A stretch of 64,000 bases of DNA from Candidatus Poribacteria bacterium (lineage in GTDB: Bacteria; Poribacteria; WGA-4E; WGA-3G). The notes under the pieces are model-generated. The model saw nothing but the letters and a program-made list of their open reading frames with translations. It searched no databases and was not told the DNA's origin. Where the stretch lies: positions 544,001 through 608,000 of the forward strand of contig CAXXUA010000005.1 of NCBI GenBank assembly GCA_963663765.2, given 5' to 3'. Below are positions 1-64,000 of the stretch, in pieces. Position numbers and translations under genes: made by a program. Each line of letters begins with the position of its first letter. Positions within the stretch are counted from its first letter, which is position 1.

Positions 1-197
1 AGATGTTTTTATGTATTTTTTGGCAATTGCATGTTTTTTATGTTGGTGAAAGTGTAACATTTTGATTTTTCAACTTTTTGGTCGTATTTTGAGTTAATAT
101 CAATCATAAGACACTCAATAATAAAGCAGATAATTTTGAACTCTATTAGGAAAAGTCAGAAATTGTCGTAAATATAGCCATTGTGATTTTAGATTAT

Positions 198-319
198 CAG
201 GACTTACGCACCCAACGGTAGGCGCGCTTTGTAAGCGCGCTGGAAACCGAAAAAATGCTGAAAATTACACCATTTTCGTCATAATTCTTCATCAAATCAT
301 GAAAACTGCGTAAGTCCTG
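198..319. mobile_element. MITE family A (~122 bp)
   Basis: Terminal inverted repeat (TIR) CAGGACTTACGCA...TGCGTAAGTCCTG; 5-bp target site duplication (TSD) ATTAT at 193-197 and 320-324; internal GTAGG-GCGCGCTT..AAGCGCGC hairpin; further copies at 2150, 33115, 58356, 58516. Confidence 0.9.
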
Positions 320-466
320 ATTATATAACAGTATAACTATAATGTCAAATAGATTAAATCTTGACAATGTGCGTTTGAGCATGGTATCCTTGAATTCTGC
401 TCGGGGGTGAAAGGATTCGACGGAGGACGAAAGCGTGGTTGCTTTCAATAACTTCCGGATGTGGGT

Positions 467-2137
467 TCAATTCCCACCACCTCCATTTGCCTTAGTAATT
501 TGATTTTCCCCAATTGCTTCCCGTGCTTCCAATACCTTTGCCACAACTGTTTTTACGTCTTCTTCATCAACAAACGGGGATAGGATATATGATTTTAGAG
601 CGACAATCGGCTCTCCGTAAGTAGTTTTACGGTAGCAATCAGTCGTTGAAATAAAAACGCCTCTCCCCTCCATCGCTTCAGAATTCACATATTGAAAGAT
701 TTCGCGGTTATAATCGTTGTGCGCTATTAAGCTGTCCCGATATTTGACATCCTCAAATTCTTGACTTTTGATTTCAAATGTGTCCACACCAACAGGATAT
801 GCGCGAAAAAGGGTAACGGTTCCAAAATTCCCTCTGTTTAACACAGTTGTACCTTCGTGTCCTTCCAAATGTTCCCGTAGAAGTTGTGTCATTTCAACGA
901 TGTGTCCGAGTATAGAACGTAATCCCTCTACTCCGAATAACTTGAGATTCGCAAGTGCTGCAAGCGGTCCTGTCCCAGAACGGGAAGTTTCAAGCGTAAA
1001 CATACCGGGACGATACTGCCCATAATGATAGAGATAAGGCATTTGTTCAGGTGTCCGTTTCAGTAACTCCATATCTGATTTTTCTTTCACAAGGACGAGA
1101 CTTGAAATATAGGGTGTGAAACCTGTTTTGTGGAAATCAATACCTACGGAATCTGCAAGACATAAATGCAGTATTCTTCTGCACGCCCCTGCTATTGCAC
1201 GGATAGTCCGTGGTCGGAAACCTAATGAATTCTGTTCAATGTCATAGTTGTTGAAAACTGACCATGCCCATCCGATAACGGCATCAGCATGGATATGCGG
1301 TTGATAATCCAATTGAAATTCATCAACGAGAATTTCCCGCAACGCAACGATACGCAATAAATTATCTAATCCGAACGCATCGGTAGTACCTAACGTAGCG
1401 ATAATAGCAGCAATCTTTTTACCTTCAGTGAGTGCTTTTCGGAGTTCTTGTTCAAGCAACTCAAGGTTAATCTCGTTTTCAAATGTTGTTGGAATAGTAA
1501 TAAGGTTGTCTGTGCCAATTCCGAGCCAACCGGTTATATTCGCAGCGCAGTAATGTCCCGCATCTGACACGAAGACAACAGCTTCATCGGGTGTACCCTT
1601 GTGCATTGTGTCCGGGCATGCTTTTTCTAACCCGATTTTCACTCCGTAGAGTGTTGTCCCTGTTCCGCCAAAAGTGAATACACCACTCGATTTTTCAGGA
1701 TCGTATCCGATCAATTGTGATGCCATCGCTATGACTTCAACTTCAGCCAATGCCACTAATCGACTGGATTCGTCCCAACATAGGTTCGGATTGTGTAGTG
1801 AAGCAAGGAGTACTCCCATTAAGCTTGGAATTGTTGTGGGACAAACCACGTTCTGTTGCGTGCGAGGATGTCCAAAAATTGTCATTCCTTGAAGGTAACT
1901 CACAAGATCGGTCGTGACCTCCTCAACTGAGGAAACGGAATCCGGCAACTGTGTTTTTCTTGCTGCTTCAAAATCAGCGTTTACAATGCTACCCAGAAAT
2001 GGTAGGTGTGTTTTGAGATCGTCAACCTGATCTAAGGCGCGCATCATGGAATGTATAAAGTATGAATCATGTATGGTATTGGATATTGGCTGGGGAAAGG
2101 CAAGTCTTATTTTTTCTAAAATGGTACGGTATGTCAT
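467..2137 (-). CDS. Group II PLP-dependent decarboxylase (glutamate/DOPA decarboxylase family)
   Basis: 556 aa; GVFTFGGT, HIHADA and DFHK (PLP lysine) motifs. Confidence 0.85.
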   Translation of the reverse strand: MTYRTILEKIRLAFPQPISNTIHDSYFIHSMMRALDQVDDLKTHLPFLGSIVNADFEAARKTQLPDSVSSVEEVTTDLVSYLQGMTIFGHPRTQQNVVCPTTIPSLMGVLLASLHNPNLCWDESSRLVALAEVEVIAMASQLIGYDPEKSSGVFTFGGTGTTLYGVKIGLEKACPDTMHKGTPDEAVVFVSDAGHYCAANITGWLGIGTDNLITIPTTFENEINLELLEQELRKALTEGKKIAAIIATLGTTDAFGLDNLLRIVALREILVDEFQLDYQPHIHADAVIGWAWSVFNNYDIEQNSLGFRPRTIRAIAGACRRILHLCLADSVGIDFHKTGFTPYISSLVLVKEKSDMELLKRTPEQMPYLYHYGQYRPGMFTLETSRSGTGPLAALANLKLFGVEGLRSILGHIVEMTQLLREHLEGHEGTTVLNRGNFGTVTLFRAYPVGVDTFEIKSQEFEDVKYRDSLIAHNDYNREIFQYVNSEAMEGRGVFISTTDCYRKTTYGEPIVALKSYILSPFVDEEDVKTVVAKVLEAREAIGENQITKANGGGGN

Positions 2138-2149
2138 TTTTACCTTATA

Positions 2150-2343
2150 CAGAACTTACGCAAAAAAGGTAGGCGGTGAATGCCTAAATGGCATTCATAC
2201 CCGGGGAATGCCTAAATGGCATTCATACCGTTGATTTCTTGATTTGGTGCTTTGTAAGCGCGCTGAAAACCCATAAAAACGCTGACAATTGCATCATTTT
2301 CATCATAATTCTTGATTATATCAAGAAAACTGCGTAAGTCCTG
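2150..2343. mobile_element. MITE family A copy expanded by an inserted GAATGCC-hairpin module
   Basis: CAGAACTTACGCA...TGCGTAAGTCCTG ends; two GAATGCCTAAATGGCATTCATACC units inserted just after GTAGG relative to the 198-319 copy. Confidence 0.85.
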
Positions 2344-2352
2344 CCTTAAATT

Positions 2353-2403
2353 AACATGTATAGTTTTTGTGAATTTCTATACATGTCATGGAATATATGT
2401 ATA
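2353..2403. repeat. Degenerate copy of the fic-associated 26-bp palindrome
   Basis: AACATGTATA, 15-nt spacer, then TATACATGTCATGGAATATATGTATA; same unit length and long spacer as the array at 5032-5201. Confidence 0.65.
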
Positions 2404-2600
2404 TTTTTTGTACCTGACATACTCCCCAAGCTAAAGCATGGGGGTTCTTAGTTCTTATATTGGAAACGGTTTGAGTTGTTTCCAAACGACTTTTCCTGCT
2501 TCCGTGTCTCGTGCCCTTTCCTGAACAGCGTTGGGTCTTATTTGCACTCCACAGGCGTGACTTTCGGTGTGTCCCACCGTAGTTGGTTTCAAGTTTATTG
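2395..2600 (-). ncRNA. Predicted omegaRNA of the first TnpB element
   Basis: TnpB omegaRNAs are known to overlap the tnpB 3' end and right end, with the guide taken from the flank; the segment is conserved in the orphan copy at 50908-50969; boundaries approximate. Confidence 0.55.
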
Positions 2601-3835
2601 CAGCGTTGACATCTCTATCTATAGACATATCACATTGACTGCAGTGATACATTCTTTCTGAAAGTGTTAGGTCTTTCTTTTTGTGTCCACAACCGGAACA
2701 GGTTTTACTACTTGCAAAGAACATATCTGCTTCTTTGACAGGTATACCGCGCACTTCCGCTTTTGTCTTGAGTTTTAGCAGGAAACCGCCTAATGCTGTA
2801 TCTGACAATGCTTTTGCGAGGTTTCTGTTCTTCAGCATATTAGTAACCTTGAGTGTCTCAATACCGATCGCAGATGTGAGGTTGACAATCTCTGTAGTTG
2901 CTTTATGATGAGCATCGTTTCGGATACAAGCGATACGATAGTAGATACGTTCTAACTTGTGTTTTTGTTTGAACCAGTTGTTAGACTTGAAAACTTTTCT
3001 ACTTAATCTACGTTGTTCTCTTGCTAACTTCTTTTCATATCGTTTCAGGGGTCTTGGATTATCATATTTCGTGCCATCACTCAATGTGGCAAGTGTGTTT
3101 ATGCCTACATCTATACCAATCACAGGGTGCGTTGAGTTATCAACTGCTTCGGTGTCCTCTGTTTCTATGGTGATAGATACAAACCAACGATGTGCTGTCC
3201 TTGAGATCGTCACTTTCATAATCTTACCCACAAAACGCAATGATTCAAACATGCTAATCCAACCAATCTTAGGAAGTTTGATACGCTTACCTTCAACTTC
3301 TACAGATTGATTATTTGTGGTGAATGCGTCCTTTTTGCCACGCTTCTTGAACTTCGGAAATCTCGCACGCTTACCAACCCAATTCGCAAGCGCAGCAGAC
3401 AAGTTACCAAATATGCTTTTATTGGCTACAACCTGATCCATATCTTTAGTCCAAGCATGTGCTTTCTTAGCAATATTAAATCGAGTGTTTAACTTCGCAG
3501 CGGATAAGAACTCATCATTTGCCAATGCAGACTTGAAATCTGCTAATGCATGATTATATGCAAATCTCGCATAGCCACACTGTTGTGCAAACCATTTTCG
3601 TTGATTGTTATTTGGATTCAATGCAATCTTATGTGTTTTTAGCATGATCATATTCCAGTCCTATGAAGACGTCAGTTCCCTCTACTAAAGGTGTGTAGGT
3701 GTTAGTAGCACCTACACTGAACTGGTATAATGAGTATCTCATGTTTTAAACCAAAAATCAAGTTTTTTCTTGACACAAGCACTTAGCACGACTACATCCC
3801 ACTACCTAAAGGTAGGGGTTTTGTCGTGATTCTTG
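2415..3835 (-). mobile_element. IS200/IS605-family element with tnpB only (IS1341-like, non-autonomous)
   Basis: Subterminal hairpins at ~2424-2444 (right end) and ~3798-3818 (left end); no tnpA inside; exact ends uncertain by a few nt. Confidence 0.8.
2455..3651 (-). CDS. tnpB: RNA-guided endonuclease TnpB
   Basis: N-terminal OrfB HTH; RuvC triad GIDVG / IETL / DRDVNAAIN intact; CxxC..CxxC zinc ribbon. Confidence 0.95.
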   Translation of the reverse strand: MIMLKTHKIALNPNNNQRKWFAQQCGYARFAYNHALADFKSALANDEFLSAAKLNTRFNIAKKAHAWTKDMDQVVANKSIFGNLSAALANWVGKRARFPKFKKRGKKDAFTTNNQSVEVEGKRIKLPKIGWISMFESLRFVGKIMKVTISRTAHRWFVSITIETEDTEAVDNSTHPVIGIDVGINTLATLSDGTKYDNPRPLKRYEKKLAREQRRLSRKVFKSNNWFKQKHKLERIYYRIACIRNDAHHKATTEIVNLTSAIGIETLKVTNMLKNRNLAKALSDTALGGFLLKLKTKAEVRGIPVKEADMFFASSKTCSGCGHKKKDLTLSERMYHCSQCDMSIDRDVNAAINLKPTTVGHTESHACGVQIRPNAVQERARDTEAGKVVWKQLKPFPI

Positions 3836-3891
3836 ATAATAGGATTAAGGGTGTTTTCTTTTGGTAACACCTTACGAATCAAAATATGTGT

Positions 3892-4986
3892 CTACACATT
3901 TGAGAGCAAGTTCATAAGATTACTATTGATATAATAATATTCTCGTCCGATTTTCTGTCGTTCAAGCAATCCAAATCCTGTTATTTCGTTCAGGTATTTT
4001 GTCGCTGTAATGCGACTACACTGTAGTTCTGCTTCAACAATATTAATCTTGCAGTAAGGCCACTTGAAGAGTAGATCTACAAAACCTTCTCGTTCAATCG
4101 CTTTTGTTTTACCTTGTGCTTGTGTGATTACGTTGTCAATAAGTGTATTAATAGTTTCTATCGTGTCTGCGGTTTCTCGTGAAGTTTGTTCCACTGCTTG
4201 CAAAACGTAAAGTATCCACTGTTCCCATTTTCCTTCTTCTGTTACCTCACGGAGATAACGATAGTACTCTGAACGATTTTGGATAAAGAAACGACTGAGA
4301 TAGAGTATTGGAACATCAAGCAATCCCTGCTGCATCAGATATAGGATATTGAGTATACGTCCTGTCCGTCCGTTTCCATCCGAGAAAGGATGTATTGCTT
4401 CAAATTGATAATGCATGATAGCCATTTTAACAAGCGGTTGCAACCCATTGTCCTCGTTGATGAAGGGCTCAAGGTTGGTTAACAACCTAATGATATTTTC
4501 GTTTCCGGTTGGTGGTGTGTAGATGATCTCACTTGTGGTTGCGTTTTTGATTTTCACTTCATGCCTCCGGACATTCGTCTGAATGTCACGGATACGCGAA
4601 CATATTTGTTCAAGGAGTGGTGTATTGATAATACCACGGTTGCGCATACTATCCATGCCTGTCCATAAAGCCTCCCGGTACCGCAATACCTCTTTGGTAT
4701 GAGGGGAAGTTTGAATCTTATCAGAGGTCATAGCTCGGTACAGTTCATCATTTGTGGTGACGATGTTTTCGATTTCTGAACTCCTACGCGCCTCCTGAAG
4801 TGGTAATGTATGGACCAAAACTGATTCGTTTGGTAGTGTTCTTACCAAAGCATTTGCTTTTGCAAGCTCAGTCATTGAAGATATACATGCCTTAAGTATA
4901 TTACGTGATTCAAGTTCCGCTACGGGTGGAAGTAATGGAATGCCGTTCCACGGAATATCTCGATCAAACTGAACCTTTATTGTCAT
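3892..4986 (-). CDS. fic: Fic family AMPylase (class II-like) with probable C-terminal winged HTH
   Basis: HPFSDGNGRTGR Fic motif; N-terminal inhibitory SSEIEN motif; C-terminal CSRITATKYLNEI HTH-like segment. Confidence 0.9.
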   Translation of the reverse strand: MTIKVQFDRDIPWNGIPLLPPVAELESRNILKACISSMTELAKANALVRTLPNESVLVHTLPLQEARRSSEIENIVTTNDELYRAMTSDKIQTSPHTKEVLRYREALWTGMDSMRNRGIINTPLLEQICSRIRDIQTNVRRHEVKIKNATTSEIIYTPPTGNENIIRLLTNLEPFINEDNGLQPLVKMAIMHYQFEAIHPFSDGNGRTGRILNILYLMQQGLLDVPILYLSRFFIQNRSEYYRYLREVTEEGKWEQWILYVLQAVEQTSRETADTIETINTLIDNVITQAQGKTKAIEREGFVDLLFKWPYCKINIVEAELQCSRITATKYLNEITGFGLLERQKIGREYYYINSNLMNLLSNV

Positions 4987-5008
4987 ATTCCACTGCCTTG
5001 ATAACTAA

Positions 5009-5235
5009 TATGTATACTTTTTGCGGTTTTTTATACATATCATAACCGATATGTATACTTTTTATACATATCATAACCGATATGTATACTTTTTCGCATT
5101 TTTTATACATATCATAACCGATATGTATATTTTCTATACATATCATAACCGATATGTATACTTTTTCGCATTTTTTATCCATATCATGGACAACATGTAT
5201 ATTTTCTATAACAACATGTATATTTTCTATATATG
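5009..5235. repeat. Array of 26-bp palindromes upstream of fic
   Basis: TATACATATC-ATAACC-GATATGTATA perfect at 5032, 5063, 5104, 5135, degenerate at 5176; alternating 31/41-bp period. Confidence 0.9.
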
Positions 5236-5316
5236 TTGAGCTTAGACGTGTTCATCTTTCAATTATCTGTTACACCAAATTACACGGTATTTGACGAAAA
5301 GTAATCCCACGATCCT

Positions 5317-5455
5317 TTATAGTGGATTTTAGAATTATTTTTACACTTTCAGGTGTAGGAGGGAACTCCGATTCCCGACTATCAAGGCGTTCAGTCGCGA
5401 TTCGGAGATCGCTCCTACAGAAGAGGTGTAAACTTAATTGTATATTTCACTATAA
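5317..5455. mobile_element. MITE (TTATAGTG ends) carrying a GTAG-REP doublet
   Basis: TTATAGTGG...TCACTATAA ends; GTAGGAGGGAACTCCGATTCCCGA / TCGCGATTCGGAGATCGCTCCTAC; inverted copy at 61694-61865. Confidence 0.85.
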
Positions 5456-5542
5456 CAACCCACTGCTAAGTTGCGTGCGCCGCAATGTATAATTCTCCTA
5501 CCTTCATGATACGGCAAACGGTTGATGAGTTCATCGTTAAGG

Positions 5543-5625
5543 ACTTCGTCTTTAACGAGTAGCGCGACAATATCAAAAAGACCTGGTCCGAAAAAAGTCC
5601 CGTTAGTGAGATCCGCAACACCTGC
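5543..5625 (-). pseudogene. Diverged duplicate of the gltX 3' end
   Basis: Aligns with 8883-8966; reads QVLRISLTG/FFGPGLFDIVALLVKDEVL versus [29 protein letters not shown], with a 1-nt deletion. Confidence 0.8.
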
Positions 5626-5745
5626 CTTGCCGTAACTAGCTAGTGTGGATCAATAGTCAGAGTCATAGTACCCACTGCCTAAAGGCAGGGGCTTGTGTTT
5701 CCTTGCGGACAGCCGATCTAAGCTACGTCTTACGTCTGCTCCACT

Positions 5746-6858
5746 TTAGGCAGCTAAGCCTGCCTGTTTGATATTTATTGCGGCGTTTATGTCTCTATCG
5801 TGTTCGGTTTTGCACGTAGGACATGTCCAGTGTCTATCTGCAAGTGTTAGATTGCCGTTTTTGCGTCCACAGCTGCTACAAGGTTTTGTTGTGGAATCCC
5901 ATTGCCTAATTTGAACAAGTTTTTTATCATGTTTTGCACACTTGAATTCCAACAATTGAACAAACTGATAGAAAGCGAGATCACTCACTTTTCGTCCCCA
6001 GAGGCGTTTCATGCCGTCTATATTGAGGGTTTCAAAGCACAAGGTATCAAAATGTCTGCAAAGGTCTGTAGCAAGTTTCCATTGCCAATCTAACCTCTGT
6101 CTTGATACTTTCCTATATTCTCTTGACAATGCACGCTTAGCACCATACCAGTTATTAGAACCCTTGACTTTTCTACTAAAAGACTTGTTCAAAGTTCGCA
6201 ACTTATTCAGTGATTGTTTCAGATATTGTGGTGATTGTATTTTGTTTCCATCTGAGCTTGTGAGATATGTTTTCAATCCGAAATCAAAGCCAGCACTTTC
6301 ACCTGTCTTTGCTATGGGTTTCGGTGTGTCAACATTATCACAGGAAAAACATATCCAGTAATCGCCACACTTGTCACGCTTGATAGTAATTGTTTTGATA
6401 TCACCTGTTATTTCACGATGTTTATGAAAGGAAAACCACGTATCTATACAGTTGATCTTGATACGGTTCCCTTCAAGTTTATAACCTGCCTGTGTAAAGG
6501 TCATAGAGTTGTATTTGTGTTGGGGTTTGATTTTCGGTCTACCTACTTTGCGCGTTGTTTTGTCTGATACTCGTTCTTTGATATTCCGAAAGAACGCATC
6601 ATACGCTTTGCCCATACGCAGCACAACGTCTTGCACAACTTGACTCGGTAAGTCTGCCCAATGAGGCTTTGTTCGCTTTTTCAACTTCGCAACATGAGCA
6701 TTCATTCTATAGGCAGATATGTTTTTGCCATACATACGGTAATATCTACGCTGCAACCGCATAATATGCACATGAATCTGGTGCATATCGTCAAGCATAT
6801 TGCCTAACTTGATTGTGTTCTTTTGATTTTGTAGCTTGTATTTATAGGTCTTTTTCAT
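5746..6858 (-). CDS. tnpB: RNA-guided endonuclease TnpB
   Basis: GFDFG / FETL / HDRDINAAIN RuvC triad; zinc ribbon. Confidence 0.95.
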   Translation of the reverse strand: MKKTYKYKLQNQKNTIKLGNMLDDMHQIHVHIMRLQRRYYRMYGKNISAYRMNAHVAKLKKRTKPHWADLPSQVVQDVVLRMGKAYDAFFRNIKERVSDKTTRKVGRPKIKPQHKYNSMTFTQAGYKLEGNRIKINCIDTWFSFHKHREITGDIKTITIKRDKCGDYWICFSCDNVDTPKPIAKTGESAGFDFGLKTYLTSSDGNKIQSPQYLKQSLNKLRTLNKSFSRKVKGSNNWYGAKRALSREYRKVSRQRLDWQWKLATDLCRHFDTLCFETLNIDGMKRLWGRKVSDLAFYQFVQLLEFKCAKHDKKLVQIRQWDSTTKPCSSCGRKNGNLTLADRHWTCPTCKTEHDRDINAAINIKQAGLAA

Positions 6859-7274
6859 TGTCCGCTTTGACTTTCAATATAGTCTTTTATAACTTCAAGG
6901 GTTACACCACCACAAGAACTAACGAATTTTGAACGTGTCCATAAAGACGGCAAGCGACTTTTCAAACTCGGATATTCTTCACGTAGAACTTTTGACGTAT
7001 AAGCTTTGATTTTACCGATAACTTTATCAATAGAATCTGTTGGGGGTATTTCTATCAGTAAATGGACATGTTCAAGGTGCGTTTCAACTTCCCTGATATG
7101 ATACCTATATTCGTCCTGTTTTTCTTGTATAAGTTGTTTGAGTCTGCCTTGTATCTGTGCATCTAAAACTTTACGACGATACTTGGTACACCAAATTACG
7201 TGATATTGACAACTATAGATTGTCTTATTTGTTGTTCTATAATCACGTCTTTTATTTGATATTTTGAGTGGCAT
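6855..7274 (-). CDS. tnpA: IS200/IS605 Y1 HUH transposase
   Basis: YHVIWCTKYRR, HVH motif and C-terminal YIESQ; start may be 7274 or 7307. Confidence 0.95.
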   Translation of the reverse strand: MPLKISNKRRDYRTTNKTIYSCQYHVIWCTKYRRKVLDAQIQGRLKQLIQEKQDEYRYHIREVETHLEHVHLLIEIPPTDSIDKVIGKIKAYTSKVLREEYPSLKSRLPSLWTRSKFVSSCGGVTLEVIKDYIESQSGQ

Positions 7275-7433
7275 AATATATAACCTTATTATATTAGTGT
7301 ATAGCATATTAAATCATATATTGATTAGATTGTCAAATATATTTTAGGTTAGTATATTAGCCATCTACATCCCACAAGCTAAAGCATGGGGATTTGACGG
7401 AATAGTGTTAACATCTCTTCCACAGGATAAGTT

Positions 7434-8600
7434 TTACTTGTCAACATTGAGATTCCACAAAAGCACTTTACCGTCCCATCCCGCACTTGCCAACATTGTT
7501 CCATTCGGACAGAATGCTACGCTATTGACACCATTCGTATGCCCAGTAAGTGTTTGTTTATGTTCATCTGTTTTAGTATCCCACAAACGGATAATACCGT
7601 CTAAATCCGCACTTGCAAGTATCTGCCCAATTGGACTGAAGACTATATCATAGACAGTATTATCATGTCCGTTAAGTGATCGTTTATGTTCAACTTTTTT
7701 TGGATTCCATAGTTGAATAGTTTTATCGGTTCCACCAACCGCCAACATTTTATTATCCGGACTGAAAGCAATTCTATAAGCGAATCTCTGTTTTGTGTCG
7801 ATTTTCTGTTTATATATACCTGACTTATTATTGCACAAAAAGATGTTGTGACCTCCGCTAATCGCAAGTATTTTGCCATTAGAACTGAATGTCAAGTCAA
7901 ACACAGAAAACGGGATTCTGAACCTACAAAGATCTGCTGATAGTTTACCAAATCCGAAAATACTATTCCGCAAACGGGACGGTATACTCCGGTAAGGTTC
8001 ACATTCTGTAATACTCCGTTTATGTTTACCCGTCTTAGCATCCCACAGATCGATAATGTAGAACCCATAGATATTTCTGAGTTCACTCAAACTGGCGAGT
8101 GTCTTTCCATTAGGATTGAACACAATACTTTTAACATAAAGTTCTCTTTTGTAAGTTTTTTTCTGTTTTTCCCATGTTGGTGTTGTGAGGGTTTTTTGTT
8201 TTTCCCAAGTTAATGTATTCCACAACTGGATATTCTGTCCATTTGCATAAGCAAACGTCTTGCCATCAGGACTAAACGCTACACTACCAATGTTTTTATC
8301 TTTTGTTGTGAGAGTGAATGGTTCTTGATAGGTTTGCGTTTCATAGCGCAGAATACCCATACGACCTGCCACTATCAGATAATTGCCATCCGGAGAATAT
8401 ACTACATTCAGTCCCACATTTTCAAGTGGACGGTATTCTCTGTAAGGCTCATGTACATTTAAAGTTCTGTAAAATGCAGCCTTTGATATGTTGTTAGTTG
8501 TTGTATCGTCTTTAGACTTAATCGCACAAGCGGCACAGACTAATATCGGTAATAGGATACAGGTGAGTATCCATTTGTAATTCAGAATGTAACGCACCAT
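7434..8600 (-). CDS. WD40-repeat (lipo)protein
   Basis: Hydrophobic N-terminus with Cys; repeated FSPDG..LA...D..I.LW. Confidence 0.85.
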   Translation of the reverse strand: MVRYILNYKWILTCILLPILVCAACAIKSKDDTTTNNISKAAFYRTLNVHEPYREYRPLENVGLNVVYSPDGNYLIVAGRMGILRYETQTYQEPFTLTTKDKNIGSVAFSPDGKTFAYANGQNIQLWNTLTWEKQKTLTTPTWEKQKKTYKRELYVKSIVFNPNGKTLASLSELRNIYGFYIIDLWDAKTGKHKRSITECEPYRSIPSRLRNSIFGFGKLSADLCRFRIPFSVFDLTFSSNGKILAISGGHNIFLCNNKSGIYKQKIDTKQRFAYRIAFSPDNKMLAVGGTDKTIQLWNPKKVEHKRSLNGHDNTVYDIVFSPIGQILASADLDGIIRLWDTKTDEHKQTLTGHTNGVNSVAFCPNGTMLASAGWDGKVLLWNLNVDK

Positions 8601-8845
8601 CTTTAGTCTCCTTGTGTGAATATGGGAGAGTTAATGTGAAGGAATTCACATTGAAGTGTCTTCTATTGATGACTATTGCTGAGATGTCTAATCTGTCTTT
8701 TCAAGATTGACTCTTGGTTTTTTCTTTGTATAGTATACCATGAAATGTTGGAATATTCAGAATTAAAATATGCTATTGAATACAACATATTCTTATACAA
8801 ATAATAGTTGGAATATGGTTTTTTCTACACGAAATGAATACGTTT

Positions 8846-10306
8846 TTATAGGCAAGGTATTGCCCTTTGAATCCGCTTCAAAACTTCGTCTTTACCGAGC
8901 AGCACGACAATATCAAAGAGACTCGGTCCGAACGATGTCCCCGTTAGTGCGATACGCAACGCCTGCATGGCTGCAACGCGTTTGATGTCGTTTTCGTCTG
9001 TGTATTTCCAAATAGCAGATTCAACGGTTTCAAGGTCAAATCCAGGGATTTTTTCTAAAACCTGTCCCAGATTTGTGAGGATCTCACAAGTTTTTTGCTT
9101 TTTCTCGTCCGAACTGCCCCACCATTTCTTGACTGCCTTTGAGTCATACTCAAAACCATCGGTAAAGAAATAACGAGTCTGAGGGATGATGTCTTGGAAT
9201 GTCGTTAGCCGTTCCCCGACTGCATTGACAATACGCTCCAACCAGTCACGTTCTTCCGTTGAATCCAATAAACCCTCTTCCTGCCAGAAAGGAATTACCG
9301 CATCTGTCCGTGTAGTTATATCAAGTTGATTAATATAATGGGAATTGAGCCACTCCAGTTTCTTAATATCAAACACGCTCCCGCTTTTTCCGACACGGGC
9401 AAGGTCAAACTTTTCTATCAGTTCATCAACAGAGAAAATTTCCTGTTTGTCGTCGTAGGACCAACCGAGTCTTGCAACGAAGTTTAGCATCGCTTCGGGG
9501 AGATAGCCTTGCTCACGGTAGCGGTTGACAGCGACAAGGTCACCGTGATGACGTTTGCTGAGTTTCCTACCAGAGTCGTCAAGCACTAATGGTATGTGTG
9601 CGAATTGGGGAAGTTTTAGATCCAGTGCGTTGGCAATAGCAATCTGTTTTGGTGTGTTGTTGAGGTGTTCAGTCCCACGGATGACATGGGTTATCTGCAT
9701 CTCTGCATCGTCAACAATAGAGGTAAGGTTGTAGTTCGGCATGCCGTTTGAACGGACAATCACCTCGTCCTCAAGGGTAGCGGAATCAATATTGCGTGAA
9801 CCAAGGATTAGATCGTCAACACGGATCGGTGTATCAGGCATCTTTATACGAACGGTGGGTTTTCTGCCTGCTGCCGTATAACGTTCAATGACTTCTGATG
9901 ATATGTGTCTGCATCTTCCATCGTAGGATCGTGTAGATTTTGCCTTACGAGATTCGGTGCGTATCTCTTCAATTTCTTTTTGTGTGCAGTAGCAGTGGTA
10001 GGCATTACCACTATCAAGTAATTGCGAGACGTACTTGTCATAGATATTTCTTCGTTCCGACTGGACATACTTCTCATCCCAATTGATACCTAACCACTTC
10101 AGGGCATCAAAAATCTCTTGCATAGACTCATCAGTGGAACGCGCCGTGTCGGTATCATCAATACGGAGGATGAATTCACCGTTGTTGTGTTTAGCAAACA
10201 GCCAGTTGAAAAGTGCTGTCCTCGCGCCACCGATATGTAAGAAACCGGTTGGTGAGGGTGCCATCCGTACCCTGATGTTGTCATATTCTGTTTTTATTTC
10301 GGTCAT
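8846..10306 (-). CDS. gltX: Glutamate--tRNA ligase
   Basis: [14 protein letters not shown] and KLSKR motifs; ATG 10306 overlaps the glnS stop (ATGA). Confidence 0.97.
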
Positions 10307-12027
10307 TTCTGTCCTTTCTGTATTTTTGCCCAAGAATCTCGCAGCGGTACAGTACGGTTAAATACCAATTTTTCTGATGTTGTATCCGGGTCAATGCAAA
10401 AATATCCTATCCGTAGGAACTGATATCGGCTTTCAGGCGGTGCGTCAACAAGACTCGGTTCGACTTTACAGTTATTTAACACTTCCAGCGAGTCTGGATT
10501 GAGAAATTGAATCCAGTCAGTACCTTCCGCTGCGTTTTCCGGTTCGCGTTCTGTAAAGAGTGAGTCGTATAAACGCACCTCAGCATCAACAGCATGGTCA
10601 GCAGCAACCCAGTGCAATGTGCCTTGTACTCTACGTCCATCATCAGACCAACCCCCTCGTGTTTCTGGATCGTAAGTGCAGTGTATCTCAATGACTTCAC
10701 CGGTGTCATCTTTAACAACATTATTGCAGGTGATATAATATGCATGCTTAAGTCTAACTTCCCGTCCGGGGGCAAGTCTATAGAACTTACGCGGCGGATC
10801 TTCCATAAAATCTTCACGTTCAATGTAGATTTCTCGTGAGAAGGGAATTTCTCTTGTTCCTGCATTTTCATCTTCTGGATTATTATCCGCATCCAGCATT
10901 TCGACTTGTCCTTCAGGATAGTTGTCAATAACAACCTTGACCGGATTGAGAACAGCCATGACACGAGGTGCGCGTTTGTTCAGGTCGGCGCGGATAGAGT
11001 ATTCAAGTTGTCCTACCTCAATAAGGTTGTCGGCTTTTGAAACACCGATGCGGTTGCAAAAATCGCGAATAGCTTCAGGAGTATAACCACGACGCCGCAA
11101 ACCCGATAGCGTCGGTAATCTTGGATCGTCCCATCCGTTGACATGCCTTTCTTCAATGAGAATTTTGAGTTTCCGTTTACCGAGTACGGTATATGTAAGG
11201 TTCAAGCGAGCAAATTCTATCTGCCGAGGTTGGTAGATTTCCAGCGATTCCAAAAACCAATCGTAAAGCGGACGATGATCTTCAAACTGTACATCACATA
11301 AGGAGTGTGTAATGTCTTCAATAGAATCGGATTGTCCATGAGTAAAGTCGTAAGTGGGATAGATGCACCAATTCGTTCCATGCCGATAATGCGTTGCACG
11401 CAAGACGCGATACATCACTGGATCACGCATGTTTAAATTTGGACTTGTCATGTCTATTTTGGCACGAAGGGTACGGGAACCATCAGGAAACTCTCCATTA
11501 CGCATCCCATGAAACAGAACTATATTCTCCTCAACAGAACGGTTGCGATAGGGACTATCTTTGCCTGGTGTCACTAATGTGCCGCGATAAGTTCGCATCT
11601 CGTCTAACGTCAGATCACAGACATAAGCTTTCCCCCTTTCTATCAGTTTTATGGCATATTCATAGAGTGTCTCAAAATAGTCGGAGGCATAAAACTCACG
11701 ATCTTCCCAATCAAATCCGAGCCAATGGACATCGCGTTTGATCGCTTCTACATATTCATGCTCTTCGGTAATAGGATTGCTGTCGTCAAAGCGAAGATTG
11801 TAAAGTCCGTTATAATCTTCGGCGATACCATAACTTATACAAATTGCTTTGGCGTGTCCGATGTGGAGGTATCCACTCGGTTCGGGAGGAAACCTTGTAT
11901 GTACTCTACCCCCAAATCTATCTGAGGCAAGGTCTGCTTCAATTTCTTGTCTAATGAAATTCGTGTCAGATGTGTTGTTTGACTCTTCTTGTGTTCTTTT
12001 TTTTGAGTTGGAATTTGGACGATTCAT
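10303..12027 (-). CDS. glnS: Glutamine--tRNA ligase
   Basis: [25 protein letters not shown] and FNRTVPLRD motifs. Confidence 0.97.
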
Positions 12028-12198
12028 GAATACCTCCTTGGGAATAATAAATTATACTTTCAAAATGTGTTAAAGTCAAAACAATTGGAATAGCTGCAAG
12101 TGTTTACGTTTTAAGTCTACCAAAAAATGTAACTTCTTTTTAAGGTTGACGTTAAAAACAGATAGGGGAGATAACCTTTACTCTTAGGGGGTATCAAA

Positions 12199-12408
12199 AT
12201 GAGGAAAGAAACTAAACAATATAATGCAGAGCATCAGCCTTCAGACGATAGAAAAATGGGTTATTATGAATTAGCAGTGTATTTAGCAGCTACAAAAGCT
12301 CAAGAGGAAGAATTTCGCTGGGAAAACTTTATTGATAACCTGTCTTATATATGCGACAAATATGCGTCTCATATTCAGTCAAACAACTCCTCCCACTTAG
12401 GGTTATAA
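12199..12408 (+). CDS. Small hypothetical protein
   Basis: 69 aa; AGGGGG ribosome binding site (RBS); downstream hairpin at ~12446-12479. Confidence 0.45.
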   Translation: MRKETKQYNAEHQPSDDRKMGYYELAVYLAATKAQEEEFRWENFIDNLSYICDKYASHIQSNNSSHLGL

Positions 12409-12562
12409 TTACATAGCGATAATATAAGTGTCTCAAGTCCTACTTTAAAGGGTAGTGTTTTCCAGAACCTACCCTTTAATTTTCGCAATAAGTAGTTTTG
12501 GGATAATGTAAAAAAATGACACCTTTTGACATCATTTCAACATTTATTAATTTTTTTAATAA

Positions 12563-12854
12563 TCAGGAGCGAGTTACAAAGTCTGCAATTTTCATACCCG
12601 TAAATTGATTAAACCCCTTCCCTTTAAACGACTTAATACTTGCTTTAAAATTTTAACCTCTTGTTGTTACGAATAAACACATCAGATTTTTTTCCAAACT
12701 GGCATTCACGTATCACGAATTCTATTTCTTGGTTTTTCGGAACAAATTCTGAAAATGCCTCAGCAATTTTTTTCATATTTTGTGGGTTTTTGGCTATCAC
12801 GCGACCCAATAAGTTCTCATAATAAGTCCCTTGAACTGCATTTTGGTTTGTCAT
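12563..12854 (-). pseudogene. Decayed PD-(D/E)xK restriction endonuclease
   Basis: KKSDVFI, then after a frameshift NFKASIKSFKGKGFNQF; resembles the HinP1I-type K.D...K....GFNQ core; directly follows the methylase. Confidence 0.6.
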
Positions 12855-12865
12855 TCACTCCCCTA

Positions 12866-13696
12866 TTAATATTTAAAAGCAATCATTTCCTTGCTTTTAT
12901 TTTGAGTAATATATTGCAACGATCTCATTAGAGTAATGGAGCGAACTGTGTAGGATTCAGGAAGGTCAAATATTTCAGGGTGATTCTGTTCGGATAAGAT
13001 AACTTTATTTTTTAATTCAATAGTTCTTAAAAACTGATTGAACTCACCTAAATTGAGAACACCATTATAATGTCCATTGGTATTATTGAAATAGGGTGGG
13101 TCAAGATATAAAAAAGAGTTATCAAGACAAGTAAAATCTTTATAATCCTTGTTCATGATGGTTAAGTCTTGAATGGTTTCACTTAAACTCAACAATGATT
13201 GAAGATTTACTTTCGGACATGAACTGCCTTTTCTGATAGGCGAATTGAATTTGTTGCTTGAATTAAATCTGATCTTCCCTGAAAATGCGTTCTTCGCAAG
13301 ATAAAGGAAGTTCGCCGCTCCCTCTACACCGTTTTCTAAACATAGATTCCTGACGTGGTAATAATATTCGGTAGAAGAATTTTTATAATGATCATTATAC
13401 AAATCCCATAACCTGTTTGGAGATGTCTGAACATACTGTATCAGGTTGACAACAATCGGGTTATTGTCGTTATAGGTAACGCGATGAGATCCGAACCGAT
13501 TGCACGCATAAAAAGAAAATGCCCCTCCACCTCCAAAAATATCATAAATACGACATGTAAGGTTATCAGGTATTATTTTATCAAAAATATCACTGAATCC
13601 TGCTTTGCATCCAATGTAGGGAATTATTTTTAGATCCGTGCGCTTGTTTTTTACAAAATACTCCGATTGCTGTATGCTTGCCCAGTCTTTATTCAT
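12866..13696 (-). CDS. DNA adenine methyltransferase (Dam/D12 class)
   Basis: IPYIGCK, DIFGGGG (motif I), YLDPPY (motif IV). Confidence 0.92.
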   Translation of the reverse strand: MNKDWASIQQSEYFVKNKRTDLKIIPYIGCKAGFSDIFDKIIPDNLTCRIYDIFGGGGAFSFYACNRFGSHRVTYNDNNPIVVNLIQYVQTSPNRLWDLYNDHYKNSSTEYYYHVRNLCLENGVEGAANFLYLAKNAFSGKIRFNSSNKFNSPIRKGSSCPKVNLQSLLSLSETIQDLTIMNKDYKDFTCLDNSFLYLDPPYFNNTNGHYNGVLNLGEFNQFLRTIELKNKVILSEQNHPEIFDLPESYTVRSITLMRSLQYITQNKSKEMIAFKY

Positions 13697-13858
13697 TCAT
13701 TATTTTTCTTGCTGTGGACATTTGAACTTATCATACACACTTCCTAAAAACTTCCAAAAGATGTTGACATAACGATATAGGTTTCGTCCACTTCTATGAT
13801 ACCATGTAGTAATCCCTCTCTTTTTGACAATTTCTGCTCGGGAACGTGTCATTATATA

Positions 13859-14088
13859 AATACCTTCGCCAATAATAGACATTCTTCCAGATTGTGCGGG
13901 TAGTTGTAGCACATTCTTCCAGATTGTGCGGGTAGTTGTAGCACATTCTTCCAGATTGTGCGGGTAGTTGTAGCACATTCTTCCAGATTGTGCGGGTAGT
14001 TGTAGCACATTCTTCCAGATTGTGCGGGTAGTTGTAGCACATTCTTCCAGATTGTGCATATAAATTATTCTGTCAGATTGCTGATATA
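13859..14088. repeat. 32-bp tandem repeat module (5.6 units) with conserved flanks
   Basis: ACATTCTTCCAGATTGTGCGGGTAGTTGTAGC units across 13879-14057; flanks shared with 43009-43142. Confidence 0.95.
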
Positions 14089-14122
14089 GTCATTTCTATT
14101 GTCAAATTAGAGGCTATGATAA

Positions 14123-14482
14123 CAGGGTTATTCAGTTTTCAATATTTTTGATAATATTTTGCTATGTCGTTAATTTTATGTGTTGCCATCTTGTCCATGT
14201 CTTTAGTCCCGTAGGGACGATATGTTTATAGAAACATGTTATCTATCCCTCTTGAGTTCCGTAGGAACGAAATAGAAAAATAAACATATCGTCCCTACGG
14301 GACTAAAGAACTGGGGAGGGTATTCGTTTTCTATAAACATATCGTCCCTACGGGACTAAAGAGCGATATTCATTTTTCAATAATCTAAAACTGATGCAGA
14401 AAGTTCGGTTAGGAAACCAAACCTGGGTATTAACTTTCAGTAAATCTCAATAACAGAAAACTCTTAAAACTAAATAACCCTG
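14123..14482. mobile_element. MITE family B (~360 bp)
   Basis: TIR CAGGGTTATTCAGTTTT / AAAACTAAATAACCCTG; 9-bp TSD CTATGATAA; internal TAGTCCCGTAGGGACGA repeats. Confidence 0.9.
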
Positions 14483-14756
14483 CTATGATAAAAAAATACT
14501 TAAACGAAAACCTGAAGTTATTTTTATTTATATAATCCTAACAATATCACAGAGCAATGGTAGATCAACACTATATACTCATTCAACTGAAGCACTCAAA
14601 AATGGCGAAGGTATTGATTATATACCATGCCGTTTTTTTGATTCAAGTCTAAATCGCACGTCACAGAGTTATTCAGTTTTAAGAATCTATCGTTATGCCA
14701 GTTAACTTTGGGTTAAAATTAGAGATATATAGGGATTTTTGTGGTATTCTTGTTTA

Positions 14757-14939
14757 TTGTCTGAACAAGGATTTTCTGGATTTATCTCATCAAGGGTTTT
14801 TGATATGCGTTTATGCTCTCTTTTGGAATAGGATTGGATGAGAAAAATCTTGATAATCTACTAATCCCGAGGAATGCCTAAATGGCATTCATACCGTTGA
14901 TTTCTTGATTTCTTGATTTGAAAATCCTGGTTCAGACAA
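14757..14939. mobile_element. MITE with TGTCTGAAC ends containing a GAATGCC-hairpin insert
   Basis: TTGTCTGAACAAGGATTTT...AAAATCCTGGTTCAGACAA; related left end at 37162. Confidence 0.7.
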
Positions 14940-14982
14940 AGAATGAGTTAACTACACAAAAATAAACTAACTCAAGGATTAA

Positions 14983-16224
14983 CTAAACGACTTCGCTCAG
15001 TTTCGGATGACTCTTGAAGATATTTATTAAGTTCATTACTAACTTTTCAGGATCGTGACGAATAACGTTCATTTGAGTGCCACCCAACCAAGTGCCAATC
15101 TCCGTAACCACCATGTCTCTGATTAAATCTGCTTCAACAACGGTAATGCCTTCATCTTCAAGTCTTTCCTGCTCGCGGTTATAGGAAACCTGAACTTTTG
15201 ATGCGTCAGCAACTTGCATAGTTTCAGCAGAGAGTGTTGAAATATCTTTCGCAAGGTCAAGTACTTCCATCAGATGTTCGGTATTTTCAGCAAGCTTCGA
15301 AAGCCCCTCATCAGATAGAGACCGAATCCGAGTAAGTTGTGAAACCAATTCATTCCGAACATACCCTTGCATGATCTCTTTCGGTGCAGGTTGATTGTTG
15401 ACTAAGGCGTAATCTATAGGAATCTTAGCGTGATCAAGGATAGCGTTGACATGGTCAGTGACAGCGTAACCATCTGTTTCACCCGGTTGTGTCATCACAT
15501 TGCATACGTAGATTTTCAGGGCATTAGAACGTTGAATGGCTTCAACGATGCCTTTTATCACAAGATTCGGCATGATGCTAGTGTAGAGACTTCCTGGACC
15601 GATGATAATTGCATCCGCATTAATGAGTGCATCCTTTGCTGTTTCATGTGCTTGACATTCATAATCTTCCGAGATGTCATGATTCGTTTTACCGTTTTCA
15701 CGCGGTTCAAAGAAGACACGTCGTATAGGTTCCCTATTCTCGCGTATTGGAATGGTTGATTCACCACGTACTATCTCACCATCTGTAAGTTCTGCACAAA
15801 GCACTGTATAATCTAAGGTGACAGGGATAATTTGTCCGCGTACGGAAAGGAGTCGGGATGCGGCTTGAATCGCTCTCGGGAAGTTGCCTTGTATTTCTGT
15901 CAGTGCAGTTAATAAAAGATTCCCGATCGTATGTCCCCCAAGGTCGCCATTGCTTGAAAATCTATATTCAAAAAGCCGTGCAAGTTCATCAGCATCGGAT
16001 AGTGTATACAAAAGCCTGCGAATATCGCCAGGTGGAAGCACATCAAATTCTTCTACAAGACGTCCAGAACTGCCGCCATCGTCAGAAACAGTAACAATCG
16101 CTGCCAAACTATCCAGATTAATTATTTTCTCGTTATCTGATTCAAGATCGGCATAGTACTTAAGTCCACTAAGGAGTGCGGATAACCCACTACCTCCACC
16201 GATACAGGCAATTTTCAAAGACAT
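14983..16224 (-). CDS. yvcK: YvcK/GlmR (CofD-like) family protein
   Basis: IGGGSG, DDGGSSG, PPGDIR, GPGSLYTS and RHD motifs. Confidence 0.88.
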   Translation of the reverse strand: MSLKIACIGGGSGLSALLSGLKYYADLESDNEKIINLDSLAAIVTVSDDGGSSGRLVEEFDVLPPGDIRRLLYTLSDADELARLFEYRFSSNGDLGGHTIGNLLLTALTEIQGNFPRAIQAASRLLSVRGQIIPVTLDYTVLCAELTDGEIVRGESTIPIRENREPIRRVFFEPRENGKTNHDISEDYECQAHETAKDALINADAIIIGPGSLYTSIMPNLVIKGIVEAIQRSNALKIYVCNVMTQPGETDGYAVTDHVNAILDHAKIPIDYALVNNQPAPKEIMQGYVRNELVSQLTRIRSLSDEGLSKLAENTEHLMEVLDLAKDISTLSAETMQVADASKVQVSYNREQERLEDEGITVVEADLIRDMVVTEIGTWLGGTQMNVIRHDPEKLVMNLINIFKSHPKLSEVV

Positions 16225-16355
16225 AATTTCTCCAAACCACAAAGAAACTGATTGTTATTTCTAAAGCAAACCTGACGTAACAAAACAGTAAGTTATAAAA
16301 TGTCCGAATTATCAATGTCAAAAATAAAGGACAAGTTTTGTCATAAATAACGCAA

Positions 16356-17762
16356 TTAGTGTCTTATTTGTTTCATTAACTTATTCAAACTTTCAAGTGT
16401 TTCATCACAAAGTGTCTCGGCTTCTGATGCTGTAGGTGCTTCGCTGAAAACACGAATAACCGGTTCCGTTCCAGATTTACGAATGTTTACCCATCTATCG
16501 TCCCATACACGTTTAATACCATCGGTTAACTCAAGAGATGGTTTTGGTTTGTGTGTTGAACTCGGTTCTTTTTCATAATAACCTAAAGCATTCTCAATGA
16601 GTTGTGTCGCAATCTTTTGCGATGGAATTTCCAGTTTTTTACGACACATTTCATATTTTGGCATCGCATCAACAAGCTCAGTCACTGTGCTATTTGATTC
16701 TGCTATGTATTGAACGATTGCTGCGATAGAAGCGATCCCATCTGTGGTATAGTTAATCGATGGATAAATCACGCCACCAGTGCCTTCACCACCGATAACA
16801 GCGTTGACTTCATTCATCTTTTCAACCACCCAACCTACACCGACTTTTGTGCGATGTAATTTCACACCGTGTTTAGCAGCAATATCATCCATCATACGAC
16901 TTGTTGATACTGTGACGACTATATCTCCAATTGTTTTATTTAAAATGAAATCTGCTACAAAAGCAATGGTCCATTCTCCACTCAGAGGAACACCCTGATC
17001 AGTAACAACAACGACTCTATCCGCATCGCCATCGTGTGCAAAACCGACATCTGCCTCGAAGACACGTACCTCTTCGCAAAGTTCGGCTATAGCATCAGGT
17101 GTCGGTTCTGCGGAACGACGAAAATTACCATCCGGGACACAATTAATTTCAATCGCTTCACAGCCAAATTCCTGCAATAAGTCCGGACTAATTACACCCC
17201 CCGCACCATTACCACAATCAAGCACTACTTTCAATTTAGCATCTTGGACTAAACCGATGTCAAGCCAGGGAGAATTGAAAATCTGTTCAAGGTGATGTGT
17301 CGTTGCATTCTCAAGTTCTTCAAGTGTTCCCTGCTTGTCCCACGGGGCAAGCGCAAAATCTTCCGTTTCAAAAATATGTATTAATTCGTCTCGGTCTGTT
17401 TGTGTCAGAAGTTTACCAGATTCTGTAGCAAATTCTATGCCATTCCACTCAACTGGGTTATGGCTTGCAGTGATAGTGATACTACCTGCTGCGTTCAAAG
17501 ACTTTGCCATCATCAATACAGTAGGAGTAGGACATAAACCTACGTCAATCACGTGGCAACCCGTAGCGAAGAGTCCAGCAATTACTGCATGCCGTATCAT
17601 CGGGCTTGAGGTGCGCGAATCCCGTCCTATTACTACGGTTTTACCTCCAACAAAAGTGCCAAATGCAAGTGAAAACCGAGTAATGGTACTTGCATCCAGT
17701 GAAATGCCAACCTGTCCACGAACACCTGAAACGCTGATGATAGGGTCTTCTGTTTTTGCCAT
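16356..17762 (-). CDS. glmM: Phosphoglucosamine mutase / phosphohexomutase
   Basis: TASHNP, DGDADR, GGEGTG and RKSGTEP motifs. Confidence 0.8.
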   Translation of the reverse strand: MAKTEDPIISVSGVRGQVGISLDASTITRFSLAFGTFVGGKTVVIGRDSRTSSPMIRHAVIAGLFATGCHVIDVGLCPTPTVLMMAKSLNAAGSITITASHNPVEWNGIEFATESGKLLTQTDRDELIHIFETEDFALAPWDKQGTLEELENATTHHLEQIFNSPWLDIGLVQDAKLKVVLDCGNGAGGVISPDLLQEFGCEAIEINCVPDGNFRRSAEPTPDAIAELCEEVRVFEADVGFAHDGDADRVVVVTDQGVPLSGEWTIAFVADFILNKTIGDIVVTVSTSRMMDDIAAKHGVKLHRTKVGVGWVVEKMNEVNAVIGGEGTGGVIYPSINYTTDGIASIAAIVQYIAESNSTVTELVDAMPKYEMCRKKLEIPSQKIATQLIENALGYYEKEPSSTHKPKPSLELTDGIKRVWDDRWVNIRKSGTEPVIRVFSEAPTASEAETLCDETLESLNKLMKQIRH

Positions 17763-17789
17763 GAATCTCTCTGTATTTGCAGTTACATC

Positions 17790-18560
17790 TTATTGAATTG
17801 ATGTATACTTATTGGATTTAGTCATATACCATGTCCATAAAAAACAACACCCGCCTATAGTAAATTGCCAGAAAGCGTTAAGATACCAAGGGGGATACGT
17901 GAAATCGTAATCCGTAATCGGTGTTTTGTGGTAGAGTAAAGGATTTCTAAAAATATCCAATCCATCAAAAATATTGCACACTGCAATGAGTGGATTGAGA
18001 TTGAGAACTGGTTGAATAATCGGTTGTATGTTGTTAATGTAACGTCCAAAAGGCGTAAGTAAGAACACACTTCCGATTAAGATACCAGATAAGACATAAG
18101 CAAGTTCTGCGCCGAAGATAACGTCCTTTAATAACCTTGCTCCACACATACCAACCGCACCTGTTGATAAACTATAAAATCCCAACACGACCAGCATTTT
18201 CAACGCTTTTCCTATTGACACATCAGTGACAAAAACAGCAAGACATATTGACAAAAACACCCAGCATAGCAGAGGTATCTGACTCATTGCAAGTCGTATC
18301 AAAAGAGATTTTCCAAAAGAGATAGGGGTGAGTGATAGCTGATGCACAGAAGCGACAGACTGTGACATACTACTTGCTGCCAGATAAGGGGCAACCAATA
18401 GCACAACGAATACTTGTGCAAGCGCAAAACATACCGAAGGTGAACCAAGTTTCGCATGTGTCAACAACTGATAGACCAACCATTGCAGCAAACTTGCAAT
18501 CCCTATACAAACAACGATCATCTTCATCTTGTTTTGCTTCGTCTCAATAACGATTTTCAT
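17790..18560 (-). CDS. Polytopic membrane protein (ABC-2 permease-like)
   Basis: About 6 hydrophobic segments; LNPL motif. Confidence 0.6.
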   Translation of the reverse strand: MKIVIETKQNKMKMIVVCIGIASLLQWLVYQLLTHAKLGSPSVCFALAQVFVVLLVAPYLAASSMSQSVASVHQLSLTPISFGKSLLIRLAMSQIPLLCWVFLSICLAVFVTDVSIGKALKMLVVLGFYSLSTGAVGMCGARLLKDVIFGAELAYVLSGILIGSVFLLTPFGRYINNIQPIIQPVLNLNPLIAVCNIFDGLDIFRNPLLYHKTPITDYDFTYPPWYLNAFWQFTIGGCCFLWTWYMTKSNKYTSIQ

Positions 18561-18590
18561 GATTGCTATCCAGAACTTCGGTTACCCGTC

Positions 18591-19235
18591 CTAAATTTCA
18601 TGCCGAAGTTGTAAAACTGACTCAGCAATAGAGATAAGATTCGGATTGATAGTCAGTGCTTGTTTGTAAGCGTCAACAGCCTTATCTATTCTACCCAACC
18701 TCAAGTAAACGTGCCCCATGCCAGCATAAGCACCAAAATGATGAGGATTGAGTTTAATGGTCTGTTTACAATCTGAAAGCGCATTTTCCCATGCTTCCAA
18801 CACAAAATATGCAATTGCTCGTTGGTTATATCCTTCGGCAAAATTGGGTGCTGCTGCAATAACTGCTGTAAACTGTTCCACCGCTTCTGCAATTTTCTCA
18901 TTCTCTAAGTGATTTTTTCCCTCTTTAAACATTTCGTCAATGCCTTCATCGCCAGAGCGTGACCAGATTTCCCACAACGCAATTTCAGTATTTAGGCAGG
19001 TACGAACATCGTCGTTCTTGAGGTTTTCCACTAACGCTGGAACAACATGCGTACCCCCGATCAATCCAAGCGCGATTGACGCTGCACGTCCAACAAGCGG
19101 ATCGTCATTTTTTAGATAGGTAACAAGGTTATCTTCAGAATATTGTAATCTGAGAAGTTCTTTTAAACTTGCTTCATCTTCCGCATTTTTGAACATCAGC
19201 GTCGCTAATTCCGAATAACCATTGCTTATAGGCAT
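18591..19235 (-). CDS. HEAT plus TPR repeat protein
   Basis: ALWEIW followed by TPRs (P.FAEGYNQRA, P.HFGAYAGMG). Confidence 0.85.
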   Translation of the reverse strand: MPISNGYSELATLMFKNAEDEASLKELLRLQYSEDNLVTYLKNDDPLVGRAASIALGLIGGTHVVPALVENLKNDDVRTCLNTEIALWEIWSRSGDEGIDEMFKEGKNHLENEKIAEAVEQFTAVIAAAPNFAEGYNQRAIAYFVLEAWENALSDCKQTIKLNPHHFGAYAGMGHVYLRLGRIDKAVDAYKQALTINPNLISIAESVLQLRHEI

Positions 19236-19302
19236 GGGGCACTTCCTTACATCTCAATTTCAACAGATTATACCATATCAATATTAGATATAACAATCAG
19301 AG

Positions 19303-20274
19303 TTATTCTATTGATACCTTTGTTTTTTCTCTTGCCGATTCATACGTCGCTAACACAACAGCGACTGCGTGTTTACCACCCCTGCCATCAATCATCGGAG
19401 TTTTGTTGTCACGGATACACTCAACAAAATGGGTAAGTTCACCAACGACATGACTCGGACCGGAACGATCAGGGACGATCTCCTGCCAGTCTCTTTCACC
19501 GCGTTTCTTCACGTACGCAACATCCGATCCCATATCAAGACGGAGTGATCCTTCAGTCCCATCAATAATCGTTTCGTTGGTACCACGAGCACCAAGGAAA
19601 CCACCCCACCGCAGAATACCGACCGTACCAGTATCATAACGAATGAGCGAGACGGTATAGTCCTCCCAATCGTCATGACCTGAAAAACTACCTACCTCTG
19701 CAGCCACGGTGAGCGCTGTGCCACCAAACCAGTTGATGAGATCGGACTTATGGATACCGTTTTCTAACAAACCACCGACAGTGCCATACCAACTCTCTGG
19801 TCGGTTACGTGGTGCATTGTAGGGACCCGTATAGTCGGTCTCAATGTAGACAACATCGCCAATGTCACCCGCATCTACCATCTTTTTTCCGAGGGCATGG
19901 ACAGGATAGAATCGTAGCACTTGTCCTACCATTATATGGGTACCTGCCTTGTCTGAGGCTTCAATCATTTCGTCTGCTTCTTTGAGCGTTAAGGACAGTG
20001 GTTTTTCACAGAAGGCATGTATGCCTGCTTCTGCTGCATCAACGACAACTTTTGTATGTGTTACAGGTGGCGTCGCAACAACGACACCATCAACAAGTGG
20101 AAAAAGCTCTTGATAGTCTTCAAACGCAAGGATGTTGTGTTTTTCTGCGACGGCTTTTGCTGCATCAAGCCGCAGATCCGCGACACCTACAAATTCACAG
20201 TTTTCTACGTTGGGGAGTGAGTTACAATGGGAATTTCCCATCCCCCCTACTCCAATAACACCTATTCGAATCAT
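19303..20274 (-). CDS. Gfo/Idh/MocA oxidoreductase
   Basis: GVIGVGGMG and CEKP motifs. Confidence 0.92.
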   Translation of the reverse strand: MIRIGVIGVGGMGNSHCNSLPNVENCEFVGVADLRLDAAKAVAEKHNILAFEDYQELFPLVDGVVVATPPVTHTKVVVDAAEAGIHAFCEKPLSLTLKEADEMIEASDKAGTHIMVGQVLRFYPVHALGKKMVDAGDIGDVVYIETDYTGPYNAPRNRPESWYGTVGGLLENGIHKSDLINWFGGTALTVAAEVGSFSGHDDWEDYTVSLIRYDTGTVGILRWGGFLGARGTNETIIDGTEGSLRLDMGSDVAYVKKRGERDWQEIVPDRSGPSHVVGELTHFVECIRDNKTPMIDGRGGKHAVAVVLATYESAREKTKVSIE

Positions 20275-20375
20275 AAATTTATCCCCCTCTTATAGGTAAA
20301 GTTTTTTCTTTAGAATTTACCTTAAATTGGAGTTGGTGTCAATGGGTTTATTGGATGTGCATAGTAAGATGTATA

Positions 20376-21132
20376 CGAGTTGTGCTAAATAACTTTTAGC
20401 AATCAAATGTTTCACACAATAAATGTTTCTGTAAATGTCCTTCATTAGTTGGGACGCTTTTTAGTCCCGTATGAAGATTAAGTTGTACCAATTCAAATAA
20501 ATCTTGTCTCATTAAGGAATTCTAATGTTTACTGGCAGGGGGTTACTCTCTTCGGTAGGAGCGACTTCCCGGTCGCGACCGGGAAGTCGCTCCTACCAGA
20601 TTTCCGCTGCTAATGAGACATTATCACATGAAAATGGTATTATTAAACGGGTAGTATTAGTTTTCCCAAACTCGGTAGGTGCGGTTTCCTAACCGCACTG
20701 TTGGAACATGATGTGCAAGCGCGCTTACCAAGCACCAAATCAAGAAATCAACGGTATGAATACCTTATGGTATTCCCGGGTATGAATCATGGAGCATGCC
20801 ATACGAGCATGCTTCTTTAGGCATTCCCCGCCTACCAGTGTGGGTTTGATAGAATTACCTCATAAGCGTCAATTTAAGGATTTTGACCTCTTGTGGGAGG
20901 GGTTTTCAACCCCGATTTTACGCGCTTTTCCTCTCAAATCGGGGTTGAAAACCCCTCCCACAAGAGAAACACTAACACTTTTTTCTTAAATTGACGCCTA
21001 TGGGGTTTGATAGAATTACCTCATTTATTTATTAATCTTCATACGGGACTAAAGACATGGACAACATGGTATCACATAAAATTAACGGCATAGCAAAATA
21101 TTATCAAAAATATTGAAAACTGAATACCCCTG
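20376..21132. mobile_element. Nest of MITEs and REPs
   Basis: ATACCA-type element at 20486-20640 (near-identical copy 46547-46702); CATAAGCGTCAATTTAAG element ~20859-21004; 21-bp inverted repeat 20461-20481 / 21032-21052; family B end at 21132. Confidence 0.85.
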
Positions 21133-21207
21133 GCTGTATATTACTTTCACTTGACTATTATAATGTTACATGTTAAAATTCCTGCAAAATCTGCAGGGAG
21201 AAGATAT

Positions 21208-22983
21208 ATGACACTAATAACTTTGTTTGATCAAGCAGTTCAAGAATACGGTGATAAACCCGCATTAGCACATAAACCAAAAGGTGGAACCTATCAAGAT
21301 ATTACCTACACAGAATTTGGCGAATCGGTAGATGCTTTCAGCAAGGGATTGCAAACTTTGGGTGTAGAAAAAGGGGATAGAGTAGCAATCTTATCGGAGA
21401 ATCGACCTGAATGGGCAATATCAGACTTTGGAATTCTCAGAGCATGTGCAGTCAACGTTCCAATGTTTTCTACACTGACTTCAGCACAAGTCGGATTTAT
21501 ACTCAAAGATTCTGGTGCTAAAATTATCTGTGTCTCTACAAATGAGCAGTTGAAGAAAGTAAACTCTATCACCGATGATTTACCTGCATTGGAAAAGATC
21601 GTCATATATAATGAGATGGAAGAAGAAATACCTGAAGGGGTAAGTCAGTTTGTTGATGTATGCAAACTGGGTAAGGATACCGACATCCAATTAGACAGTG
21701 TTGCTGATGATGAAGAAATCGCAACTATAATCTATACCTCTGGTACTACTGGAAATCCTAAAGGAGTTATGCTTACGCATGCCAATTTCATTTCAAACTT
21801 TAATGCTGCAAAAACCCTGATAGATGTTAGCGATTCTGATGTCTTGTTATCATTTTTGCCTTTGTCACATGTGTTTGAACGTCTTGGAGGTCACTATGTA
21901 CCGATATTCTCAGGGGCAAAGGTAGCTTATGCTGAAAGTACATTTACTGTCGCACAGAACATGCAAGAGGTATCACCAACTGTGATGCTCAGTGTACCCC
22001 GTTTATATGAAACAATGCATGATCGAGTTTTGCGTGCTGTACAAGCAGGTTCATCGTTGAAACAGAAGATATTTCATTGGGGAGTATCAGTAGGTTCAAA
22101 AGTAAGTTCTGCAATTCAGCAAGGGAAGAGTCCATCTGCGATATTACAATTGAAGCGGAACATAGCAGACAAATTAGTCTTTGCAAAATTGAAAACTGCA
22201 ACAGGTGGGAATCTGCGATTTTTTATTTCAGGAGGCGCAGCCTTACCACAGTCAATTGCAGAATTCTTTCATGCAGCAGGTATTTTGATATTAGAAGGCT
22301 ATGGTCTAACAGAAACCTCACCGGTCATCAGTCTGAACCATCCAGAAAAATGGAAATTTGGGACAGTAGGAACTCCTATCCTCGATATAGAAGTAAAAAT
22401 TGCTGAAGATGGCGAAATTCTAACTCGCGGTCCACATGTGATGAAAGGTTATTTCAACAACGATTCCGCTACAGCAGAAGTAATTGATGCTGAGGGTTGG
22501 TTTCACACTGGCGATATAGGAATCATTGATGAGGAAGGATTTCTCAAGATAACTGACAGGAAAAAGAATATCATTGTCTTGTCAAATGGTAAGAATGTTG
22601 CTCCTCAACCTATTGAGAGCCAACTGGTGCAAAGTCCGTATGTAAATCAGATCATGCTGTTAGGTAATGAACGCAAAAACATTGCAGCACTCATCGTTCC
22701 AAATTTTGATGCACTTAAATCATGGGCAGCAGATAATGAAGTAGACAGCAGTGACATATCTGATCTATTAAAGAAACGTGAAGTAGAACAACTGATCCAG
22801 AAAGAGATACGTGATCGTCTTTCAGATTTCGCTGATTTTGAACAAGTACGCCGGTTTACGTTGCTTGAAAAGGAATTCTCACAAGAAGAGGATGAGATGA
22901 CTCCTACATTGAAATTGAAACGGAATGTTATCATTCAAAAATATGCTGATGTGATACAGGAAATGTATCCAGAAGAATCGTAG
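21208..22983 (+). CDS. Long-chain fatty acid--CoA ligase
   Basis: IYTSGTTGNPKGV, EGYGLTE, GWFHTGDIG and TPTLKLKR motifs. Confidence 0.95.
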   Translation: MTLITLFDQAVQEYGDKPALAHKPKGGTYQDITYTEFGESVDAFSKGLQTLGVEKGDRVAILSENRPEWAISDFGILRACAVNVPMFSTLTSAQVGFILKDSGAKIICVSTNEQLKKVNSITDDLPALEKIVIYNEMEEEIPEGVSQFVDVCKLGKDTDIQLDSVADDEEIATIIYTSGTTGNPKGVMLTHANFISNFNAAKTLIDVSDSDVLLSFLPLSHVFERLGGHYVPIFSGAKVAYAESTFTVAQNMQEVSPTVMLSVPRLYETMHDRVLRAVQAGSSLKQKIFHWGVSVGSKVSSAIQQGKSPSAILQLKRNIADKLVFAKLKTATGGNLRFFISGGAALPQSIAEFFHAAGILILEGYGLTETSPVISLNHPEKWKFGTVGTPILDIEVKIAEDGEILTRGPHVMKGYFNNDSATAEVIDAEGWFHTGDIGIIDEEGFLKITDRKKNIIVLSNGKNVAPQPIESQLVQSPYVNQIMLLGNERKNIAALIVPNFDALKSWAADNEVDSSDISDLLKKREVEQLIQKEIRDRLSDFADFEQVRRFTLLEKEFSQEEDEMTPTLKLKRNVIIQKYADVIQEMYPEES

Positions 22984-23019
22984 TCTTATGTGCTTCTTTA
23001 AGTAGTGATTGCTTTTATT

Positions 23020-23916
23020 TTATGAAGGGACAAGGACATTAAGACCGTGTTTCACAATCTCAATTGAAGCAGGTGTTTCACACATCGGTTCCCCATCTGC
23101 ATATAGCATAACTGGTGGGTCAGTTTGTATAGTTAGTTTGCGCGTCTGATGTATTTCCACAGCAGGATGTGAGACGTGTCCTCCCCAGAAAAGTGTAACC
23201 ATCAATCTTAGTATTGTAAACGCTGGGAGAGCATGGATTATGCAGACATCAAAAATGCCATCATCCATCTGTGCTGAAGGTACGATCTTAAATCCCCCAC
23301 CGTAACTTTTTGTATTTCCTGTTGCTGCAAGTAAAATCTTATCTTCATAAATGCCAAAGTCACCTTCAATTCGAGCATGCGGACATCTGTAATCTGATAG
23401 TGTCGCGATTGCTGCATAAAGGTAGGAAGCAGTTCCAGAAAATGGTGTCTCCCGTGACGCCCCTCGTTTACTTACCTCTGTATCGTAACCACAGGTCGTG
23501 ATTGTCGCAAAATAATGTTTACTCCCTTTTTCCGAATAAACTACCCCCAAATCAATAGGTTTAATGTTACCAGAGAGTAAGATTTGAATGGCATTGTGCA
23601 TTTTTTTGGGAATACCAATGGCAGTAGCTAAATCATTGCCACGTCCGCATGGAACTATGCCTAAAGTAACATCAGGTATTCCTACAATACCATTAACAAC
23701 TTCGTGAAGTGTACCATCACCACCACAGACTATCACTCGCTTAATTCCATTTGAGACAGCCTGTTTTGCAAAACGTTTTGCATCACCTGTGCCTGTCGTC
23801 AGTCTTAGCTCACCAATTTGTTTTTCGGCTTTTAGTGTGAATTGTACCTGTTCTGCAACATTTTTTGCTTTGCCTTTACCAGAAATCGGGTTTGCTATTA
23901 GGACATAATCTTCCAT
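23020..23916 (-). CDS. Diacylglycerol kinase / YegS family lipid kinase
   Basis: NPISG, GGDGT and GRGND motifs. Confidence 0.92.
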   Translation of the reverse strand: MEDYVLIANPISGKGKAKNVAEQVQFTLKAEKQIGELRLTTGTGDAKRFAKQAVSNGIKRVIVCGGDGTLHEVVNGIVGIPDVTLGIVPCGRGNDLATAIGIPKKMHNAIQILLSGNIKPIDLGVVYSEKGSKHYFATITTCGYDTEVSKRGASRETPFSGTASYLYAAIATLSDYRCPHARIEGDFGIYEDKILLAATGNTKSYGGGFKIVPSAQMDDGIFDVCIIHALPAFTILRLMVTLFWGGHVSHPAVEIHQTRKLTIQTDPPVMLYADGEPMCETPASIEIVKHGLNVLVPS

Positions 23917-23965
23917 ATACTTACCCCTTAGAATACTGCATTGCTTAGATTAGATGACATAACTA

Positions 23966-26900
23966 TTACTTTATTACAGCAATTTTACCAACTTTTCTAT
24001 GAGAACCATATTTCAAAATATAAATATAAGTACCAGATGCAACATCCCCGATATTACCATTTGTTAACCACCATACTTTTTTATTCAGATCTGAATCAGT
24101 AACATTCAATTTTTCAAGTAGTTCACCTTTAGGTGTGAATAGTTGGATTTTTGTGCCATCGGGTACATTGTCAAAGGAAACCGCACCTTTGTCTGATTGG
24201 TTCGGTCGCACAGGGTTCGGGTAGACACGTAACTGCGTAAGGTCTGAGAATTCAGTTTTAGTTATACCTTGTTGAAGTTCAATATTCCTAATTGCTGACC
24301 AAATAGGATTCTCATCAATATCTGTGACATTAGATACTGCAATCTCATAACGATTGTTTGATTCTAATACCATATCTTGTAAATGATCTATGTTATATGA
24401 AAGTAGTGCTCTTGTTCCCATCTTATCTCGTATCGCAGACATCGGTTTTACACCATGCAATTGATCTGTTTTTCTCAATAAATAACTCTGAACATTACCA
24501 ATAGATGAACTCATCTGTCTATCAAAGTTTACAATTATCCAATTTGGTGATAAGAATGAAACCCTAATTATTTTTGGAGTTTCAAGAGGTGTAGCTGAAT
24601 CTGCTTTACTATGTGCTGTCTCCGCTCCAGTTTCTATCATTGCGGTAACTGAATACCAATAGGTAGTTCCAGATTCTGCTTTTCCATCTAAGTATTTCTG
24701 AGATGTGATGTTTTCAGCAATAACTTTAAACATATCGTTAGGTGGTTCAATACCTTTTTCACCAGTAGCACGATATACATTATAGGCATTCAACACTTCA
24801 GATTCCTGGGTGGAATCCCATGTGACTTCAACGACTTTTGCTGTTAATGGTTTAGCATTTACATTCCAAGGTGTAAGTTTTGATATAGAACTTTCATTAA
24901 ATGCAAAGACTGTTTCCAATATGCTCAGACCTTCGTCACCATTGATATAGAGTTCCTGGAATCCATTATCGTTTATATCAGCTGCAAGTAGTGAAGGTGT
25001 ATTTGCAACTTTTCTGTGGTATTCTGGTGCAAACCTTGTTCCATTCCATTTCAGTATATATAGATTTGGATAGGTGAGTAGAACCAGTTCGTTTACTTTA
25101 TCACCATCAACGTCTGCAATTGCAATACTGTTTCCACTCGTTTTATAAGGTGCAATGGATTGTTCCCAGATAGGAAGGTACTGCCCTGAAACATAAGTAT
25201 AGACAACAAACTTCCAGATAGGTGATATTGATGGAATATCTGGTAGGGATACAGTGCCACCAATAACAAACTCAGATCTACCATCACCAGTAAGGTCTCC
25301 TGATGTAATAAACATAAGATCTTCTATTGATGTTTGCGTTTGCCATTGTAGACTATAGTTGTCATTTGAGAAATTTGAATATATGAACAATTCACCTTCA
25401 CTATCGCCGAACACCATATCAGTGTTACCATCTATATTGAAATCACCAAGTGCAAAGTTTCGTGAATATACATTTTTACCTGCTGTTTCATTTGGTAACT
25501 CTGCAATCCTGTCAAATTGGTTGTTGCCTCTATTCTCCAAAATAAGTATTCTGTCGTTATTGTTGTCAATCCCGATTATTTCTTTATTACCATCACCGTC
25601 AAGATCAGCAATTTTTCCACTTGAAATGAACGGAGACTCCCAAACTATCTGCTTAGGATACCCATTTGGAACAATACTTTCTATAAGAAAGGCGCGACTT
25701 TTGTCTCTTGCCAGAATTTCCTGTAAACCGTCATTGTCAACATCTGCTACAGACAATGGTGTGAATGAGTTTAAATCGATCTCTGATTTCAAAGGTTGAG
25801 AAGATGCTGCAACCATTATGTTATTGGACAGTGTGTGTACCATTTGGTATTTTCCAGATGGTGTACGTTCGTATACAACCAAACTATGTTTTGAATCCGA
25901 TAGTCCTGTATTGGAATTTAACAGAGGCGTTCCTATTATTTCAAAAAAACCATCATTATCAAAGTCTGCAGACACATCTGCAATATGGTGTGGGTCTATT
26001 CCAAGACCTATTTCAGTGAAACCATGTGGTGAAATACTTCCGTTTTGCACATCAAATATATAATACATTCCGTTGTTATCATCAATCGTCTGCAAACCAA
26101 TGGTATTCTGAGCGGAGAAGTAGAACTGATATTGACCAATCTCCAAACTGATTGAGAATATATGCTCTTTTCCCAGTGAACTTGACTCAATAGAAGTAAA
26201 AGGTGAATTATGACCAATCTTTCGATAATAAAGATTACTATTAGATACATCGTCCGTGGCGCAGCTGAATATAGAAACCGACTTATCACCATATAGTGTC
26301 TCAATTGCAGAAATGGAAGATATTTGTGTCTGCGTGTTGTCAACTGAAATTACAACCTGATCTTGTGTTTGGCTACCATCTCTACCCATTACTACGAGAC
26401 GTATAGTGTATTCACCTTTAGGTAGAGTAGATGTATTCCAAACGGCTAATTGTTCATCTACTTTATGTGAAGCGTTAAGATCAGTAATCGGAACAAAGTT
26501 AGTTGGAACCTTTGAATTCTCATAAAACAACTGCCAAGATTCAAACTTATATCCCGTAGCGGTTCCGACAATTGTTATTGAGTTTGTACCACCGCTGTTT
26601 GTTTCTGGCGAATGTATTTTTGCTTGTAAGACGCTACTTGTCAACAAAGCTCGGAAAGCATTCACACTACCAGAACCAACAAGATTCGGATCAGGTTCAA
26701 TGCCATCTATTATTGGAATCACGTCAGCTGAATTGATGAGTATATGCCTAATCTCCTCATGAGTGAGTGAAGGACGTTTTGAAAGCATTAAAGCTGCAAC
26801 ACCAGATACATGCGCTGCAGCCATTGAAGTACCAGTTAATGTTCTATAACCGTTGTTTATATGCGTACTGAGTATCGCATTTCCAGGTGCACTGATGTCA

Positions 26901-28006
26901 ACGGAAGCCCCAAAGTTTGATTTATAGAAACGTTCTCTGTTTTGGTTGGAAGAAGCGACTGAGATTACCTTACGGAAACCCGCAGGAAATATACTATCTG
27001 ATTCACCTGAATTGCCTGCAGCACCAACTAACACAACACCATGCTTATGAGCATAATTAATCGCATCTTTAATAACATAAGACTGTTGTTTGCTACCCCA
27101 ACTCATATTGATGATATTTGCACCGTTATCCGCTGCATATACAATCGCAGCCGCGGAATCATCATCTTGCATTCGTGCTCCACCACCTAAAGAAAGCCCT
27201 GCGCGAACTGCCATTAGGCTGCAATTCCAAGCAACACCTGCAATCCCGATCCCATTATCCGGCAAGGCACCAGCAATCCCTGCAACATGTGTGCCATGAC
27301 CAGATTCATCTATGGGTTCATTATCACCTACAGTATAATCTCCTTCAGCTTGTAAACTCGGTGCATCGGTAAAATCCCAACCGTGGACATCATCAATATA
27401 ACCGTTCTCGTCATCGTCTATTCCATTGTCAGGTATTTCATTGGGATTGACCCAAACCTTTGAAACAAGGTCATCGTGTCTGTAATCTATACCAGAATCA
27501 ACGATTGCGATTATGACGTCGCGAGAACCCTTCTCAATTTTCCACCCTTTAGGTAGTTGCATCAACGGCAGACCCCACTGTTCTTTGAATTTTGGGTCGT
27601 TTGGAACAATTCTATCGGCTAATGTAGGACGCAGATAATTGTATACAACTTCCTCAATCAAGTTGCTCTCTTCTAATGCTGTTTTGAGTTTTAAAAGGTT
27701 TGCAGTTAGGGAAAACCGTAATAGAAATGTCCGATGCAATCTGGTTTTGTGCTTCTTTATCGCGTGAGAATCAGATAGTATAGGTCTATATGAATCAATG
27801 TTGTGCTGATCAAATAGGACGGCAATCGGTGATTTGGCTTCTAACGCTTGCAGTTCTGATAACGCATCGGGTGTTATACAGACTAATAACTCACCCGGAG
27901 TGATCTCAGGTGGTGTCGCATGACTATTCATGGGAATTAGCAGTATTAACCAGATACTCAACTTTGACAATTGGAACAGAAATTGGAATGGTGTCAAAGT
28001 ATTCAT
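23966..28006 (-). CDS. Secreted S8 subtilase with FG-GAP-like repeats, FN3-like region and C-terminal sorting-like domain
   Basis: VDSG, HGTHVAG and GTSMA triad; repeated AD.D.DG..E; VYPNP...SGTYIY...KIAVIK tail. Confidence 0.9.
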   Translation of the reverse strand: MNTLTPFQFLFQLSKLSIWLILLIPMNSHATPPEITPGELLVCITPDALSELQALEAKSPIAVLFDQHNIDSYRPILSDSHAIKKHKTRLHRTFLLRFSLTANLLKLKTALEESNLIEEVVYNYLRPTLADRIVPNDPKFKEQWGLPLMQLPKGWKIEKGSRDVIIAIVDSGIDYRHDDLVSKVWVNPNEIPDNGIDDDENGYIDDVHGWDFTDAPSLQAEGDYTVGDNEPIDESGHGTHVAGIAGALPDNGIGIAGVAWNCSLMAVRAGLSLGGGARMQDDDSAAAIVYAADNGANIINMSWGSKQQSYVIKDAINYAHKHGVVLVGAAGNSGESDSIFPAGFRKVISVASSNQNRERFYKSNFGASVDISAPGNAILSTHINNGYRTLTGTSMAAAHVSGVAALMLSKRPSLTHEEIRHILINSADVIPIIDGIEPDPNLVGSGSVNAFRALLTSSVLQAKIHSPETNSGGTNSITIVGTATGYKFESWQLFYENSKVPTNFVPITDLNASHKVDEQLAVWNTSTLPKGEYTIRLVVMGRDGSQTQDQVVISVDNTQTQISSISAIETLYGDKSVSIFSCATDDVSNSNLYYRKIGHNSPFTSIESSSLGKEHIFSISLEIGQYQFYFSAQNTIGLQTIDDNNGMYYIFDVQNGSISPHGFTEIGLGIDPHHIADVSADFDNDGFFEIIGTPLLNSNTGLSDSKHSLVVYERTPSGKYQMVHTLSNNIMVAASSQPLKSEIDLNSFTPLSVADVDNDGLQEILARDKSRAFLIESIVPNGYPKQIVWESPFISSGKIADLDGDGNKEIIGIDNNNDRILILENRGNNQFDRIAELPNETAGKNVYSRNFALGDFNIDGNTDMVFGDSEGELFIYSNFSNDNYSLQWQTQTSIEDLMFITSGDLTGDGRSEFVIGGTVSLPDIPSISPIWKFVVYTYVSGQYLPIWEQSIAPYKTSGNSIAIADVDGDKVNELVLLTYPNLYILKWNGTRFAPEYHRKVANTPSLLAADINDNGFQELYINGDEGLSILETVFAFNESSISKLTPWNVNAKPLTAKVVEVTWDSTQESEVLNAYNVYRATGEKGIEPPNDMFKVIAENITSQKYLDGKAESGTTYWYSVTAMIETGAETAHSKADSATPLETPKIIRVSFLSPNWIIVNFDRQMSSSIGNVQSYLLRKTDQLHGVKPMSAIRDKMGTRALLSYNIDHLQDMVLESNNRYEIAVSNVTDIDENPIWSAIRNIELQQGITKTEFSDLTQLRVYPNPVRPNQSDKGAVSFDNVPDGTKIQLFTPKGELLEKLNVTDSDLNKKVWWLTNGNIGDVASGTYIYILKYGSHRKVGKIAVIK

Positions 28007-28012
28007 ACGATG

Positions 28013-28960
28013 TTATTCCGGTAATTCAAGTTCATCCTCGTCGTTTTCACCTAACAGGACATCGGTTATTTTTCCTGTTTTATCATCAATGACTGCTATG
28101 GCGAGATTGCCCCATCCGTGATTATAAAAACTTACCGTCCAAGCAAATCCTTGAAACCAAGCATATTCACGAACAGTTTGATGATTTTCTACTACAAATT
28201 TAATACGCAAATCTGATTTAGCAATAAGTAGGATTTTATCAGCTTTCTTTGTTGGTATTATCTTTGGCTGGACGATAGGATTTTGTCTCTCTTTACCAAG
28301 TATTACATTTGAAGGTAATGATATCGGATTTCGTTTTGCTATAGTCCGGAGCAAGGTTGCATGTCGGAGATAATCATCCCGATGTTGTTTGTATGTTTTT
28401 AATCCATATTCTATAGGAATATTATCATACTGTGCAGCACACATTTCAGCTGCATCCGCTTCCAACCGAAGGACTCTTGCAAAATCCTTTTTCATTTCAG
28501 CTTGCTCTTGTAGTTCACAAATAAAAGTTGCATAAATCCCAAATTCATAAAATCTGTCAGGATAGTGAGGTAGCCAAACTGCTATGAATTTTGCTATCTT
28601 CTTACGTTCCTGTTTGAGTACTACTTCTGGTGTTTTTGAGTTTTTCCAAGCTGCTTTTGCTTTTTTGATGTGATATTCGCGTTGTTCTTGAATTTCCAGT
28701 GCTTCTACTTCTGCTCGTTCAACCCATTTTTTGTATCCGTGCTTTTTATAGTAATTTAGACTGATTTCGTTCATCGGTACGGAAATTAGATTGAGACATT
28801 CAGCTGCTGTCTCATGCCAAAGAGCAAGCCTACCGTAATCGCCACGTTGTGTGTAAATCCTGATAAAGATATTTGCATTTGCAGTACCTTCAAAGATGGC
28901 ATCACACGGTGTGTTTGAGATCAATAGGCTAAAGAAAATCAGAAAAATATATGCCCGCAT
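28013..28960 (-). CDS. Secreted hypothetical protein
   Basis: 315-aa ORF with signal-peptide-like N-terminus. Confidence 0.7.
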   Translation of the reverse strand: MRAYIFLIFFSLLISNTPCDAIFEGTANANIFIRIYTQRGDYGRLALWHETAAECLNLISVPMNEISLNYYKKHGYKKWVERAEVEALEIQEQREYHIKKAKAAWKNSKTPEVVLKQERKKIAKFIAVWLPHYPDRFYEFGIYATFICELQEQAEMKKDFARVLRLEADAAEMCAAQYDNIPIEYGLKTYKQHRDDYLRHATLLRTIAKRNPISLPSNVILGKERQNPIVQPKIIPTKKADKILLIAKSDLRIKFVVENHQTVREYAWFQGFAWTVSFYNHGWGNLAIAVIDDKTGKITDVLLGENDEDELELPE

Positions 28961-29257
28961 TTTATTATGAAATCATATTTACAAATTAATTTGAAAAAAT
29001 TGTTGCACAATAAATTAAAAAATGGTAGACTACCCTTAAGCCTTAAAGTGTCAGATTTGCACATTTTGCATGTCCGATGCCAGGGCTGGTTTTTTATTAT
29101 AACACAAATGTACATCTGATGCTATATGAAAACCAGCGCGCCCAAATGGAACAGTTGACAGCATCGTTCTTATTTTCTTTCCAGCATTTTCGCCTTTGGA
29201 ACTGTCAAGAAACAATTGTATATGCAGAATAAACAATCCTATAGGAGGATAAATACC

Positions 29258-29899
29258 ATGACTCGCCAACTAAAATGGGGACTCGGTGCCCTCGTCCTAA
29301 TCATATTGGGGTTTGTTGCTTTGCAAATCTATTTGCACATAGACATGAAAAACTTCAGGGAAAGAATTGCCGACAGACCAAAAGCAGAACCCCAAACGCC
29401 AACAACACCAAACGTTGTTTTTAGTGAAGAAAAACCGGTTGATGATCCAAAAGATGATCCGAACCAATCGATAGCACTTCACGAAGTACGGAAGCAGGAG
29501 ACGGTGCAACCAATGGAGATTGGGACCGTGCCAAATCCTGAAGCAATTGTAGAAGAATTCAAAGACACAGATAGACTCAGTCCAGAGGAAGTAAAGACAC
29601 TTTATCACATATTAGATACAGAAGGCTTCAATCCTGATAAACTCTCTCAAAAACAGTTGTTATATCTAAGTAAAGTCGGCTTGCATTGGGATTATCTATC
29701 GTCAGAGCAGCAAAAAGAAGTAGAGCGTGACTTTCATGCCAGATATGGCTTGAATCCGCCGCCCGAGGGATACGAGTATAAATTTCAGGCACCAGGAGAA
29801 ATTACTTTGGATGTGAACGGGGACGCTATCATCTATAAAAAAGGTAACAGATCCATAAAAAAATCATTTGGAGGATATTTATTAAATGCTGCACAATAA
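29258..29899 (+). CDS. Membrane-anchored hypothetical protein
   Basis: AGGAGG RBS before ATG 29258; N-terminal transmembrane helix then Pro/Glu-rich linker. Confidence 0.75.
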   Translation: MTRQLKWGLGALVLIILGFVALQIYLHIDMKNFRERIADRPKAEPQTPTTPNVVFSEEKPVDDPKDDPNQSIALHEVRKQETVQPMEIGTVPNPEAIVEEFKDTDRLSPEEVKTLYHILDTEGFNPDKLSQKQLLYLSKVGLHWDYLSSEQQKEVERDFHARYGLNPPPEGYEYKFQAPGEITLDVNGDAIIYKKGNRSIKKSFGGYLLNAAQ

Positions 29900-31089
29900 A
29901 TCAAAAATCATAACTATAACGATTCTTGACTATAACGATTCTTGTTATGCTCTTTGTAACACCTATTTTCATACAGAAGGCTGTTGCAATATCTATAAAC
30001 CTTGATGTGACTTTTACGGAAACCTCTGAAACATGCAGTTTATCTGGGACTTATACTAAATAAATATACCCAGATGGAACGTATGATTGGGACCCGTATG
30101 AACCAGGGACTGCTGTATTTTCGGTATCAGGTACTGCTGAAGGAAATGGATATTGGTATGTCAATCTTCTCAGCGGGAGAGTGTTCCATGATGGCACCGA
30201 GTTACCCGTATCAATTGATGAGGGTAAAGATGGGAATAAGATTGGAACAGAGGGTAGAATCATACAGCTTCCTCTGATCCCTATTTACAGATCAGGTAAT
30301 AAAAGTTGGATCGTGCATGACACTGTGAGCGGATTGCCACTCAACCCAGGCACATAAACCTGGAATCTTAAAGGCAAATATGAAAAAATAGGGATGTATT
30401 GGAATGGAGTAGACTGGAAAGAGAAAACTGCCACGTTTGATAGTAATACAGGCAGTGGTTCATGGACAATTGTACATAAGAATGTCCAAAATCCGTTGAG
30501 CGTATCGTTTAACAAAACAAACTTCTATTCTGATGAGGAACTTGTCGTTACGATTCAGAGAGAAAACATTCTTTCAGCTTATCTGTGGATAAATTGTGGA
30601 AATATGACAATGGGTTATGCAGGTGATTCGGATAAGATTGTTTTGTCTTCTGGTTTTTCTCACTTGGATTTCTCTGAATCAAAGCATTGGAATGGTCCGG
30701 CTACTATCTATATAAGTTATTATAATTCCAGTGGATACATACATTGGAAAACTTATGATCAAGATATCTCTGTACAAGCAGCACCAACACTAGGTCTGTC
30801 TTATGTTGAAACTTCATCCCGTACACATTCAGTGTCGTTATTTACGAAGAAAAGCGGTTATTCTAAAATTGAGTGGTATTTATACGGACCAAATGATAGC
30901 GGCGACTTTGGTAGACTTTTAGATACGACATCCTCTTCAAGTTCTACGCTTGAGAGAGAGGCAACATTTAGTTTTAGTTTGCCTGATGATGCTGTGGCGG
31001 GATTCTATAAGTTTACTGCAGTTATTACTCCACATGGTTCTTCGTCTGATGCCCCCTATGCTTATTCTTACTTTTTCAGAGTAGATTGA
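29886..31089 (+). pseudogene. Disrupted secreted beta-rich protein (~395 aa)
   Basis: GGAGG RBS; signal peptide broken by a 16-bp tandem duplication (29913-29944); in-frame TAA at 30061 and 30355; frame continues into ORF 30394-31089. Confidence 0.8.
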
Positions 31090-31116
31090 TTTTTTATTTT
31101 GATTCTTTTTTAGTGA

Positions 31117-31158
31117 ACAGGCAGGTATCCGTATTGGGATACCTGCCTGTTTTGTTTT
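31117..31158 (+). terminator. Intrinsic terminator
   Basis: ACAGGCAGGTATCC-loop-GGATACCTGCCTGT followed by a T tract. Confidence 0.8.
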
Positions 31159-31322
31159 GTAATGGGAGGTTTTCTTATGGGAGTGAGTCAAGGCGGGAGG
31201 AAGAATACTTTACGCCCTTTCCGCTCACTCCAGATATTCTTTATTAACGTGATCTCGGCAAAAGTCTTTGTAGAGCAAACTGTTAGTTTGTGTTCCACAG
31301 ATGCACAAACTAACAGTTTGTG

Positions 31323-32435
31323 CTACATCGGTTTTATAGCCATTATCCGCACAGATGCAGTAAATGTCTCTTGAGGTGGTAGCACTATCACTCCTGCAGG
31401 AATGCCTCTACTTTCTAAATTGATTGCATCTGTTGGACAAGTATATGGTTCAAAGCAGATAGCATCTCTTCCTGGAGGGGTATACACCACAAGTTCTCTA
31501 AATGATGCATCCGATTCCATCACCATGCCGTACCCAATATCCTTATTCTCAATTAGACACCGACTTACACCATCTACTAACAGAACATCTGTAAAGACAT
31601 GGTCAAGTTTCAACTTTTCAAAAGGTTGTCCATTTCGCAAGTCAAGTACACCATGGACAGCATGACGTTCACCTGTTGGAACAAGAACATCGTCCAAATC
31701 CCAATATTTGTTTGCTGGTACTGTTATCAATGCTTTGGACGCATCAGCTATTCCAGTTGGGTTGACATTAAAATAGGGATGAATTCCGAACCCTACAGGC
31801 ATGTTTCCAGTACCTATGTTTTCTATTTCTACTTGCATAGTTAGCCTTGAGTCTTTTAGCGTGTATGTAATCTGTATAACAAACGGAAACGGAAATTGAC
31901 GAACCACATCGGAATAGTCTTCAGAATTCAGAGAGCATACCAACACTGCACCGTTTTCATCTGCTTCATGTTTGTCAATTTTATAGGGTCGGTTTAACAA
32001 CAACCCGTGAATTGTCGTTGGGGATTCTGGTGTTTTGTCGAATTGATAGGTCTTACCCTCAAATTCCCATTTACCATCCCGAATTCGATTTGGAAAAGGA
32101 AATAGGATAGGATTACCATAAGCAGTTGGTCGTAGTTTGAGAGTCTCTATATCAGGTGGTTCGTCTATAATGTTTAACCATGTATTACCATCGGCAATTC
32201 TAAACGAATAACAGTTATTTCCAAGTTCAGGGATGATCTTGGCAATTGCTTTTCCTTTTTGCTCAATGGAATAAATGTCGTAGTCATGCGAATGGGTAGA
32301 TTTGCTTGCTAAATAGATTGTTTGCATTACTATATTCTCTTTATCAGAGTTTGTTTTCCTCTTTGGTAATAATAGAAGAACGCAGGCTGTCACAATACAA
32401 AGAACGCATATAAAGGACAAAGCAATGTACTTCAT
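31323..32435 (-). CDS. Aldose 1-epimerase family protein with N-terminal hydrophobic anchor
   Basis: LFPFPNRI.DG, IHG, GFGIHPYF and ICFEP motifs. Confidence 0.88.
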   Translation of the reverse strand: MKYIALSFICVLCIVTACVLLLLPKRKTNSDKENIVMQTIYLASKSTHSHDYDIYSIEQKGKAIAKIIPELGNNCYSFRIADGNTWLNIIDEPPDIETLKLRPTAYGNPILFPFPNRIRDGKWEFEGKTYQFDKTPESPTTIHGLLLNRPYKIDKHEADENGAVLVCSLNSEDYSDVVRQFPFPFVIQITYTLKDSRLTMQVEIENIGTGNMPVGFGIHPYFNVNPTGIADASKALITVPANKYWDLDDVLVPTGERHAVHGVLDLRNGQPFEKLKLDHVFTDVLLVDGVSRCLIENKDIGYGMVMESDASFRELVVYTPPGRDAICFEPYTCPTDAINLESRGIPAGVIVLPPQETFTASVRIMAIKPM

Positions 32436-32453
32436 CTTTCATTCTCTCAACTA

Positions 32454-33065
32454 TTATTTTCCACACCATAGAATACCGCGCCGCAACACTTCATGAAAAT
32501 TCGGATGAGAATAGGTTCTGTTATCGTGTCCACTCTGTAGACAGAAAACTCGCGAATTTCCATATTCGCGAGTCCACCCTATAACTTTCATACTATTAGG
32601 ATGATCTACAGTGAGAAGTATAGTACTGTCTTCACCCGTAGATTTCATCGTATAGGTTTCGTCAATCATTTCCCAATTAGATAGGTCTTTGGTGATAGTA
32701 TGAGTAGGGTCTGTAACTTGCACTTGAAGTGTCTGCTTGTGGAAGTAGTCAAAATCAGCACGTTCAGATATTCCACACAACTCAGAATATGCATCCCAAT
32801 CAGGAAACGCCAATATTGCATGATGTAAAATGACAATTCCTTGTCCACGAACAGTGAGATCCAGAATTGTCTTTGCTTGTGCTTCTGTTGGGTATGGACG
32901 ATGGAAGTTGTAAAATACTACGGTATCATAATCTTGTTGATTAGGATCGTCTACAAAGTGGTCTAAATCTTCGCGAACATAAACTATTCCTTCCATACTT
33001 TTAAATAATGCATCAAAGTCCTTTTCACGGAACCCGTGTTCACCCGTTACAACTGCAATGTTCAT
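32454..33065 (-). CDS. ThuA-like (trehalose utilization) domain protein
   Basis: DETY and WTREYG.SRVF....GH motifs. Confidence 0.85.
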   Translation of the reverse strand: MNIAVVTGEHGFREKDFDALFKSMEGIVYVREDLDHFVDDPNQQDYDTVVFYNFHRPYPTEAQAKTILDLTVRGQGIVILHHAILAFPDWDAYSELCGISERADFDYFHKQTLQVQVTDPTHTITKDLSNWEMIDETYTMKSTGEDSTILLTVDHPNSMKVIGWTREYGNSRVFCLQSGHDNRTYSHPNFHEVLRRGILWCGK

Positions 33066-33114
33066 ATTTCTATGCTGCTCCTAAATGAAAACACTTTTAT
33101 GATATTTTAACTAA

Positions 33115-33248
33115 CAGGACTTTCGCACCCAACGGTAGGCGCGCTTTGTAAGCGCGCTTTGTAAGCGCGCTGGAAACACAAAAAATGTTGAAAATTACAT
33201 CATTTTCATCACAATTCTTGATTAAATCATGAAAACTGCGTAATCCTG
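33115..33248. mobile_element. MITE family A
   Basis: CAGGACTTTCGCA...TGCGTAATCCTG ends; 5-bp TSD ACTAA, which includes the stop codon of the adjacent gene. Confidence 0.88.
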
Positions 33249-33249
33249 A

Positions 33250-34422
33250 CTAATTAACAATTGCTTGATAAGCTAACACGCGAAATTGTGCGTGAAACGG
33301 ATTATCACCGATTAATTGTGTCATCAAAATAGCAACTAATTCCTCCGCAGGATCAATCCAAAATGTAGTACTCGCAAGACCACCCCAACTAAACGTGCCA
33401 ATAGAACCGAGAGTTTGGGTTGCAGCTACATCAGTGACGACTGCAAAACCCAGACCGAATCCGCATCCTGCCCTCCACAAAGGCTGCCAATCTTCGGATA
33501 TATGATTCATCGTCATCAGTTCAACTGTTTTGCGTCCAAGTAACCTCTCACCGTTGAATTCACCCTTGTTCAACAGCATTTGACAGAAACGTAGGTAGTC
33601 AGCAGCAGTTGACTGTAAACCTGCACCACCAGCATGGAAAAAACTCAATGGACCACTTGACACAGGTGGATTCGTTATCACTTGAATACCACCATCTTCT
33701 GTCGGCTCATATACTGATGCATATCTATCCGCCTTATCCTCTGGTACTGAAAAATCCGTATCAACCATGCCTAAGGGTTCAAAAATCCGCTTTTTCAAGA
33801 ACTCTGCAAACGGCATACCCGAAACAACCTCTACAAGATAGCCAAGTACATCTGTAGACATTCCATAATTCCAAGCATCTCCAGGGTGGTGCAAAAGGGG
33901 TATATCTCCAAGTTCCTTTACCATATCTACCAGACCACCGTCAAAGAACTTTGCTTCACGATAACGATCATTAATTGGGTGTTCCCAGTCGCCTCCATAA
34001 ATCAATCCAGAAGTGTGTGTTAGAAGGTGTTTGAAAGTCACCTCCCGTTCTGCCTCAACGATGGCATCCCCATGATTAGCATAAGCTTTCATATCTTTGA
34101 AGGCAGGTATAAATCGGGATATAGGAGAATTCAGTTGGAAATGTCCTTCTTCATATAACATCATAATTGCAACACTTGTAATCGGTTTCGTCATTGAATA
34201 GATTCTGAAAATAGTATCAAAGTCAATAGGTTTTTCAGTTGCTACATCCTGCATGCCGATTTTCTCAAAGTGTGCAAGTTTCCCTGCGCGAGCTATCATT
34301 GTTAATACGCCAGGGATTTTTCCATCATCTACCCATCGTTGCATAACTGGTGTAATCCTATTTAACCGCGTTGCAGACATGCCTACTTCTTCCGGTACTA
34401 CACGCGGTAGTCCATAGTCCAT
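33250..34422 (-). CDS. Serine hydrolase, beta-lactamase family
   Basis: FRIYSMTK, LLTHTSG, W.YG and WGG motifs. Confidence 0.92.
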   Translation of the reverse strand: MDYGLPRVVPEEVGMSATRLNRITPVMQRWVDDGKIPGVLTMIARAGKLAHFEKIGMQDVATEKPIDFDTIFRIYSMTKPITSVAIMMLYEEGHFQLNSPISRFIPAFKDMKAYANHGDAIVEAEREVTFKHLLTHTSGLIYGGDWEHPINDRYREAKFFDGGLVDMVKELGDIPLLHHPGDAWNYGMSTDVLGYLVEVVSGMPFAEFLKKRIFEPLGMVDTDFSVPEDKADRYASVYEPTEDGGIQVITNPPVSSGPLSFFHAGGAGLQSTAADYLRFCQMLLNKGEFNGERLLGRKTVELMTMNHISEDWQPLWRAGCGFGLGFAVVTDVAATQTLGSIGTFSWGGLASTTFWIDPAEELVAILMTQLIGDNPFHAQFRVLAYQAIVN

Positions 34423-34460
34423 AATGGTTTTTCTCCTATTACTATCTGAAGTGAATACCT

Positions 34461-35714
34461 TTAGTTGCTACTTGCTTCTGAATCTCTTAAAGCTTGATAT
34501 GTCAACTTCTCAAATTCTCCTGCAAATCCATAACGATTGTTGAGGAGTTGAGTCATTAGAATAGCAACAAGTTTTTCTTCTGGATCAATCCAAAATACAG
34601 TGCTGGCAGCACCTGCCCAACTATAGGTCCCTACAGACCTACCTTTATTGTTTTCACCAACTTTCGTAATTACATTGAAGCCGAGTCCAAAGGCAGCATT
34701 CTGTCTATATTGATGATGTGGATGTCGCATCAAATCAACTGTCTCATCTGATAGAATCCTCACACCATCTAACTCACCACCATTGAGTAGCATCTGACAG
34801 AAACGCAGATAATCTGCTGCGGTTGAGACGAGTCCACCTCCACCCGATGGAAAAAAGCTGAGTTCGTCGTTTGCAAGTGGTGCATTCCCAACAAGGCGTA
34901 ATCCACCTTCATTGTTTGGTCTATAGAGTGCCGCAAACCTATCCACCTTCTCTTTTGGAACAGAAAATCCGGTGTCCATCATACCAAGCTGTCCAAAGAT
35001 GCGCGTTTGGAGGAACTCCTCAAACGGCATGTCTGATACCACTTCTACAAGGTATCCGAGAACATCTGTAGCAACACCATAATTCCATCTTTCTCCTGGT
35101 TCGTGAACAAGTGGAATGTCCCCCAACTTCTCTGCCATTTCTGCTAATGTGGAATCTTGTTTGAAAATCTTCAGTTCACCATAGAGTTTTGATATGGGAT
35201 TGTTTCCCCATCCATAAGTCAAACCCGCAGTATGTGTTAAAAGATGTTTGATGGTCATCTTATTCTTTGCATCATGTGTTTCTGTTTGTTCCTTGTTAAA
35301 AACCTTCATGTCCTTAAATGCAGGAATATAATTCTCAACTGGGTCGTCAAGTTTGAAATGTCCATCTTGAAATAGGATCATCACAGCAACACTGGTAATT
35401 GGTTTTGACATTGAATAGATGCGAAATATGGTGTCAACTTCAACCGGTTTCTGATTTTCAACATCACGCATACCAAGTGGATTAAAATGCACTATATTTC
35501 CATCTTTTGCAATGACAGTCAAGAAGCCGGGTAGTTGTCCTTTATCAACATATTCCTGCAGTGCAGGTGCAATCTTATCAAGTGACTCTGTGGAAAGTCC
35601 TAAATCCTCAGGTGCTGCCTTCGGTAGACCCTGTTCATGAACTACTTTAGACTTTCCACAAGCAAGAACCAGAATGCAAATAATAAGAAAATAATAAATC
35701 CTTGGTATTTTCAA
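34461..35714 (-). CDS. Serine hydrolase, beta-lactamase family lipoprotein (tandem paralog)
   Basis: VLAC lipobox; FRIYSMSK and LLTHTAG motifs. Confidence 0.92.
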   Translation of the reverse strand: MKIPRIYYFLIICILVLACGKSKVVHEQGLPKAAPEDLGLSTESLDKIAPALQEYVDKGQLPGFLTVIAKDGNIVHFNPLGMRDVENQKPVEVDTIFRIYSMSKPITSVAVMILFQDGHFKLDDPVENYIPAFKDMKVFNKEQTETHDAKNKMTIKHLLTHTAGLTYGWGNNPISKLYGELKIFKQDSTLAEMAEKLGDIPLVHEPGERWNYGVATDVLGYLVEVVSDMPFEEFLQTRIFGQLGMMDTGFSVPKEKVDRFAALYRPNNEGGLRLVGNAPLANDELSFFPSGGGGLVSTAADYLRFCQMLLNGGELDGVRILSDETVDLMRHPHHQYRQNAAFGLGFNVITKVGENNKGRSVGTYSWAGAASTVFWIDPEEKLVAILMTQLLNNRYGFAGEFEKLTYQALRDSEASSN

Positions 35715-35737
35715 ATTCCTCTCCTTCTATGTTTTTT

Positions 35738-36544
35738 CTATTGAACTTGTTTGATGTATCCCCATCGCGTAGTAAGTTTGCTTTCAGGGTCAACACTCAA
35801 TATTTGTGCTAATCCAACCGCCATAGCTTCCTTTATTTCGGCTTCGCTTCTTGCGATGTTAGAAATACGTATCTCTTCAATAATACCATATAATCCGGCA
35901 GTATTTCCTACATTCGCTACACCGATGGTAATCGGATCGTTGCTTTGGAAAGTATTAGAATTATCCTTTTCAAATTCTAATACACCGTCAACATATACAC
36001 GTCCCGTTTCCCCATCAAAAGTAAACGCGAGATAGTGCCAAACACTGTCTGTGATGTCGGTAGTTCCATTTAAATTGAATGCACAACCACCATTTGCTCC
36101 TATCTGTCCATGCAAAACCTTGCTCGTATTATGTACCCATATACCGTAGTTTCGATTATTACATCCCTGCATCTGTTTGCACACAATACCTTGCCAATTT
36201 CCTGCGTGTTCAGTTATTTTGACTAAGGCTTCAATGGTAAGAGTCTCTAACTCCAATTTGCTGGTCGAATCAACAACGATATAACCACTGCCATCCCCTG
36301 GAAACTGTATCCCTGTCCCAAATTTTGCTTTGACCCTATTTAGGTTACCGGTGAATTCACCTTCGTGTCCATTGCCCGAAGCATCTCTAACAACAGTACC
36401 GCTTTCCTCTTCAAAAAGCCAGACTGCTACAGTGTTTTCGTCTACTACAGCATCTGTTGAAATAATACTTGATAGCAGAAAAACTACAATTGCAAGAATA
36501 CTAATTTGTGTCATATATGATATTCTTAATTTTGAATCGCACAC
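35738..36544 (-). CDS. LamG/concanavalin A-like secreted protein
   Basis: VAVWLFEE..G...D.SG, WH..AFTFDG...YVDG; C-terminal VDPESKLTTRWGYIK. Confidence 0.88.
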   Translation of the reverse strand: MCDSKLRISYMTQISILAIVVFLLSSIISTDAVVDENTVAVWLFEEESGTVVRDASGNGHEGEFTGNLNRVKAKFGTGIQFPGDGSGYIVVDSTSKLELETLTIEALVKITEHAGNWQGIVCKQMQGCNNRNYGIWVHNTSKVLHGQIGANGGCAFNLNGTTDITDSVWHYLAFTFDGETGRVYVDGVLEFEKDNSNTFQSNDPITIGVANVGNTAGLYGIIEEIRISNIARSEAEIKEAMAVGLAQILSVDPESKLTTRWGYIKQVQ

Positions 36545-36694
36545 GATCTTTACTCCTCTATTTTGAAGGATTGAAAAACTAATCTATATTTACATTAAGA
36601 TCTTACCTTTAGAAACTGTTCTGTCTATACAATACACTTATGTTGTAATGTTATCATATAGCATTATTTGTGTCAATAGTGTATTAAACTTGGG

Positions 36695-37133
36695 CAAGGT
36701 TATTCAGTTTTCAATATTTTTGGCTTTTTGAAAAAAGAAACCCCGCGGTAGGAGCGACCTCCCGGTCGCGATTTTCTCACAAAAATGTGAAAAATGGTTA
36801 AAACTGAATAACCCTGTATACTTGGGCAGGGTTATTCAGATGTAGGTATTTTTGATAATTTTTTACTCTGACGTTAATTTTGTGTGTTGCCATCTTCTCC
36901 GTGTCTTTAGTCCCGTAGGGACGATATGTTTATAGATAAATGTTATCCACCTCTCTTGAGTTCCGTAGGAACGACATAGAAGAATAAATATATCGTCACT
37001 ACGGGACTAAAGAGCGAAGTTCATGTTTCAATAATCTAAAATTGATATATAAAGATCGGTTAGGAAACCGATCCCAGGTATTAACTTTCAGTAAATATCA
37101 ATAACAGAATACTCTTAAAACTGAATATCCCTG
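36695..37133. mobile_element. Two family-B MITEs in tandem at one target
   Basis: Elements 36695-36816 and 36827-37133; target copies TAAACTTGGG, TATACTTGGG and ATACTTGGG. Confidence 0.85.
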
Positions 37134-37362
37134 ATACTTGGGTGTGTAAAGTTTTTACTTATGTCTGAACCAGGATATACAAAATCAAGGGTATGAATGC
37201 GCGTATGGTATTCATACCCTTGATTTGGACCTGGACAACGATGTCATATTACCGATTTTATTTCTTAATCTTCATTAAATTAATGAACTGTAGGAATGAA
37301 CTCCGATTCTTGATCGTTACATTGAAACGTAGAGAATCGGAGAACGTTCCTACAAACGGTTA

Positions 37363-40350
37363 CTATTCTTCAAGTGTAAATCGATGTACACCACTACCTA
37401 ATGTTCCAACATATAGTGTTTGACCATCAACATCAAAGCAGGCAATTTGATATGGAATCTCTGGTGTAACCTGCTTCCATTTACCTGTTTTTTCTTCTAT
37501 TTGAAATATTAACTTACCAACTTGACCGAATACCTTCGAGTCTTCAACAGCAAACCTATCTACAACGGGAGAAACCCCCTCTGTATCTGTGATAATCTGC
37601 CATTCAATTCCGTTTTTGGATCTCACAACACCCTTATCAGTTGCAACGTAGACGGTATTTCCGGCAATAGTAATATCATTGAATTGAACATCTGTAAATG
37701 GCAGTTTTGAAGTAACATCATTCCAGTTGTCTCCTTCATCAAAGGATAGCATAAGGTTTCCATCTCGTTTTCCAACATAAACAGTCTGACCGGAAACTGC
37801 AATTTTGAAACCGCTCGAATATGGATTAATGTTGTGATTATTATATATATCATAGTCAGTTTCATCTATCAGTTGCGTATTGTACCATTTAGATTCACCC
37901 GGCTTCCATCTTAAGAGTACCTTGCTGAATTCTATATAAACTGTAGAATTCTCTATAACGAAACTTCCAACCAGATATTTTATAGAATCATTTAGACTAT
38001 CTGGTATAATTTCGTTATATATTTCATTGAACTTTTCTGCATTGAAATGCATCGGATCAATCTTTTTTTCATTCTCAAGATTTTTCTTTCCATCTTCATG
38101 AAGAGTTTCAAGAAGTGCTTTGCTCATTTTTTTGCTTAACTCACTATTAAAGTCAGGAACACTAAAAGCAGGTATGTCAGGGACAGAACTCATACGATTT
38201 TCTTCGCTGAATTTGCGATATAAGTGAGGTGCAATGTCTCTTGTTCCTCTAGCATATAAAACACCGTTAGATTCAACTAAACTTATAATTTGTCCTGTTC
38301 TTCCTGCTATAGGCAACCAAGATTCCCCGCCATCTGAAGATGTTACCAGTTGATTACCATTGTTTGCATACAGGGAATCATTGACTGCAACTAAATTCTT
38401 CACATAACTATTTGCCATGCCTGTATTGAATTTTTGCCATGTTTTTCCAGCATTGTTGGTTCTGTACACTCCATCATTTCCCGCAGCATAGATTTGGTTA
38501 TCATTAAGAATTGCAACTGCAGGAGGAGTGTGTGTATTAACTAAACTTTCGGGAAAATTAATAATATTTCCTTTTCCATCATTTATGCAAAAACCGTATT
38601 CCGATTCACAAACCAAAAGATTGTCTTGGTATGAAGTTGTCTTGATCGTTGGAGATGTTTCTGTAACTGAGTTACTTGATACTGAATAACTACCTTTTCT
38701 TGGGTTCTTCATAGTCCTTTTCTCTAATTCAACTTTTTCCCAAGTCTTTCCTAAATTTGTGGAACAAAATATCAATAAGGACGGCTTAGCAGTCGTCATC
38801 ATTTGCATGAATTCTGAAGTTAATCTATTCTTTTCTTTTACACCTTCACCCACATAGAGTTTGTAATCCGCACTTGCCACAGAACGAATACTGTTGACTT
38901 TTCCATCTACAGGTATTAATTGCCATGTATCTGACTTTAGTCTATAGAGTCCAGAATCCGTCCCAATAAATACAGAGTTATCTATCGCGGTGATTGCGCG
39001 AATTTTCTTGTCCTTCAATTCCTTGCTCACAACATTCCATGTTTTTCCACTATCTTTGGATTGATATACACTTTTTTCCAATGCTAAATAAAGTGCTTTG
39101 TCAGTTAAAGCCATACCTGCAAACTTTCCTTCTGGTCGTGCACCTAATGAAATCCATGTCTTACCTTTGTCAATAGATGTAAATATTTCTTTGTATGATA
39201 CCACATAAAAGGTATCCTCACGTTCTATCATTTGCAACGCACTCTTAAAAGGCAGGTTAGAACTGATTAAATCCCATCTTTGTTCATCATTAGACAGTTT
39301 GTAGAGTGCCAAATCAGTTCCTGCATATAGCTCACCTTGTGTTGAATTGAAAAGTGTTCTTACAGGACCCCCTTCTGGTCCTTTTGTTTGAACCCAATCA
39401 CCTTTTATTCTTTGTGCTTCGTCTTCACTGGATTGTGCTGCAAATAGTGTCGTGTCTGAATTCTGATCAATACCGTTACCCTGTCCTATTTTAGTTAAGT
39501 TTCCACTTTGTGCTTGGACTGTCGGTTTTTCCGGATTGTCTATGACAAGTTGAGCTTCAGTAATTTCAATCGTCGGTGCAGTTTGTGCATTCAAACTATA
39601 GGGTTCTTGAAAATGAAACAAGTTTTGAGCACCAATACCAATCAGCAACAGGACGAAAATTGCAGATGCTGCAGAAATTGCTATGGGTAATAATGGCTTA
39701 GTTGTTGATGGAACAATTGGTTTTAGTTCGGTAATTTTCTGCATGATGTTTTCTGTGAGTTGTGTAGGCAGGTGGAAACTGCTCAAGTTTTCTTTAATCA
39801 TGGATTCCTCCTTCTTTAATCTATTGCGTGCGCGGTGTAGTCTACTCCGAACAGTATTTGGAGCTACACCTAAAAATTTACCAATATCTTCACATGTCAT
39901 TTCAGCAATGTAATAAAGATTTATTACCGTGCGTTCACTCTCTTTTAATTGACTGAGCAACTTCTGTACGATTGCACGTCGTTTATTGTTTACTGCATCT
40001 TCGCGTTGTTGTGTCATATATTCTGAGTAGTACACCTCCTCTAATTCAACTGGATCAGTATCTTCTAACGACCGTAGATTTAGCCTTTTCTTACGAAACC
40101 AGTTTTTACACTTTCTATCAGCGATAACATAAAGCCAACCCGCAAAGCGATTGTAGTGCTTGAGTGTCTCCAGCTTTTGATATGCTGTTAGGAAGGTATC
40201 CTGCGTAATTTCTTGCGCAACATGGAAATCACCAATTTTCTGCCAAGCTAATGCATGTATCTGTTTCTGGTATTTTTCCACAAGTGCAGCAAAAGCTTTA
40301 TCATTACCATCTATGGTTTGTTGAATCAAGTCAGCATCATTGCTTTTCAT
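37363..40350 (-). CDS. ECF sigma factor fused to a transmembrane helix and extracytoplasmic BNR/beta-propeller domain
   Basis: Sigma regions 2 and 4 (AQEITQDTF, TVRSRLHRAR); hydrophobic AISAASAIFVLLLIGI; repeated S.D.G.TW. Confidence 0.9.
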   Translation of the reverse strand: MKSNDADLIQQTIDGNDKAFAALVEKYQKQIHALAWQKIGDFHVAQEITQDTFLTAYQKLETLKHYNRFAGWLYVIADRKCKNWFRKKRLNLRSLEDTDPVELEEVYYSEYMTQQREDAVNNKRRAIVQKLLSQLKESERTVINLYYIAEMTCEDIGKFLGVAPNTVRSRLHRARNRLKKEESMIKENLSSFHLPTQLTENIMQKITELKPIVPSTTKPLLPIAISAASAIFVLLLIGIGAQNLFHFQEPYSLNAQTAPTIEITEAQLVIDNPEKPTVQAQSGNLTKIGQGNGIDQNSDTTLFAAQSSEDEAQRIKGDWVQTKGPEGGPVRTLFNSTQGELYAGTDLALYKLSNDEQRWDLISSNLPFKSALQMIEREDTFYVVSYKEIFTSIDKGKTWISLGARPEGKFAGMALTDKALYLALEKSVYQSKDSGKTWNVVSKELKDKKIRAITAIDNSVFIGTDSGLYRLKSDTWQLIPVDGKVNSIRSVASADYKLYVGEGVKEKNRLTSEFMQMMTTAKPSLLIFCSTNLGKTWEKVELEKRTMKNPRKGSYSVSSNSVTETSPTIKTTSYQDNLLVCESEYGFCINDGKGNIINFPESLVNTHTPPAVAILNDNQIYAAGNDGVYRTNNAGKTWQKFNTGMANSYVKNLVAVNDSLYANNGNQLVTSSDGGESWLPIAGRTGQIISLVESNGVLYARGTRDIAPHLYRKFSEENRMSSVPDIPAFSVPDFNSELSKKMSKALLETLHEDGKKNLENEKKIDPMHFNAEKFNEIYNEIIPDSLNDSIKYLVGSFVIENSTVYIEFSKVLLRWKPGESKWYNTQLIDETDYDIYNNHNINPYSSGFKIAVSGQTVYVGKRDGNLMLSFDEGDNWNDVTSKLPFTDVQFNDITIAGNTVYVATDKGVVRSKNGIEWQIITDTEGVSPVVDRFAVEDSKVFGQVGKLIFQIEEKTGKWKQVTPEIPYQIACFDVDGQTLYVGTLGSGVHRFTLEE

Positions 40351-40385
40351 TGCAAACCTCAAAACAAATTAGTCTTTAAATATAT

Positions 40386-40413
40386 AGACACAATTCTGGA
40401 GAAGATAATTGCA
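40386..40413 (-). promoter_or_regulatory. Candidate ECF-type promoter TGCAA-N18-TGTCT
   Basis: Related motifs at 53696-53724, 58098-58125 and 60769-60796. Confidence 0.45.
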
Positions 40414-40594
40414 TAATTTGCAAAATAATGTTTTTGTGGGAGAGTGGGAGGAATTTGGAAATAAAATTCATTTTGCAAAATGATAGTTCAATTGGAATAG
40501 TATTTTTCATATTTAGATGTAATGAAAACAGAAAAACCCCTATGCCTTACAGCACAAGACATAGGGGTTTGAATTATGAAAGGCCATTTAGCTG

Positions 40595-42043
40595 CTATTC
40601 CTTATCATCATCAGGATAATCAATTGCCCACTTACCGCGTCCCTCTCCGGTGGGAGGTTCTTGCCATAAAGCAAGGAAACGTTCTGGAGCGTTGTGTTCC
40701 AATAGATGCGCCATAAAAAGCTGATGAAGCTCAGTGATTAGGTCTGAATTATCTTCAGCAAGGTTATTCGTAGCAATTGGATCAACTGTCAGGTCAAACA
40801 ACTCAGGAGTTCCATAAGCACCAACAGGTGCATATCCCCATCGTTCAGTGACAAGGAACGGTGTCGTTGCTCGACGCGGGACAGTACCATTACGGGAACC
40901 TATATGTGTACCTGTAACAGCATATTCTCTGTGTTGACTTTCACCACTTAAGAGTGCTTCAGCAAATGACCGACCTTCAAAAGGTTTCGGTGGGTTAAGC
41001 GTAACACCTGCCAGATCACACAAAGATGGGAGTATATCCATGGGTTGTGCAATCATATCAAGCTGTTGACCTTGTGGAATATTATTTCCTGCTATCAAGA
41101 ACATCTGATGGTTGATTTCGGGATATGTAGGCCAAAACCGCGGATCTTCTGAATCAATGTTAGATTTTCCAGTTCTATCATGTTCTCCAATTGACATACC
41201 GTGGTCTGACATCACAACAACAATCGTGTCATCCCATAGTTCAAGGTCTTCCACCTTTTCAAGAATACGACCAATATGTCGGTCAACCATTTCTGATTCA
41301 CCAGCGTAGTGCGCCCAGAGGTTGTACAACTCTGCATCGGTGTAAATAGAGGAACGTCCATAGTTTGGATGAAGCATCGGTGCTCCAGAATAGTCAGGAT
41401 CATAACGTCTCACGATGTATTCGGGAGGATCCCACGGTTCGTGAGGATCAAAAAAGTCAACCCACAGGAAGAAAGGTCCTGAACGGTAGTTCTCTTCTAA
41501 GAATCGTATAGCGGTTTGTGATGTTCTCCCAGAAAACGTCTCCGCTTCATATTGATAATATCGGTTCGTCCAACGGTGCGTATTCGGTAAGGTGTTACCC
41601 CTAAAAGCTGGGTTTGGACGTGTCTTATTGTCAGGCATGATAGTCTGAATCTCATCGTTGAGATGTAGCAGAGGTTTGTCCCCCTCCTGCCCGCGATGTT
41701 GAAATGCAGCTTGAAAACCTTGTTGGAATCGTGCATTGAATAGATGCGGACAATCACAGATTAACTGTGTGGCATATCCCTGACCAGCCAAGAGTTTGGC
41801 GATATGGTTCGGTCCACTCAGGTCAATTGCTTGCCATCCATAGTGAGGCCACCCCAATGTACTGGTTGCGACATCCGTACGATGAGGAATTGTGGGGAAA
41901 CTGCTCATATAGAATTTATCTATAGCAGTAGCACGTTCAGCTTCAAATCTATCAAGCATCGGTGTTCGGATTGGCTTTTCTGCCCGTTCACCGAGGTTGT
42001 CATGACGAAATGTATCAGTAATTAGTAAGACGATATTTTTCAT
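40595..42043 (-). CDS. Sulfatase-like / alkaline phosphatase superfamily hydrolase
   Basis: ITDTFR.D, FDPHEPW and SDHG motifs; nucleophile motif reads T-I-P-H-R. Confidence 0.85.
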   Translation of the reverse strand: MKNIVLLITDTFRHDNLGERAEKPIRTPMLDRFEAERATAIDKFYMSSFPTIPHRTDVATSTLGWPHYGWQAIDLSGPNHIAKLLAGQGYATQLICDCPHLFNARFQQGFQAAFQHRGQEGDKPLLHLNDEIQTIMPDNKTRPNPAFRGNTLPNTHRWTNRYYQYEAETFSGRTSQTAIRFLEENYRSGPFFLWVDFFDPHEPWDPPEYIVRRYDPDYSGAPMLHPNYGRSSIYTDAELYNLWAHYAGESEMVDRHIGRILEKVEDLELWDDTIVVVMSDHGMSIGEHDRTGKSNIDSEDPRFWPTYPEINHQMFLIAGNNIPQGQQLDMIAQPMDILPSLCDLAGVTLNPPKPFEGRSFAEALLSGESQHREYAVTGTHIGSRNGTVPRRATTPFLVTERWGYAPVGAYGTPELFDLTVDPIATNNLAEDNSDLITELHQLFMAHLLEHNAPERFLALWQEPPTGEGRGKWAIDYPDDDKE

Positions 42044-42127
42044 GAATTATAATTCACCTATTAACAATTAATATTACTTATTTCTACCATGCTAAGATAA
42101 CTCCTCCTTTAAGTCAAATTAAATAAG

Positions 42128-42161
42128 AAAAGGCAGATACCTATAAAGATACCTGCCTGTC
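42128..42161 (-). terminator. Intrinsic terminator related to 31117-31158
   Basis: Minus strand ACAGGCAGGTATC-loop-GGTATCTGCC followed by TTTT. Confidence 0.65.
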
Positions 42162-42202
42162 CACTATTCTGACGGTAAAGAGATTATTGCCACGGATGTC
42201 TT

Positions 42203-42813
42203 CTATAACGATTGCATACATCCACAACCACTTTCATTACAGAGATCACAAACAATGTATAAATTTCTCGCTGTGATAAGTGTCAAGGGAACCGACACCA
42301 CTTTGTGTTTTCCTCCGATCGCGTGTATTAAATGTTTCCCTGTTGCCTTCGCATGTGCGTTTGGGTTGCTACCCAACTCATAATCCCACCCCTCAACATC
42401 TATTTCAACAAGTTCATATCTTGATATAGTCATCAGCCTATTGCCAAAGATTCAATTGCTGACCATTTTCTTCATAAACAATCTGTCGTGCGTTACTTTC
42501 TAAGGCACCTCGTTCGCGTATATACGCGGGGAAATGGAATAGGTGTTTTCGTAGTAACCCAATCATACCACTCCGTGACAACATCATCCGTATAACCGAC
42601 CGAAGTATGTGTCATCGCAAACAAAGGGAAATCAGTATCAGTACCACTCTTCGACGAATCTGTAAAAGCTGGTGGATTATAGCGTGATCCGTATGTAGTA
42701 TTCAACGTTAGTTCCATATAAGATAAATACCTATTTAGGCAAAAACCATAATAAGCTGTTGCGCCCAACAACACGACTATTAAAATTGATAATATAAAAA
42801 ATCTAACTTTCAT
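42203..42813 (-). pseudogene. Fragmented secreted protein gene
   Basis: GGAGG RBS and signal peptide at 42813; split into ORFs 42493-42813 and 42203-42433. Confidence 0.55.
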
Positions 42814-42825
42814 TTTTTAAGCCTC

Positions 42826-43008
42826 CTACGGTTCTTGTAGACCCAAATATTGATATGGGTCAATTGCTATCTCTTCTAAAGTATCAACTTTGACGTGTGT
42901 CGGAACTTCACTTTCATCTCTAAAAATCATTCCTGGTCGTAGCACATCAGGGTCACCTATTGCACCGACTACTATTTGCTCACCTTTTGAATTAGTAGCA
43001 TACTTAAC
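42826..43008 (-). pseudogene. C-terminal remnant of a hypothetical gene joined to the 32-bp repeat module
   Basis: Protein-like tail (..VPTHVKVDTLEEIAIDPYQYLGLQEP); its N-terminal part is repeat-derived. Confidence 0.5.
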
Positions 43009-43142
43009 AATACCTACGCCAATAATAGACATTCTGCCAGATTGTGCATGTAGTTGTAGCACATTCTGCCAGATTGTGCGGGTAGTTGTAGCACATTCTG
43101 CCAGATTGTGCATATAAATTATTCTGACAGATTGCTGATATA
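43009..43142. repeat. 32-bp tandem repeat module (2.6 units)
   Basis: ACATTCTGCCAGATTGTGC..GTAGTTGTAGC across 43029-43111; flanks match 13859-14088. Confidence 0.93.
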
Positions 43143-43313
43143 ACGACTTGTGCTAGTTAACTAAATGTTTATACTAAATTCACATATATTGGGTATGGTA
43201 TATAAACATTTCGTCCCTACGGGACTAAAGATCATCCAAAGCAAAAGAAGGACGGTTAAATCCTCTTGTCTATGTGAAGTAATTTTTAATAAATAGTTAT
43301 TTAGCACAAGTCG
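43143..43313. mobile_element. MITE family D
   Basis: ACGACTTGTGCTA...TAGCACAAGTCG; relatives at 46167-46338, single ends at 20376 and 49684. Confidence 0.8.
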
Positions 43314-43641
43314 CTACTTTCAGGCAATTGGTAATTTTTTCTGTACACGAATCTTGTCTATGACTGGGTTTTTCCGATCAAAAAAATACCAATTTTACCA
43401 ATTAGTGACTTAACGTAAATTGACTATAGTATGGACAATTTTCATCTTGTAGAAGTTGATTATTCAACAGAACGTCTATTTTTCTACGAGTTTCATATAT
43501 TTGTGAAACTGGAGAAAATGATGTGCTCCAGCGGAGTGTTATGTGCGGCTCCAACATACCGCTCCGCTGGAGCGGTATGTTGGCTGACAATGTGACTATA
43601 AACATATCGCTCCGCTGGAGCAAAGAAAGTTCCGTTTTGGT

Positions 43642-44063
43642 CAGGGTTATTCAGTTTTAAAAGTATTCTGTTATTTTGATTTACTGAAAGTTAATACCCA
43701 AATGCAGTTTCCTAACTGCACCTTATACATCAATTTTAGATTATTGAAACCTGAACATCGGTCTTTAGTGGTTCACTCGCTAAACATTTATCATGTAGAG
43801 AACGGACGGAATAGATCCAAAAGTCCCTCCCCCTTGATAAGAGGGGCAGGGGGTTTGGAAATTTAGGAATTTCAAACATAGAATACTAAAATTACTTAGC
43901 GAGTAAACTATTTAGTCCAGTAGGGACGATTTGTTTATAGAAAACGAGTGTCCATCCCAGTTCTTTAGTCCCTACGGGACTAAAGAACTGGACAAGATGG
44001 CAACACATAATATTAACGTTATAGTAAAATATTATCAAAAAAACCTAAAACTAAATAACCCTA
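43642..44063. mobile_element. Family-B MITE (inverted) with nested 142-bp MITE
   Basis: Inner element 43769-43910, TGGTTCACTCGCTAA...TTAGCGAGTAAACTA, with 5-bp TSD TTTAG. Confidence 0.85.
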
Positions 44064-44097
44064 TGTTTATCCTCTTTCTTGGAATATTCTGTTTTTC

Positions 44098-45024
44098 TTA
44101 TACCTCTTGTTTTGATGTTCTTAATAAGAGCATTGTAACAAATAACAATGGCAAAATGATAGAGATAGAAATCAGTAAAGAAACTTGCGCTCCAATAAAG
44201 CACGGAAAAAAGAGTATTGAACCTATCATTGACCCTTTCAACGCAAAATATCCGTTTTTTTCATTCGGTTGCAAATACAATGGGATGCGGGTAATTACAG
44301 CAACAAGCAAACCGAGTATGACCCATACGCCATAAGTATTATGGATAAGTGTTTCTTCTATCCAATAAGGTAATAGGGCTACTATAAAAGCTGCTATCGT
44401 TGCCGCAGCAGACAAGAACAGAGCAGGACGGATACCGAGTTGAACAGGTGTCGTTGTAATTCCGTGCTCTTTATCTCGTGAGAGATCTTTAAATGTCGTG
44501 GCAATATGTGTACCGATGTCATATAGTGTTGTCGCACCGAATGCATACCAAACCAACCGTGGAACATTCCCACTCACAACTAACGCACCGAATACGTTCA
44601 ACAACCCTATTCCCAAAGGCAATGTAATACTTCCTAATATCCCTCGCTCTTTAAAAAAGGCATTATATAAATGCGAAATTGCAACTAATGCCATCACCAA
44701 CGCACCTGCTTTTACGTTTAGCAGAAAACCACATAAGACGCAGAGCGCATAAATAACGCTTGCAGGAACCAAGGCTTGTTTCGGAGTTAATCGGTTTGAA
44801 GGCAGTGGTCTTTGAGGATTGGTAAACGCATCAGTTTCCCGGTGGAAATAATCGTTCTTGATCATTCCAGCAAAATAACCAAACAGGGCGATGGTAAGTG
44901 CTGCAGCCACACGCCATGTCATTTTTCCTTCACTGGCAATCAGTGCACCTGGAAGTGTTGCTGCTATTGGCATACCAAATAACGGATAGCGGATGAGTTC
45001 AAGGTAGGTTTTGACTCTGTTCAT
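44098..45024 (-). CDS. UbiA family prenyltransferase
   Basis: NDYFH...D....P.RPLPS and FKD...D motifs; multiple transmembrane helices. Confidence 0.9.
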   Translation of the reverse strand: MNRVKTYLELIRYPLFGMPIAATLPGALIASEGKMTWRVAAALTIALFGYFAGMIKNDYFHRETDAFTNPQRPLPSNRLTPKQALVPASVIYALCVLCGFLLNVKAGALVMALVAISHLYNAFFKERGILGSITLPLGIGLLNVFGALVVSGNVPRLVWYAFGATTLYDIGTHIATTFKDLSRDKEHGITTTPVQLGIRPALFLSAAATIAAFIVALLPYWIEETLIHNTYGVWVILGLLVAVITRIPLYLQPNEKNGYFALKGSMIGSILFFPCFIGAQVSLLISISIILPLLFVTMLLLRTSKQEV

Positions 45025-45027
45025 CGC

Positions 45028-46083
45028 TTAGTAGCTATCACTTGGTACCCCAGCCTCTGCAACTGGTGTGTTTCTTGGATCAAACACCTCATCCACTCCA
45101 TAAAACTGATCGCTCTGCGTTCCGATACTCAATTCAGTAACATTCGGTCCCAGTTGCTTGTTACCACTGATATAATTATCTCGCAATCTGCCACCGTCAT
45201 AGACTGCCCAACCGATATTCATAGTAATATTGTTGGACACAATTTCAGGAGATGAAGTGGAATAACAGATAATTGCATATTCGTAGTTTGAACGGATATT
45301 GTTGTGTTGTATACGGGGACGCGAATCGTCTTCACATACGACTCCATACCTGTTTGCATTGAATTCGTTGTATTCTACTTCGGGCGCAGAAGAACCGCGA
45401 AATTGTGCACCACTACCATTTCTATTGAATTCGTTAGCGGAAATTGTCGGATTGGTATTCTCACATAAAACACCGATGTTGTTCTCACTGAAGAGACTTC
45501 TCTCAATTTGCACAGAATCTGTTCCACATAAGATACCATTGACTGCATGCTGAATACGACAGTAAGTAAATCTACTATTCTGACTCTGTGCTTCAATTCT
45601 GATACCTTGCCAGTCTCCAGCTTTTGGCTGAGAAGTTTTCATGGCTTGGTTAGGTGAACTGTCGGTGATTGTGCCTTGTTGTTGTAAAATACTTCTGTTT
45701 TTTGATTGGGAAATTGCATTATTTGTATTAGACTGATTTGGTGTTAATAGTTTTTTACCTAAAGACCCAAAAACAATCATTCTGTCGGGAGCACCTTCAG
45801 CATATAACTCACCAAACACGACGATTGCACTAAGTTCATCGTTAGGTTCAAAACCAACTATCGTTCCTGAACGGATCGTTAATGTCTTGCCCTCTGGTAC
45901 AGTTACCGTTCCAGTCACATAGATTTGTCCATCCCATACTTCGTTTTCTGTAAGTTCCCCCGATTTTTCAATTATCCCAGTGGAAGAATCGCCACCAGAA
46001 TAATTGAATAACCCTCCCTGACAACCGAATAGCATGGATAAAAATATACAAATATAGAGTGTTCTTATTGTTGTGTTTTTCAT
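45028..46083 (-). CDS. Right-handed beta-helix (NosD-like) lipoprotein
   Basis: LFGC lipobox; repeated N..G..C...P.I..N. Confidence 0.8.
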   Translation of the reverse strand: MKNTTIRTLYICIFLSMLFGCQGGLFNYSGGDSSTGIIEKSGELTENEVWDGQIYVTGTVTVPEGKTLTIRSGTIVGFEPNDELSAIVVFGELYAEGAPDRMIVFGSLGKKLLTPNQSNTNNAISQSKNRSILQQQGTITDSSPNQAMKTSQPKAGDWQGIRIEAQSQNSRFTYCRIQHAVNGILCGTDSVQIERSLFSENNIGVLCENTNPTISANEFNRNGSGAQFRGSSAPEVEYNEFNANRYGVVCEDDSRPRIQHNNIRSNYEYAIICYSTSSPEIVSNNITMNIGWAVYDGGRLRDNYISGNKQLGPNVTELSIGTQSDQFYGVDEVFDPRNTPVAEAGVPSDSY

Positions 46084-46156
46084 ATCATGGTTTTATCATA
46101 GTTTTAGATATATGTCAAGGAAGGTCGCGCTTAAAGTCAGGGTCATTTTATTGTAT

Positions 46157-46945
46157 TATGAAGATAACGAGTTGTGCTATATAACTAATTGTAATATATT
46201 TCTTTACATAAACTGAACGTGTTATTGTGATTTCACTTATATTGACATACTCTATAGTCCCGTAGGCACGATATGTTATAGCACTAATGCGAATATATGT
46301 GAAAACCACAAAACAATATGTTAACTGGCACAAGTCGTGAAGATTAAAAAATAATTCGGTAATCCAATCCATAAACTTTTTCGTAGGGACAGGGTTTTCC
46401 TGTCCGAATATTACCGAATTCATAAATTAACCTTCATACTACCATAGGAAAGAACACCTTGCAGTAATCACTTCAATTTAATGGACAACTTGTTATCAGA
46501 CCCATGGTAAACAGAAAGAAATTCTATACATCTGTACTCTATTACAATACCAATTCAAATAAATCTTGTCTCATTAGGGAATTCTACTGTTTACTAGCAG
46601 GGGGTTACTCTCTTCGGTAGGAGCGACCTCCCGGTCGCGACCGGGAGGTCACTCCTACCAGATTTCCGCTGCTAATGAGACATTATCACATGAAAATGGT
46701 ATAACGTGAGTTTGAAAAATAGTATTGACTTCCACATTGCCTCTTAAAGTCCCCTTGATAAGGGGACTTAGGGGGTTAAATCACTGAAATAGCGACTTTT
46801 TAACCCCCCTAACCCCAATTATCAAGGGGGAATGCGTCTGTCCTGTATAATTATCAAACTCACGTTATTATAACTAAAGTTGTTTACTATGTAGCACAAT
46901 CTAACAGATTGTGCTACATAGTAAACAAACTGACAGTTTGCGCTA
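46157..46945. mobile_element. Stack of MITEs and REPs
   Basis: Family D 46167-46338; TGAAGATTAA element to 46436; ATACCA element 46547-46702; ACGTGAGTTTGA element 46704-46865; REP palindromes to 46945. Confidence 0.8.
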
Positions 46946-47030
46946 CAAAAATCTTACGAAAATGTATTTTGCTCTATTGAAAACGGTGTCAACATGCGAA
47001 AAATCCAGAATGTTCTTGAAATATTTAATC

Positions 47031-49346
47031 TCAATCTATTATAATCTGGTTTACATCCCACAGAAGCACTGTACCATCTTTACAACCTGTCGCGATTAGT
47101 GTGCCATCTGACGAAAAAGCAAAACCGTAGACCCAATCAGAATGGTTTAATATCGCTTTGATTGTTCCACTATTAACATCCCACAAACGTACTGAGTTAT
47201 TGTACCCTCCAGCAATAGTCGCGCTATCTGGAGAATAAATATATGGGTATTTCCACCTAGTATGACCAGTATGTGCGTATTCTCGTCCTCGGGTTTTTCC
47301 TGTACTTAAGGAGACTATTTGGCTGCCATTGCGAGCATTCCAAACATTTAGAATTTCTGCATTACCATTCAAACAAGCTACAGTTGTTGCATCTGGTGAA
47401 TATGTAAAGTGATTAATAAAATAGTCTTGCTCTCCTTCAAGAGTGACCTTGCGTTCTCTTGTGAGAACGTCCCATAAATCCACTGTATTATCCTCATTTT
47501 TAAGCGCAACCATGATGTTTATTGGTGTGTAAACAAAGATAGAAATATCGTCTAAATCATGAAATACTCTTATGGGCAGTCCAGTTGTTGCATGCCATAG
47601 ACGCACCGTTTTATCATACGACGATCCACTAACGATAATGGTACCATCTGCAGAATATGCTATTGATCTAACCTGTTCTTTATGCCCTATTAGTGAATTC
47701 TTGAGTTTTCCTGTAGATGTATCCCATGACCGTAACGTTTTATCGGCACAGGCAGCAGTAATAGTAGTACCATCTGGAGAAAATACTACTGAACTAACCC
47801 AACAATTTGGTTTTATTATAACTTTGCGATCACCGGATGCAGTATCCCACAAAAATAACGAATAGTCATAGCCCCAACTGGCAAGTGTTGTACCATCGGG
47901 AGAATATAATAATGAATGAATCCGCTTTGTATGTCCTGTAAATGTAATTTTAAGGTCACCGTTAGCTGCATCCCATAAGATTACTTTCTTGTCTGATGTA
48001 CCAGTTGCTATAGTCTTATTATCCGGTGAATATGCAAGGCAATAAATAGCATCAATGTGTTCAACTATATGTCTAATCAGATTTCCAGTATTGGCATCCC
48101 ATAAGCGAACAGAATTGTCCTTAGTCCAACTGGTAAGTGTATTACTTTCTGATGAATACAAAAAAGAAACTATATCATCAGCATGTTTGAATGAAGCAAT
48201 CTGTCGTGCTGTTGACGTGTCCCAGAGATAGATTGTTCTGTCACTACAGTGACTAACGATTATTGTACCCTCCTTAGAATACATAAAGGACAAAATTTGA
48301 CTAGAATGATTCAGTGTACTTTTAAGTTCTCTGGAGGAAGAATCCCATAGACGTAAAGTCTTATCCCTACTTGCACTTGCGATAGTTTTACCATTTAGTG
48401 AATACAAGATTTCAGTAATCCAATCTGTATATTCTATTGAAGTTGTCTTGAGTTCACCCGATGCTGTATCCCAAAATTTCACAGTTTGATCAGTACTACC
48501 TGTAGCAATAATAGTACTATCAGGTGAATACGTTACAGAAGTTATCTGGTCCTTTTGTTCCAATGTCTTTTCAAGGTTTCCAGTTCCAGTGTCCCATAAA
48601 TACACCTTCTTATCAATGCTCAAAGTAGCAAGTGCGGAACTATCAGGTGAATATATTAAAGAAAAAATGTTGTATTTATGAGCAAGTGTAGCTATGAGTT
48701 TTCCACTGTTTACATCAATTAATTGTGCAGTTGCTGAGCGACTACTCTTACCTATAAGTGTGGTATTATCTGGTGAAAAAACTATAAAGTCAACCACGCG
48801 TTTTTTTGAAATAATTCTTGCTCTAAGTTTACCTGTCGTTGTATCCCATAAACGCAAAACACCAAATTTGGTACGACTTTCTGCTTGTATATAGTATCCT
48901 CCAGTAGCAACTGTTTTTCCATCGGATGAGAATACTACAATAATGTCTTGATACTTTCCATCAAAATCCATGTTTAGTGTGGTATATAGTTTTCCTGTGG
49001 TAGCATTCCACATTCTGACCTTACCATCACTACAAACACATGCAATATAATTTCCATCAGGTGTAAATTCTATTGATTTGACATCGTGTTTATCATCTGG
49101 AAAAAGGTTAACCTCTTTACCGTTCTTTGTATCGTAAATCCAAATACCAATTGAACTAGTTACTGCTAAGTGCAAACCATCTGGTGAATATTTAATATCA
49201 GAGATTGAACCTTTACCCATACGCATTTTAGCTCCTTTGGGTAAACTGAAATACTTATAATCCGATGAAAATACTGATGGTAAAACAACAAGCATTAGGA
49301 ATATCGTCAGACAGAGTTTAAAATATAGTATTGCTTTCATGGACAA
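47031..49346 (-). CDS. Secreted WD40-repeat protein
   Basis: Signal peptide, LPKGAKMRMGKG, many YSPD..T.A....D..V.LWD repeats. Confidence 0.92.
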   Translation of the reverse strand: MSMKAILYFKLCLTIFLMLVVLPSVFSSDYKYFSLPKGAKMRMGKGSISDIKYSPDGLHLAVTSSIGIWIYDTKNGKEVNLFPDDKHDVKSIEFTPDGNYIACVCSDGKVRMWNATTGKLYTTLNMDFDGKYQDIIVVFSSDGKTVATGGYYIQAESRTKFGVLRLWDTTTGKLRARIISKKRVVDFIVFSPDNTTLIGKSSRSATAQLIDVNSGKLIATLAHKYNIFSLIYSPDSSALATLSIDKKVYLWDTGTGNLEKTLEQKDQITSVTYSPDSTIIATGSTDQTVKFWDTASGELKTTSIEYTDWITEILYSLNGKTIASASRDKTLRLWDSSSRELKSTLNHSSQILSFMYSKEGTIIVSHCSDRTIYLWDTSTARQIASFKHADDIVSFLYSSESNTLTSWTKDNSVRLWDANTGNLIRHIVEHIDAIYCLAYSPDNKTIATGTSDKKVILWDAANGDLKITFTGHTKRIHSLLYSPDGTTLASWGYDYSLFLWDTASGDRKVIIKPNCWVSSVVFSPDGTTITAACADKTLRSWDTSTGKLKNSLIGHKEQVRSIAYSADGTIIVSGSSYDKTVRLWHATTGLPIRVFHDLDDISIFVYTPINIMVALKNEDNTVDLWDVLTRERKVTLEGEQDYFINHFTYSPDATTVACLNGNAEILNVWNARNGSQIVSLSTGKTRGREYAHTGHTRWKYPYIYSPDSATIAGGYNNSVRLWDVNSGTIKAILNHSDWVYGFAFSSDGTLIATGCKDGTVLLWDVNQIIID

Positions 49347-49733
49347 ATCCCGTTATAGGTGGAGTTTGAAGCACTTATTGAAATACTTAAATCATTTTCT
49401 TTTATAGTATACCATTAAAATGACAATTAGTATGGTTATATTCTTGGACCAAACATTGAACATGTCCAAAGCGCACTCACAAAGCGCGCCTACCGTGTGT
49501 TTGTATGGTGTGTGTAAATATTTTGGCATTAACCGTATTTTCAAGGGTAGGAATAACCCGCCAATTGCCATATATATTTGGGTGTTGATTCAAGGTCGTT
49601 CCTACAAGATCTCAGTAGCTAATGAGAAATAACAATTTCTTTTGTGAAATAAAATTTCATAGGTAGTTATTTAGCACAAGTCGTTGAAATGGTATTATTA
49701 TATTTCAAAGTATACACATTTTTCCAAAATTAT

Positions 49734-49762
49734 TTGCATTTTCAAATAGAAAGCGTTATTAT
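49734..49762 (+). promoter_or_regulatory. Sigma70-like promoter of phyH copy 1 (duplicated at 51008-51036)
   Basis: TTGCAT-N17-TATTAT followed by AAGGAGG RBS. Confidence 0.6.
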
Positions 49763-49782
49763 TTTTAAGCAAGGAGGAAACT

Positions 49783-50580
49783 ATGGTAAAACTTACGCAA
49801 GATGACATAGAGTTTTTCAAGAATGAAGGTTATTTAGTCAAACGCGACGTCCTAAACCCAGAACTAATGGAACGCGCACGAACAAGATTATGGGATGGAG
49901 CACCAGAGGGAAGACTTCGAGAGGACCCAGACACATGGGTTGGTCCCTTCAAAAAGGAAGAAGAGAACGAAGAAAACTCCAATCGGAGAAAAGGATTTAG
50001 ATGGAACTTCCGTGAACCCGGTGGGGAAGATTGGATGATAAAACTACTCGCTACCGATCCAAATGTCTGGCACATGGCAGAACAGTTCTTAGGTGAAGAA
50101 AACCTTGTGGAACCTAATCGCGTACGTGGAATCTATTGCACACTCCCTTATGGAAATGTCACAAAGAAATCAAGCGGATGTCATGTAGATGCACATCCAT
50201 TCCATCTTGGAGTTGTCGGTTATATTGATGACGTCCCCAAAGAAGGTGGCGGTTTTACAGTGTGGCCCGGAAGCCATAAGATCTTCTATTACGACTATAA
50301 ATCGCAGTATAAGAACGAACCGACACCACAATATGACATTGATCGTGAACGGCTTAGTAGAGAACTGGGTGTTGAATGTTATGGTAATGCAGGAGATATA
50401 GTCTTCTGGCATCATCGCATAGGACATGCAGCGGGACATAACTACTCCAGGCAGATACGGCAAGCCGTCATATACAGCTATAAAAAAACTGAATTGTCGG
50501 AAACACAAGAAGATCCACCCAACAAAGACATGTGGAGAGATTGGCCTGGTATAAAAGCGTTAGAGAAGACAGATACATAG
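49783..50580 (+). CDS. Phytanoyl-CoA dioxygenase (PhyH) family Fe/2OG enzyme, copy 1
   Basis: F...GYLV, HVD, GG..VWPGSH and GD.VFWH..IGH motifs. Confidence 0.9.
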   Translation: MVKLTQDDIEFFKNEGYLVKRDVLNPELMERARTRLWDGAPEGRLREDPDTWVGPFKKEEENEENSNRRKGFRWNFREPGGEDWMIKLLATDPNVWHMAEQFLGEENLVEPNRVRGIYCTLPYGNVTKKSSGCHVDAHPFHLGVVGYIDDVPKEGGGFTVWPGSHKIFYYDYKSQYKNEPTPQYDIDRERLSRELGVECYGNAGDIVFWHHRIGHAAGHNYSRQIRQAVIYSYKKTELSETQEDPPNKDMWRDWPGIKALEKTDT

Positions 50581-50686
50581 TCAAAAGTATTTATCAACTA
50601 ACATACAAGGTAGGCGTGGATCAGAACCCACACCTACCTTGTATGTTAGTTGATAAATACAAAGATGAAACCAGAATGTGTTAATG

Positions 50687-50845
50687 CTAATTCCGTCCCA
50701 GAACCTTCAGAAACTCAGGATCTTCTTTTACTTCTGAAAATTCAGGTGTTACAAGGAAGGCAGGATAGTATCTTGCTTCATTCCAATAATTTCCTATGTA
50801 GTTTGAAGCAAGTTTCAAATTGTGCAGAGTCTTCTCTCTATCCTT
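50687..50845 (-). pseudogene. Duplicated 3' end of the sigma/TPR-like gene
   Basis: KDREKTLHNL...LKVLGRN is nearly identical to 51963-52121. Confidence 0.9.
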
Positions 50846-51003
50846 GTAATACTCACGACGACTAAAGTCGTGTGCTTCTTTGAAACACATAACTCTCCTC
50901 TGTGTAATTCCTGCTTCCGTCTCTCGTGCCTCTATCCTGAACTGTGTGAGGTCTTATTCGGACTCCACAATGCTTGTGATTGTCAGTTAATTCCCTTCAA
51001 ATT
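50846..51003 (-). mobile_element. Orphan IS605 right end with TnpB omegaRNA scaffold
   Basis: 50908-50969 is about 80% identical by eye to 2493-2553; CTAAAG-centred hairpin ACGACTAAAGTCGT; GAGTATTAC(A) end resembles GAGTATGTCA at 2415-2424. Confidence 0.75.
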
Positions 51004-51056
51004 TTATTTGCATTTTCAGATAGAAAGCGTTATTATTTTTAAGCAAGGAGGAAACT

Positions 51057-51854
51057 ATGGTAGAACTTACGCAAGATGACATTGAGTTTTTCAAGAATGA
51101 AGGTTATTTAGTCAAACGCAACGTCCTAAACTCAGAACTAATGGAACGCGCACGAACAAGATTATGGGATGGAGCACCAGAGGGAAGACTTCGAGAGGAC
51201 CCAGACACATGGGTTGGTCCCTTCAAAAAGGAAGAAGAGAACGAAGAAAACTCCAATCGGAGAAAAGGATTCAGATGGAACTTCCGTGAACCCGGTGGGG
51301 AAGATTGGATGATAAAACTACTCGCTACCGATCCAAATGTCTGGCACATGGCAGAACAGTTCTTAGGTGAAGGAAGCCTTGTGGAACCAAAACGCATCCG
51401 TGGAATCTATTGCACACTCCCCTATGGAGATGTCATAAAGAAATCAAGCGGATGTCATGTAGATGCACATCCATTCCATCTTGGAGTTGTCGGTTATATT
51501 GATGACGTCCCAAAAGAAGGTGGTGGTTTTACAGTGTGGCCCGGAAGCCATAAAATCTTCTATTACGATTACAAATCGCAGTATAAGAACGAACCGACAC
51601 CACAATATGACATTGATCGTGAACGACTCAGTAGAGAACCAGGAGTTGAATGCAATGGCAATGCAGGAGATATAGTCTTCTGGCATCATCGCATCGGACA
51701 TACAGCAGGACATAACTACTCCAGACAGATACGACAAGCTGTCCTGTACGACTTTAGAAAAACCGAATTGTCAGAAACACAAGAAGAACCACCTAACGAA
51801 GATATGTGGAGAGATTGGCCGGGAATAAAAGCTTTGGAGAAGTCAGATACTTAG
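51057..51854 (+). CDS. PhyH family dioxygenase, copy 2
   Basis: Over 90% identical by eye to 49783-50580. Confidence 0.9.
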   Translation: MVELTQDDIEFFKNEGYLVKRNVLNSELMERARTRLWDGAPEGRLREDPDTWVGPFKKEEENEENSNRRKGFRWNFREPGGEDWMIKLLATDPNVWHMAEQFLGEGSLVEPKRIRGIYCTLPYGDVIKKSSGCHVDAHPFHLGVVGYIDDVPKEGGGFTVWPGSHKIFYYDYKSQYKNEPTPQYDIDRERLSREPGVECNGNAGDIVFWHHRIGHTAGHNYSRQIRQAVLYDFRKTELSETQEEPPNEDMWRDWPGIKALEKSDT

Positions 51855-51962
51855 TCATTAGTATTTATACATAAACATTAAAAGGAAGGCGCGGATCAGA
51901 ACCCACACCTACCTTTGTTATAATGTTGATAAATACACAGATGAAACCAGAATGTGTTAATG

Positions 51963-53657
51963 CTAATTCTGTCCCAAAACCTTCAGAAACTCAGGATCTT
52001 CCTTTACTTCTGAAAATTCAGGTGTTTCAAGGAAGGCAGGATAGTATCTTGCTTCATTCCAATAATTTCCGATGTAGTTTGAAGCAAGTTTCAAATTGTG
52101 CAGAGTCTTCTCTCGATCTTTCTCAGTTACCCAGATTGCGACAGCGAGCATGAAATACGCCCAATCGTTCTTATTTTGCAGATCAAGAGAGGTTTTTAAG
52201 AAACGTTTTGCTTCCTCATACTTCTTTGACCAGACGAGGCAACACCCGAAGTCATGAGCAGCCCAGATAAGATCACCCGTATTGACAGGATAACCAGCTC
52301 CATGTTTTTCGACTTCCAATTCAATAAACTTACTGAGGTCCGAAAACACTGAATCAAAAAGTACCCAGTCTTCCTGTTTACTGTAAATCAAGACTTTATT
52401 CGTTCTAATAGCCAACCAGAATCGGAAATAATGTTTCCAATCCTGATCTTTGTTAGCATGTTCTAACTTATCTAAGCCAAGAAGTGCATCCTCAAAAAGA
52501 TCGTTGTTTCGTAATACCTCTGCTCCAATTTGCAGAAAATCACAGCGGGAGTAGTCACTCACATCTTGGTTGACTAAACGTTCGGATGCCTCATCATGAA
52601 GTTGAATCCATTCTTCAATTCGACCTTCATCTTTCCAACATCCGGCAGCGTTCAGATTAGACATCACCTCTAATACATGCTTATCTGACATGTGCTGGCA
52701 TGTCCAACGGTAAAGCCGTGTATGCTCTTCAATAGTTTCTCGGTTTCTTTCCAAACAAGCAAGACTATTCACTAAGTTCTGATGTGCCCAGAAACGTTCG
52801 TCATCACTTGGTGCTTTGTCTTGATAATTTCGGAGTAGTGCAATCCGACTTTCCATTCCGATTTTTCCATAATGCGCGTAAATATCATCCACAGCAAAAT
52901 GCACCAACTCTTTTGTGATTTTTCCCTTGAGTGCCTCTTCTACCTCAACATAAGCTTCCTTAAGGATTTCCTCTCCTGAGAGAATATCATTCTGCGTAAT
53001 GGGATAAGATTCTACCTTTTCCATATACGCATTAAATTTGCTGCGAATGTCTTCCAATTTAACAGACATAATATCTCCTTTGTAACCACTCCAAATCTCA
53101 CGAATTGTATATTCCTCCTTCAGTAGACGTTTACGGGCGCGATGGAGCCGACTCTTGACCGTATTCGTTGATACACCCAAAAAATCGCTAATATCTGCAC
53201 ACGTCATGTCTTCAAGATAGTGTAACCTGATAGTGGTACGTTCACCCACTGGTAACTTTTGAAGAAGGTGTTTAACAACTTCGCGTTGTTGTTCAAACGC
53301 AATTTCCTTTTGCTGTTTTTCGTGGTACTTTGTATAAGCCAGTTCCTCTAATTCCCCAGCAGGCATGGTATCTAAGGACGTCATTGGAATCCGCTTTTTT
53401 TCATACCAAGCGTAACAATAACGAGCTGCTATCACATAAAGCCACCCAACAAAACTATTCTGATTCTTCAATGTGTGAAGTTTCTGGTGGACTCTCAAGA
53501 ATATATCTTGCGTGACTTCTTCAGCGATGTGGTAGTCACCGATTTTCCGCCATACGAAAGTGTGAACGGGCTTTTGGTATTTTTGCACAAGTACGTTGAA
53601 AGCAGATTGGTCACCTGCCAATGTTCGTTGAATCAATTGTGCGTCATCGTTTTTCAT
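51963..53657 (-). CDS. ECF sigma factor with long soluble helical/TPR-like C-terminal domain
   Basis: AEEVTQDIF and TVKSRLHRAR motifs; ~370-aa helical extension. Confidence 0.9.
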   Translation of the reverse strand: MKNDDAQLIQRTLAGDQSAFNVLVQKYQKPVHTFVWRKIGDYHIAEEVTQDIFLRVHQKLHTLKNQNSFVGWLYVIAARYCYAWYEKKRIPMTSLDTMPAGELEELAYTKYHEKQQKEIAFEQQREVVKHLLQKLPVGERTTIRLHYLEDMTCADISDFLGVSTNTVKSRLHRARKRLLKEEYTIREIWSGYKGDIMSVKLEDIRSKFNAYMEKVESYPITQNDILSGEEILKEAYVEVEEALKGKITKELVHFAVDDIYAHYGKIGMESRIALLRNYQDKAPSDDERFWAHQNLVNSLACLERNRETIEEHTRLYRWTCQHMSDKHVLEVMSNLNAAGCWKDEGRIEEWIQLHDEASERLVNQDVSDYSRCDFLQIGAEVLRNNDLFEDALLGLDKLEHANKDQDWKHYFRFWLAIRTNKVLIYSKQEDWVLFDSVFSDLSKFIELEVEKHGAGYPVNTGDLIWAAHDFGCCLVWSKKYEEAKRFLKTSLDLQNKNDWAYFMLAVAIWVTEKDREKTLHNLKLASNYIGNYWNEARYYPAFLETPEFSEVKEDPEFLKVLGQN

Positions 53658-54003
53658 GTTTCAGCTCCAAAAACATATCGTCTTTCATAATGTTAAGATA
53701 GGTTATAGAAGCGGGAGGGTTGCACAAAGTGTGGAATTTTGGAGATGAGACATATATAATACCATTTCTGATTGTTTATACAACAAAATATCTTAGGTCG
53801 GTGCAAGCATAACAACCTCCGACACATAAAATATTATTGAGTTTTCCGTGTCGGAGGTCGCAAACTCGTTCCGACCGACAAAATAGATATAATGGCTGTG
53901 TATGAATAAGAAATGTATAAAAACATTGATTTTTGGTTTGTGACGTTTGTCACCACGCAATTCATGTGAGATCTTGTTCAGTCAAAATTATGAATTTCAC
54001 ATA

Positions 54004-55706
54004 CTATTTTCCAAAAATATGCAGAAACTCTGGATCGTCCTTTATATCTGAAAACTCGTGTGTGCTACGAAAAGATGAATAGTAACTATCCATATAATTG
54101 TAGGCTTCTACTATATAGTAGTCCTGAGCAATTTTTAAATGATGCAAAGTTTTCTCGCGATCCTTCTTTGATGCCCAGATACTCACAGCGAGCATGAAGT
54201 GTCCATAATGATTGTTATTCCCCAAATCACTCGCAACCTGCAGGAATCGTGTTGCATCACTATACTTACCTAACCACACAAGGACACACCCTATATCATG
54301 AGTAAACCATATTAGATCACTAAGATCTACAGGTTGACCTGCTTCCATTTTTTCAACTCTACTTCCATATAGTAAGTAACTTCCGTAATAATTTCAATGT
54401 AACGTTCCCACTCCTTCTTTCTGGCATACAGTAGAAGTCGATTTGTTCTCACAGCCAACCAAAATCGAAAAAAATGTTTCCAATCTTGTTTAGTGTTCAC
54501 GCGTTCCAATTTCTCTATCTCTTGAAGTGCCTCATCAGTCCTACCGTTTGCACGTAAGACTTCTGCTCCCATTTGCAAAAAATCGCAGCGACTGTAGTAA
54601 CTCACTTCAGATTTATCTAAACGTTCAGATGCTTCAGTATATAGTTGGATCCAGTCATCAATTCTATTTTCAGCTGCCCAACATCCAGCACTATTTAGAT
54701 TAGAAATAATTTGCAAGACATCCTTATCAGGTAGGTTTTGGTGGCATGCCCACTTGTAAAGTCGAGTGTGTTCCTCAACAGCTTCTCGGTTCTTCCCGAG
54801 AATAGAGAGACTGATGACTAAATTCTCATGTGCCCAAAAACGTTCTGTATCATCTGGTGCATCATCCAAATATTTACGGAGTAAAGTCACACGTTTTTCT
54901 ATACCGAGTCTACCCATGTGTGGATACAAATTATCAACCACAAGATGTACTAATTCAGGTGTAATTTCGCCCTTAAGCGTATCTTCAATCTCTTTGGATG
55001 CATCCTTAAGAATACTCTCTCTTGATGTTGGATCAGATTTTACTTGTTCCATGAATGAATCGAACTTGCTGCGAAGTTGCTCTAATTGACTCATTATATT
55101 CTCCTTTAAATCATGGGGTATTTGTATTTGACCAAAGAATTCTTGATCTAACAGTTCCTGATCAGTTTGTAAACGTTTTCGTGCACGTTGGAGACGGCTG
55201 GTAATTGTATTTACCGACACTCCCATGAATTCACCAATCTCTTTTGTTGACATTTCGTCGAGATAGTAGTGTGTTACCACCGCGCGTTCTTCCTCTGGTA
55301 GTTTATCCAGTAGCTTTTGCACAAGCTCCTGGCAATACTCGTTTCTATCAGTTACCCACTGTTCCGCAATGTGATGAGTATAAGAGGCTTCCCCAATTTC
55401 TTCTGGATGAGTGGTCTCCAGAGATTGCATCACAGGCTTTTGCTTTCGTATCCAATCAATGCAAAGGTGTTTTGCGATGACATGAATCCATCCTGCAAAT
55501 TGGTCATGATCTTTGAGTGTAGACAATTTTTTATATGCCTTAAGGAATGTGTCTTGCATGATCTCTTCCGCATAGTGAAAGTCGTGTAACTTTCTCCATG
55601 CAAGCGCGTGAATGCTCTTTTGGTACCTTTCTACCAAGACACCAAACGCAGCCTCGTCCCCAGATAAGATTTTGCGTATCAATTTAACATCGTCATCTCT
55701 TTCCAC
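54004..55706 (-). pseudogene. Paralogous ECF sigma/TPR-like gene split by a 1-nt frameshift
   Basis: ORFs 54327-55706 and 54004-54348 together align with 51963-53657; break falls in an A6 run at 54348-54353. Confidence 0.8.
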
Positions 55707-55718
55707 AAGATTTTCCCA

Positions 55719-58040
55719 TTATTTCAGATATTCGTCGAACCAGTTTAGCACTCGTTCCCAATAATCGGCAAGTTTTTCATTTGACCAGAAGCCATGCCAG
55801 TGGTCTGCCTCCTTGTATTTCAATAACACAACTTCTTTCTCAAGATTTGCAAGTCCAATGAACATTTCCTGTGCTTGTTCAAAGGGTATGAAATCTTGAT
55901 CTCCGTGAATCAAAAGCAAAGGAGTTTCAATCTTATCCAGATGGAACACTGGTGAACCATCAATATAACGTTGTGGAAATTCCCATAAGGAACCACCCAT
56001 TCCAGCTTGTCCCGTCTCGTGCCAACCGGTACCAAGTCCACTATATAGGTATCCACTGATTAAGTTGCCTACAGATGCAGAAGCGACTGCTGCTTTAAAT
56101 CGCGTTGTTTGTGTGATAAGCACATTTACAGTATATCCCCCGAAACTATGACCGATGACACCCAACCGTTCTGCATCTATCTTTTTAGTCGCAATTGCAG
56201 CGTCAATTCCTGGAAGAATGACACTGGAAAACTGCTTGAACGGTTCAATCTTCGGGACGGGGAAATCGGGCAAGAAAAGCGCATAGCCTCGTGAGACAAA
56301 CATACCCGGATGTGCCCCCCCTATGTTCTCCCCGAAAGCAAATCTGTTGAAGGCATGTGAATGGGTGCCTCCTGCATAAGTGTTTACGATCATCGGGACA
56401 GGATTTTTCTCAGATGCCTCAGATGGTAGGACGAGGATCCCTTTAATTCTTTGTCCATCATCAAGGGTCCACTCAATAAGTTCGCTTGTGCCCAAGTCAA
56501 TTGTCTTTAGGTGTGGATTAGTGTCAGTAATTTGCCGCGGTGATTCAAAATTAGCATCACTCATCCAGATATTCTGCGGTTCTTGACTATTTTCCATAAC
56601 ATAAACAAATTCTCCAGTTTTCTCTGCAACATCTTGATGAAAGCGGCCTGCGTGAACATTCCGATGTTCGTCTTTGTACAAAAGTGTTATTGTGTCATCC
56701 CTGAGGTTCAGGCGATAGAAACCGTTATCATAAGTGTTTATTATGATGGCGTTATCTACCGTCAAGGGTGTATATCCTTCGCTTGGGTAAAAAACATCAT
56801 GAGCAGAAAACTCAAATTTTTCTGTCAAGTTTCGTATAGCGTCACCGTTCAGAGGTACTTTCCATATTTCACCTTTCGCGATGCATAGGAGTGCCTCGCT
56901 TTCTGCTGTCCAGAGTGCGGGTTTATATAATCGTCCAAGGTCAACGTCAAGGTCTTCTGTGAGATTGCGGACAATACCTGTTTCTAATTCAACAACGTAT
57001 GCATTCCCTGATGCTAATTTACCCCCCTCACCGCCTGTTGTCCATGCAACGTGTTTTGAGTCTGGAGACCAATTGACAGTAATTCCGTACGCAAGACGTA
57101 TCTTCCGAACAAGAGGTTCAATTTCCGTGGTGGAAGACTCACTTAACTCCTTTGGTAGCGGTAAGATGTAGAGATCAAAGATACGTTGTTGCACATCAGG
57201 TCTTTCATTTCCCAAGTTAACCGTAACAGCAACATGTTCCCCGTTCGGAGCAATATCAAAACTTCTGATCTCATACTCCTTCATCAACGAGAATGTTTTC
57301 CCGGTTTTAGTGTCAGCTATAACAAGGTTTTTGTCCGCTCTTCCTCGTTCTTTTCTTTTAGGTTGTTCGTTTTCCTGTGTTGATTCATCTTCTCGTTTTT
57401 GAAATCGTTTTTTGGGCCAGTCCCAAATTTCAACAAAGGAAGGTTTAGGCGAAATTTCTGATTTGTCTTCGACAGATTCCTCTTTGTTGGGGGCCTCTAT
57501 AGCAGAAATGGATTTGAAAAGAACAAACCGTCCATCTGGGGTCCATTTCGGCACCTCGAAGCCAAAGAACGTCCGAACGGTTGCCGATGTAAACTCCTGC
57601 ATGTCGTCAGATTCTCGGTTCCAGACATATAGATAAGGCTTACCCATGCGATCCGAGAAAAAGGCAAGACACGTTCCATCAGGAGACCATCTCGGTGCCC
57701 AACTTGAACCCCAATTCTGAGTGAGATTGCGATGTTCACCCGTTCGTGTATTCGTTACCCAAACCGTTCCGTACGCCATTTCTATCATCACACCTGTTTT
57801 AGAATATGCTGAGTTTCCACCGCCACCTTCATACTGCTCACGGTTCTGCGTGTTGTAGGCAATCCAGTTTCCATCGGAGGTAATATCAATAGGGACTCTG
57901 AAAATAAACTCGTTAAATTTTAGCAAATCTTCAAGTGTTAAAGGATTCAGATCTTCTCCTTCGCTAATGGTTGTTGATGTAGATACCACAAAACATAAGA
58001 GTAAACCATAGCAAATGTTAACAATGTTTTTGAAATTCAT
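55719..58040 (-). CDS. S9 family peptidase (prolyl oligopeptidase / acylaminoacyl peptidase)
   Basis: WSPDG propeller repeats; GHSFGG, HG..D and H catalytic motifs. Confidence 0.92.
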   Translation of the reverse strand: MNFKNIVNICYGLLLCFVVSTSTTISEGEDLNPLTLEDLLKFNEFIFRVPIDITSDGNWIAYNTQNREQYEGGGGNSAYSKTGVMIEMAYGTVWVTNTRTGEHRNLTQNWGSSWAPRWSPDGTCLAFFSDRMGKPYLYVWNRESDDMQEFTSATVRTFFGFEVPKWTPDGRFVLFKSISAIEAPNKEESVEDKSEISPKPSFVEIWDWPKKRFQKREDESTQENEQPKRKERGRADKNLVIADTKTGKTFSLMKEYEIRSFDIAPNGEHVAVTVNLGNERPDVQQRIFDLYILPLPKELSESSTTEIEPLVRKIRLAYGITVNWSPDSKHVAWTTGGEGGKLASGNAYVVELETGIVRNLTEDLDVDLGRLYKPALWTAESEALLCIAKGEIWKVPLNGDAIRNLTEKFEFSAHDVFYPSEGYTPLTVDNAIIINTYDNGFYRLNLRDDTITLLYKDEHRNVHAGRFHQDVAEKTGEFVYVMENSQEPQNIWMSDANFESPRQITDTNPHLKTIDLGTSELIEWTLDDGQRIKGILVLPSEASEKNPVPMIVNTYAGGTHSHAFNRFAFGENIGGAHPGMFVSRGYALFLPDFPVPKIEPFKQFSSVILPGIDAAIATKKIDAERLGVIGHSFGGYTVNVLITQTTRFKAAVASASVGNLISGYLYSGLGTGWHETGQAGMGGSLWEFPQRYIDGSPVFHLDKIETPLLLIHGDQDFIPFEQAQEMFIGLANLEKEVVLLKYKEADHWHGFWSNEKLADYWERVLNWFDEYLK

Positions 58041-58355
58041 TCTATTCTTCTCCTTTACGTAAAATTATCAATACGGTTCACACTCTCTAATATTTAAAGA
58101 CGAAGTTTTGATCAAAAAACGTGCAATATAGTTAAAAAGTGAAAAAAAGTTATTTATGGTAGAATTTTTGTGCGGAGAAATGATAAACCCGATTTCATAA
58201 TCTCAGGGTGAGAATAATTGAGATGTGTCTCAACGTATTTAATGGTGAAGCGGATGGTTCTCAATGGTATAAGTTTGTGCCTGATATAAGTGATCATGTA
58301 ATGCGCAAACTATTCCATAAATTATCTGTGATTTAATCACTTAGTTTTTTCTGTT

Positions 58356-59516
58356 CAGGACTTACGCACCTAACGGTAGGCGCGCTTTGAAAGCGCGCTG
58401 GAAACCAAAAAAATGCTGAAAATTACACCATTTTCGTCATAATTCTTCATCAAATCATGAAAACTGCGTAAGTCCTGCTGTTTATAGTTATTTCATAGAT
58501 GTTTCGTAGATTTTACAGGACTTACGCACCCAACGGTAGGCGTGCTTTGTAAGCGCGCCGGAAACCTAAAATATGCTGAAAATTACATCGTTTTCGGCTT
58601 AAGTCTTGATTGGATCATGAAAACTGCGTAAGTCCTGTTTTATAATTGACTTGACATTTTGAATAGTAGGAGGTAACTCCGATTTCCGACTATCAAAAGG
58701 TTTGGTCATGATTCTGAGATCGCTCCTACAGAAGAACTGACAATATATTCTCTATAATTCACGATAATTCTGTAATTTATAGTAGAATCCGAAAATATAT
58801 TTACACTCCGAGATAGGATCTCACATAACACGTTTGTAGGTGTTGGGTAACCCAACCCCATAAGCGTCAATTTAAGGATTTTCACCTCTTGTGGGAGGGG
58901 TTTTCAACTTAAGGATTTTCACCTCTTGTAGGCTTACAATTACCCATAAGTTTTTGGGTATAGTCCGTTAAGTCTTTTGTGGGTGCCTATTGCTTAAAAA
59001 CACCTGAAAACTGACCAATATTTTAGATGTAGCATACCGTTATAGTCCTTTTAGACAAGTTTCACAAGATTTTTAGTTCTTATGACCAGTTTTCTGTAAT
59101 CTATCGGGGTTAGAAACCCCTCCTACAGCAGCATGTCGTGCCTTTGTACCTCCAATTTGACTTATGGGTAAAAGTAAGCTTGTGGGAGGGGTTTTCAACT
59201 TAAGGATTTTCACCTCTTGTGGGAGGGTTTTTCAACCCCGATGTTTTAGCGCATTTCCGCTCAAATCGAGGTTTAAAAACCCTCCCACAAGAGAAATGAA
59301 AACAATATTTTCTTAAATTGACGCCTATGGGGCGGGGAGACCCCGCCCCTACGTCCAGTAACCAAAACTTTACACACCCTAGATTTTATAATTGACTTGA
59401 CATTTTGAGTTGTAGGAGGGAACTCCGATTTCCGACTGTCAAAGGGTTTGATAGTCGGGAATCGGAGTTCCCTCCTACAACTCAGGATGTAGATTTAATT
59501 GTATAATCCACCATAA
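58356..59516. mobile_element. ~1.2-kb stack and nest of MITEs and REPs
   Basis: Family A at 58356-58477 (TSD CTGTT) and 58516-58637 (TSD TTTTA); CATAAGCGTC element ~58857-59331 with nested element ~58930-59181; repeated block 58638-58706 / ~59383-59450. Confidence 0.85.
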
Positions 59517-59525
59517 ACGCGAAAA

Positions 59526-60746
59526 CTAAGTGTCTCTGAACATAGTTTTGGAATGAAATTCAGAGATGCTTTCAACACCATGGAGCAACATTTCATCGCT
59601 TAGACCGAACACCTCAGCTACTTTCAATGGACGATCTACCGTGTCAAGAAGCCTTTGGTTCGGCATAACAAGAACAGAATCAGCATTTTCGCGAAGTTCC
59701 TGCAGTCCTTGTTCTGCGCGTTCGGCGCGCCGTTCCCCTTCAAACATAAACGGACAAGTGACAATGCCAACAGTTAGAGCCCCTTGTTCTCGCGCAAGGG
59801 ATGCAATCAGAGGTGCAGCACCTGTTCCTGTCCCACCACCCATGCCAGCGGTAATGAAGACCATGTCCGCGTCCGCAACAATGTTATGGAGCGTTTCTCT
59901 GTCTTCCTCAGCGGCTTTTTTACCTATCTCTGGATTTGCGCCACAACCAAGTCCTTGCGTGGTGTTCGCACCGATCTGAACCGGTGTTGCGTCAGCGCAT
60001 GTATCCAATGCTTGTTGATCTGTGTTTACAACGTAGAATTCAATATCTGTCAAACCGGCACCTATCATTCGTTTGACAGCGTTCCCTCCCGCTCCACCGA
60101 CGCCAATAACTTTAATTTTCGTTCGGGTGCGTTTGGATTTATCTTGTTTAGATGACATAACTTTACCTCTTTCAGGTTCAACGTTGAACTCCTTACGTAG
60201 GAGTTCACGTGCCTGTCTTAATTTGGTTTTGATTGTTCCTATCGCTAATTCGAGTTCAGCGTGGATCTCTTTGACACTCCACAATTCCAGATAGTATAAC
60301 TCCGCGACGCGGCGCACTTTTTCTGGAAGATGATGCACTGCTTCATTTACTGCCTCACGAAGTTCTGTTTCTTGGAAACGTGTAACTGCGTTCTGATCAA
60401 TTTGATCGGTTAAGTAAGCATCACTGCACAGAATTTCACCCTTTGAATGGTGGCGAGAAACGTAGTACCTCTTGCAGGCGTTGTAAGCAATGCGGTGCAG
60501 CCATCCACCAAAACTCTCAAGGTTTTGCAGTCCGCTGATGTTTTCCCAAACAGAACGCCAGACATCCATGAGAATTTCTTCAGCGTCGCGGCGTTGTCTC
60601 GAATTTGTGATAATCACTTTCCAGATGCGTGGACTATAACGCAACATCAGTTCTGTCAATGCTGATTCATCTCCGATTTGTGTAAACTGGATGAGTTCTT
60701 CATCTGTCAGATCTGTGTACGTTGATAGATTGTCTCGCATAAACAT
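59526..60746 (-). CDS. ECF sigma factor fused to an FtsZ N-terminal GTPase domain
   Basis: Sigma regions 2 and 4 (DAEEILMDVW, GTIKTKLRQAR), then KIKVIGVGGAGGNAV, NTD, GLGCGANPEIG, GMGGGTGTG, PF.FEG..R. Confidence 0.92.
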   Translation of the reverse strand: MFMRDNLSTYTDLTDEELIQFTQIGDESALTELMLRYSPRIWKVIITNSRQRRDAEEILMDVWRSVWENISGLQNLESFGGWLHRIAYNACKRYYVSRHHSKGEILCSDAYLTDQIDQNAVTRFQETELREAVNEAVHHLPEKVRRVAELYYLELWSVKEIHAELELAIGTIKTKLRQARELLRKEFNVEPERGKVMSSKQDKSKRTRTKIKVIGVGGAGGNAVKRMIGAGLTDIEFYVVNTDQQALDTCADATPVQIGANTTQGLGCGANPEIGKKAAEEDRETLHNIVADADMVFITAGMGGGTGTGAAPLIASLAREQGALTVGIVTCPFMFEGERRAERAEQGLQELRENADSVLVMPNQRLLDTVDRPLKVAEVFGLSDEMLLHGVESISEFHSKTMFRDT

Positions 60747-60853
60747 TTTCCAATTAGATTTAACCTATAGAGTTATCTTTTTCGGTAGGGGGTTTAAAAA
60801 AAGCAAAATTTTTAAGAATTTAGAATCTTCCATTCTGAATTTCAGTTATTTCA

Positions 60854-61636
60854 TTAATTAGTTTTTTCCGATTTTAGATATTTTAATGTGTTTTCGACAA
60901 TGTAGTCCCCTGAATCTTCAAGAAACTGCTGAACCAGAAATGCATGCCCAGCACCGATAATCAGCAAAATTCGATCATTGGCAGATTCGGTGATGCGTGT
61001 CAGATTCACAAAGATTTTAAGATTTCTCTCGTACCAGCCCAATAACCAATCCAATCCGACATATTGGTCTGCTACACCGATTTGGGCGAGTGTGAACTGT
61101 GGAAGCATGTTAATCTCATGTATAACACGAATGGTTTCTTTCTGATTGAGAAAATGGAGCATATCAATCACACTCCCAGTTTTTTGGAGCTCTATGAGGG
61201 TGGCGAGAGGCTTCTGTACTATAGATTGAAGTCTGGTATCTGCTTTTTCCAGCAATCGGCATTGGTTATGCGTCTTTGCAAATGCATCAACATCCACTAT
61301 TTTTTCCTTGTCTGATCTCCCAAAGTAGTCAACACAGTAAATCTTTGGATGTTGCATCTCTTTTGCCAGTGGAAAACTGACTTGATCGCCTTCACTCCGT
61401 CCCGGTTTATATACTTCATTTAGATAATCTTGATACTGAGCGTTGACTTCAGCATCAAGACTGGTATCTGCCTCAACTGCTATCTTATCTGGGTTAAATT
61501 GCGCAAGTTGTTTGACAAGTTGCTGAAGTTCACGCTGCATTTTAGGAGCCAACACATCATCTGATTCAAAGTTGACAGCATCCGCTCCTGGGTTGTCCAT
61601 GTGATAAGTGCCAAGAATCATGATAGTTGGTTTCAT
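60854..61636 (-). CDS. DUF5694-like (TraB/erythromycin-esterase-like) protein
   Basis: ILGTYHM, WYERNLKIF.N and IIGAGH motifs; AAAGGAG RBS. Confidence 0.7.
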   Translation of the reverse strand: MKPTIMILGTYHMDNPGADAVNFESDDVLAPKMQRELQQLVKQLAQFNPDKIAVEADTSLDAEVNAQYQDYLNEVYKPGRSEGDQVSFPLAKEMQHPKIYCVDYFGRSDKEKIVDVDAFAKTHNQCRLLEKADTRLQSIVQKPLATLIELQKTGSVIDMLHFLNQKETIRVIHEINMLPQFTLAQIGVADQYVGLDWLLGWYERNLKIFVNLTRITESANDRILLIIGAGHAFLVQQFLEDSGDYIVENTLKYLKSEKTN

Positions 61637-61693
61637 TGATGTGTTTTCTCCTTTACGCACTGTAGGTTTGCATAAGAAATGGAATTATTGACA

Positions 61694-61865
61694 TTATAGT
61701 GAAATATACAATTAAGTTTACACGTTTTCTGTAGGCGGGGAATGCCAATAGGCATTCATACCGTTGATTTCGATCTCCGAATCGCGACTAAACGCCTTGA
61801 TAGTCGGGAATCGGAGTTCCCTCCTACACCTGAAAGTGTAAAAATAATTCTACAATCCACTATAA
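61694..61865. mobile_element. Inverted copy of the 5317-5455 MITE with a GAATGCC-hairpin insert
   Basis: Colinear with the reverse complement of 5317-5455, except that AG after GTAGG is replaced by a 35-nt module. Confidence 0.88.
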
Positions 61866-62017
61866 CCACTGATTGTTTGAATTTACGCGAGTGATGCAGC
61901 AAGCACAGATGGCTTGCTGCATCACTTGGTGGGAGATAGATCCGAGTCCTTATCTGTCAAGATCTTAGTGATATTATAGAGACATAGACAACTAACATAT
62001 TTGCATATATGATAGAT

Positions 62018-63232
62018 TTATTGTGGTAACACTTTCAACCAATTTCCATCGTTGGTGTATTGTTTCTCAACACGGACATTTGACCACCAAGAGTGTTCAC
62101 CTGTCCGTTGGTGTTTCCTGCTGAAGTTAATTCCCATCTGGACCGGTTTGGTAGTTTTAGGATGACCCAACATATTCCATGGGATTTCCATCTCAACGAT
62201 CCATCCATCATCAACGATCTTGGCTGAAGCTTTCCAACGGTCAACCAATTCAGATGCATTCAAAGTCTTATCTGCAAATTGGACATATTTTTTTCCAAGT
62301 GGGTTTACCATGAATTTTGTACGCATTTTTGAATTATCTGTATACATTGTGTCAATGCTAAAACAAACTGAATCTTCTTTTTCAAAAGGCACTTGATCTT
62401 TCTTTTGACGAGATACTATTTTCTTCGGTTCTGAATCGTAGTTATACCATGCTAAATAGATTGCTTTATCGGTATATACCATTTTGACCGTGGTTTGATC
62501 TTTTACCTGTTCCTGAGTGCTTATATGTGTGAAATTGTCAGCTTGTGGTGCAGTCTTCCAGCATATATCATCAAGCTGCCCATCAATTTCAGGTGGGTTT
62601 TCGACTTTCGCTGCAATCAAGTCTTTTTTGGCAATGTTTCCAATCGGATTTCCCTCTACTTTTAATTCCAACGTATCAAATATATCTAACTCTTTCATAC
62701 CGATTTTCATTATGTCTTCAAGCAATTCACTAATTCGTTCTGACGCGAGTGATCCCACTATATTAACAAATATGACTTCCTCAGGTTTTTCAGGTATGAT
62801 GATAGCAAATACTCCGTAGGCTACATCCTGATCAATAAAAAGACTGATTTCAACAAATTCATCTGAATCTTTAACTTTGACAAGAACTTCCCACTTGTCT
62901 TTTTTTAGTCTCTCTTGGTAGTATTGAACAATCTCATCTTCATTAACATCACGTCGATCATAGGATCGGACAAAAATACCAGTAATCATTTTTGCTATTT
63001 CTGATTCTTCTGATGTAGTTTTCATGGATTTGGTTAACAGACTGATTAGTTTCTCTGTCAAATTTACTTCAATCTTCGCTTCGGGAGCATTTGGAAAATC
63101 AAAGTCAATAAGACCTTTTTGCTCTGTTTCATCAGGCAACTCTTTTTCTGCTACTGCCTGATCAATAGGTATAATCCACAACGTTAATAAGCAGGACATT
63201 AGCATCAGAGTAAAGTGTCTATGCAGTTTCAT
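62018..63232 (-). CDS. Secreted DUF4252-like plus CBM9-like sugar-binding domain protein
   Basis: N-half WEVLVKVK...FVNIVG; C-half PEIDGQLDD..W, DDGWIVEMEIPW, GINFSR. Confidence 0.7.
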   Translation of the reverse strand: MKLHRHFTLMLMSCLLTLWIIPIDQAVAEKELPDETEQKGLIDFDFPNAPEAKIEVNLTEKLISLLTKSMKTTSEESEIAKMITGIFVRSYDRRDVNEDEIVQYYQERLKKDKWEVLVKVKDSDEFVEISLFIDQDVAYGVFAIIIPEKPEEVIFVNIVGSLASERISELLEDIMKIGMKELDIFDTLELKVEGNPIGNIAKKDLIAAKVENPPEIDGQLDDICWKTAPQADNFTHISTQEQVKDQTTVKMVYTDKAIYLAWYNYDSEPKKIVSRQKKDQVPFEKEDSVCFSIDTMYTDNSKMRTKFMVNPLGKKYVQFADKTLNASELVDRWKASAKIVDDGWIVEMEIPWNMLGHPKTTKPVQMGINFSRKHQRTGEHSWWSNVRVEKQYTNDGNWLKVLPQ

Positions 63233-63246
63233 GCTGTTTCTCCTTT

Positions 63247-63768
63247 TTATATATCTTCCATGAATTCTGGTGCGGATTCTATGATTTTTCCCATGAGAGT
63301 ACCCAGTTTTTCAAAATCAATCTTACCGTAAACATTTGCATAAGCAGTAAGATGTTGATCAGTGTATGAAATAAAAACTCCATTTACTATTCCGGGAGCA
63401 TCCGCGAAGAGAAGGCTGACACTGAATTTGTCCTTGATCTTGAGTAGATCCTCCCATTTTTCCATCTTGAGGACGTTTTTATAATGATCCGCCATATTAG
63501 TTGAGTTTATAGCCTTATTGTCATAAATACGGATAAAAACACCATCTATCATATCCGTATATTTAGCATACTCAACAATTGCAGTATTATTTTCATGAGA
63601 ACTGATAAGAAGGTTGAAAAATGTTTTGTTTAAGTTGAGTTCAAGAGTAGGTTTCGGAGTGTTTTGCAGGCTCATCTCTATTTTGCCACGTATTGTTTCA
63701 TTCCCAGCTATTCCGCTGCTAAAAATGCAGAATACTAAAGTTAGGGTGATAAGGTTAAGCCGTTTCAT
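63247..63768 (-). CDS. DUF4252-like secreted protein
   Basis: Paralogous to the N-half of 62018-63232; ANVYGKID. Confidence 0.65.
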   Translation of the reverse strand: MKRLNLITLTLVFCIFSSGIAGNETIRGKIEMSLQNTPKPTLELNLNKTFFNLLISSHENNTAIVEYAKYTDMIDGVFIRIYDNKAINSTNMADHYKNVLKMEKWEDLLKIKDKFSVSLLFADAPGIVNGVFISYTDQHLTAYANVYGKIDFEKLGTLMGKIIESAPEFMEDI

Positions 63769-64000
63769 TGTGTTTTATCTCCTTGTTTTGGTAAGTTAGG
63801 TTTATTAGAATAATTAGAATGACCATTGGTGTTAGTCATAATTGTATCTGAATTCAGAACATCACCAGTAAGACGATTTAGTATGCCTAAACTCATATTG
63901 ATTGCTGATGAAATTTTTGATGTCGATTGTATAGCACGACGTTGCACTTCATCTAACTTGATAGAATCGATTCTTTCGTTAACAGCAATACCAGTTTTTT
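63765..64000 (-). CDS. Partial hypothetical protein (continues beyond the window)
   Basis: Frame stays open to the window edge; stop overlaps the next ATG. Confidence 0.55.
   Translation of the reverse strand, partial: KTGIAVNERIDSIKLDEVQRRAIQSTSKISSAINMSLGILNRLTGDVLNSDTIMTNTNGHSNYSNKPNLPKQGDKTQ

Follow-up and report, generated by a model that had tools for sequence, protein, structure and literature searches.

Four sigma factor fusions with a candidate start signal at the domain joint

Four ORFs on the minus strand of the window, the 64,000-nucleotide stretch of Candidatus Poribacteria DNA analyzed here, encode ECF sigma factors that each have a second domain (the cargo) joined in frame, and at each joint a Shine-Dalgarno (SD)-like string is followed by an ATG. 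The question raised by this locus is whether such joints are places where ribosomes start a second protein, leftovers of the way in which the fusions arose, or by-products of the encoded peptides. The strings are AAGGAGGAATCC-ATG in g1 (A of the ATG at 39801; peptide KEESM), AAAGGAGATATT-ATG in g2 (53069; KGDIM), AAAGGAGAATATA-ATG in g3 (55094; KENIM), and GAAAGAGGTAAAGTT-ATG in g4 (60158; ERGKVM), and they are read in differing codon registers; these strings, positions, peptides, and registers had been put forward in a sequence-only reading and proved exact on the minus strand. In all four genes the joint ATG encodes the first Met after Sigma70_r4_2, which ends at residues 182, 178, 179, and 183 of g1, g2, g3, and g4, and the joint Mets are residues 188, 197, 205, and 197, respectively. 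Anti-SD duplex energies at the joints are -12.2 (g1), -8.9 (g2), -8.8 (g3), and -7.1 (g4) kcal/mol, calculated with an assumed, generic anti-SD, ACCUCCUUU, rather than with one taken from the host 16S rRNA. Each joint has an in-frame start codon with an SD sequence at working distance, the arrangement expected of an in-frame internal initiation site.

The 37 window ORFs that are 200 aa or longer contain 209 internal in-frame ATGs; 11 of these had an anti-SD energy of -7.1 kcal/mol or lower, and four of the 11 are the g1 to g4 joint sites. In the other ORFs of the loci examined, GGAG lay 5 to 9 nt upstream of an in-frame internal ATG in 27 of 4,338 cases. Synonymous recodings with an SD at least as strong as that observed made up fractions of 0.026 (g1), 0.109 (g2), 0.049 (g3), and 0.371 (g4), so that codon choice at the window's own joints, given the peptides, is only mildly SD biased. 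Because g2 and g3 are paralogues, the window holds three independent cases rather than four; the four fusions claimed at the outset are all real, but their independence was overstated.

The sigma factor portions and their closest known counterparts

Pfam matched Sigma70_r2 and Sigma70_r4_2 in all four proteins, with no match to Sigma70_r1 or Sigma70_r3 at E<=0.01, and TIGR02937 scored 70.7 to 103 bits (cutoff, 42.9); in the TIGR profile search the four fusions stayed below the cutoff of every equivalog and subfamily model. The presence of sigma2 and sigma4 and the absence of sigma1.1 and sigma3 place the proteins among ECF (group 4) sigma factors. Their C-terminal tails are 210 to 810 aa long and the architecture is kept in hundreds of clusters, as in the class of ECF sigma factors with C-terminal extensions, which is defined by an extension of over 50 aa that follows sigma4 and is conserved throughout the group. 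The full-length model (pTM 0.58) gave no confident arrangement of the domains. TPR-like, membrane/propeller, and DnaN cargos share one sigma lineage, and the FtsZ N-domain is found on a second. Among the matches listed, source names for such ORFs read only “sigma-70 family RNA polymerase sigma factor” or “hypothetical protein.” The cargos had been read as a transmembrane helix plus propeller, TPR-like (twice), and FtsZ, identities that hold with corrections: the propeller is of the BNR/sortilin type, the TPR-like solenoids have no Pfam TPR match, and only the N-domain of FtsZ is present. The suggestion that a cargo might be an anti-sigma factor was not borne out, as a Pfam search of the four proteins gave no anti-sigma family at E<=0.01. 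The proposal of a combinatorial signaling system likewise gained no support from the results.

ECF41 (SnoaL-like extension), ECF42 (TPR), and ECF238 (Cys-rich tail) likewise consist of a sigma2-sigma4 core plus an extra domain, and the cargos of g2 and g3 are TPR-like by fold alone. Unlike those groups, the fusions described here include core cell cycle paralogues (the FtsZ N-domain and DnaN) among their cargos. No internal start site is described for ECF41-, ECF42-, or ECF238-type groups in the portions of the literature examined, and FtsZ, tubulin, and Poribacteria do not occur in the main text of PMC7826278.

Conserved start regions in the TPR-like fusions

g2 (51963..53657, minus strand; 564 aa) joins an ECF sigma factor (residues 1 to ~190, by Pfam and TIGR02937) to a 368-aa TPR-like helical cargo. 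Modeled alone, the cargo has 20 helices (pLDDT 91.3) and resembles TPR/PPR solenoids at the fold level (TM 0.4 to 0.56), and no Pfam TPR model matches this all-alpha cargo in g2 or g3 at E<=0.01. g2 has 507 homologues at E<=1e-3, and among the best 120 of these all but nine (336 to 529 aa) are 559 to 579 aa long and carry sigma domains. Its internal start region, AAAGGAGATATT plus ATG (Met197; 53067..53081, minus strand; duplex -8.9), is conserved in relatives and lies at or just after a linker modeled as disordered (residues 189 to 194, pLDDT<50). The paralogue g3 (54004..55706, minus strand), which belongs to subfamily B, is split by a 1-nt frameshift adjoining an A6 run into ORF 54327-55706 and ORF 54004-54348, the latter continuing the C terminus; the translations align to the C terminus of g2. 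The g3 start region is AAAGGAGAATATA plus ATG (Met205; 55092..55107, minus strand; duplex -8.8).

A census with a sigma-domain HMM over ORFs of at least 140 aa from 75 loci and the window, made without requiring a Met, returned 158 sigma ORFs. Among the TPR-like fusions, 114 of 116 unique genes had ATG (110) or GTG (4) with an SD at the joint, scored as an SD of -7 or lower within 3 to 12 codons before the first cargo motif; 38 of 4,000 random control anchors passed the same score. One of the two misses was misanchored and has GGAGGAGAACATA-ATG, and the other retains GGAG at -6.4. In 83 of 91 TPR-type genes scored, 5 to 9 nt separate GGAG from the start codon. Gaps in the other eight are 2 to 3 nt, mostly where the codon before the ATG was scored as the start.

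The GGAG core is present in all 75 aligned TPR-type genes; this alignment was picked with a Met-requiring pattern, so its Met count carries no weight. The core is read in two registers, AAA-GGA-GAT (KGD) in subfamily A and AAG-GAG-AAY (KEN) in subfamily B. The junction in subfamily B relatives is CTG AAG GAG AAY ATY ATG, with AAG used for 46 of 46 Lys residues and GAG in 49 of 49 cases. The SD codons are fully invariant, a state shared by 11 of 220 conserved degenerate columns in subfamily B and 33 of 267 in subfamily A. Only about 3 to 5% of the synonymous ways to encode NLKENI give an SD as strong as the one present. The comparison with synonymous codon shuffles that had been proposed from the sequence was mild at the window's sites (0.026 to 0.371) and went further among relatives: given the peptide, all 42 distinct junction strings had p<0.5 and 22 of the 42 had p<0.1.

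If the SD and ATG were mere leftovers of gene capture, with the fusion protein alone being made, their persistence would be ascribed to mild constraint on a linker rich in Gly, Glu, Lys, and Arg and to lineages that are still close. Survival of the GGAG core through the register change between subfamilies and through seven kinds of amino acid replacement (D>A, D>E, K>Q, K>E, K>M, N>D, and N>T) argues against that account, as do the replacement of Met only by GTG-encoded Val (four of four, with AAGGAG intact) and the location of the site in a disordered linker, where low peptide constraint is expected. The joint is also the least-folded position of the mRNA: the 40-nt segment centered on the internal ATG had the weakest folding of 91 positions in TPR-type genes, with a value of -2.54, the gene mean being -5.33 (sd 1.13, n=75). 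Other observations fit leftovers well. Identity at four-fold sites is 0.62 to 0.63 within subfamilies and 0.45 between them, compared with 0.27 at saturation; synonymous sites are therefore unsaturated, and part of the nucleotide conservation is shared ancestry. Of 26 subfamily A genes, 24 likewise retain a neighboring SD-like string, the GAG-GAA of the Lys-Glu-Glu that ends region 4, even though it precedes no start codon; conserved purine-rich codons can thus arise without start function. Finally, Met is missing at the joint in two distant sigma fusions to TPR-like cargo (P0410 and P0449), and two more (P0395 and P0414) have Mets close to the joint; from their GC-rich-looking sequences, all four are taken as belonging to other organisms.

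Free-standing TPR-like proteins of about 360 aa (P0363 to P0369 and P0378) start at the Met homologous to the joint Met. These genes would be left unexplained if the SD-like string served only to slow ribosomes and give the sigma domain time to fold ahead of the cargo, with no initiation. Pausing at SD-like sequences has been proposed in E. coli and later disputed. The string does lie exactly at the domain boundary, in a flexible linker, as a pause site should, but pausing needs neither an ATG or GTG 5 to 9 nt downstream nor open mRNA, both of which are conserved, and we regard it as very unlikely.

Sigma factors fused to an FtsZ N-domain and to DnaN

g4 (59526..60746, minus strand) joins an ECF sigma factor to an FtsZ N-terminal GTPase domain of 210 aa (Pfam Tubulin PF00091, E 8e-48). 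The cargo aligns to residues about 15 to 202 of solved FtsZ (E 2e-61), nucleotide-binding loops included, and the alignment to S. aureus FtsZ includes GGGTGTG. It has the GTP-binding N-domain with the tubulin signature and ends after helix H7, only 9 residues beyond the end of the match (~FtsZ residue 202), with neither the T7 loop nor the C-terminal domain. On TIGR00065 it covers positions 8 to 205 of 353, with 206 to 353 absent, and scores 269 bits, below the ftsZ equivalog cutoff of 295. In FtsZ (layout from PMC8456036), the T7 loop (GXXNXD) and C-terminal domain are needed to activate GTP hydrolysis by the neighboring subunit, and it is these parts that the g4 cargo lacks. The same architecture is common to at least 120 clusters of 399 to 443 aa, and g4 is therefore not a pseudogene.

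The g4 internal start region is GAAAGAGGTAAAGTT plus ATG (Met197; 60156..60173, minus strand; duplex -7.1). In the census, all 17 unique FtsZ-type fusions had a joint ATG, with energies of -7.1 to -11.0, and in all 16 genes compared the internal SD outscored the best SD at a 5′ start. The peptides before the Met vary (EGVRI, ERGGT, IREGI, KRGRT, IGGNA, ERGTT, and KKGRP), all with a G-rich core. The FtsZ N-domain also occurs in two free-standing genes (L021:15145-15777 and L002:8423-9091), whose initiator Met is homologous to the joint Met. Given the peptide, FtsZ-type junctions show a modest codon bias (median p of 0.17; range, 0.03 to 0.42).

Related loci also contain sigma-DnaN fusions, and both of those in the census have a joint ATG (energies -10.2 and -6.6). 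One of them, L054:3396-5132, matches PF00712, PF02767, and PF02768, the three beta-clamp domains, and scores 229 bits on TIGR00663 (cutoff 137.65) over model positions 1 to 365 of 367. The match runs from residue 215, and model position 1 falls exactly on the internal Met. We found no published description of sigma-FtsZ or sigma-DnaN fusions.

Overall, the fusions are old and conserved, their start signals are conserved at the nucleotide level, and free-standing cargo genes start at the Met homologous to the joint Met. Conservation of the internal start among orthologues exceeds what the peptide needs, more weakly so for the FtsZ type. The modest peptide-conditioned codon bias of the FtsZ type and of the window's sites would suit SD and ATG sequences that are only leftovers of capture; recurrence of one pattern across three cargo types and two sigma lineages speaks against this, and we consider it unlikely that the joints are leftovers alone.

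The membrane-tethered propeller fusion

g1 (37363..40362, minus strand; 995 to 999 aa) comprises an ECF sigma factor, a short linker, a hydrophobic helix, and a large BNR/sortilin-type beta-propeller region, as assigned with Pfam. It has 677 homologues at E<=1e-3; the best 120 are 560 to 1,085 aa long, mostly about 1,000 aa, and every source name shown among them is Candidatus Poribacteria. Its string, AAGGAGGAATCC plus ATG (Met188; 39799..39813, minus strand), is a doubtful start site. The string encodes the Lys-Glu-Glu that ends region 4 family-wide, and chance and peptide composition may explain it, in g1 especially: AAGGAGG encodes Lys-Glu-Glu, and the Met that follows would be an ordinary hydrophobic linker residue. 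The codons for Lys-Glu-Glu are equally kept in g2-type genes with no start codon following, ATC occupies the joint position in four of four distant propeller-type paralogues (two of them with AAGGAAGAA), and the census assigned no start to any of its six membrane-type fusions. The joint residue in 26 close homologues is Val in 2 and Ile in 1; it is Met in the other 23, which counts against chance, as do the duplex at the window's own site, the strongest among the sites at -12.2, and the small fraction of synonymous recodings at least as strong (p=0.026). On balance, we slightly favor chance and peptide composition here. g1 is probably an ordinary fused sigma/sensor, membrane tethered with the propeller outside, and its SD-like string is probably a by-product of the Lys-Glu-Glu codons. 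The nucleotide-level conservation claimed for all four joints is thus upheld for the TPR-like and FtsZ-N cases and is doubtful for g1.

Probable gene capture and a proposed second product

We consider it probable, from the comparison of genes, that the TPR-like, FtsZ-N, and DnaN fusions arose by capture of a gene together with its start region, that this region has been kept by selection, and that each gene gives two proteins. Poribacterial ECF sigma genes would have taken in the gene downstream of them through readthrough, the captured gene bringing its own ribosome-binding site and start codon into the fusion, where selection would have maintained them. Whole-gene capture through the 5′ region agrees with the free cargo genes that start at the homologous Met and with TIGR00663 starting at the internal Met. 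If the captured start regions are still kept by selection, two proteins per gene is the most likely outcome: the full sigma-cargo fusion would be made from a weak 5′ start and the free cargo from the internal SD and ATG or GTG, and we infer that ribosomes initiate at these joint starts. Capture and two products had been offered as alternatives; both appear to apply, as successive stages rather than rivals. The free cargo may act with or against the fusion in mixed assemblies (FtsZ polymers, DnaN rings, or TPR scaffolds), or it may compete for the same partner, and either would govern how active the tethered sigma factor is.

In sigma/anti-sigma operons the partner gene directly follows the sigma gene, each with its own start signals, and position +1 is the typical place of an anti-sigma gene (PMC7826278). 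The fusions look like a sigma/partner pair that has lost its stop codon; unlike those operons, they have no stop codon between the parts, and their cargos are without a Pfam anti-sigma domain. A further parallel comes from E. coli (bioRxiv 10.1101/520783): ArcB-C has been demonstrated to start at an internal GUG with an SD at a domain boundary, ArcB/ArcB-C, rpnE-C, infB, clpB, and mrcB are all domain-boundary internal starts, and rpnE-C matches a separate gene, ypaA. As at the joints described here, a start codon and SD-like sequence lie at a domain boundary and are conserved among orthologues; a free C-terminal domain is made in E. coli and predicted here, and one such E. coli domain is also a separate gene. 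The E. coli products were shown by ribosome profiling and Western blotting, whereas the joints here are proposed on comparative grounds, and the hosts, unlike those in E. coli, are sigma factor fusions of several families in one genome.

Conclusions

A major, though poorly understood, form of transcription control in bacteria is the sigma factor with a built-in sensor domain. A broader scheme, which we think improbable, is that a sigma-X fusion and free X from the conserved internal start, X being a self-assembling cell cycle part or scaffold, form assemblies that park the sigma factor. If it were true, X would be a capping-type FtsZ half, a DnaN clamp subunit, or a TPR scaffold; the sigma factor would be parked on division filaments or DNA-loaded clamps, including those with housekeeping FtsZ or clamp; the ratio of the two starts would set the amount of free sigma factor; and transcription would be wired to the state of division and replication without an anti-sigma factor. 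More generally, if one gene gives both a tethered and a free partner, the start site ratio would be a hard-wired regulatory setting, a new design principle for the class. A conserved SD and start codon at a domain joint can offer a route to captured genes and hidden second products in genomes inaccessible at the bench, and transcription in an uncultured, sponge-associated phylum may, as the fusions to FtsZ and DnaN suggest, be linked directly to the machinery of division and replication.

The cargo modules

All four fusion genes (g1 to g4) lie on the minus strand and open with an ECF core that matches the Pfam models Sigma70_r2 and Sigma70_r4_2 and scores above cutoff with TIGR02937, and in each the sigma core runs into a second module, here called the cargo, with no stop codon between them. 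In g1 (37363-40362), the core leads through a short linker and a single hydrophobic helix into a large propeller region of the BNR/sortilin type. g2 (51963-53657) joins the core to an all-alpha module of 368 amino acids, and g3 (54327-55706) is its paralogue. A 1-nt frameshift next to an A6 run displaces the final 114 residues of g3 into ORF 54004-54348; it reflects either an error in sequencing the homopolymer or a recent break that would make g3 a very young pseudogene. g4 (59526-60746) carries 210 residues of FtsZ. No sigma genes other than these four were found in the window.

The high-confidence structural model of the g2 cargo (pLDDT 91.3) consists of 20 helices, and its fold is similar to those of TPR/PPR solenoids and of the NprR sensor (TM 0.4 to 0.56); a language-model search likewise returned TPR proteins. 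The g4 cargo aligns with solved FtsZ over residues ~15 to 202 (E of 2e-61) and ends nine residues further on. According to the FtsZ layout described in PMC8456036, this extent takes in the nucleotide-binding domain and helix H7 but lacks the T7 loop (GXXNXD), which activates hydrolysis in the adjacent FtsZ subunit. On this layout, the g4 cargo might add to one end of an FtsZ filament without being able to extend it. A further cargo, absent from the window, is found in the related Poribacterial loci L054 (3396-5132) and L031 (1-1483, partial), where the sigma core continues into an entire DNA polymerase III beta clamp with all three domains, scoring above cutoff with the dnaN model.

The sigma fusions are part of a partly syntenic island (window 60854-63768; loci L001-L054) with DUF5694, DUF4252/CBM9, and S9 peptidase genes; the island recurs across many Poribacteria genomes, in which several of the sigma fusions often share a strand. 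Between the fusions of the window lie two near-identical tandem PhyH (phytanoyl-CoA dioxygenase) genes on the plus strand (49783-50580 and 51057-51854). Elsewhere, a Fic-domain gene is flanked by two IS200/IS605-type TnpB (OrfB) genes and a Y1 transposase gene (2455-7307), and a tmRNA match above the Rfam gathering score at 403-488, which compresses model positions 1 to 374 into just 86 nt, is probably a partial or split tmRNA.

Conservation of the fusions

The sigma-cargo fusions are conserved and of old origin. A search with the g2 cargo retrieved 507 proteins at an E value of ≤1e-3, and among the best 120, all but nine (336 to 529 amino acids) are 559 to 579 amino acids long and carry sigma domains. 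g4 matched at least 120 clusters of 399 to 443 amino acids with both PF00091 and sigma domains (72 to 100% identity), and g1 retrieved 677 proteins at an E value of ≤1e-3, the best 120 of which span 560 to 1085 amino acids, mostly ~1000. In a scan of species-representative genomes, the closest relatives were all in Candidatus Poribacteria, with protein identity of up to 90%. A sequencing or assembly artefact was ruled out, as the frames stay open through the sigma/cargo boundary (the joint) in the related genomes examined. g4 might have been taken for a pseudogene, with its truncated-looking FtsZ followed by 1.5 kb of repeats, and this was ruled out by its shared architecture and by the ends of its orthologues, the end point being common to 16 of 16 in the fetched loci. 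The 1.5 kb of noncoding DNA after g4 (58040-59526), which has no ORF of >59 amino acids, is dense with direct as well as inverted repeats: a pair of 129 nt, three copies of a 67-nt element (one of them inverted), and palindromic units of 45 nt that are rich in GC. The stretch resembles a group of small repeat elements.

Start signals at the joints

The sequence-only reading had placed a Shine-Dalgarno (SD)-like string and an in-frame ATG just after region 4 in all four genes. Re-reading of the minus strand showed the strings, coordinates, peptides, and codon registers of all four sites to be exact, and the four cases amount to three independent ones. Duplex energies for g1 to g4 were -12.2, -8.9, -8.8, and -7.1 kcal/mol, calculated with a generic anti-SD sequence that may differ from that of this organism. 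Among 209 internal in-frame ATGs in the 37 long ORFs of the window, 11 reached -7.1, and 4 of those 11 are the sites in g1 to g4. When the peptide was held fixed by synonymous recoding, p values for g1 to g4 were 0.026, 0.109, 0.049, and 0.371, a mild bias that makes the window alone insufficient to decide whether the strings exceed what the amino acids demand. For the peptide NLKENI, ~3 to 5% of synonymous recodings match the strength of the observed string. The sequence TATAAT within the g3 string was rejected as a -10 promoter box: relatives read AATATT or AACATC there.

The relatives comprised 75 Poribacterial loci from one scan of species-representative genomes with the g2 cargo as the query. 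A sigma-domain HMM run on all ORFs of ≥140 amino acids in these loci and the window gave 158 sigma ORFs, with no Met demanded; counts refer to unique sequences. In the TPR-like type, 114 of 116 genes have ATG (110) or GTG (4) preceded by an SD of ≤-7, placed 3 to 12 codons before the first conserved cargo motif, and the same rule was satisfied by 38 of 4000 matched controls (random anchors in other ORFs). Of the two misses, one was mis-anchored yet has GGAGGAGAACATA-ATG, and the other retains GGAG with an energy of -6.4. ATG is present in all 17 FtsZ-type genes (energies of -7.1 to -11.0), and both sigma-DnaN genes have ATG after AACGGAG, at the first residue of the clamp. At L032:8029-9204 (likewise in L037, L044, and L049), ~30 hydrophobic residues replace the sigma domain before a homologue of the TPR-like cargo, and GAGGGAGAAAAT-ATG is retained at the homologous Met; either this Met is the real start or the hydrophobic stretch is a third type of N-terminal module on the same cassette.

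The membrane/propeller type differs. A start was assigned in none of its six members in the census. In g1, AAGGAGG encodes a Lys-Glu-Glu found across the family, and g2 has identical codons that no start follows. At the Met position, 23 of the 26 closer homologues have Met, two have Val, and one has Ile, and in all four distant propeller paralogues the codon is ATC. An internal start in g1 is doubtful, and g1 is more likely an ordinary membrane-tethered sigma factor with an outside sensor.

Conservation at the nucleotide level

To examine the SD core and codon usage, we used an alignment of 75 TPR-type genes selected by a pattern that begins with M, and its Met column therefore carries no evidence. 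The core falls in different registers in the two TPR-like subfamilies, AAA-GGA-GAT (Lys-Gly-Asp) in subfamily A, to which the g2 pattern belongs, and AAG-GAG-AAY (Lys-Glu-Asn) in subfamily B, represented by g3, and GGAG is present in 75 of 75 genes. It is retained through all of the replacements D>A, D>E, K>Q, K>E, K>M, N>D, and N>T, and spacer length varies in whole-codon steps. The SD codons are wholly invariant, when conserved degenerate columns are invariant in only 11 of 220 cases (B) and 33 of 267 cases (A). Synonymous recoding of 42 distinct junction strings gave p<0.5 in all and p<0.1 in 22. Where Met is replaced by Val (four genes), the codon is GTG every time and AAGGAG is intact, and in FtsZ-type linkers the peptides vary and the G-rich core is always kept. 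However, three observations count against conservation at the nucleotide level. Synonymous sites are unsaturated, with four-fold identity of 0.62 to 0.63 within subfamilies and 0.45 between them (0.27 expected at saturation); the codon bias of the FtsZ type given the peptide is modest (median p of 0.17); and in 24 of 26 genes of subfamily A, GAG-GAA persists ten codons upstream, within the Lys-Glu-Glu that closes region 4, with no start after it.

Other signatures of start sites were also seen. Across 91 positions in the TPR-type genes (n = 75), folding is weakest in the 40-nt segment that has the internal ATG at its centre (-2.54, where the mean is -5.33 and the standard deviation 1.13); the FtsZ type shows the same low folding at +15 and +30, and in 16 of 16 FtsZ-type genes the internal SD is stronger than that of the best 5' start. 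In the full-length g2 model, residues 189 to 194 have pLDDT values of <50 and the first cargo helix begins at residue 196, placing the SD in a disordered linker; the pTM is 0.58 for the full-length model versus 0.85 for the cargo alone.

Origin by gene capture

The suggestion that a sigma cassette had captured whole genes was borne out, and the sequence-only interpretation holds in part, a second product being likely and g1 doubtful. Two stand-alone genes for the FtsZ N-domain, L002:8423-9091 and L021:15145-15777, the latter immediately following a sigma-FtsZ fusion, start at the homologous Met, and position 1 of the dnaN model coincides with the internal Met of the sigma-DnaN fusion. These "half FtsZ" genes, of 210 to 222 amino acids with the GTPase domain only, constitute a Poribacterial FtsZ N-domain family without the T7 loop. 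The TPR-like cargo belongs to a wider family with many stand-alone proteins of ~350 to 390 amino acids that match from the N terminus (among the homologues of the g2 cargo, P0363, P0364, P0366, P0368, P0369, and P0378). Among distant sigma fusions with this cargo, seemingly from different organisms with GC-rich DNA, P0410 and P0449 have no Met at the joint, and P0395 and P0414 have Mets near it.

In a tree of sigma domains, TPR-like subfamilies A and B, the membrane/propeller type, and the DnaN type form one lineage, with subfamily A sister to the propeller type including g1; the FtsZ type is a long-branch clade of its own, and plain ECF sigma factors are likewise separate. The linkers are also alike: KEEHTIREIWGG of subfamily A corresponds to KEEHIVREVLGG of the propeller type, and LSDNLKENIM of subfamily B to LPTQLTENIM of g1. 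These homologies fit exchange of cargos just past the linker.

Conclusions

ECF sigma factors with C-terminal extensions are known in 19 groups (PMC7826278), the main text of which mentions neither FtsZ, tubulin, nor Poribacteria; its supplementary group descriptions may bear on this. In-frame internal starts that free a C-terminal domain have been demonstrated in ArcB-C, and the internal product of rpnE corresponds to a separate gene, ypaA, according to the same report (bioRxiv 10.1101/520783). For ArcB-C the internal-start product has been demonstrated, whereas for g2 to g4 and their relatives we infer the second product from sequence comparison. In literature on ECF sigma factors with FtsZ or Poribacteria and on internal initiation in sigma factors, we did not find these fusions or this feature: neither a fusion with an internal start kept in several sigma-fusion families of one phylum nor FtsZ-half and DnaN cargos on ECF sigma factors.

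The fusions and their start signals are conserved, and the cargos have stand-alone relatives. A second protein product from the internal start is likely on this comparative evidence. Each gene would then yield two proteins, a sigma-cargo fusion that begins at a weak 5' start and a free cargo that begins at the internal one, and the free cargo may either co-assemble with the fusion or compete for the partner of the fusion. Such mixed assembly or competition would tune the tethered sigma factor.

Follow-up and report, generated by a model that had tools for sequence, protein, structure and literature searches.

What is a sigma factor that ends in half of an FtsZ protein, and what could such a protein do? 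The question is raised by one gene, here called sigma-FtsZN or the short form, in the 64,000-nt stretch of Candidatus Poribacteria DNA that we analysed (the window). A sequence-only reading of this DNA had proposed an ECF sigma factor fused to an FtsZ GTPase domain that cannot polymerise. The gene, its sigma part and its linker are laid out as follows.

59526..60746, reverse strand: sigma-FtsZN gene, from the ORF list, Pfam and gene callers; stop codon at 59526-59528
60456..60647, reverse strand: Sigma-70 region 2, residues 34-97 (Pfam PF04542 Sigma70_r2, 29.8 bits, cut-off 24)
60198..60356, reverse strand: Sigma-70 region 4.2, residues 131-183 (Pfam PF08281 Sigma70_r4_2, 32.6 bits, cut-off 25.7)
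60126..60182, reverse strand: flexible linker rich in Lys, Arg and Glu, residues 189-207 (AlphaFold2 pLDDT <50)

The ORF encodes 406 aa counted from its first ATG. A second ATG, at 60740, gives 404 aa; it is preferred by gene callers and by ribosome-binding-site spacing, and is the likelier start. The protein consists of an ECF-type sigma factor (sigma2 and sigma4), the flexible linker and an FtsZ nucleotide-binding domain (NBD), in that order. That a single ORF holds complete sigma regions 2 and 4, as had been claimed, is upheld by the Pfam scores and by the NCBIfam model TIGR02937 (sigma70-ECF), which matched residues 29-186 with 70.7 bits against a cut-off of 42.9. Within region 2, D54, A55, E56, E57, D61, W63, W67, W82, N89 and C91 are invariant across 76 sequences. 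The sigma part has sigma2 and sigma4 only, with neither region 1.1 nor region 3, as in ECF (group 4) factors. The linker contains an ..EP.RG.VMSSK.. junction that is also present in paralogs fused to WD40 repeats.

The FtsZ half consists of the following parts.

59637..60119, reverse strand: FtsZ nucleotide-binding (GTPase) domain, residues 210-370 (Pfam PF00091, profile positions 1-189 of 190, E 8e-48)
59820-59840, reverse strand: tubulin signature GGGTGTG, residues 303-309, read from the sequence
59559..59621, reverse strand: core helix H7, residues 376-396, with invariant F380, S383 and D384 (AlphaFold2 model)
59529..59558, reverse strand: short tail FHSKTMFRDT in place of the T7 loop, from sequence alignment

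A conserved FtsZ N-domain with an intact GGGTGTG signature was confirmed by the Pfam match, by the signature itself and by structure comparison: among the 50 Foldseek matches listed against solved FtsZ structures, alignments spanned 181-194 columns at 48-54% identity, with an rmsd of 1.4-3.1 Å in all but one (10.5 Å). The AlphaFold2 pLDDT of this domain was 77-97 per 10-residue block. The GTP loops (T1 GxGxAGxNA, N241, T4 AGMGGGxG, PFxFE, NQ and the SD of H7) are invariant or nearly so in the 76 sequences. In 80 columns of the NBD, conservation reaches ≥90% in native FtsZ as well as in the short form, and 72 of these hold the identical residue. The signature does vary in places, with GGGTGAG replacing GGGTGTG in the sister genus and GGGIGTG in one copy, changes that might weaken nucleotide handling.

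The C-terminus reads ..LLHGVESISE-FHSKTMFRDT*, where native FtsZ goes on as IIRETGEINVDFAD; E396 and F397, at the border of H7 and the tail, are nearly invariant across the family. The stop falls 10 residues past H7. The alignment thus agrees with the earlier description of a protein that ends after H7 and lacks the T7 loop, the C-terminal domain and the tail, and a family search of the whole genome gave no match to FtsZ_C (PF12327) at the locus. The NCBIfam ftsZ model TIGR00065 was matched at positions 8-205 of 353 only, with 269.2 bits, below its cut-off of 295.2. Of the features of FtsZ proper, the protein has the N-terminal GTPase domain with GGGTG[ST]G, but not the T7 loop and GTPase-activating C-domain, nor the C-terminal linker, FtsA-binding tail peptide and ftsA neighbour. 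A leftover of the missing half downstream was considered and rejected, as the whole-genome FtsZ_C search returned only the native gene and two 594-aa paralogs. Native FtsZ has 447 aa and a ..WDIPAFLRVQ.. tail, and its gene adjoins ftsA on another contig (C13), in line with the observation that the fusion lies outside any dcw cluster. We also considered whether a new inhibitor might make up for the lack of a Min system and rejected this: MinC, MinD and MinE are present in a normal MinCDE operon, so that division control has no gap that would need one.

Two features flank the gene.

60854..61660, reverse strand: DUF5694 gene, the upstream neighbour; context, not part of the gene
58100..59520, no strand assigned: nest of MITE-like repeats downstream of the stop, from repeat families; adjacent to the gene

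The DUF5694 gene recurs beside short-form and sigma-less FtsZN genes. The nest is where assemblies break (at 59456); contig depth there is about 3,100-63,000 in two public runs (X1 and X3), compared with 85-172 in the gene. The sequence-only reading had allowed that no reads might span the sigma/FtsZ junction. Contigs from public runs do span it: those of X1 (1598 nt, covering 59456-60900) and X3 (1183 nt, 59456-60638) come from two studies, which may include the source sample, and show no differences, and 59760-60243 is also covered by a 484-nt contig of a third study (X6), whose 14 differences show that it comes from another strain. An assembly or frame artefact that joined a sigma gene to a neighbouring ftsZ fragment, in favour of which we found no point, is hardly conceivable given these contigs and the same frame in dozens of independently assembled genomes. 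The ORF and the fusion are real.

The repeats raise the question of whether the gene is a remnant without function, in which a nonsense mutation or the MITE nest shortened a full-length sigma-FtsZ gene that has been decaying since. The repeats start a few bases past the stop codon, a related genome carries a copy interrupted by TGA (L035), and another copy (G099) has an in-frame TGA. Against this, one Poribacteria family of sponge symbionts has the short form in 76 of 112 genomes (15/40 in the window's genus and 61/65 in the sister genus), with the stop at the identical position and the tail motif EF-H-S/A common to both genera. The distance from H7 to the C-terminus is 7-16 residues in all copies (7-12 where a sigma domain is fused), and an EF motif is conserved there. 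Judging by the shared stop and tail, the truncation is older than the split of the two genera. For 17 pairs, dN/dS (NG86) was 0.09-0.39 in the FtsZ half and 0.13-0.43 in the sigma half, values by which the FtsZ half is under purifying selection; the picture of a fusion unique to one assembly, with an FtsZ half drifting neutrally, does not hold. At the orthologous loci of three close species (L039, L009 and L010), a CBM9-like gene begins about 340-490 nt after the stop, which leaves no room for the 1.4-kb nest. We therefore rejected a stop made by the MITE nest, which the sequence-only reading had also entertained. The comparative data refute the remnant explanation, which we regard as very improbable. 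We conclude from these comparisons that the gene is intact and long conserved within one Poribacteria family.

Searches gave no short form for 25 of the 40 genomes of its own genus, nor for two other genera (0/3 and 0/2), and the gene is thus dispensable. The sigma-FtsZN architecture comprises at least 120 protein clusters at 90% identity. To look for fusions beyond Poribacteria, a junction query was searched against 1.84 billion representative proteins. It gave two more sigma-FtsZ proteins, P0144 with 456 aa and P0214 with 498 aa; both are singletons, on short contigs of unassigned origin, and are too slight a basis for further claims.

Six genes make up the sigma subfamily in this genome: the short form, two fusions to full FtsZ and three to WD40 repeats. 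The sigma-full FtsZ paralogs have about 594-616 aa, and related genomes encode sigma-FtsZ-DnaE proteins of about 1350-1500 aa, which additionally contain DNA polymerase III alpha domains (PHP, polymerase, finger and HhH). The full-length paralogs share with the short form the sigma subfamily (across the whole 406-aa query they are 53-60% identical), the linker, a promoter-like motif and the FtsZ origin, but retain both the T7 loop and the C-domain of FtsZ and have evolved faster. All parts of this module are, in our assessment, small and soluble, and tractable in E. coli or in vitro.

The FtsZ half has its origin within the lineage. In an FtsZ tree that included the host's real ftsZ, as the earlier reading had advised, short and sigma-less forms are one clade (SH-aLRT 97), sister to the full-length fusions (support 87), and the two clades together fall within native FtsZ of the family (support 97 against the outgroup families). 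Stem branches measure 0.12 (short form) and 0.41 (full-length paralogs), and the short-form NBD is 66-70% identical to native FtsZ. On this phylogeny, the NBD is a duplicate of the lineage's own ftsZ. The FtsZ half does have the raised G+C that had been remarked on (0.50, compared with 0.44 in the sigma half and 0.41 in the genome), but the capture from a foreign source that this had suggested was rejected, because the half branches inside the family's own FtsZ and its G+C pattern is that of native ftsZ: the excess sits in codon positions 1 and 2 (0.552 versus 0.544 in native ftsZ), and GC3 is 0.396, near the genome's overall value. A tree of the sigma domain resolved the full-length and WD40 clades, but neither the monophyly nor the root of the short forms.

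Upstream of the gene lies a bipartite motif.

60766..60802, reverse strand: T-run (60802-60796), AAACC (60795-60791), 18-nt spacer and CTCTATA (60772-60766), ending 19 nt before the first ATG

The same arrangement of T-run, AAACC, N18 and CTCWWWA, with identical spacing, precedes all 35 of the 35 short-form genes examined, and the motif is also found upstream of full-length fusions in other genomes. The strict pattern TTTAAACC-N18-CTCWWTA has six matches in the 6.35-Mb genome, each before one of the six sigma-subfamily genes, and none in a reversed-sequence control. We rejected a wider regulon, as relaxed patterns add matches only at the level of the control (18 versus 21, 13 versus 5, and 16 versus 13), so that no further targets can be named. 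Across four other genomes, strict-pattern matches stand mostly before genes of the family, the exceptions being a WD40-only gene, another ECF fusion and a MacB/FtsX-like permease; three N19-spaced matches there look like chance. A fifth genome gave no strict-pattern match. ECF factors have a bipartite cognate promoter, which as a rule also stands upstream of the factor's own gene (autoregulation). The motif resembles such a promoter and may be read by the sigma domain of sigma-FtsZN itself.

The reading that we favour, tentatively, is that sigma-FtsZN is a self-activating sigma factor whose half-FtsZ, loaded with GTP, docks on the growing end of FtsZ filaments and caps it. The sigma domain would drive the bipartite motif, and the subfamily would thereby activate itself. 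The NBD would bind GTP but, alone, would neither hydrolyse it nor offer a second polymer face. A passage of PMC8936486 places the growth of FtsZ filaments at the bottom end, which exposes T7, and in published work the incoming subunit meets this end with its nucleotide face; for this reason, the NBD should add to the growing end of filaments of native FtsZ (or of a full-length sigma-FtsZ paralog), where it would receive their T7 loop. Further growth would be blocked until the GTP of the NBD is spent. The docked state would also tether or sequester the sigma domain, such that each of the two, Z-ring dynamics and fusion-family transcription, would report on the other.

The conserved GTP loops fit GTP binding, as the sequence-only reading had proposed, and one-ended docking with capping, its further proposal, may occur: a predicted complex of native FtsZ 1-322 with the NBD and two GTP scored 0.34, compared with 0.00 for the best of three controls, which supports docking weakly. 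The runs agreed in at least 83% of contacts, with a partner pLDDT of at least 79. Of 80 solved complexes, 58 reach the mark set for this score, as do 2 of 110 mismatched pairs, and passes scoring ≤0.60 comprise 7 of the 80 solved complexes and both mismatches. Given that FtsZ-FtsZ interfaces have already been solved, the score may simply reflect likeness. Several points weigh against the favoured reading: the gene is dispensable, its signature varies, the MinCDE operon is normal, and the AlphaFold2 model places the sigma and FtsZ halves without confident contact. The closest parallels to such a cap are FtsZ mutants of the bottom-face interface and the capper MciZ, which, like the NBD as proposed, can occupy the growing, T7-exposing end and cannot be built upon. 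The former are point mutants of whole FtsZ and the latter is a 40-aa peptide on the bottom face of free monomers, whereas the FtsZ half of sigma-FtsZN occurs naturally, is conserved, has no bottom face at all and is joined to a sigma factor, with capping inferred here.

The partner of the NBD might instead be the subfamily's own full-length fusions (sigma-FtsZ and sigma-FtsZ-DnaE) rather than the division FtsZ, in which case capping or pairing would give mixed sigma complexes in a private module. The sister position of the two clades in the FtsZ tree and the motif common to both would suit such a module, as would the co-occurrence of short and full-length forms in most sister-genus genomes, many of which give two junction-spanning matches, and the T7-like loop of the full-length forms, which retains both aspartates. 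It fits poorly that the short-form NBD is much nearer to native FtsZ than the full-length forms are, and that at least 12 sister-genus genomes have, at the threshold used, the short form only. We consider a private partnership improbable.

A somewhat stronger alternative, though still an unlikely one, dispenses with filaments altogether: the half-FtsZ would be an on-board GTP sensor that folds on sigma2/sigma4 in cis, as the SnoaL-like extension of ECF41 and the TPR extension of ECF42 do, with GTP or GDP occupancy switching the sigma factor on or off. The FtsZ extension directly follows sigma4, and we found no anti-sigma domain in the four neighbouring genes scanned (DUF5694, DUF4252/CBM9-like, DUF4252 and S9 peptidase), a layout typical of ECFs with fused extensions. 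According to passages of PMC7826278, C-terminal extensions are the second commonest form of ECF regulation, usually without an anti-sigma gene. The invariant GTP loops and the WD40 repeats that extend the paralogs are likewise as a cis sensor would have them. However, sigma-less FtsZN genes in three genomes have a dN/dS of 0.26-0.31, indicating purifying selection, which argues that the half-FtsZ acts on its own and is not expected of a purely cis-acting module. Retention of the native residue in 72 of 80 shared columns seems more than GTP binding alone needs, and in the AlphaFold2 model (pTM 0.48) the linker is disordered and the two halves make no confident contact or packing.

In its layout the protein resembles known ECFs. 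Parts of PMC7826278, PMC8999054 and PMC8567305 describe ECF41 (SnoaL-like), ECF42 (TPR), ECF57 (WD40-like repeats) and the WD40-linked ECFs of Planctomycetes as a sigma2-sigma4 core with a C-terminal domain and no recognisable adjacent anti-sigma gene. The extension of sigma-FtsZN differs from all of these in being half of a cytoskeletal GTPase. Neither 'FtsZ' nor 'tubulin' occurs in the main text of the ECF reclassification paper (PMC7826278) or of the review of non-canonical ECFs (PMC8999054). As the earlier reading had supposed, we found no published description of a sigma-FtsZ fusion in the literature on Poribacteria, FtsZ and ECF sigma factors; Text S2 and Table S2 of PMC7826278 could list such a group. 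As a comparison case, chloroplast ARC3 joins an FtsZ-like domain to a middle domain and MORN, as described in parts of 10.1101/2024.01.08.574726 and PMC12232670. Unlike sigma-FtsZN, ARC3 is eukaryotic and plastid-targeted and has no sigma domain. Its FtsZ-like part is not known to retain the GTP signature, whereas all GTP loops of sigma-FtsZN are intact. Alternative sigma activity tied to the Z-ring has a precedent in Bacillus sporulation, in the SpoIIE-FtsZ control of sigma-F. That control runs via a separate phosphatase and an anti-sigma cascade, whereas here the sigma factor itself carries the FtsZ domain.

The capping reading can be taken further, though the extended form is doubtful. No clear promoters of this type occur in the genome apart from those of the family itself, and for this reason the main task of the sigma factor could be positive feedback on its own small gene family. 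The fused domains would then do the work, the short form being a switch-like, GTP-timed brake on FtsZ filament growth; it and its paralogs sigma-FtsZ and sigma-FtsZ-DnaE would form a physical link among RNA polymerase, the Z-ring and a DNA polymerase.

Sigma factors and FtsZ are two of the best-studied kinds of bacterial protein, and we found no report of a natural fusion between them. The design of this one may link gene control to cell division, and the family supplies a natural 'one-faced' FtsZ that is conserved and under selection. If capping is true, evolution would have provided a test of the kinetic-polarity model of treadmilling by FtsZ, as well as a division regulator of a new kind; if GTP sensing for the sigma factor is true, it would be a new type of input for ECF signalling. 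Either way, a regulatory module that is still unexplored in these uncultured sponge symbionts is indicated by the shared, self-restricted motif, together with the sister fusions, whose partners are full FtsZ, FtsZ with DNA polymerase III alpha, and WD40 repeats. If the reading as positive feedback and brake is true, these slow-growing symbionts would connect transcription, replication and division through a single polypeptide, a route for which no counterpart has been described.

The window gene is an open frame of 406 codons on the minus strand (59526..60746); its likelier start is the second ATG, at 60740, which gives the 404 aa of public gene calls and agrees with the spacing of the ribosome-binding site. 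The sequence-only reading placed sigma regions 2 and 4 ahead of an FtsZ N-domain in one protein, and both Pfam and NCBIfam bore this out.

Pfam domains of the window protein
Residues 34-97, Sigma-70 region 2
Residues 131-183, Sigma-70 region 4.2
Residues 210-370, Tubulin/FtsZ GTPase domain, complete (profile positions 1-189 of 190, E 8e-48)

The NCBIfam sigma70-ECF model scored above its cut-off for residues 29-186, and the ftsZ model (353 positions) was matched only at 8-205, by residues 200-397. The protein ends in ..LLHGVESISE-FHSKTMFRDT*, at the point where native FtsZ, the genome's own cell-division protein, continues into its T7 loop, IIRETGEINVDFAD. Comparison with native FtsZ upheld the proposed stop after H7: the T7 loop, C-domain, tail and dcw location that define FtsZ are all lacking. 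We conclude that the window protein belongs by its domains to the ECF group of sigma factors, and that its C-terminal part is an FtsZ-derived half (half-FtsZ), not an FtsZ. An AlphaFold2 model using 76 family sequences (mean pLDDT 73.4, pTM 0.48) has two folded halves and a disordered linker between them (residues 189-207, pLDDT <50); the half-FtsZ is modelled well, with H7 continuous into the tail. Solved FtsZ structures matched the model over 181-194 alignment columns at 48-54% identity among the 50 Foldseek matches listed, with an rmsd of 1.4-3.1 Å for 49 of them and 10.5 Å for the other.

We searched 112 genomes of the same family with a query spanning the junction (residues 101-406). This short form was found as 77 rows in 76 genomes (15/40 in the window's genus, 61/65 in the sister genus), in frames of 386-464 aa with matches reaching the end of the half-FtsZ; one row is interrupted by an in-frame TGA and another is truncated at the end of its contig. 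In all short-form copies the stop lies 7-12 residues past H7, and a Glu-Phe in the tail is nearly invariant. A 151-aa junction query matched 100 of 176 genomes of the phylum, all 100 in this family, and none of 64 genomes from ten other Poribacteria families. Scanning one genome per prokaryote species for the pattern retained 80 loci, 76 titled Candidatus or uncultured Poribacteria and four 'uncultured bacterium'. The architecture accounts for at least 120 protein-database clusters at 90% identity, the named ones labelled 'hypothetical protein' or 'sigma-70 family RNA polymerase sigma factor [Candidatus Poribacteria bacterium]'. In a set of 1.84 billion representative proteins the junction is spanned by only about ten clusters, mostly the short-form family or its full-length paralogs; two, P0144 and P0214, are unrelated singletons. 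These two (456 and 498 aa), each on a contig of 2-5.5 kb, also join sigma to FtsZ, but their sigma domains are different and more distant; one of them, from an organism of high G+C, carries a full though degenerate FtsZ. In three genomes the half-FtsZ is a gene of its own, without sigma (213-224 aa), preceded in two of the three by DUF5694 genes like the window gene's upstream neighbour. We conclude that the short-form fusion is a conserved family, not an accident.

Neutral decay of the FtsZ half in a fusion unique to this assembly is contradicted both by this distribution and by dN/dS values of 0.09-0.39 for the half-FtsZ (0.13-0.43 for the sigma half; Nei-Gojobori, 17 orthologue pairs). Sigma-less copies gave 0.26-0.31; the 10-codon tail is too short for a dN/dS judgement. 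The nucleotide-contacting elements (T1, NTD motif, T3, T4, PFxFEG, NQ and the H7 aspartate) are invariant or nearly so in 76 sequences, the exceptions in the GTP signature being GGGTGAG in the sister genus and GGGIGTG in one copy, and of the 80 columns at which the short form and the native FtsZ of the family each reach at least 90% conservation, 72 share the residue. In a quick maximum-likelihood tree of 74 FtsZ N-domains with three outgroup families, short and sigma-less forms make one clade (SH-aLRT 97), which mirrors both genera, and full-length fusions another (100). The two group together (87), and all fusion-related N-domains fall inside the family's own FtsZ relative to the outgroups (97). 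Selection and topology together indicate that fusion and truncation are old and vertical. The FtsZ half is indeed GC-rich, as had been noticed (G+C 0.50), but the capture suggested from this is not supported, given its place in the tree and a G+C at codon positions 1 and 2 like that of native ftsZ (0.552 versus 0.544). This excess reflects a Gly/Ala-rich protein rather than foreign DNA; GC3 is 0.396, near the genome overall (0.41). Between the four closest orthologues (L039, L009, L010, L011) and window 59529-60746, the sigma half has a synonymous divergence of 0.15-0.28 and the FtsZ half one of 0.47-0.63, a contrast suggestive of recombination or gene conversion within the sigma half.

Features of the window around the gene
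47031-49346, minus strand, 771-aa WD40 protein
49783-50580, plus strand, PhyH-family dioxygenase, 265 aa, first of a tandem pair
51057-51854, plus strand, PhyH-family dioxygenase, 265 aa, second of the pair
51963-53657, minus strand, ECF-type sigma with long C-terminal extension, 564 aa
54327-55706, minus strand, ECF-type sigma with long C-terminal extension, 459 aa
58100-59520, MITE nest as a whole
59382-59508, palindromic MITE, 62-nt arms, 84% complementary
60854-61660, DUF5694 gene, upstream neighbour

Contigs from public sequencing runs span the sigma-FtsZ junction: X1 (59456-60900) and X3 (59456-60638) cover junction and stop with zero differences, and X6, a 484-nt contig from another study, covers 59760-60243 with 14. 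Assemblies stop at 59456, within the palindromic MITE, whose summed depth is about 20,000-63,000 (X1, X3) versus 85-172 for the gene; short-read assemblies break there. A stop created by the MITE nest is untenable: at three closely related orthologous loci (L039, L009, L010) the following gene begins about 340-490 nt past the stop, which makes the nest a more recent, local insertion. Immediately upstream of short-form or sigma-less genes, DUF5694 genes come alone or as two or three in tandem (L036:89-1752 in G021, L037:3004-4999 in G010, window 60854-61660); on the downstream side, CBM9-like, DUF4252 and S9-peptidase genes are met repeatedly. Extended sigma factors are abundant in the region; Pfam found no domain in the extensions of the genes at 51963-53657 and 54327-55706.

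The assembly holds four Tubulin-domain genes: native ftsZ (447 aa, adjoining ftsA on contig C13), the window gene and two nearly identical 594-aa genes joining the same sigma type to a full FtsZ with its C-domain. A whole-genome search found no orphan FtsZ C-domain, downstream of the window gene or elsewhere.

Paralogs of the window gene in its genome and in related genomes
C6:276016.. and C13:379590.., 594-aa sigma-full-FtsZ genes (loci L003 and L004, 880-2664)
C11:45885-48608, sigma-WD40
C11:52029-54749, sigma-WD40
C11:76917-79481, sigma-WD40
L028:857-5164 (genome G006), sigma-FtsZ-DnaE-like
L029:797-5104 (G022), sigma-FtsZ-DnaE-like
L030:748-5109 (G024), sigma-FtsZ-DnaE-like
L034:2189-6427 (G010), sigma-FtsZ-DnaE-like

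The 594-aa fusions have a T7-like loop, SVDLED, that keeps both aspartates, and an unrelated C-terminal tail of their own. The WD40 beta-propellers on C11 are about 650-700 aa, and these genes share the ..EP.RG.VMS.. junction and a promoter-like motif with the window gene. The DnaE-like fusions are single open frames of 1412-1453 aa, joining the same sigma subfamily and a full FtsZ to a DNA polymerase III alpha-like part. In the three genus-g1 examples run against Pfam, this part has PHP, polymerase, finger and HhH, ending in HhH without OB or C-terminal part. Fusions of this length are present in three genera, and all five genomes checked also have a separate DnaE (1183-1202 aa).

The promoter-like motif, a T-run, AAACC, an 18-nt spacer and CTC[A/T][A/T][A/T]A, precedes 35 of 35 short-form genes examined, ending 18-26 nt before the start codon. 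A stricter TTAAACC-N17-19-CTC[AT][AT]TA gave six hits in the 6.35-Mb genome and none in a control. Each lies 19-33 nt before one of six sigma-subfamily genes: the window gene, the two 594-aa genes and the three sigma-WD40 genes. The boxes are fixed across paralogs and the spacers vary; relaxed patterns added hits in this genome at control level only. Full-length fusions in other genomes also carry the motif, and none was found before sigma-less copies. Such restriction to its own subfamily would be expected for a self-activating ECF sigma, here the putative cognate factor. The strict motif also stands before a 600-aa WD40-only gene and a 909-aa protein starting with a different ECF-like domain (L089 in G024, L091 in G094).

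In the reading we favour, the sigma factor would dock on the ends of FtsZ filaments through its half-FtsZ. Passages of PMC8936486 assign filament growth to the T7-exposing end. A half-FtsZ adding there would receive a T7 loop and allow no further subunit on itself. What favours this reading is the likeness to a capper, of which a domain that carries GTP and has the nucleotide face alone would be the natural equivalent; docking would hold growth in check and also tether the sigma. A predicted complex of native FtsZ (1-322), half-FtsZ and GTP lends weak support (score 0.34, versus 0.00 for the best of three controls), with contacts agreeing in at least 83% between runs and partner pLDDT of at least 79. 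Of 80 solved complexes, 58 reached the score mark, as did 2 of 110 mismatched pairs; passes at 0.60 or below comprise seven of the 80 and both mismatches. The pass may stem from likeness to FtsZ interfaces for which solved structures exist. The main rival is that the half-FtsZ acts in cis as a GTP sensor for the sigma, for which other ECFs with C-terminal extensions, in passages of PMC7826278 and PMC8999054, offer a parallel. Second, the true partners of the half-FtsZ might be the full-length sigma-FtsZ paralogs.

ECF sigmas with fused extensions are already known, including WD40-like repeats (ECF57, Planctomycetes; PMC8999054 and PMC8567305), as are FtsZ-derived inhibitors such as ARC3 (10.1101/2024.01.08.574726 and PMC12232670). 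Full-text literature searches returned no report of the sigma-FtsZ combination, and neither 'FtsZ' nor 'tubulin' occurs in the main text of the ECF reclassification (PMC7826278) or of the non-canonical ECF review (PMC8999054). Given that MinCDE is present in the window's genome and that many relatives have no short form, the role of the short form, whatever it may be, is accessory.
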